Shown: one piece after another, positions 1-20,000 of the stretch | How the letters are laid out: every line of letters begins with the position of its first letter | Numbering within the stretch: position 1 is the first letter of the stretch | Virus record (IMG/VR): IMGVR_UViG_3300031712_000005 | DNA length: 20,000 bases | Source: an uncultured virus (IMG/VR IMGVR_UViG_3300031712_000005) | Taxonomy: Duplodnaviria; Heunggongvirae; Uroviricota; Caudoviricetes | Direction: 5' to 3' (one strand) | Made by a program: the position numbers and the translations under genes | The notes under the pieces: generated by a model | The model's input: only the letters and a program-made list of their open reading frames with translations | Told to the model about the DNA's origin: nothing | Database searches by the model: none

Positions 1-492
1 GCCGAGTTCGAGTACCTCGAACAGCTAGGAACCTTTGCTGACCCTCACCGAGACCCACGAGGGAGGTATGTCACTGTCGCCTACTTTGCTCTCGTTAGAA
101 AGGATGAGCACGACACCATCGAGGGCTGTGACGATGCTGACCGAGCCGAGTGGATTCCTATCCGGAAGCTGACCCGGATGAAGCTCGCCTTCGACCACAA
201 CAAGATTCTGGACTACGCGATCAAGCGACTTCAAGCCAAGGTCCGGTGGGCTCCACTTGGGTTCGAGCTACTCCCGAGAGCCTTCACCATTGGGCAGCTT
301 CAGCAGCTCTACGAGGCAATCCTGCAAAGGCCCCTCGATAAGCGGAACTTCCGACGCAAGATCACCTCGATGGGGATTCTTACCGAAGCGGGTAAGGCCA
401 AGTCGAGAGTTGGACCGACCGCACGATTATACCGCTTTGACACCAAGGCATACGAGAAAGCCGTTGAAAAAGGCTTCAACTTTGAGTTATGA
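1..492 (+). CDS. nrtR: NrtR-family Nudix + winged-helix transcriptional regulator (5'-truncated by window edge)
   Basis: Frame 1 is open from base 1: AEFEYLEQLGTFADPHRDPRGRYVTVAYFAL...DDADRAEW...LAFDHNKIL...FELLPRAFTIGQLQQLYEAIL...LDKRNFRRKI...ARLYRF. These are the typical NrtR RDPR, LAFDH and NFRRK motifs; the gene lies directly upstream of NAMPT. Confidence 0.9.
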   Translation, partial: AEFEYLEQLGTFADPHRDPRGRYVTVAYFALVRKDEHDTIEGCDDADRAEWIPIRKLTRMKLAFDHNKILDYAIKRLQAKVRWAPLGFELLPRAFTIGQLQQLYEAILQRPLDKRNFRRKITSMGILTEAGKAKSRVGPTARLYRFDTKAYEKAVEKGFNFEL

Positions 493-501
493 GAGGACAC
501 C

Positions 502-1908
502 ATGCGAATCAATCCAATACTTTTAGTAGATAGCTACAAGAGCACGCACCCTCCGCAGTATCCTCCGGGGACTGCCTCGATGTTTGATCACTTGGAGTCG
601 CGTGGTGGTCAGTTCGGCACCACCATCTACTTTGGCCAGCAATTCATCAACAAGGAGTACTTGAGCATCCCGATCACCCACGCTCATGTTGATGAAGCCA
701 AGGACTTCTTCATTAGCCACTTCGGGACGGATGACCCAGACTACTTTCCCGAGATGGGTTTTCGTAAGATGGTGGATAATGGTGGGTTCTGGCCGGTACG
801 GATCAAGACGGTAGCGGAAGGGACTGAAGTTCATACCAGGAATATGCTTCTGTCCTTGGAGAGTACCGGTGGGCCCGAGACCTTTTGGGCTGCAAGCTGG
901 TTGGAGACTCAAATTGTCCGCAATTGGTACCCAACCACGGTAGCAACACTCAGCTACTACTGCAAGAAGATCATCCTCGAAGCCCTGATGGAGAGCGCCA
1001 ACGACCCTTGGTCGGAGATCTACTACAAGCTCCATGACTTCGGCGGCCGTGGCGCTACTTGTCACGAGGCGGCTGGTATCGGCGGCATGTCCCACCTCAT
1101 CAACTTCCGTGGCTCGGATACCGTGGAAGGGATCATGTTTGCTCGTGACTACTACGGAGAGAAGATGGCTGCTAATTCGATTGCAGCCGCTGAGCACTCC
1201 AGTATCACCTCGTGGACTCGTGAGCGTGAGCTACTTGCCTATCGGAACATGGTCAAGAAGTTCTGCAAGCCTGGTCGAGTCGTGGCCTGCGTCTCGGACA
1301 GTTACGATATCTACAACGCTATCGAGAACATGTGGTGTGGTGAATTACTTGAAGAGGTCAAGACCTCTGGTGGTTGTATCGTTATTCGCCCTGATTCAGG
1401 TGATCCACCCTCGGTAGTGTTGAAGTGCTTGCAAACTCTCGAACGCAAGCTTGGGATGAAAAAGAACCTGCGAGGGTACAAGATCCTCCCGGACTACTTC
1501 CGGCTCATCCAAGGTGATGGCATCAATATTGACTCATTGGCTGAGATACTGAGAGTCATTCTCTTGAATGGTTACTCGGCATCGAACCTCGCCTTCGGCA
1601 TGGGCGGCGGCCTTTTGCAGTTGGTGAATCGAGACACCCAGAAGTTTGCTCTCAAGTGTTCTGAGATCACCACTACGGCCGGAGAAGTCATCCCCGTATA
1701 CAAGGACCCGGTCACTGACCCTGGGAAGACCTCGAAGAAGGGTAAGTTGGACCTTATCTTTGAAGATGGTCAATTCAAGTCAGTACCCTTCGGAACTGCC
1801 AAGAATAACAGTCGAATGATAACTGTCTACGAGGACGGTAAGATTACCAACGACTTTTCGTTCTCAGAGCTACGAACAAATTCCGAAAAGAACCTGCCAA
1901 GAGTGTAA
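502..1908 (+). CDS. nadV: Nicotinamide phosphoribosyltransferase (NAMPT/NadV family)
   Basis: 468 aa; motifs DSYKxTH, WYPTTVAT, LHDFGGRG, AAEHS, SDSYD, IRPDSGDP, IQGDG, FGMGGGLLQ, RDTQKFALK, KDPVTDPGKTSKKG; GAGG RBS upstream. Confidence 0.93.
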   Translation: MRINPILLVDSYKSTHPPQYPPGTASMFDHLESRGGQFGTTIYFGQQFINKEYLSIPITHAHVDEAKDFFISHFGTDDPDYFPEMGFRKMVDNGGFWPVRIKTVAEGTEVHTRNMLLSLESTGGPETFWAASWLETQIVRNWYPTTVATLSYYCKKIILEALMESANDPWSEIYYKLHDFGGRGATCHEAAGIGGMSHLINFRGSDTVEGIMFARDYYGEKMAANSIAAAEHSSITSWTRERELLAYRNMVKKFCKPGRVVACVSDSYDIYNAIENMWCGELLEEVKTSGGCIVIRPDSGDPPSVVLKCLQTLERKLGMKKNLRGYKILPDYFRLIQGDGINIDSLAEILRVILLNGYSASNLAFGMGGGLLQLVNRDTQKFALKCSEITTTAGEVIPVYKDPVTDPGKTSKKGKLDLIFEDGQFKSVPFGTAKNNSRMITVYEDGKITNDFSFSELRTNSEKNLPRV

Positions 1909-1911
1909 GTA

Positions 1912-2100
1912 ATGGGTTCGATGGGTTACTCTCGTGAGTATTATGAACGAGCCGCGGATCGTCTAAACCGGCGCTCTCGGCAGGAAAACCCTACATCACC
2001 AAGTAGGGGGTCAAGTACTCCGACGTCAATCCAGCCTGAAAGTCAACCAAAAAAGAAGAAATGGTGGCCCGATAGGTATCACAGGCCTTGGGTCATCTAA
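1912..2100 (+). CDS. Small hypothetical protein; N-terminus resembles the N-terminal peptide of the downstream VWA protein
   Basis: 62 aa ORF that fills the gap between nadV and the VWA gene in the same orientation; MGSMGYSREYY vs MGGGSWSEEYY. Confidence 0.6.
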   Translation: MGSMGYSREYYERAADRLNRRSRQENPTSPSRGSSTPTSIQPESQPKKKKWWPDRYHRPWVI

Positions 2101-2118
2101 AGAAAGAAGAGGCCCGCC

Positions 2119-3084
2119 ATGGGTGGTGGAAGTTGGAGTGAAGAATACTACAACGATAAGGCGAAGGAGCGCGCTACAAGCGGTAAGTCTGCTTTTGCCC
2201 ATCACGAAGCAGTCATTGCCAAGCCGAAGAGTGAGCAGAAGGTTCACCCCCGGCTTGATCCAAAAGGAGTCAAGGTTCGGGAGTCAAGAGATTCGCTAGA
2301 GCATCCTGAATCGATCCCCATTTCCATCATGCTCGATGTCACTGGGTCGATGCAAAAAGTACCCATTGGAGTTCAAAAAAGCCTTCCGAATATGAATAAA
2401 ATAGCCCTCAAGGTAGGGATACGCGATGCTCACTTTTTGTTTGGAGCTATCGGGGACGAATTCTCCGACAAGGGATCGTTGCAAGTCGGTCAGTTCGAAG
2501 CCAGTAATCAGATGGATGAGGATCTGGAGCACTTCTGGTTGGAGGGCAATGGTGGACCTTACGGGGAAGAATCGTACCAGAACGTCTTCTATTTTTTCGC
2601 ACGTCATACAGAGATTGACTCTCTCATCAAGCGCAACAAGAAGGGTTACCTTTTTATCCTAGGAGATGAACTACCGTTCCCTGTCGTGAAGAGCTCGTCA
2701 ATCGATAGTATTCTTGGGTACAACCTGCAAGGGGTTGATATCAAGACTGAGGATATCGTTCGTGAGTGTCAGCAGAAGTACAACGTATTCTTTGTCATTC
2801 CAAGGGATACTAGCGGTGGAGATAAGTCAAGTGTAGCGCACTACTGGGAAAGGTTGCTTGGTGCCCAGAATGTCATCCACATGGCAAATGCTACTGACAT
2901 CTGCGAATTGGTAGCTACTACGGTGGGTATCTGTGAAGGATTGACCAACATTCAAGATGCCAAGATACTACTCAGAGATGCTGGGGTTAGTTCCTCAAAA
3001 TCTTCGAGTATAGAGGCATCTCTCTACAACCTGATCAAGAGTCGTGGGTTGCCAGTTGGCAGCTCACCGGTTCGAAGACTGTAA
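2119..3084 (+). CDS. VWA (von Willebrand A) domain protein
   Basis: 321 aa; MIDAS-like DVTGSM, AIGD, LQVGQFE, LEGNGG..ESY, KKGYLFILGDE; N-terminal MGGGSWS; GAGG RBS. Confidence 0.85.
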   Translation: MGGGSWSEEYYNDKAKERATSGKSAFAHHEAVIAKPKSEQKVHPRLDPKGVKVRESRDSLEHPESIPISIMLDVTGSMQKVPIGVQKSLPNMNKIALKVGIRDAHFLFGAIGDEFSDKGSLQVGQFEASNQMDEDLEHFWLEGNGGPYGEESYQNVFYFFARHTEIDSLIKRNKKGYLFILGDELPFPVVKSSSIDSILGYNLQGVDIKTEDIVRECQQKYNVFFVIPRDTSGGDKSSVAHYWERLLGAQNVIHMANATDICELVATTVGICEGLTNIQDAKILLRDAGVSSSKSSSIEASLYNLIKSRGLPVGSSPVRRL

Positions 3085-3094
3085 CTATCAAAGG

Positions 3095-3122
3095 AGGTGG
3101 TGGCTGATCTCAGCCACCACCT
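3095..3122 (+). promoter_or_regulatory. Perfect 13-bp inverted repeat (RNA hairpin) between the Shine-Dalgarno and the start codon of the purA-like gene
   Basis: AGGTGGTGGCTGA-TC-TCAGCCACCACCT; preceded by AAAGG (3090-3094) and followed by AGAAACT-ATG (3130). Confidence 0.7.
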
Positions 3123-3129
3123 AGAAACT

Positions 3130-4470
3130 ATGATGAGAGCTGTATTGGTAGCTGGCCTTGGGTTCGGGGATGAGGGTAAGGGCTCGATTGTCGACTACCT
3201 GTGTCGTAAGCACAAGTCCAAGGTGGTCGTCAGGTACAATGGGGGCGCGCAAGCTGGGCATAACGTTGTCCTAGCCGACGGAAGACACCATTGCTTTTCT
3301 CAGTGGGGTTCTGGGACTTTTGCTGGTGCCAAGACTTACCTCAGCAAGTATGTGTTGGTGAACCCTACCTTCATGTTACCCGAGGGGGATCACCTGATCA
3401 GCCTTGGGGTGACTGACGCCTTCGAGCGGATGTTCGTCGACCAAAACTCTCTCCTGACCACTCCTTTTCACGTGTCTCTCAACCGCCTTCGAGAGACTCA
3501 GCGTCGAGTGAAGTCCACGTTGGAGTTTGGTACTTGCGGAATGGGTATAGGTGAGACAGTCGATTGGGCCATCCGTGATCCAGAGTTGGCTATTCGAATG
3601 CGCGACCTCAACAACTTAGATGAGTTGGCCAGTAAACTCAGAGGTATACGGATCAGAGCTTGCTTGGAAGCTAGAACTCTAGTTAGTGATTGGCCCAAGG
3701 GTAGTGAGGTTGGGGTTGATCTCGATATCCTAGAAGACGGTGAGGTTGTAGATCGCTTCATCCAAGATACAACCGAGCTCTTGAAACGAGGGGTGTCTAT
3801 TGTTAGGCCTATTGATACTGGGGATGTCTTCAACGATGATGACACTATAATCTTTGAAGGGGCTCAGGGAGCATTGCTTGATGAAGAGTGGGGTTTTCAT
3901 CCGCACACGACTTGGAGCAATTGCACCTTTGAGAATGCCATCAAGATTCTCAAGCAGATATCAGGTACCTCAGGTGCTAAATACCTCAGACTTGGAGTGA
4001 CTCGTCCGTATCATACTCGTCATGGAGCGGGACCACTACCTTCTGAGGGTCTCGAGTTGGACATCAAGGACCACAATGTCGATGGGGAGTGGCAGGGATC
4101 CTTCCGATTAGGTTACTTCGACTTCATAATGGCGAGGTACGCCAAGTTTGTTATGGATGGTGTGGATGCAATAGCAATCAATCATCTTGACCAAGTGAGC
4201 GGACCCCAACAGGTTTGTTTAGCCCATAACTTCCTAGGCAGTACTACGTACCGTATAAGGTTTGGGATTAGTCACGACTTCCATCTCGAGCTCAAGGCCA
4301 TGTCAGAGAAGTATGGGGAGGAGGCAGAGCCTGTTCAATCGGCGGTATCCCCAGTCTACACAACCCTTAGTGGCACACGACGTCTAGAAGCCTGTATATC
4401 GAAGGTATTCAAATCTCGGGTACTCATCAGGGGTTTTGGTCCAACAGCAGAGGATAAGCGTGAAGTATGA
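3130..4470 (+). CDS. purA: Divergent adenylosuccinate synthetase (PurA)-like protein
   Basis: GLGFGDEGKGSIVDYL, VVRYNGGAQAGHNV, GTCGMGIG, FEGAQGALLD, TRPYHTRHGAGP, FRLGYFD, INHLD. ATG at 3130 or 3133 is preferred over the GTG at 3097, which lies inside the hairpin. Confidence 0.85.
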   Translation: MMRAVLVAGLGFGDEGKGSIVDYLCRKHKSKVVVRYNGGAQAGHNVVLADGRHHCFSQWGSGTFAGAKTYLSKYVLVNPTFMLPEGDHLISLGVTDAFERMFVDQNSLLTTPFHVSLNRLRETQRRVKSTLEFGTCGMGIGETVDWAIRDPELAIRMRDLNNLDELASKLRGIRIRACLEARTLVSDWPKGSEVGVDLDILEDGEVVDRFIQDTTELLKRGVSIVRPIDTGDVFNDDDTIIFEGAQGALLDEEWGFHPHTTWSNCTFENAIKILKQISGTSGAKYLRLGVTRPYHTRHGAGPLPSEGLELDIKDHNVDGEWQGSFRLGYFDFIMARYAKFVMDGVDAIAINHLDQVSGPQQVCLAHNFLGSTTYRIRFGISHDFHLELKAMSEKYGEEAEPVQSAVSPVYTTLSGTRRLEACISKVFKSRVLIRGFGPTAEDKREV

Positions 4471-5372
4471 CCCAGATTAACTTGAGAGACGGCCGAGAGT
4501 TGATCATCCGAGCCAAGGTCATAGAAGGAGATATCAGCGAGATCTTTGAGGGGACGTTGTCCAATCCACCCGCGGTAGTTGAACACAAGGAGATTCGAAC
4601 CCGCTACGAGCGCATCATGGATCGAGAGTCTGGGCACAACTCCAAGCCTGTTTTGGTGAAGATCGCTAAGGACCGAGAATTCAATGATCTGATTGAGAGG
4701 GACGTGTCAGTACTTGGTCAGCTGCACCCTGAAAACCCCAGTGAGCCAAGCAGCTTCCACAAGTACTACCCCACGAGTTATGGTGGGATCGGAGTCCTTG
4801 TTGATGGTAAGCAAGCCCACATCTTCGAGGAGATCAAGGGTTGTGTAACTCTTGATACTGTTCTCAAGGCCTACCCGAAGGGGATTGACTATCGGGACAT
4901 GGCTTGGATGTTCAAGCGGTCCCTTGTGGGCATGTGGTATGCCCACAAGCACAAGGTTATCCACGGAGCGATCTTGCCTCCACACATCCTACTCACCCTG
5001 GAAGATCACGGGGGGCGGATAGTCGATTGGTCCTACTCGACTCCAACAAGGATCAAAGTTCCGGCAATGGTCACCACCTACGAGGACTTCTACCCACCCG
5101 AAGTCCTTCACTCGGAGCCCGCGCGGGAGGGTACCGATCTCTATATGATGGCCAAGTGCGTTCAAGCACTACTTGGTGGAGACCTAAAAACCAAGGAGTA
5201 TCCGGATTCGGTCCCAGAGCCTATAAGGGACCTACTCGGACTCTGCCTAAATGAAAATGTCAATATGAGGCCTATTGACGCGAGTGAGGTTCATGATACC
5301 TTCGATAGGTTGCTGAAGGAAGTAGTAGGGAAACCTAAATTCCGCCCTTTTACACTGCCAGAGTTTATATGA
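4467..5372 (+). CDS. Ser/Thr protein kinase-fold protein, probable pseudokinase
   Basis: VLVK (VAIK-like lysine), IHGAILPPHIL in place of HRDxKPxN, IVDWS in place of DFG, YPPE, TDLYM, RP; ATGA overlap with the purA-like gene. Confidence 0.8.
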   Translation: MTQINLRDGRELIIRAKVIEGDISEIFEGTLSNPPAVVEHKEIRTRYERIMDRESGHNSKPVLVKIAKDREFNDLIERDVSVLGQLHPENPSEPSSFHKYYPTSYGGIGVLVDGKQAHIFEEIKGCVTLDTVLKAYPKGIDYRDMAWMFKRSLVGMWYAHKHKVIHGAILPPHILLTLEDHGGRIVDWSYSTPTRIKVPAMVTTYEDFYPPEVLHSEPAREGTDLYMMAKCVQALLGGDLKTKEYPDSVPEPIRDLLGLCLNENVNMRPIDASEVHDTFDRLLKEVVGKPKFRPFTLPEFI

Positions 5373-6508
5373 TAATCCCAAGTGGTCATGCATTACGTGA
5401 AGCCCTGAAGGTACTACTAACGAAGGATGTACGATTGGGGATCTTGGGCGCCAGCGCTGGTTCAGGAATGGTGGCAGGTCTTGCCACCATTCCTGGCCTA
5501 ACTAATGTGCTTCATGAGGCACACTTCCCGCACGCCAAGGAAGCTACCAGTGACTATCTCGGGTTCGTCCCCGAGAACTTCGTCTGCATGGATACCGCGT
5601 TGGAGCAAGCCATGAGGGCCTATTACCGAGCCTACCAGCCCGATGGGAAGCGGACGATTGGGATTGGGGCTACGGCCGCGATAGCCACGAACGAGATCCA
5701 CAGAGGCGAGCACAGGGTCTGGGTGGGGGTTTTCTCGGATGACCTAGTCTGTGTCTACTATGCCAGGTTCAAGAAGGGGGTGGGAGAAGAGGTTCGATTC
5801 AAAGATCTTCTAGCCTGTGATATGCTGATTGGGAAGGCCATACTACAAGCAGTTGGGGCCACAGACATCATTACTCTTCCTGATAACGTTGAGTTTGAGG
5901 ATTGTATCACTGATTGCAACACTCAAGCGAAGATTCTACTGAGCAAGAGACCATTCTTCCGGAGTGACGGTGCGCGACTCGGCTGGGATAGCATGATGCA
6001 CGACTTCGAGGCATCGGGTGTTGGCGTCTACCCCGGGTCGTTCACCGTCCCTCATTTTGGACACTTTGGGGTTGCCGATGCTTTCACCAAGCAGTACCAC
6101 CAGCCGGTGGTTTTCGCTATCGAGGTGAGCCCACCTCACAAGGATCTGTTGACCCCTTGGGATATGCTGAAGCGAGCCAAGCTGCTCAAAGGGCGACACG
6201 TGATCTTCACTTGGGGCGCCCCGTATTACTTGGACAAGGCTAGGCTATTCCCGAATACTAAGATCATTCTTGGAGCCGACGCCTTCGTTGAACTCTTGGA
6301 TGCCAAGTGGGGGTTCAGTGTTGACGCCCTTCAACGAGTGTTCAAGGAGACCGGGACCAAGCTCATCGTTCCGGATCGGTTGGTGAAGGGTGTATTCACC
6401 ACGCTTTGGGACTTGAGGCCTCCGAGTAACTTCCCCTGCGAGAGGCTTCCGGTCAGGTTTGACATCAGCTCGACTGAGCTGATTAGATCCGGCAATATCT
6501 GGTCCTAG
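5369..6508 (+). CDS. CinA/PncC-like N-terminal domain fused to HxGH nucleotidyltransferase (NMN/NaMN adenylyltransferase-like)
   Basis: N-half: IPGLTNVLHEAHFPH...YLG...MAMR-like QAMRAY...IGIGATAAIAT...RGEH (CinA-like pattern). C-half: YPGSFTVPHFGH, ILGADAF, DISSTELIR (NadD/NadM-like). ATGA overlap with the kinase gene. Confidence 0.75.
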   Translation: MIIPSGHALREALKVLLTKDVRLGILGASAGSGMVAGLATIPGLTNVLHEAHFPHAKEATSDYLGFVPENFVCMDTALEQAMRAYYRAYQPDGKRTIGIGATAAIATNEIHRGEHRVWVGVFSDDLVCVYYARFKKGVGEEVRFKDLLACDMLIGKAILQAVGATDIITLPDNVEFEDCITDCNTQAKILLSKRPFFRSDGARLGWDSMMHDFEASGVGVYPGSFTVPHFGHFGVADAFTKQYHQPVVFAIEVSPPHKDLLTPWDMLKRAKLLKGRHVIFTWGAPYYLDKARLFPNTKIILGADAFVELLDAKWGFSVDALQRVFKETGTKLIVPDRLVKGVFTTLWDLRPPSNFPCERLPVRFDISSTELIRSGNIWS

Positions 6509-6522
6509 CTCGATATTGCCGG
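6489..6522 (+). terminator. 11-bp inverted repeat around the operon's last stop codon; possible terminator or processing hairpin
   Basis: CCGGCAATATC (6489-6499) ... GATATTGCCGG (6512-6522), 12-nt loop containing the TAG stop; no clear U-tract follows. Confidence 0.4.
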
Positions 6523-6536
6523 TGTAACTAGAAAGG

Positions 6537-8339
6537 ATGGAAAAATTCGAACCCAAAATTCTACTCGGGGATAATAAAAATAGCCTTGCTGAACTTGAGC
6601 CAAATTCGGTCGACTTGATCTACTTGGATCCGCCTTATGGTAGCGGTAGAAAGTACAATCAGACTGTGCATAGTGGTAATGGTAGTCACGCGCAGATCTT
6701 GGCCTACCCTGATACCTGGAAACTTGATGTCGGGACTGACAATGATTTGGAGGCCCTTCTTGATAGTAGGCTAATCTCAGATTACCCACTGCTTAAGAAG
6801 TATCTTATTGGTAACCAAGAGGTAGTAAGTCAATACAACCCTAAGTTTTGGTCCTACCAAGTCTACATGGCTGTTAGGTTGGCGTTGGCGCACAGAGTTC
6901 TCAAAGAAAACGGGATGTTGTGTTACGAGTGCGACCCTAATGCATCCCCATTTGTACAATCTCTTCTAGGTCCGATTTTTCACACACCGTTGTATAAGGG
7001 ATCCTGGGTATCAACGGTCACTTGGAAACGCACTTTTGCGCATAACGACTCAAAAACCCTAGGTTCTGTTGTAGATGTATTGTTGTTCTATGCTAAAGGC
7101 CCTAACTACAAGTGGAATCGAGTACTCCAACCGCAGGCTGGCCTAGAAAAGGTCTATAAACATAGAGATCCTGACGGTAGATGGTGGCAATCAGTTACTC
7201 TAACCGGGTATGGAACCTCCGGTGGTAATAGTGGCAAACCTTGGAGAGGGATAGATCCATCATTAAGTGGGAAAGGCCGTCACTGGAACGTACCTGACCG
7301 AGCTAAGTGGTACTTCAAAGAGAAGTACCATAAGGATCTGACGGGTACCACCCAAGAGATGCTGGATATATTGGACGCTGAGGGTTTGATCTTCTGGTCA
7401 CCTAAGGGTGGAGTTCCTAGATACAAACACTTCTTGACCATTAACTCCGGAGTTCCGATCAGTAACTATTGGACTGATCTTACGACACTTGAGGCTTCCA
7501 GGGACGATCTTGAGTACTACCGAGGGGATATTCTACCCCTTAATACCCCAGCAGATGAAGCCTGGGAGGATATCAACCTAGGTAAGAGTGAGTCAATAAC
7601 TTTTGATGGCCAGAAGCCGCTGAAGTTAGTCCAGCGTGTAATTTTAGGCTGTACTGACCCTGGTGACTTGGTAGTGGACCCATTTGTCGGTAGCGGTACC
7701 ACTTGCATAGCGGCTTACCAGTTAGGCAGAAAGTCAATCGGGATGGAGTTGTCCCCAGAGACCTTCCGTGAAGCGCGCTTACGCTTGGAAAGGGAAAAAG
7801 TGATCATCACCCAAAGGGTGACCCATGTTACTGATGCTTCTTGCCTCTATGAGCTGGATGGTTACGGATGGTCAGAGTTCGTAGTTAAAAACGTGTTCAA
7901 TGCTGAGTACACTGATGGTCCTAACGACCACGGTCAGGATGGGTACTTCACTACAATAGCCCCAAACAACAAGCACCTAACGGTAGCTATTCAGGCAAAA
8001 AGCGGTAAAAGTGCTAAGGAGGTCAAGACCGGAATCTATGACCTCGATGAGGCTTTGAAGTACTGGCATAGAGACCAAGGTATTCTAGTAGCCTATCGGA
8101 AGTTTATTCAACCTGATCACTACAGAATGGCGAGAGATCGTGGGGACGTTCCTGGGCATCCGGGATATCCTAAAATTCAGATCATAGCTATAGAGCGCCA
8201 TTGGGAAGATAATGCACCCTTGTTGGGGGCGAAGGTTTACCCACCTTCGGACCACCCGATTGAGTTCTATACTAGGTTAGAAGAACAGAATATGGAGTTC
8301 GAGAGACAAAACGCAATGTTTGCTCTAGAATCAGAGTAA
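6537..8339 (+). CDS. N6-adenine/N4-cytosine DNA methyltransferase (beta class) fused to a C-terminal Mrr-like PD-(D/E)xK nuclease domain
   Basis: DLIYLDPPY near the N-terminus, QKPLKLVQRVI and DPFVGSGTT SAM-binding motif later (beta order); C-terminal DHGQDG...VAIQAKS resembles the Mrr D..D...QxK motif. Confidence 0.88.
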   Translation: MEKFEPKILLGDNKNSLAELEPNSVDLIYLDPPYGSGRKYNQTVHSGNGSHAQILAYPDTWKLDVGTDNDLEALLDSRLISDYPLLKKYLIGNQEVVSQYNPKFWSYQVYMAVRLALAHRVLKENGMLCYECDPNASPFVQSLLGPIFHTPLYKGSWVSTVTWKRTFAHNDSKTLGSVVDVLLFYAKGPNYKWNRVLQPQAGLEKVYKHRDPDGRWWQSVTLTGYGTSGGNSGKPWRGIDPSLSGKGRHWNVPDRAKWYFKEKYHKDLTGTTQEMLDILDAEGLIFWSPKGGVPRYKHFLTINSGVPISNYWTDLTTLEASRDDLEYYRGDILPLNTPADEAWEDINLGKSESITFDGQKPLKLVQRVILGCTDPGDLVVDPFVGSGTTCIAAYQLGRKSIGMELSPETFREARLRLEREKVIITQRVTHVTDASCLYELDGYGWSEFVVKNVFNAEYTDGPNDHGQDGYFTTIAPNNKHLTVAIQAKSGKSAKEVKTGIYDLDEALKYWHRDQGILVAYRKFIQPDHYRMARDRGDVPGHPGYPKIQIIAIERHWEDNAPLLGAKVYPPSDHPIEFYTRLEEQNMEFERQNAMFALESE

Positions 8340-8390
8340 CTACGAGTAGTATGTTGTGGACTTATAATCAGGTTATTGGGCATCTTTTGT

Positions 8391-9110
8391 ATGCCCAATA
8401 AATTAGATGCAAACAAGACCCCAGTAAGCAAACAAGACCTTCTTCTAGTACTCTGGCAAGCCTGGTACCAGATCTTCGGTGAGGAGCCTAAGCACGAGGC
8501 TGTTTGCGTGCTAGGTGGTCAGTGGGCCCTCGAGACCGGGTGGGGGAAGTCGATGTGGGACTTCAATCTAGGCAACGTGAAGTCCGTTGATGGGGATGGG
8601 CATGACTACCAGTTCTTTGGGTGTGGAGAAGAGCTCACCCTCAGCGTAGCTCAGCATGCGGTTCACGATAGCCCACTCGTGAAGGTGGTTAGAACCTATG
8701 CCGTTGGGAACACTCCGATGGCTTCGGTTTGGATCACTCCTGAGCACCCCTGGTGCCGCTTCCGGGCGTTCAACAGTCTCCTGGAGGGCGCTGTTGATTA
8801 CGTCAAGCTACTGAACAAGAGGTTCCAGAAGTCCTGGCCGGCGGTTATCGCCGGTGACCCCGCTCTGTTTGCGCACTACTTGAAGCAACAGCACTACTAT
8901 ACAGCCGATGAGACTCAGTATACCAACAGCATCAAGTCGACGTTCCATACGATGATGGGGGTACCAGTCAACTTCACTCACCCAGACCTGACAGATGCCC
9001 AGAAGGCTTCAGTACAGAACCTGGTAGCGATGACGATGGTCCAAAGCCTTGATGACATCCTGTCGGCGCCCTCTACGATGCCGACAGACGACGCTTCAGC
9101 GATGGCCTAA
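8391..9110 (+). CDS. Glucosaminidase/FlgJ-like (GH73-type) peptidoglycan hydrolase
   Basis: QWALETGWGK, FNLGNVK, FRAFNSLLEGAVDYVKLL, YYTADETQY match the lysozyme-like GH73 pattern; ATG 8391 preferred to TTG 8376. Confidence 0.7.
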   Translation: MPNKLDANKTPVSKQDLLLVLWQAWYQIFGEEPKHEAVCVLGGQWALETGWGKSMWDFNLGNVKSVDGDGHDYQFFGCGEELTLSVAQHAVHDSPLVKVVRTYAVGNTPMASVWITPEHPWCRFRAFNSLLEGAVDYVKLLNKRFQKSWPAVIAGDPALFAHYLKQQHYYTADETQYTNSIKSTFHTMMGVPVNFTHPDLTDAQKASVQNLVAMTMVQSLDDILSAPSTMPTDDASAMA

Positions 9111-9565
9111 GGCTTCTTGACCTTGGAGTGCTTGGAGTGCTTGGACGGCTTCTCATGAGCCTCCTTGTGCTCCACAGGCTCTACCTCGGCTTGAGCCTCT
9201 TCAGTCACCTCAATGACTGGGGGCGGTTCTTCGGCAGCGGCTTCTTGTTTCAAGTCTTCAAAGAGTTGGTCGGCTAGTTCTTCAGCGCTATTCGCCGCAC
9301 TCATTACGAACTTGCCCTTTGAGACAGCTTCTTTGATGAACCTGTCTCGGTGCTTGACACGAACAGCATCGGGCTCTGAGGCTTCTGGCATGATCTCGGC
9401 CAGGAGGATCAAGCTGTAGAGGTAGTCAATCTTCGACTCACTATTGCCTCTTGTCCGTACATCACTACCAATTCTTTCCTTGATAGTTTGGATGTGACTA
9501 TCCACATTTGCTATGAGCGACCTAGTTCTAGGGGCTACGATCAGACCAACGTTGACTTCTACCAA
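9107..9565 (-). CDS. Hypothetical protein with acidic/basic C-terminus (true start uncertain, possibly GTG at 9505)
   Basis: Long ORF with protein-like composition; ends in SKHSKHSK repeat; its 5' end overlaps the divergent ORF at 9488. Confidence 0.6.
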   Translation of the reverse strand: MVEVNVGLIVAPRTRSLIANVDSHIQTIKERIGSDVRTRGNSESKIDYLYSLILLAEIMPEASEPDAVRVKHRDRFIKEAVSKGKFVMSAANSAEELADQLFEDLKQEAAAEEPPPVIEVTEEAQAEVEPVEHKEAHEKPSKHSKHSKVKKP

Positions 9566-9793
9566 GTAACTGAAGTCAAAGGGAAGATGCTTCTTCTCCG
9601 AGAGATCAGTGGTAAGGCTGTGGACGACAAGGAGGGTGTTGGCGTTGAGTATGTAGTTCCCTCAAAGGGCCACTTCATTGGAGGGGTCGTCAAGGCGATC
9701 CCCAAAGGTCCCGGAATAAAGTTAGAGGGGCATTACGGGACCCTTTGGGAAGGCAAGCCTGTGTATCAGACCGCATGGGGCTACGGACACTAG
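9488..9793 (+). CDS. Phage/plasmid-type 'WGYDQTNVDFYQV' family protein, apparently lacking its normal N-terminus (possible gene fragment)
   Basis: SSRGYDQTNVDFYQVTEVKGK...LREI...VVP...WEGKPVYQTAWGYGH. From recall of this family, Trp normally precedes GYDQ; here the codon is AGG. No good RBS/start codon. Confidence 0.55.
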   Translation: MDVTIHICYERPSSRGYDQTNVDFYQVTEVKGKMLLLREISGKAVDDKEGVGVEYVVPSKGHFIGGVVKAIPKGPGIKLEGHYGTLWEGKPVYQTAWGYGH

Positions 9794-10560
9794 TTCCGTA
9801 CGTACGTCAGCGGTGGCAGGTATGTTAGGTCTACAACGTCGTTCCGCGAGACTAAGAGCTGATTATCAGGGTTTACTGGCGGCAACACGGTTGGGTTCTG
9901 ATCTTCCTCCAACCAACCCATGACATCGGCGTCCTTGAACGTAGGTAGCTTACGTCCCATCCACAGTAGGGCTAAGCCCATACGACGGTGACTAGCTTCC
10001 TCACCTCTATCACAGTGTCCACTAGCATACTGATTCAAGCGGCTCTCGATGGGCAGGGCCGAGCAAGCAGCGAATGAGGACCTAAGTATCGCTAGAGCAG
10101 CGTGGAAGCACAACTGTCTATTGTCAACGAGGTCTTGCCCACTCCATCCCTCAGTTTGATTGTTGGTGATCCGGTACCCGCCTCCGATGTCCACTACAAT
10201 CCGGTTAGGAGTGTTCCCTATTTTATCCTTCTTCCCTAAGTTTACTTGATTCAAGCACCAAGACGCCCCACCATCTCCTTTGGACATCGGGCCTTCCCCA
10301 GTATCTACGTCCAACCTGAAGGCGCTTTCATACGAGATCACCGCATAAAGAACCATAGCGGTTCGTATTCTACCCCTACTACCATGAAATATTGGTTTCT
10401 CTTGGGGGTCCCAAACTACATATGCCGTGTCCTTTGCGATGTCTCCATAACGCGACGTCGCCTCCTCCACGGTTTCCTGTGCCTCTGGGATATATGACTT
10501 CCTACCTGGAGGAGCTACCGAAACCATTAATGATATTAACCACGCAATTACCTGTTCCAA
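9790..10560 (-). CDS. Lysozyme-like/transglycosylase-fold protein with hydrophobic N-terminus
   Basis: VISYESAFRLDV (catalytic Glu-type ES motif), KGDGGASWCLNQV, later YASG; TTG start with AAGGAG RBS; N-terminal VIAWLISLMVSVAPP. Confidence 0.55.
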   Translation of the reverse strand: MEQVIAWLISLMVSVAPPGRKSYIPEAQETVEEATSRYGDIAKDTAYVVWDPQEKPIFHGSRGRIRTAMVLYAVISYESAFRLDVDTGEGPMSKGDGGASWCLNQVNLGKKDKIGNTPNRIVVDIGGGYRITNNQTEGWSGQDLVDNRQLCFHAALAILRSSFAACSALPIESRLNQYASGHCDRGEEASHRRMGLALLWMGRKLPTFKDADVMGWLEEDQNPTVLPPVNPDNQLLVSRNDVVDLTYLPPLTYVRN

Positions 10561-10692
10561 GGCATCTCTCCTTTTTGCAGGTAGCTCTGGCTCAGCGTGC
10601 TGAGCATTTATTGAGCCACTACAATCTAGGGTCTTTCGACTTTGATTACGTACTAGTCTTTTGTGCTACACCTCTCCATACTTGGGTCGGCT

Positions 10693-10720
10693 ACAATAGC
10701 CGCGCCATATAGGCTGTCAA
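10693..10720 (-). promoter_or_regulatory. Sigma70-like promoter for the lysozyme-like gene
   Basis: Minus strand TTGACA-N16-TATTGT; the -10 is overlapped by the palindrome CGGCTA-CAA-TAGCCG (10688-10702). Confidence 0.5.
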
Positions 10721-10974
10721 TCAAAAAGTAATTGGAACGGCTGACCTCTAGGCAGATCTAGTACCGGCCGAGTATGTGGCACTAACCAATAAATTCACTG
10801 AAGATTTGATTTACTCGGTTGTAGTCTGTGACACAATATCAAGGTATACTGCTTAATCAGATTCAATCCTCACGCTGACTTCACAGTTTTGGCTACTATT
10901 GCATTGACTAGTGGTCTGCGGCGGGCATTATCGGTACTAGGTACTTTATCCTACTATGTGGTCAGTAATGACAC

Positions 10975-11748
10975 ATGTACTCACCCATGGTTATTCAGGG
11001 GACGGCAAATACACCAAAAGATGGTTTTGCAAAAGTCCTTATCGATCCGAGTGTTATGGCTAACATGAGTTCTCAATGGAGCGTCAAGCGGGTCCCCCTA
11101 GATTTTTATTGGCCGGTGGGTTACCTATGGCATGGCTACATGAACCCGTGGCCAGGACCCATCGAGTGTGAAGACTGTGGGGGTACCGGACTCAATAGTG
11201 AGTGCCAGAAGCTATTTCGCAACTTTCGACGCTGGGCACCTAGACTAACAGAACAAGAGGTAGAACTCGCAACTCAAGCTGGTGTTAGTAGTGAGGAAAT
11301 AACTCAGATTCTCAACAGAGTTTGGGGTGAGGTTGATACCCAACTGATTCGATCCTATCTGACAGAGATTAGGGCAAAAACCACTGGTATCTGGGGTTTA
11401 TGCACCGTCTGCAAGGGTAAGAAAAGAGTGGTAAACCCAAACCCCGCTGTACAGCAGCTATACACAGATGTAGACTTGTTTGAGGAGTGGAGACCTATCG
11501 AACCCCCTAAGGGTGATGGTTGGCAACTCTGGCAGGTTCGAGCGGATGGGGGTTACCCTCAGTCGGCCGTGTATAAGTCTGATGAGCAGCTAGCTAAGTG
11601 GTGCTCGGTTCACTTCAAGTCTGACTATGCCGGATGGTTGAAATGGATCATACGAGAGGGTTCAAAAGTACCGCAGGATCCACCTGAATTCAGACTAAAA
11701 AGCGAAAACATCACTGTATTCCATCAGCAGCCCGTGAGCAAGGCCTAA
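10975..11748 (+). CDS. Phage-type protein with DnaJ-like CxxCxGxG zinc-finger motifs (start may be ATG 11056 or 11065)
   Basis: KRVPLDFYWP...GYMNP, CEDCGGTG, CTVCKGKK, EPPKGDGWQLW. Confidence 0.7.
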   Translation: MYSPMVIQGTANTPKDGFAKVLIDPSVMANMSSQWSVKRVPLDFYWPVGYLWHGYMNPWPGPIECEDCGGTGLNSECQKLFRNFRRWAPRLTEQEVELATQAGVSSEEITQILNRVWGEVDTQLIRSYLTEIRAKTTGIWGLCTVCKGKKRVVNPNPAVQQLYTDVDLFEEWRPIEPPKGDGWQLWQVRADGGYPQSAVYKSDEQLAKWCSVHFKSDYAGWLKWIIREGSKVPQDPPEFRLKSENITVFHQQPVSKA

Positions 11749-11996
11749 TGCGTTTCACCGAATGGTTGGATCAGCAACGATATCGCAGAGATCTCATAGG
11801 GGAGCTGGCCGAACAACTTCACCATCGGGCTTGGCCGGAGACATCGAATCTGCAGGCGCTCCGAGTTAGACTCTCACTGGAGCATGCTTCGACTTTGGCC
11901 CTTGAGACACTTGAATCTGCTTTCTATGAGTGGCAAATATCCAAGGACCTTCCGATGATGACCCTTTTCGTAATTCGGCAATTGTCGCTAAATTAG
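11748..11996 (+). CDS. YozE-like (SAM-like) small protein
   Basis: MRFTEWLDQQRYRRDLIGELA...WP...AFYEW resembles the YozE family F..WL....R.D.IG.LA pattern; TAATG coupling with the upstream gene. Confidence 0.6.
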   Translation: MRFTEWLDQQRYRRDLIGELAEQLHHRAWPETSNLQALRVRLSLEHASTLALETLESAFYEWQISKDLPMMTLFVIRQLSLN

Positions 11997-12046
11997 AGAC
12001 AAATTACATGACCTAGTCAGCCGGTGGTGTATAGTCCTGGGTACGT

Positions 12047-12490
12047 ATGATGGACCCTTTGAAGATCCACCCAGTATTTTTCGCTACTGAGGCCACCAAC
12101 TTCCAGAAAAAGCTCTATACCAGGAGGCTTCGTGGGGTGTCCACGCACGAGCAAAATGCAGAGAAGGCCGATGCAACCTTGATCATGGCTGTGACTCAGG
12201 TCATCGAAGCAGGTGAGTTCAGAGAGGTACCCATCTTGATCCCTGACACTTGGAAGACCTGGGTTGGCGCTAGAATTGTCGAGATGGCACATACTTGCAC
12301 TAATACTCTGAGGTCTGATCCACGCAAGAAGGTTACTCTGCCTATAGCTCGTAGGTTGTTGGAGTCTATCAAGCCAATGACCCCTAATATTGGGCAATTC
12401 TTAACAACTTCAGAGCCGCCTTGCTGGGTAGCCATCGGGTACATGCGCGAGGACCTACTACCGCCCTGGTTGATAGAGAGGCTGCTGTAG
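12047..12490 (+). CDS. Hypothetical protein
   Basis: 147 aa ORF, first of three tightly coupled + strand genes. Confidence 0.65.
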   Translation: MMDPLKIHPVFFATEATNFQKKLYTRRLRGVSTHEQNAEKADATLIMAVTQVIEAGEFREVPILIPDTWKTWVGARIVEMAHTCTNTLRSDPRKKVTLPIARRLLESIKPMTPNIGQFLTTSEPPCWVAIGYMREDLLPPWLIERLL

Positions 12491-12492
12491 CC

Positions 12493-13077
12493 ATGCCTAA
12501 AAAAGTCAGCCAGTCTACAGATGTTTCTTCAATGGAGGACATCGAGAAGTTCTGGAACGCAGTTCGCGTTCACAGAGTTGAGGTGTCTCCTGAAGCCCCT
12601 GGTCCCGAGTCTGTCATTGACATTGCACTAGAACGTCTGAGGACTGAACTACCAAAGACATTGGAAGGGTACTTAAGGACTGACTTGAGTGACCCAGATG
12701 TGTTTACTAATGCTGTAGTCGATGCTTCGAAGATACTACTCACGTCTCTGTTTGCGGAGCAACAGAAGCAGGATGTGAGTCTAATGGTGCAGTTGTTTTT
12801 GGAGGTTCCTGGTAAGTCACCTGTGGAGATAAAAGAGTTTCTCAGAGCAATCCCGCGCACTCTCGTCAACAAAATCATACTCAGAATGGAAAGGTCAAAA
12901 CATCAGAGTGGTCTACAAATGATGCTGTCCCTTGAAGCCTTGTTCCGCGATGGTCAGCTCAACCAGGATTACGAAGTCACGAAGGATACTAGCAACCGGC
13001 TGCAGATCATTTTCTACCCGAAAGAGACCCGCAGTCCCTTGAGTTTCCGTTTGAGAGACATGTTCATTGGTGGCTAA
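12493..13077 (+). CDS. Hypothetical protein
   Basis: ATG 2 nt after the upstream TAG; helical composition; TAATG coupling to the next gene. Confidence 0.65.
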   Translation: MPKKVSQSTDVSSMEDIEKFWNAVRVHRVEVSPEAPGPESVIDIALERLRTELPKTLEGYLRTDLSDPDVFTNAVVDASKILLTSLFAEQQKQDVSLMVQLFLEVPGKSPVEIKEFLRAIPRTLVNKIILRMERSKHQSGLQMMLSLEALFRDGQLNQDYEVTKDTSNRLQIIFYPKETRSPLSFRLRDMFIGG

Positions 13078-13856
13078 TGGAACTTCAGCTCGAATACTAC
13101 TGGAAGATAGTGCGTCCCCAGCGAGCTAAGCCTATTGGAGGTCACCCTACTTCTTCTCGAGTGCTTTCCAATCTGGTCAGTTGGGTGAACAACTTGAATC
13201 TTGAGCAGATACCATTTCAAGTGCTTCCGATGGACAACGGAAGAGCCTTCAGATCTCTGATTGATTCACCTAGGATGCATGACATTGAGGTGGTTGACCT
13301 TGATGGGTACAGCAACCTGATTGAGCCGATAGTAACCCTCTTGAGCGCCAAGAAGGTTAGCCACAACCTGTCGTTGGACTTCAGCCCACCTTTCCCAATC
13401 GAGTGGGATCTGATCTGGAGCTTGGTTGCATGCCCAGACCTATCAATATCCTCTTCTCTGATGGACTTCTCTGAGAGGTTCACCAACATCTTGTGCTTCC
13501 ATAACCAGCTTATGGAGCTTCGCTTCGATGCCCGTGAACGGGGGGTGATGATCTCCATTGAGGAAGGGATTCAAGCACTCGTGAAGTCGATCAGTAAGAA
13601 GAGAAAGGATCGACTCTATATCTTGTGCTTCATGCTCACTCTCGCGGCTGAGAACCGACTCCTCGAGCCATTCGTCCTGTATCTCAACCTCGGTAGCACC
13701 ACGAGCGGACTCCTTGAGACCATTCAAGCTCTCAAGGCCTGGACGCACTACGACTGTCCATTGCACCTTCTCATTGGATGCCAACCGGGCACTAAGTTAT
13801 CATCGGTGCTTCAGCGCCACCTAGCTGATGGCCTAGAGTGGATGTCACCCGCGTAG
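13077..13856 (+). CDS. Hypothetical protein
   Basis: 259 aa ORF translationally coupled to the previous gene; no recognised motif. Confidence 0.65.
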   Translation: MELQLEYYWKIVRPQRAKPIGGHPTSSRVLSNLVSWVNNLNLEQIPFQVLPMDNGRAFRSLIDSPRMHDIEVVDLDGYSNLIEPIVTLLSAKKVSHNLSLDFSPPFPIEWDLIWSLVACPDLSISSSLMDFSERFTNILCFHNQLMELRFDARERGVMISIEEGIQALVKSISKKRKDRLYILCFMLTLAAENRLLEPFVLYLNLGSTTSGLLETIQALKAWTHYDCPLHLLIGCQPGTKLSSVLQRHLADGLEWMSPA

Positions 13857-14330
13857 CTTACGAGTTATGTAGGACTCTACATTTTTGGGTACTAGCTTCG
13901 AGAAGTCTCCATTGTTCCTGGCGATCTCCTTGACCATTGAAGAGGATATGAACGAGTTGCTTGCTTTGGTGTCCAAGAATACCGTTTCGATGTTTGGATT
14001 GAGCATATAGTTCACGTGAGCCATCGCTAATTCAGCTTCAAAGTCTGAAACTGCACGCAAGCCCCTGACGATTACCTCTGCCCCAACGCTCTTGCAGTAC
14101 TCAACCAGTAACCCACTGAAGATATCGACTTTTATGTTCTCGAGGTCTGCACAGGCCTCCTTGATGAGCATCTGTCTTTCTCCGGCGGTCAATAGCGGAG
14201 ACTTTGCTGAGTTCGTACCAACACCTACAATAAGCCCACCGAATAACTTACTAGATCTTTGGATGATATCCCAGTGGCCAACGGTGACTGGGTCGAAACT
14301 TCCTGCGTATACAGCGATCATGGGGTTCAT
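13845..14330 (-). CDS. coaD: Phosphopantetheine adenylyltransferase
   Basis: IAVYAGSFDPVTVGHWDII, GLLVEY, IVRGLRAVSDFEAELAMAHVN, IETVFL, FISSSMVKEIA; 161 aa is a typical CoaD length. Confidence 0.93.
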   Translation of the reverse strand: MNPMIAVYAGSFDPVTVGHWDIIQRSSKLFGGLIVGVGTNSAKSPLLTAGERQMLIKEACADLENIKVDIFSGLLVEYCKSVGAEVIVRGLRAVSDFEAELAMAHVNYMLNPNIETVFLDTKASNSFISSSMVKEIARNNGDFSKLVPKNVESYITRKLRG

Positions 14331-14383
14331 AGTACCTTATTTGACGGGTGAAGTCTAACTAAAGCTCTTATCGGAACTGGACT

Positions 14384-14947
14384 ATGATGGCCCTCCTCAG
14401 CATACAAGTCCCTCACGAGGTATCCCGAGCTCTAGGGAGAGTCAAGGTTCCTGGTACCCCAGAGGGCCGCGAGACTTACCACATAACTCTTCTCTACCTT
14501 GGGAAGGACGTTCCCATTGACGATGTCTCAAAGGCGCTTGTGGTGGCCTACAGGGTGGCGGAGATTACCCGTCCCATACCGCTTGCTGTCGATGAGGTAT
14601 CGTCCTTCCCGAAAGGTGACGATGGGGTCCCCATCATTTGTCCGGTCAAGAGTCCAGAGCTACATCAGCTCTGGGAGGCGCTCTGTTCGGCGTTCGATAG
14701 CGCCAAGGTCGACTACTCGAAGAAGTTTCCGGTCTATAAGCCTCACGTGACCCTGGCATACGATGTCTCCGACTTTGAGTCGATGGAGATAGGACCCATC
14801 GACTGGGTAGCGTATGAGATGTGCCTATGGAGCGGAAACTCGGGAGACGAGGCAGTATCAATCACGATACCGTTCTCGTTCCCGAGTAAAGAGTCCGTAT
14901 GCAGGAAGCTAGTTCAGGCTCGGCTCAGGTTCCCCGCCTTCCTCTGA
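14384..14947 (+). CDS. 2H phosphoesterase (2'-5' RNA ligase/LigT-like; Acb1-like candidate)
   Basis: Two HxT motifs: YHITLLYLG and YKPHVTLAY, about 85 aa apart. Confidence 0.85.
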   Translation: MMALLSIQVPHEVSRALGRVKVPGTPEGRETYHITLLYLGKDVPIDDVSKALVVAYRVAEITRPIPLAVDEVSSFPKGDDGVPIICPVKSPELHQLWEALCSAFDSAKVDYSKKFPVYKPHVTLAYDVSDFESMEIGPIDWVAYEMCLWSGNSGDEAVSITIPFSFPSKESVCRKLVQARLRFPAFL

Positions 14948-15532
14948 GGTGGGTAGCTTAGGAGTTACTGATTCCAAGTAAACCAGGTGATTTCTAGCAG
15001 CCACTTCATCTTTGATCCAGTACACAGCAGCCCGAGCCCCCTCCTCATGAACCGTATCGAAAATCTGATCCTCGACCATCGTCTTGCACGCGGTACGAAT
15101 TGTTGAATCCGTACTGGTTTTATTCAATAGCTTGTGAAGCTCTGGAACGGAGAGCCTTTGACCTTGATCTTGGCCAAAGATCAACACTTTGAGTATTCCT
15201 GTGGCCGCAATCTTGTATGAACCATGCTCTTTGGCTAAGTATCCGCTTCGGTTCCGAACCTTGGGGGGCTTCTCAGGCAGCTCAACCACTTCAGGTGGTG
15301 GTTCATGACTGACAGCCTGTCGCGGGGTTGCTTTGGATTTTCGTGGGCGAGTAGTTGATGTCTCGACCTTCTTGACCGGGGGTGATACCGGCGCCGGGGG
15401 CGCTTCCATTGGCACCTGTTTCCGGTAGAGTAGAGTATCGGCTATGATTCTGAAGGTTTCACCCAAAATCTGGCGGATAGCCCCACCAAGGGTTTTGGCT
15501 ATGAATCTGATGTCACTTCTTAGGCTGCTCAT
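14909..15532 (-). CDS. Putative winged-helix DNA-binding protein with Pro/Lys-rich linker
   Basis: C-terminal LSVPELHKLL...STIRTACKTMVEDQIF...GARAAVYWI fits a wHTH pattern; ATG 15532 has a GAGG RBS. Confidence 0.5.
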   Translation of the reverse strand: MSSLRSDIRFIAKTLGGAIRQILGETFRIIADTLLYRKQVPMEAPPAPVSPPVKKVETSTTRPRKSKATPRQAVSHEPPPEVVELPEKPPKVRNRSGYLAKEHGSYKIAATGILKVLIFGQDQGQRLSVPELHKLLNKTSTDSTIRTACKTMVEDQIFDTVHEEGARAAVYWIKDEVAARNHLVYLESVTPKLPTSEEGGEPEPSLN

Positions 15533-16487
15533 TGGCTTCCTCGATGTTCTCTTGGATTCTCTCAAACCGGCTCTTGGGTGGGGCTTTTGGTTTTCTCGGG
15601 ACCGGGGCAACGATACTCACGCCTTTCGATCCTCCTCGCCCTGGGTCAACCCCAATTAGCAGAGAAGAGCCAGCATTACCAAGATCCTCAGCCTGTCTTA
15701 TCTGATTCAAGCGTGCTTGTCTACGCTCTTCAGCTGCAACTTCAGCTGAAGACATGATTCCTTGGTCCCGGTTCCTTCCAGTGACAACACTGGTTCGTCC
15801 TTGAATCGCCGGAGTATGAATGGGACGTTCTATTGGCGGTGGCGCGGGAACATTCTCGCTAAGATCGAAGTTAGCCAAGCGTGCTTGCCTTCGTTGCTCA
15901 ACCTCAGTCCCATGCTGACCAATAAACCCTCGATGTGTTCTTTGGTAGGCGTTGATGAGGATGGCGTCTGGAACCCTTCGGTTGTCGATCCCAACTGGCC
16001 CGCTGACATACTCATTCCCTTCCCCAGCCCCATAGGAGGTGCTAATCTCAGGTATGGTTGCGTGCGGGTTGAAGGTTGGGTTGGCGATGTCCCACTCTTG
16101 CTCAGCCGCTCTCATCCGGATGATCCCACCCCCAATAACTGGGAAGACCATCGTGAACTCAAGCGTTCTGACTTCGTAGCTGGCCCCAGCTACGCGATAG
16201 GAGCTTCGACCGATAATGGTGAACCCAGAGGTTGCCCCGCGGCGACCAATTGGATCTACTAGTTCTGAGAACGGAAGGACATACTCGTTGACTGTAACCC
16301 CTTCGAAAATACTCAAAGCACGTGTTGGACGGATCGGTTGAGTAACCCTTCTACTATTAGAGGGATCGGTAAAGTTCACAATAACGTCACCTGCGCATTC
16401 CGCGTAGGCTAGGCAGTAGAGTACCATGTTTTCAGGGAACTCCTGAGCGTTCATGACCAGGCGCGGATTGTCTAATCGAAACAGCAT
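15513..16487 (-). CDS. Hypothetical protein with C-terminal PKSRFERI motif
   Basis: 324 aa ORF; internal repeat-like EQRRQARL / EERRQARL; Pro/Lys-rich tail. Confidence 0.7.
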   Translation of the reverse strand: MLFRLDNPRLVMNAQEFPENMVLYCLAYAECAGDVIVNFTDPSNSRRVTQPIRPTRALSIFEGVTVNEYVLPFSELVDPIGRRGATSGFTIIGRSSYRVAGASYEVRTLEFTMVFPVIGGGIIRMRAAEQEWDIANPTFNPHATIPEISTSYGAGEGNEYVSGPVGIDNRRVPDAILINAYQRTHRGFIGQHGTEVEQRRQARLANFDLSENVPAPPPIERPIHTPAIQGRTSVVTGRNRDQGIMSSAEVAAEERRQARLNQIRQAEDLGNAGSSLLIGVDPGRGGSKGVSIVAPVPRKPKAPPKSRFERIQENIEEANEQPKK

Positions 16488-16552
16488 AGTAGTGATCCCT
16501 AATACCCCAGACGGTTGTACTCGTGACCTTTATTTTTCAGTAGGTACTTTCG

Positions 16553-16825
16553 ATGAAAAGGCTGATTCGCCTATGTAATGCAGTTCAGACTATCTGTCCG
16601 CAAGGTAGTTTGACTCTGACCGGTGTCCCTGAGGACCCCGAGAATAATACTTGGAAGGGTACGATCTCTATAGGGTGCATGATTCTGGTTGAGTCCACGG
16701 GTACCGTAGAAGAGGTGCTCATGGACTTGAACAGTAAACTTGAGAGGATGTCCAAGCGTCTCATGCGTCAATTATCCCCTTCCAGTCCACCGGAGGACGG
16801 CTCGCCCCCAAGCTCCAAGTCCTAG
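16553..16825 (+). CDS. Hypothetical protein
   Basis: 90 aa ORF filling the gap between two minus-strand genes; stop overlaps the convergent stop (CTAG). Confidence 0.6.
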   Translation: MKRLIRLCNAVQTICPQGSLTLTGVPEDPENNTWKGTISIGCMILVESTGTVEEVLMDLNSKLERMSKRLMRQLSPSSPPEDGSPPSSKS

Positions 16826-17442
16826 CTTTTCTCCAATGCCTCCCTGACTATGGCCTCAAAATCTAGGCCAAGTGGGTTCTTTAGTTTTGGTGGCTCGGGT
16901 CGATTGAACTCGAAATCAAGTATATTTTGGATCTCGTCATAGCACTCAACAACTTTCCCATTTTCTTCTGGCTGGGTGCTTTGATCTAGAGTACCAGCCC
17001 GGGTTACTTCGATGATCTTGTTGCCCATGATCCGTTCGTAACGGTTTGCTATAAGACTTGGGCGTTTGGGCAACACGACTTGACTGTAGTGAGTAGCTCC
17101 CTGCAGGTGGAAGGAGGGTCCTTGCCGACCATACTTTGCGATGGCTGCTTCAAAGTCGATTAGAGTATTGAAAAACCAAGCATCCCCACTAGTGTCGACG
17201 AAAAGGTACCGAGACTCCTCCCCCTCAACGCTGTAGTACTTGTTATGGGCAAGATCTCGCGTACCTTTTGGAGGGAAAAGGTAGGAGCTACTCCATCTAT
17301 TTGAGCCAAGGGAGGTTCGGATGCTAATGGGTGCTGGTGAGCTATTGGAGTTAGTGTTGATGTACCAGACTCGGCAGTATCCTTGCTTACCGGTTCGTAG
17401 CTGGACTAACGTTCGATTGGAGTAGACAAGATCACAACCCAT
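16822..17442 (-). CDS. Hypothetical protein containing NRYERIM motif
   Basis: 206 aa ORF; starts 3 nt after the stop of the upstream gene. Confidence 0.65.
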   Translation of the reverse strand: MGCDLVYSNRTLVQLRTGKQGYCRVWYINTNSNSSPAPISIRTSLGSNRWSSSYLFPPKGTRDLAHNKYYSVEGEESRYLFVDTSGDAWFFNTLIDFEAAIAKYGRQGPSFHLQGATHYSQVVLPKRPSLIANRYERIMGNKIIEVTRAGTLDQSTQPEENGKVVECYDEIQNILDFEFNRPEPPKLKNPLGLDFEAIVREALEKS

Positions 17443-17445
17443 AGG

Positions 17446-17739
17446 TTACCTACCCGGTGGTCTTAATACCTTTGGTTGATCCCAGACCGTTTGAATGATC
17501 GGGCCATGCTGAGGCACCTTGACCTTCGGTGGTGCCCTGTTGATGTAAGCCCGGTCTAGGTCAAGAGCATTATACTTACTCTCGACCCATTGACGTTGAG
17601 CTCTTGATAGCTTGATCATGGCTCCTCTTTCGAGGTCCCCAAGCATGCTTTTGAAGCACCTCTCCTCATACATGCTAATGCGCTTCAGGCCAGCGTCAAG
17701 GATAGCACGCAAGAGGGTTAGATCAGTTTTCTTCGTCAT
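17446..17739 (-). CDS. Hypothetical protein (start MTKKTDL at 17739)
   Basis: The ORF-track extension to 17859 is only the alternative frame of the poly-Asp repeat; the protein-like part begins at ATG 17739, overlapping the ATPase stop. Confidence 0.6.
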   Translation of the reverse strand: MTKKTDLTLLRAILDAGLKRISMYEERCFKSMLGDLERGAMIKLSRAQRQWVESKYNALDLDRAYINRAPPKVKVPQHGPIIQTVWDQPKVLRPPGR

Positions 17740-18973
17740 CATCGTCATTATCGTCATCGTCGTCGTCATCATCATCATCATCGTCGTCATCCTCATCTTC
17801 ACCGTCTTCGGTGTCGTAGGTGTCGCTCTCTTCCTCTTCGATGATGGACTTATTGGCAAAATTGTAGACGTCGGTCAACGTCATGGACTCTGTAATAGCA
17901 GCCGGCTCCCCATCGGTTACTCGGTCATATATCCTTAGGCAGTGCTCTGGGGGTAGCTCTGTTAGTTGGATGATCGTCGATAGCCTACCTGGTCTGGTTA
18001 GAGCTTCATCCATGTCAGGTAGTTTAGTGTTGGTGGTGCAGATAATTCTCAGGTTCAGGGTCTGCCCGAGAATACCATCCGATGCATTAAGAAGTGCAGA
18101 TATTGCAGACATTGTTTCTTCTGTACGTTTCACCAGAGCCTTGTCTGAATCCTCCAGAATGAGGATGATGGGGTCATCCGACCCTGTCATCCCACGAGCT
18201 TTAACCAGGACTGGTACTAACTCAGGTCCGGTCAAGTTCTGAATCATGTCACTCGGAATAAGTACAAAGATAGCGTCGATGATGTCGTGCATCAACCCAC
18301 GAATCAAGTAGGACTTACCAGTTCCAGGCTTCCCGTGTATGACACTAAGCCTCCCGAGGGGCTTATCCCTTTGGAGGTCAGCGAGCAGGGATTTGTATTC
18401 GGTAATCACTTCTTCTGTGTAGTTGTCCTCTTCCAACTCAAGCCCAGCGCGCCCAACCTCGATTATCTCAAGTTCACCGTTTATCCTTGCAATTGAGTAC
18501 ACCGGCTGTCTTATGTTTGATGGGATTAAGAACTTCCCAATGATAGACCCAACCTGGGCATGCTGGGTCTGGTCGATGGTCATCAGTTCGATTTTAAGGG
18601 TCCAGTCCATCGATACTTGGACTCGTAGCGCGCCCTTGGACCAGGTAATCCAATGCTCTGAGTCGCTCCGACGTGAGCCAGCTTGAAAGAGAGCCTTCCG
18701 AGAAAAGATCACGGACCCAGCGATCTTGCTTACCAGAGCCTTCGTGAAGTTGAGTAGTTCCTCCTCGGTGTCCCCATCTTCTAGATGCCCCTGGCAGTAC
18801 CCGGAGTAAACCCCATGGCCGGTACTAATCCCAAACTCGAGAAGCATTTGCGCAAACGGGCTGTATTGACCTAAGGCTCCACAAATAGATGGATTCCACC
18901 ACTCCGGTCTCGTATTCTTCAATTCAACTTTGGGTTCTGACTTTACGACGCCTGGTCTTCGGATTGAGGCCAT
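17723..18973 (-). CDS. AAA+ ATPase (classical AAA clade, BCS1-like) with acidic C-terminal tail
   Basis: Walker A GKPGTGKS, Walker B ILILED, ISALLNASDG, sensor CTTN, arginine finger ALTRPGRL; AGGAG RBS. Confidence 0.88.
   Translation of the reverse strand: MASIRRPGVVKSEPKVELKNTRPEWWNPSICGALGQYSPFAQMLLEFGISTGHGVYSGYCQGHLEDGDTEEELLNFTKALVSKIAGSVIFSRKALFQAGSRRSDSEHWITWSKGALRVQVSMDWTLKIELMTIDQTQHAQVGSIIGKFLIPSNIRQPVYSIARINGELEIIEVGRAGLELEEDNYTEEVITEYKSLLADLQRDKPLGRLSVIHGKPGTGKSYLIRGLMHDIIDAIFVLIPSDMIQNLTGPELVPVLVKARGMTGSDDPIILILEDSDKALVKRTEETMSAISALLNASDGILGQTLNLRIICTTNTKLPDMDEALTRPGRLSTIIQLTELPPEHCLRIYDRVTDGEPAAITESMTLTDVYNFANKSIIEEEESDTYDTEDGEDEDDDDDDDDDDDDDDNDDDDEEN
17726..17840 (-). repeat. 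GAY/GAR triplet run encoding an Asp/Glu-rich tail
   Basis: (TCA/TCG)n run on the + strand; translates to EEEESDTYDTEDGEDEDDDDDDDDDDDDDDNDDDDEEN. Confidence 0.9.
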
Positions 18974-19073
18974 GTTCTTCAGTGTCTCCTCTTCTTGTTA
19001 CTTATTCCAAGGCAAAGTGGCAACAGGTATACACCAGATGTGCCAATGTCAGCTATAATTATCGTCATGTAGC

Positions 19074-19103
19074 TTGACACTTGAACACTTATGCTACTAA
19101 ATT
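19074..19103 (+). promoter_or_regulatory. Sigma70-like promoter candidate
   Basis: TTGACA (19074-19079)-N18-TAAATT, 7 nt before ATG 19111, in the AT-rich divergent intergenic region. Confidence 0.45.
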
Positions 19104-19110
19104 AGGCAAG

Positions 19111-19650
19111 ATGAGTGAGCCGCGGACTAGGTACCAGAGAAGCATCGAGGTTATCGACTCACAAGTCAAACCACTAAGCCGATATGAAAGATTTGACCGT
19201 GTACTAACGACGGTCCTCAGGGAAGTTATGCGCGGATCCGAGCTAAAGGCAGAGGCCAAGGGCCGGAGGATACACATCTCTCTTGGGACTACTTCTTGGG
19301 AGTATCCGAACCTAGAGCTGGGGCTCAGGTCGATTGGCGACCTGCTGGAAGGGAACATTGGGGCTGTCGGTACTGTAGAGGGTGAATGCTCTGGGAAAGA
19401 CCAAATCGATCAAGAGCTACTCAACGGGGCTTTCCTTGTCGTCTCGGCGTTCGGAGCCAAGGTTAAGATCTGTTGGATACGAACTCTGCCCGCGCAAGAG
19501 GTTCCTCTGAAGTCCGGTGGTACTCATCATGTGACTCAGAAGGGGTTTCGTACTTCTATCTATGATGAATCCAACTTTATCGAGCTAATACGAACCTCTT
19601 TGACAGCTCAAGAGCGAATTGAGAAGGGTTCGACCTTGTCTCGCCCGTGA
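19111..19650 (+). CDS. Hypothetical protein with two N-terminal R-Y-x-R motifs
   Basis: MSEPRTRYQRSIE...PLSRYERFDR; ATG 19111 preferred to TTG 19081. Confidence 0.65.
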   Translation: MSEPRTRYQRSIEVIDSQVKPLSRYERFDRVLTTVLREVMRGSELKAEAKGRRIHISLGTTSWEYPNLELGLRSIGDLLEGNIGAVGTVEGECSGKDQIDQELLNGAFLVVSAFGAKVKICWIRTLPAQEVPLKSGGTHHVTQKGFRTSIYDESNFIELIRTSLTAQERIEKGSTLSRP

Positions 19651-19651
19651 C

Positions 19652-19921
19652 TCACGTCTTGAATGAGTCCAAGATTCGCTCGTATCTCGTTCTTACTGCA
19701 GGACGTGGCTTAGGATGATTCGTAACAGGTAGTCCAGGTGGGTTAAACGCAGCTTGAATCTGATCCGTAACCCTAAGTGTGCTAGCTGCATCGAGGGCCG
19801 CAAATACCTGAGAATCTTGCGCAGCTCGTATCTCCTGTTGTGTTCTGAGTATTTGAGCATCCACTATTGGTAGGCGACCAGGGGTTCTAAGTGAGAACCC
19901 AAAGGGTTGCCAGCAGTTCAA
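19652..19921 (-). CDS. Small hypothetical protein ending in RTRYERILDSFKT (start uncertain, TTG 19921 or GTG 19864)
   Basis: ORF bounded upstream by an in-frame TGA at 19958-19960; carries the recurrent motif, which supports it being real. Confidence 0.55.
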   Translation of the reverse strand: MNCWQPFGFSLRTPGRLPIVDAQILRTQQEIRAAQDSQVFAALDAASTLRVTDQIQAAFNPPGLPVTNHPKPRPAVRTRYERILDSFKT

Positions 19922-19938
19922 CCTGAACTTGACTAAAG

Positions 19939-20000
19939 TTACTTGACTCCGCTCGTCTCATAGATAATCATCCTATCAGATCGGATGTACATGAAGATGA
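19939..20000 (-). CDS. Possible 3' end of a gene running in from beyond the window
   Basis: Minus-strand frame open from the edge: IFMYIRSDRMIIYETSGVK-TAA. Confidence 0.35.
   Translation of the reverse strand, partial: IFMYIRSDRMIIYETSGVK

Follow-up and report, generated by a model that had tools for sequence, protein, structure and literature searches.

One portable, mostly C-terminal peptide tag is carried by about 6–15% of the proteins in this lineage of soil megaphages. The tag was analyzed in a window of 20,000 nucleotides (the whole stretch of DNA studied here), in a 71.7-kb contig that is a megaphage fragment (G000; 92 ORFs, 22,632 aa) and in relatives including a complete 512-kb genome with 801 ORFs (G001) and a 435-kb genome (G006). 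ORF calls followed a simple longest-ORF rule in place of a gene finder. The pattern [TSN]R[YF][EQ]R occurred nine times in 8/92 ORFs of G000, against a mean of 0.07 in shuffled proteomes; none of 2000 shuffles reached nine copies. TRYERI was observed five times versus 0.00 in shuffles, and four further degenerate C-terminal copies were present in the same contig. In G001, 54 copies were counted, compared with a shuffle mean of 1.34 and a maximum of 5 in 300 shuffles. Frames of at least 45 aa with R[FYW][DE]R within the last 12 aa were also counted, and a reversed motif and an internal window were used as controls. There were 51 such frames in G001 (reversed motif, 0; internal window, 2) and 85 in G006 (reversed motif, 2; internal window, 6), and the tag stood at the end of 46 of the 801 ORFs of G001. 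The proteome-wide enrichment over background that the preliminary description had anticipated was found in G000, G001, and G006, and is larger than first noted. No tag was shown in G003 and G008, both incomplete records.

A six-frame scan of the window for R[YF][EQ]R gave six in-frame sites spread over five ORFs. On the plus strand, T-R-Y-E-R-I-M was located in the kinase-like protein (ORF 4467-5372) at 4599..4619 (core 4602-4613), and the 189-aa protein (ORF 19081-19650) carried the only N-terminal copies of the window, T-R-Y-Q-R-S-I at 19126..19146 (core 19129-19140) and S-R-Y-E-R-F-D at 19177..19197 (core 19180-19191). On the minus strand, S-R-F-E-R-I-Q was found in the 324-aa protein (ORF 15513-16487), 18 residues before its C-terminus, at 15552..15572 (core 15558-15569), N-R-Y-E-R-I-M internally in the 206-aa protein (ORF 16822-17442) at 17026..17046 (core 17032-17043), and T-R-Y-E-R-I-L 11 residues before the end of an 89-aa ORF (19652-19921) at 19670..19690 (core 19676-19687). 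These are the six sites of the preliminary description, all in frame, with its coordinates right within one or two codons. Two extra matches, at 4529 (+) and 11534 (+), were out of frame with the local ORFs. A degenerate copy that had been placed at the end of a small ORF, D-R-Y-H-R-P-W-V-I-stop (2071..2097, +), indeed ends the 62-aa ORF 1912-2100. The five tagged proteins were mutually unrelated by BLASTP (E 1e-3, tag masked), as had been claimed, and the two RTRYERI copies differed at 4/7 codons, again in agreement with the earlier count. Contigs from four rhizosphere DNA runs were identical to the window stretch save one G>T at 19315. A scan of 14000-20000 for promoters and terminators gave only shuffle-level counts, and no RNA dataset was listed as containing window positions 14900-19950.

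The tag consensus is P-T-R-F-E-R-I-L, and two forms were distinguished in G001: P-TRFER-IL followed by an acidic tail (form A) and P-TRFER-EDVI-stop (form B). In length and in its V-I end, the degenerate copy of ORF 1912-2100 matches form B of the relatives (TRFEREPVI-stop). The tag starts 9–16 residues from the C-terminus in 46/54 G001 copies and is internal or N-terminal in the other eight. Form B copies, 17/54, have exactly 9 residues from the Thr to the chain end; other tails vary in length. Pro directly precedes the tag (position −1) in 56/75 copies, and Pro makes up 17% of the residues upstream of the tag versus 5.6% of the proteome, in line with the Pro-rich surroundings predicted earlier. 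The motif is mainly C-terminal, and its consensus is longer than the R-[YF]-[EQ]-R of the preliminary description, a feature that does not show in the window alone. Conservation at the peptide rather than the DNA level, also proposed from the window, was confirmed: the 43 TRFER copies were written in 36 distinct 15-nt versions, and all synonymous codons were used. The reversed DNA pattern was found 0 times against 34 for the motif, which was absent from other frames. The codons vary freely, so it is the peptide that is under selection.

Most carriers are small and fast-evolving, show no BLAST relationship to one another, and are encoded outside the structural gene block. The 61 tagged proteins of G000 and G001 fell into 51 BLAST clusters, and the 83 of G006 into 72. 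There were some small clusters and tandem arrays of similar-sized tagged genes, and extended similarity (Y-x-G-P-R-P, C-x-D-[FY]) preceded some tags. Of 58 tagged G001 and G000 proteins scanned, just two, the kinase and a zinc-ribbon protein, scored above Pfam's own cut-off, and one had a sub-threshold Tad2-like match; 0/80 tagged G006 proteins showed a Pfam family. A homologue in G006 was detected for 4/46 tagged versus 193/755 untagged G001 ORFs. The ESM Atlas gave no usable match for the 324-aa tagged protein.

Retention of the tag in orthologues had been predicted, and the tag was kept in positional orthologues at 23–29% identity. The 206-aa protein has a G001 positional orthologue (191 aa; 23% identity, E 0.005) with PTRFERIL at the same relative place, and the G001 orthologue of the 189-aa protein (35% identity) carries SRFDRL near its N-terminus. 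In five orthologues of the 324-aa protein, APP..R..R was invariant and the preceding ~100 residues were variable. A 346-aa G001 protein ends RTRFERILDDTDELYPL; its C-terminal part is weakly similar to the 89-aa ORF (29% over 62 aa, E 7e-4). The G001 positional counterpart of ORF 1912-2100, between the NAMPT and vWA-like genes, has two TRFDRIL copies; beyond position, no sequence similarity between the two was found.

The kinase-like protein (Pkinase PF00069, E 9.5e-8) carries its tag within an insert of ~30 residues, which follows the Gly-rich N-terminal strands and precedes the VKIAK strand. The insert was present in G000, G001 (as TRFDHIL), and G002. As the preliminary description, to which the segment looked like an inserted loop, had suggested, a kinase without it exists: that of the tag-less G003 lacks the insert.

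The versions of the tag differed between lineages. Tyr in G000 corresponded to Phe in G001 in 9/10 orthologous or positional pairs. In G005 the tag had its own version, S-R-F-D-[LM] (14 copies versus 3 for the reversed motif), a change of Arg to Leu or Met. These concerted, lineage-wide changes argue for one shared partner and point to a single reader that co-evolves with the tag.

We regard the tag as probably a label read in trans by one partner. The neighboring AAA+ ATPase, the phage ClpX, a papain-like protease, and capsid parts are candidate readers. Tentatively, the reader may be a phage AAA+ machine, either the neighboring AAA+ ATPase or the phage's own ClpX. The tag might form a short N-capped amphipathic helix. 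Its Thr or Ser cap with Glu at +3 resembles a capping box, and Phe or Tyr, Ile, and Leu would lie on one helix face, next to the two Arg. The proposed helix is inferred from one low-confidence model, that of the 324-aa protein (helix 307-318 after a disordered stretch at 270-300; pLDDT 55), and from sequence reasoning. By inserting into a receptor groove, the helix would hold the tagged accessory proteins at the receptor, where they could serve as clients, adaptors, or substrates; the SspB tail anchors cargo at the ClpX N-domain in a comparable way.

The neighboring AAA+ ATPase (17723..18973, −; PF00004) is a 416-aa protein with a poly-Asp/Glu tail. In the window and in L078, L079, L081, and L082, its gene lies where the conserved clustering of tagged genes is densest, and in the latter four it is flanked by tagged genes. 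In these four it is also followed by an ORF ending W-E-x-x-K-x-L-[KR]-P-P-G-[RS]; in the window, a small ORF of uncertain start directly after it (17446..17742, −) ends W-D-Q-P-K-V-L-R-P-P-G-R, so that this terminus is conserved among the relatives. The ATPase was present in 7/7 tag-bearing genomes examined and also in the tag-less G008, and full-length homologues occur on phage contigs of 380–470 kb; 417 homologues scored E 1e-5 or better. In profile searches the match was limited to residues 199-362, with Cdc48/p97 best, and no sequence relative of the N-domain was found in the PDB. In the predicted model (pLDDT 78.5), residues 1-18 were below pLDDT 50 and no helix was predicted before residue 32; Foldseek ranked Bcs1 and YjoB first, the fold assignment of the N-domain being uncertain. 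Short, often Arg-containing helical motifs such as VIM, VBM, and SHP of p97/Cdc48 cofactors and the MIM bound by the Vps4 MIT domain dock on AAA N-domains. The likeness lies in many proteins sharing one short motif and in a classical-clade AAA ATPase located among the tagged genes; the tag, however, has no sequence match to those motifs. We also searched for columns acidic in all genomes with Arg at tag position 4 and hydrophobic in G005, as a charge swap mirroring the Arg-to-Leu change. One site of the ATPase (E65 to Ile) behaved in this way, at background rate (1/39 versus 54/1483 all-acidic columns in 42 core proteins).

The phage ClpX (PF06689, AAA_2, and ClpB_D2-small) is encoded in G000 (26225-27487) and G001. 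It retains the zinc-finger N-domain, the GYVG pore loop, and the [VLM]GF loop, and no ClpP is encoded by the phage. In PMC7226468, scaffold adaptors are described as a folded portion joined through a flexible linker to a short terminal peptide, and LKxh is given as the ZBD-binding consensus. The tagged proteins resemble the SspB XBR arrangement described there, in which a flexible linker leads from the folded portion to a terminal docking peptide that is short and has basic and hydrophobic residues, and a ClpX with a zinc-binding N-domain is encoded by the phage. On the other hand, P-T-R-F-E-R-I-L does not fit LKxh (PMC7226468) or LRVVK, the carriers are dozens of unrelated proteins and not one adaptor, and ClpX is also present in the tag-less G003. 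The phage zinc-binding domain may have a specificity other than LKxh. An ssrA-like degron would be expected at the very C-terminus with a free carboxylate; the 17 form B copies of G001 have a fixed end, other tails vary in length, and eight copies are internal or N-terminal.

Other phage proteins were considered as readers. Since the tag-bearing G005 and G006 lack the vWA-like protein (window 2119-3084), it was rejected as a universal reader, and a second AAA protein (G001 212804-214042) is missing from the tag-bearing G004 and G005. There were 48 G001 proteins common to G006 and absent from G005; this comparison lost its meaning because G005 has its own tag version.

A different partner was weighed with the T4 capsid targeting sequence (CTS) in mind. 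According to PMC3012670, T4 internal proteins are diverse small proteins, many of them anti-defence, which have a short conserved peptide alone in common. The CTS, carried by IPI-III and Alt, is portable to foreign proteins. The megaphage tag could in this manner dock accessory proteins on the scaffold or the inner capsid surface, so that they would be packaged and injected with the DNA. We consider such loading of the virion unlikely. The carriers are small, fast-evolving, and without known families, as would suit injected cargo. A C-terminal peptide after a flexible linker is also the layout of encapsulin cargo, in which the peptide, borne by unrelated proteins, is recognized on the inner face of an HK97-fold shell. 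However, the tag was found on 0/225 ORFs at 300–500 kb of G001, the region of the head, portal, terminase, and tail genes; tagged genes lie at 10–290 kb and the major head gene at about 403–404 kb, and some copies are internal, as in the kinase (within a loop) and midway along the 206-aa protein. In T4, by contrast, the signal stands at the N-terminus, where the prohead protease removes it, whereas the megaphage tag is C-terminal in most G001 copies and sometimes internal, has a different sequence, and is carried by about 50–85 proteins per genome. A head maturation protease homologue (phrog_18299) is encoded in G001. Encapsulin cargo peptides share the C-terminal position on unrelated carriers and differ in consensus; in addition, the tag carriers are not adjacent to or fused with a shell gene, and the phage head genes are >100 kb from most tagged genes in G001. 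Literature searched on capsid targeting sequences and jumbo phages returned only work on T4, P1, and SPN3US.

The partner could also be supplied by the host, the tag docking on an abundant protein such as a chaperone, polymerase, division or membrane protein, ClpXP, or Lon, and the lineage-specific versions following different hosts. No phage protein was singled out as reader by phyletic profile, the concerted Tyr/Phe and Arg/Leu changes also fit host switches, and the carriers, being small, familyless, and located in accessory regions, resemble early host-takeover proteins. A host hub nevertheless appears quite unlikely: the R-[FY]-[DE]-R core is shared by phages with G+C contents of 49% and 65%, whose hosts probably differ, so a phage-borne reader fits better.

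Cleavage was considered as a further role for the tag, and is very unlikely on the present evidence. A papain-like cysteine protease of the phage would cut it with Phe/Tyr at P2 and Glu/Asp at P1, trimming a short tail or splitting internal sites, so that the proteins would be activated or set free. At P2, enzymes of the papain family favor a bulky hydrophobic residue. Two Peptidase_C1 proteins are encoded in G001, one with intact Q/GSC, GHA, and NSWG motifs, and homologues were found in 5/5 complete or near-complete tag-bearing genomes (G001, G004, G005, G006, G007) and in neither of the tag-less G003 and G008. Relatedness confounds this phyletic match, G003 and G008 being incomplete and also more distant than any other record. 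Furthermore, a cut in the kinase insert would part the Gly-rich strands from the strand of the catalytic Lys, and the fixed 9-residue distance of form B suggests reading of the chain end rather than cutting at an endoprotease site.

That there is no reader, the tag being just the last conserved trace of a single large family of rapidly diverging paralogues, or else a DNA/RNA element at gene ends, is highly improbable: the small BLAST clusters, tandem similar-sized genes, and extended similarity before some tags would suit it, but the cluster numbers are nearly as high as the protein numbers, the tag also occurs in the kinase insert and at N-terminal and internal positions, the DNA versions and the reversed DNA pattern point to the peptide, and the concerted Tyr/Phe and Arg/Leu changes require selection on all copies together.

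Taking the label and a phage-borne machine together, a private protein-addressing code can be envisaged, in which a lineage-specific zip-code on a tenth of the proteome would be read by a dedicated, co-evolving phage machine. This fuller picture is rather doubtful as a whole. The machine might be an AAA ATPase of the Bcs1 type, acting on small folded proteins; its task would be to sort or deliver the fast-evolving accessory proteins or to set the time at which they act. To our knowledge, such an addressing layer has not been described for any virus of bacteria, and no published description of this tag was found in the literature searched by peptide strings and topic.

About a tenth of the genes in these 400–500-kb phages are dark matter with one common label. 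If the reader were found, a common fate, such as packaging, tethering to an unfoldase, timed removal, or localization, could be assigned at once to dozens of uncharacterized proteins per genome. The tag would then also provide a handle for pull-downs and a portable engineering tag, and its lineage versions (Tyr or Phe; Arg or Leu/Met) are natural specificity swaps. Finding the reader would moreover show how very large phages organize their accessory proteomes.

The tag is an R-[YF]-[EQ]-R peptide with the longer consensus T-R-[FY]-[ED]-R-I-L, and it lies mostly near C-termini. The six sites of the preliminary description and its weak variant were all located in frame, in five ORFs plus a 62-aa ORF, and its codon comparison of the RTRYERI copies was correct. 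Three more copies lie beyond the window on the same contig, G000 (20376-20639, 22105-22536 and 51025-51372), and four degenerate C-terminal versions (DRYSRVL, TRYSRIL, VRFARAT and DRYHRPWVI) were found in G000. The enrichment check was run: [TSN]R[YF][EQ]R occurred 9 times in 8 G000 ORFs, where shuffling gave 0.07 on average and reached 9 in 0 of 2000 rounds, and TRYERI occurred 5 times against 0.00 in shuffles. The carriers had been called unrelated; in BLASTP with the tag masked, no pair of G000 carriers matched at E 1e-3. The tag is thus a real feature, far from random and spread through the lineage.

The window is the final 20 kb of the 71,681-bp viral contig G000 (CheckV completeness 15%), and the stretch is present in rhizosphere metagenome runs. 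The simple longest-ORF rule gave 92 ORFs covering 95% of the contig. They encode replication and nucleotide metabolism functions, including DNA polymerase, helicases, ThyX, a PurZ-like adenylosuccinate synthetase, NAMPT, Nudix enzymes, methylases and ClpX, and no structural protein was found among the 92. Because 67 of these ORFs have homologues in the complete phage G001 (512,571 bp, with terminal repeats), in inverted order relative to its 223-316-kb region, G000 is a megaphage fragment. A NAD/cofactor salvage set (window 1-1908, 5369-6508 and 13845-14330) comprises a Nudix/NadR-like end (1-492), NAMPT (502-1908, phrog_448, E 1e-127) and two cytidylyltransferase-like proteins, all conserved in G001. 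The PurZ-like enzyme (457 aa, 3097-4470, plus strand) is an adenylosuccinate-synthetase homologue matching phrog_1211, which has a PurZ-type annotation (E 7e-72), and PF00709 (E 5e-56); this phage may make 2-aminoadenine (Z) DNA. An HD phosphohydrolase is encoded elsewhere on the contig. The 2H-phosphoesterase/2'-5' RNA-ligase-like protein (14384-14947, plus strand) barely reached the Pfam cut-off for the anti-CBASS protein Acb1 (PF23474, 27.7 bits vs 27; E 2.6e-6). Genes noted in G001 (120.5-123.3 kb, 46.7-50.3 kb, 277-279 kb and 291-294 kb) code for Cas7 and Cas8c/Csd1-like proteins, an ABC transporter set that includes a binding protein with an OmpA domain, GroEL and a DnaJ-domain protein, as well as ClpX and a 981-aa AAA ATPase, both interrupted by inteins.

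The tag was then counted in related phages. As a DNA pattern, T-R-[FY]-[DE]-R-I occurred 34 times in G001, 16 in G002 (145 kb) and 5 in G000, with none in G003 (252 kb); when the pattern was reversed as a control, all four gave 0. [TSN]R[YFW][EDQ]R had 54 copies among 801 G001 ORFs, whereas 300 shuffles averaged 1.34 and never exceeded 5, and 46 of the 54 started 9-16 residues before the C-terminus. G002 had 33 tag copies in 274 ORFs. Two C-terminal layouts were seen in G001. In form A, P-T-R-F-E-R-[IVL]-L-x leads into a short acidic tail. Form B (17 copies) is P-T-R-F-E-R-[ED]-x-V-I-stop, whose length from Thr to the stop is always 9 residues. Form A lay on the minus strand in 22 copies vs 7 on the plus strand, form B on the plus strand in 12 vs 5; the two may each label a separate set of transcription units or a separate timing class. 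Pro preceded the tag in 56/75 C-terminal copies, the 15 residues upstream were 17% Pro vs 5.6% proteome-wide, and the tail was rich in Asp, Ile and Leu. Across IMG/VR, P-T-R(CGN)-F-E-R-I-L was found in only 23 stretches (10 in G001, 4 in one 228-kb contig, 2 in G002 and 7 in seven smaller contigs).

Stop-to-stop frames of at least 45 aa were also searched for R[FYW][DE]R in the last 12 residues. In the complete G006 (435 kb, 65% G+C) 85 of 5250 frames had it (reversed 2, internal control window 6), compared with 51 in G001 (0; 2) and 2 in G003 (0; 2). G004 was moderately enriched (37 vs 15 control; form B with stop 8 vs 1), G007 had a handful of tags (7 vs 4), and no tag was found in the scanned reading frames of G008. 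The complete G005 (448 kb) lacked R..R and had a variant of its own, S-R-F-D-[LM]-[IM]-G or acidic, in 14 frames vs 3 reversed. Genes flanking homologues of the window AAA+ ATPase in other 380-450-kb phages end in related peptides.

Of the tagged proteins in G001 and G000, 58 were compared with Pfam, and two of them, the kinase and a zinc-ribbon protein, reached Pfam's own cut-off; the sub-threshold matches were a small RecA/DnaB-like ATPase and a Tad2-like domain (22.5 bits). None of 80 tagged G006 proteins matched any Pfam family with E ≤ 0.001. Tagged proteins formed 51 clusters from 61 (G000 with G001) and 72 from 83 (G006), and their median length, 139 aa, was that of all ORFs. Tagged proteins evolve fast: a G006 homologue was found for 4/46 tagged vs 193/755 untagged G001 ORFs (size-matched, 3/43 vs 98/508). 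Outside the window, G000 19982-20639 (locus L002, 982-1636) holds overlapping ORFs of 150 aa and 87 aa, the latter ending PTRYERILRGRD; jointly they correspond to a single G001 protein, a small RecA/DnaB-like ATPase of 219 aa ending PTRFEREDVI. A frameshift, a sequencing error or a split gene could account for this arrangement.

The tag is probably a portable label that is read in trans by one partner. That this reader is a phage AAA+ machine is a tentative proposal. The window AAA+ gene (17723-18973) lies within the densest conserved cluster of tagged genes and was present in 7/7 tag-bearing genomes and also in the tag-less G008. Its module belongs to the classical clade, with Cdc48/p97 D1 as best match (E 4e-21, residues 199-362 only); full-length Foldseek placed Bcs1 and YjoB on top, and VIA-align tied these with proteasomal Rpt subunits. 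The protein has a poly-Asp tail, its C-terminal end (17723-17860) being a run of ~30 Asp/Glu residues. A conserved small ORF follows the AAA+ gene, overlapping this end (17446-17742, minus strand), and terminates in W-[ED]-x-x-K-x-L-[KR]-P-P-G-R in five phage lineages; its product may be a partner of the AAA+ protein. The phage ClpX, another candidate, has the zinc finger, GYVG loop and [VLM]GF loop and is also encoded by the tag-less G003; ClpP was absent from all four records searched, including the complete G001. The vWA-like kinase neighbour (321 aa, 2119-3084, plus strand; phrog_2971), whose D-V-T-G-S motif resembles a vWA MIDAS site, has the 62-aa tagged ORF on one side and the genes for the PurZ-like enzyme and the kinase on the other; it was excluded as a universal reader, being absent from G005 and G006.

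We consider it unlikely that the tag is a capsid-loading signal. The first 300 kb of G001 hold 45/46 tagged ORFs, and the 300-500-kb region, with tail, head, protease, portal, terminase and recombination genes, had no tag in 225 ORFs. A docking motif for a host hub is a doubtful reading of this lineage-wide peptide. A papain-like cysteine protease whose set of catalytic motifs is intact is a candidate reader, present in 5/5 tag-bearing complete or near-complete genomes and in 0/2 tag-less records, the latter being the most distant and incomplete; that the tag is itself a protease site seems improbable. The absence of any reader is very hard to credit, since a concerted lineage-wide change of the tag is otherwise hard to explain. 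Tyr in G000 corresponded to Phe in G001 in 9/10 orthologous or positional pairs (the exception being Phe vs Leu). A single shared reader that co-evolves with the tag predicts both this difference and the change from Arg to Leu/Met in G005.

Selection acts at the peptide level and on the whole set of copies jointly. In G001, 43 TRFER copies are encoded by 36 distinct 15-nt sequences, with every synonymous codon in use, and the tag was kept at the same place in positional orthologues only 23-29% identical. In five orthologues of a 324-aa protein, APP..R..R was invariant and the ~100 residues before it were not alignable. The suspected insertion in the kinase was borne out: the tag lies within a ~30-residue insert present in G000, G001 (as TRFDHIL) and G002 and absent from the G003 kinase. 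As to shape, Thr/Ser/Asn followed three residues on by Glu/Asp suggests a helix capping box, and as a helix the tag would put Phe/Tyr, Ile and Leu on one face. A low-confidence model of the 324-aa protein (five sequences, pLDDT 55) had a beta-rich domain (10-135), a disordered stretch (270-300) and a helix (307-318) beginning at the first Arg of the tag.

No description of the tag was found in literature searched for the peptide and for megaphage and targeting-signal themes. Its closest precedents are the T4 capsid targeting sequence and SspB-type adaptors, with encapsulin cargo-loading peptides and p97 and Vps4 cofactor motifs as further ones. The T4 sequence is the sole element conserved among diverse internal defence proteins (PMC3012670), and a C-terminal XBR peptide of SspB-type scaffold adaptors docks on the ClpX zinc-binding domain (PMC7226468). 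The tag differs from the T4 sequence, the SspB XBR and the encapsulin peptides in the testable features that define them (position, consensus, gene neighbourhood) and is thus not a member of these systems. As a portable label, it would resemble the T4, SspB and encapsulin signals in its working.
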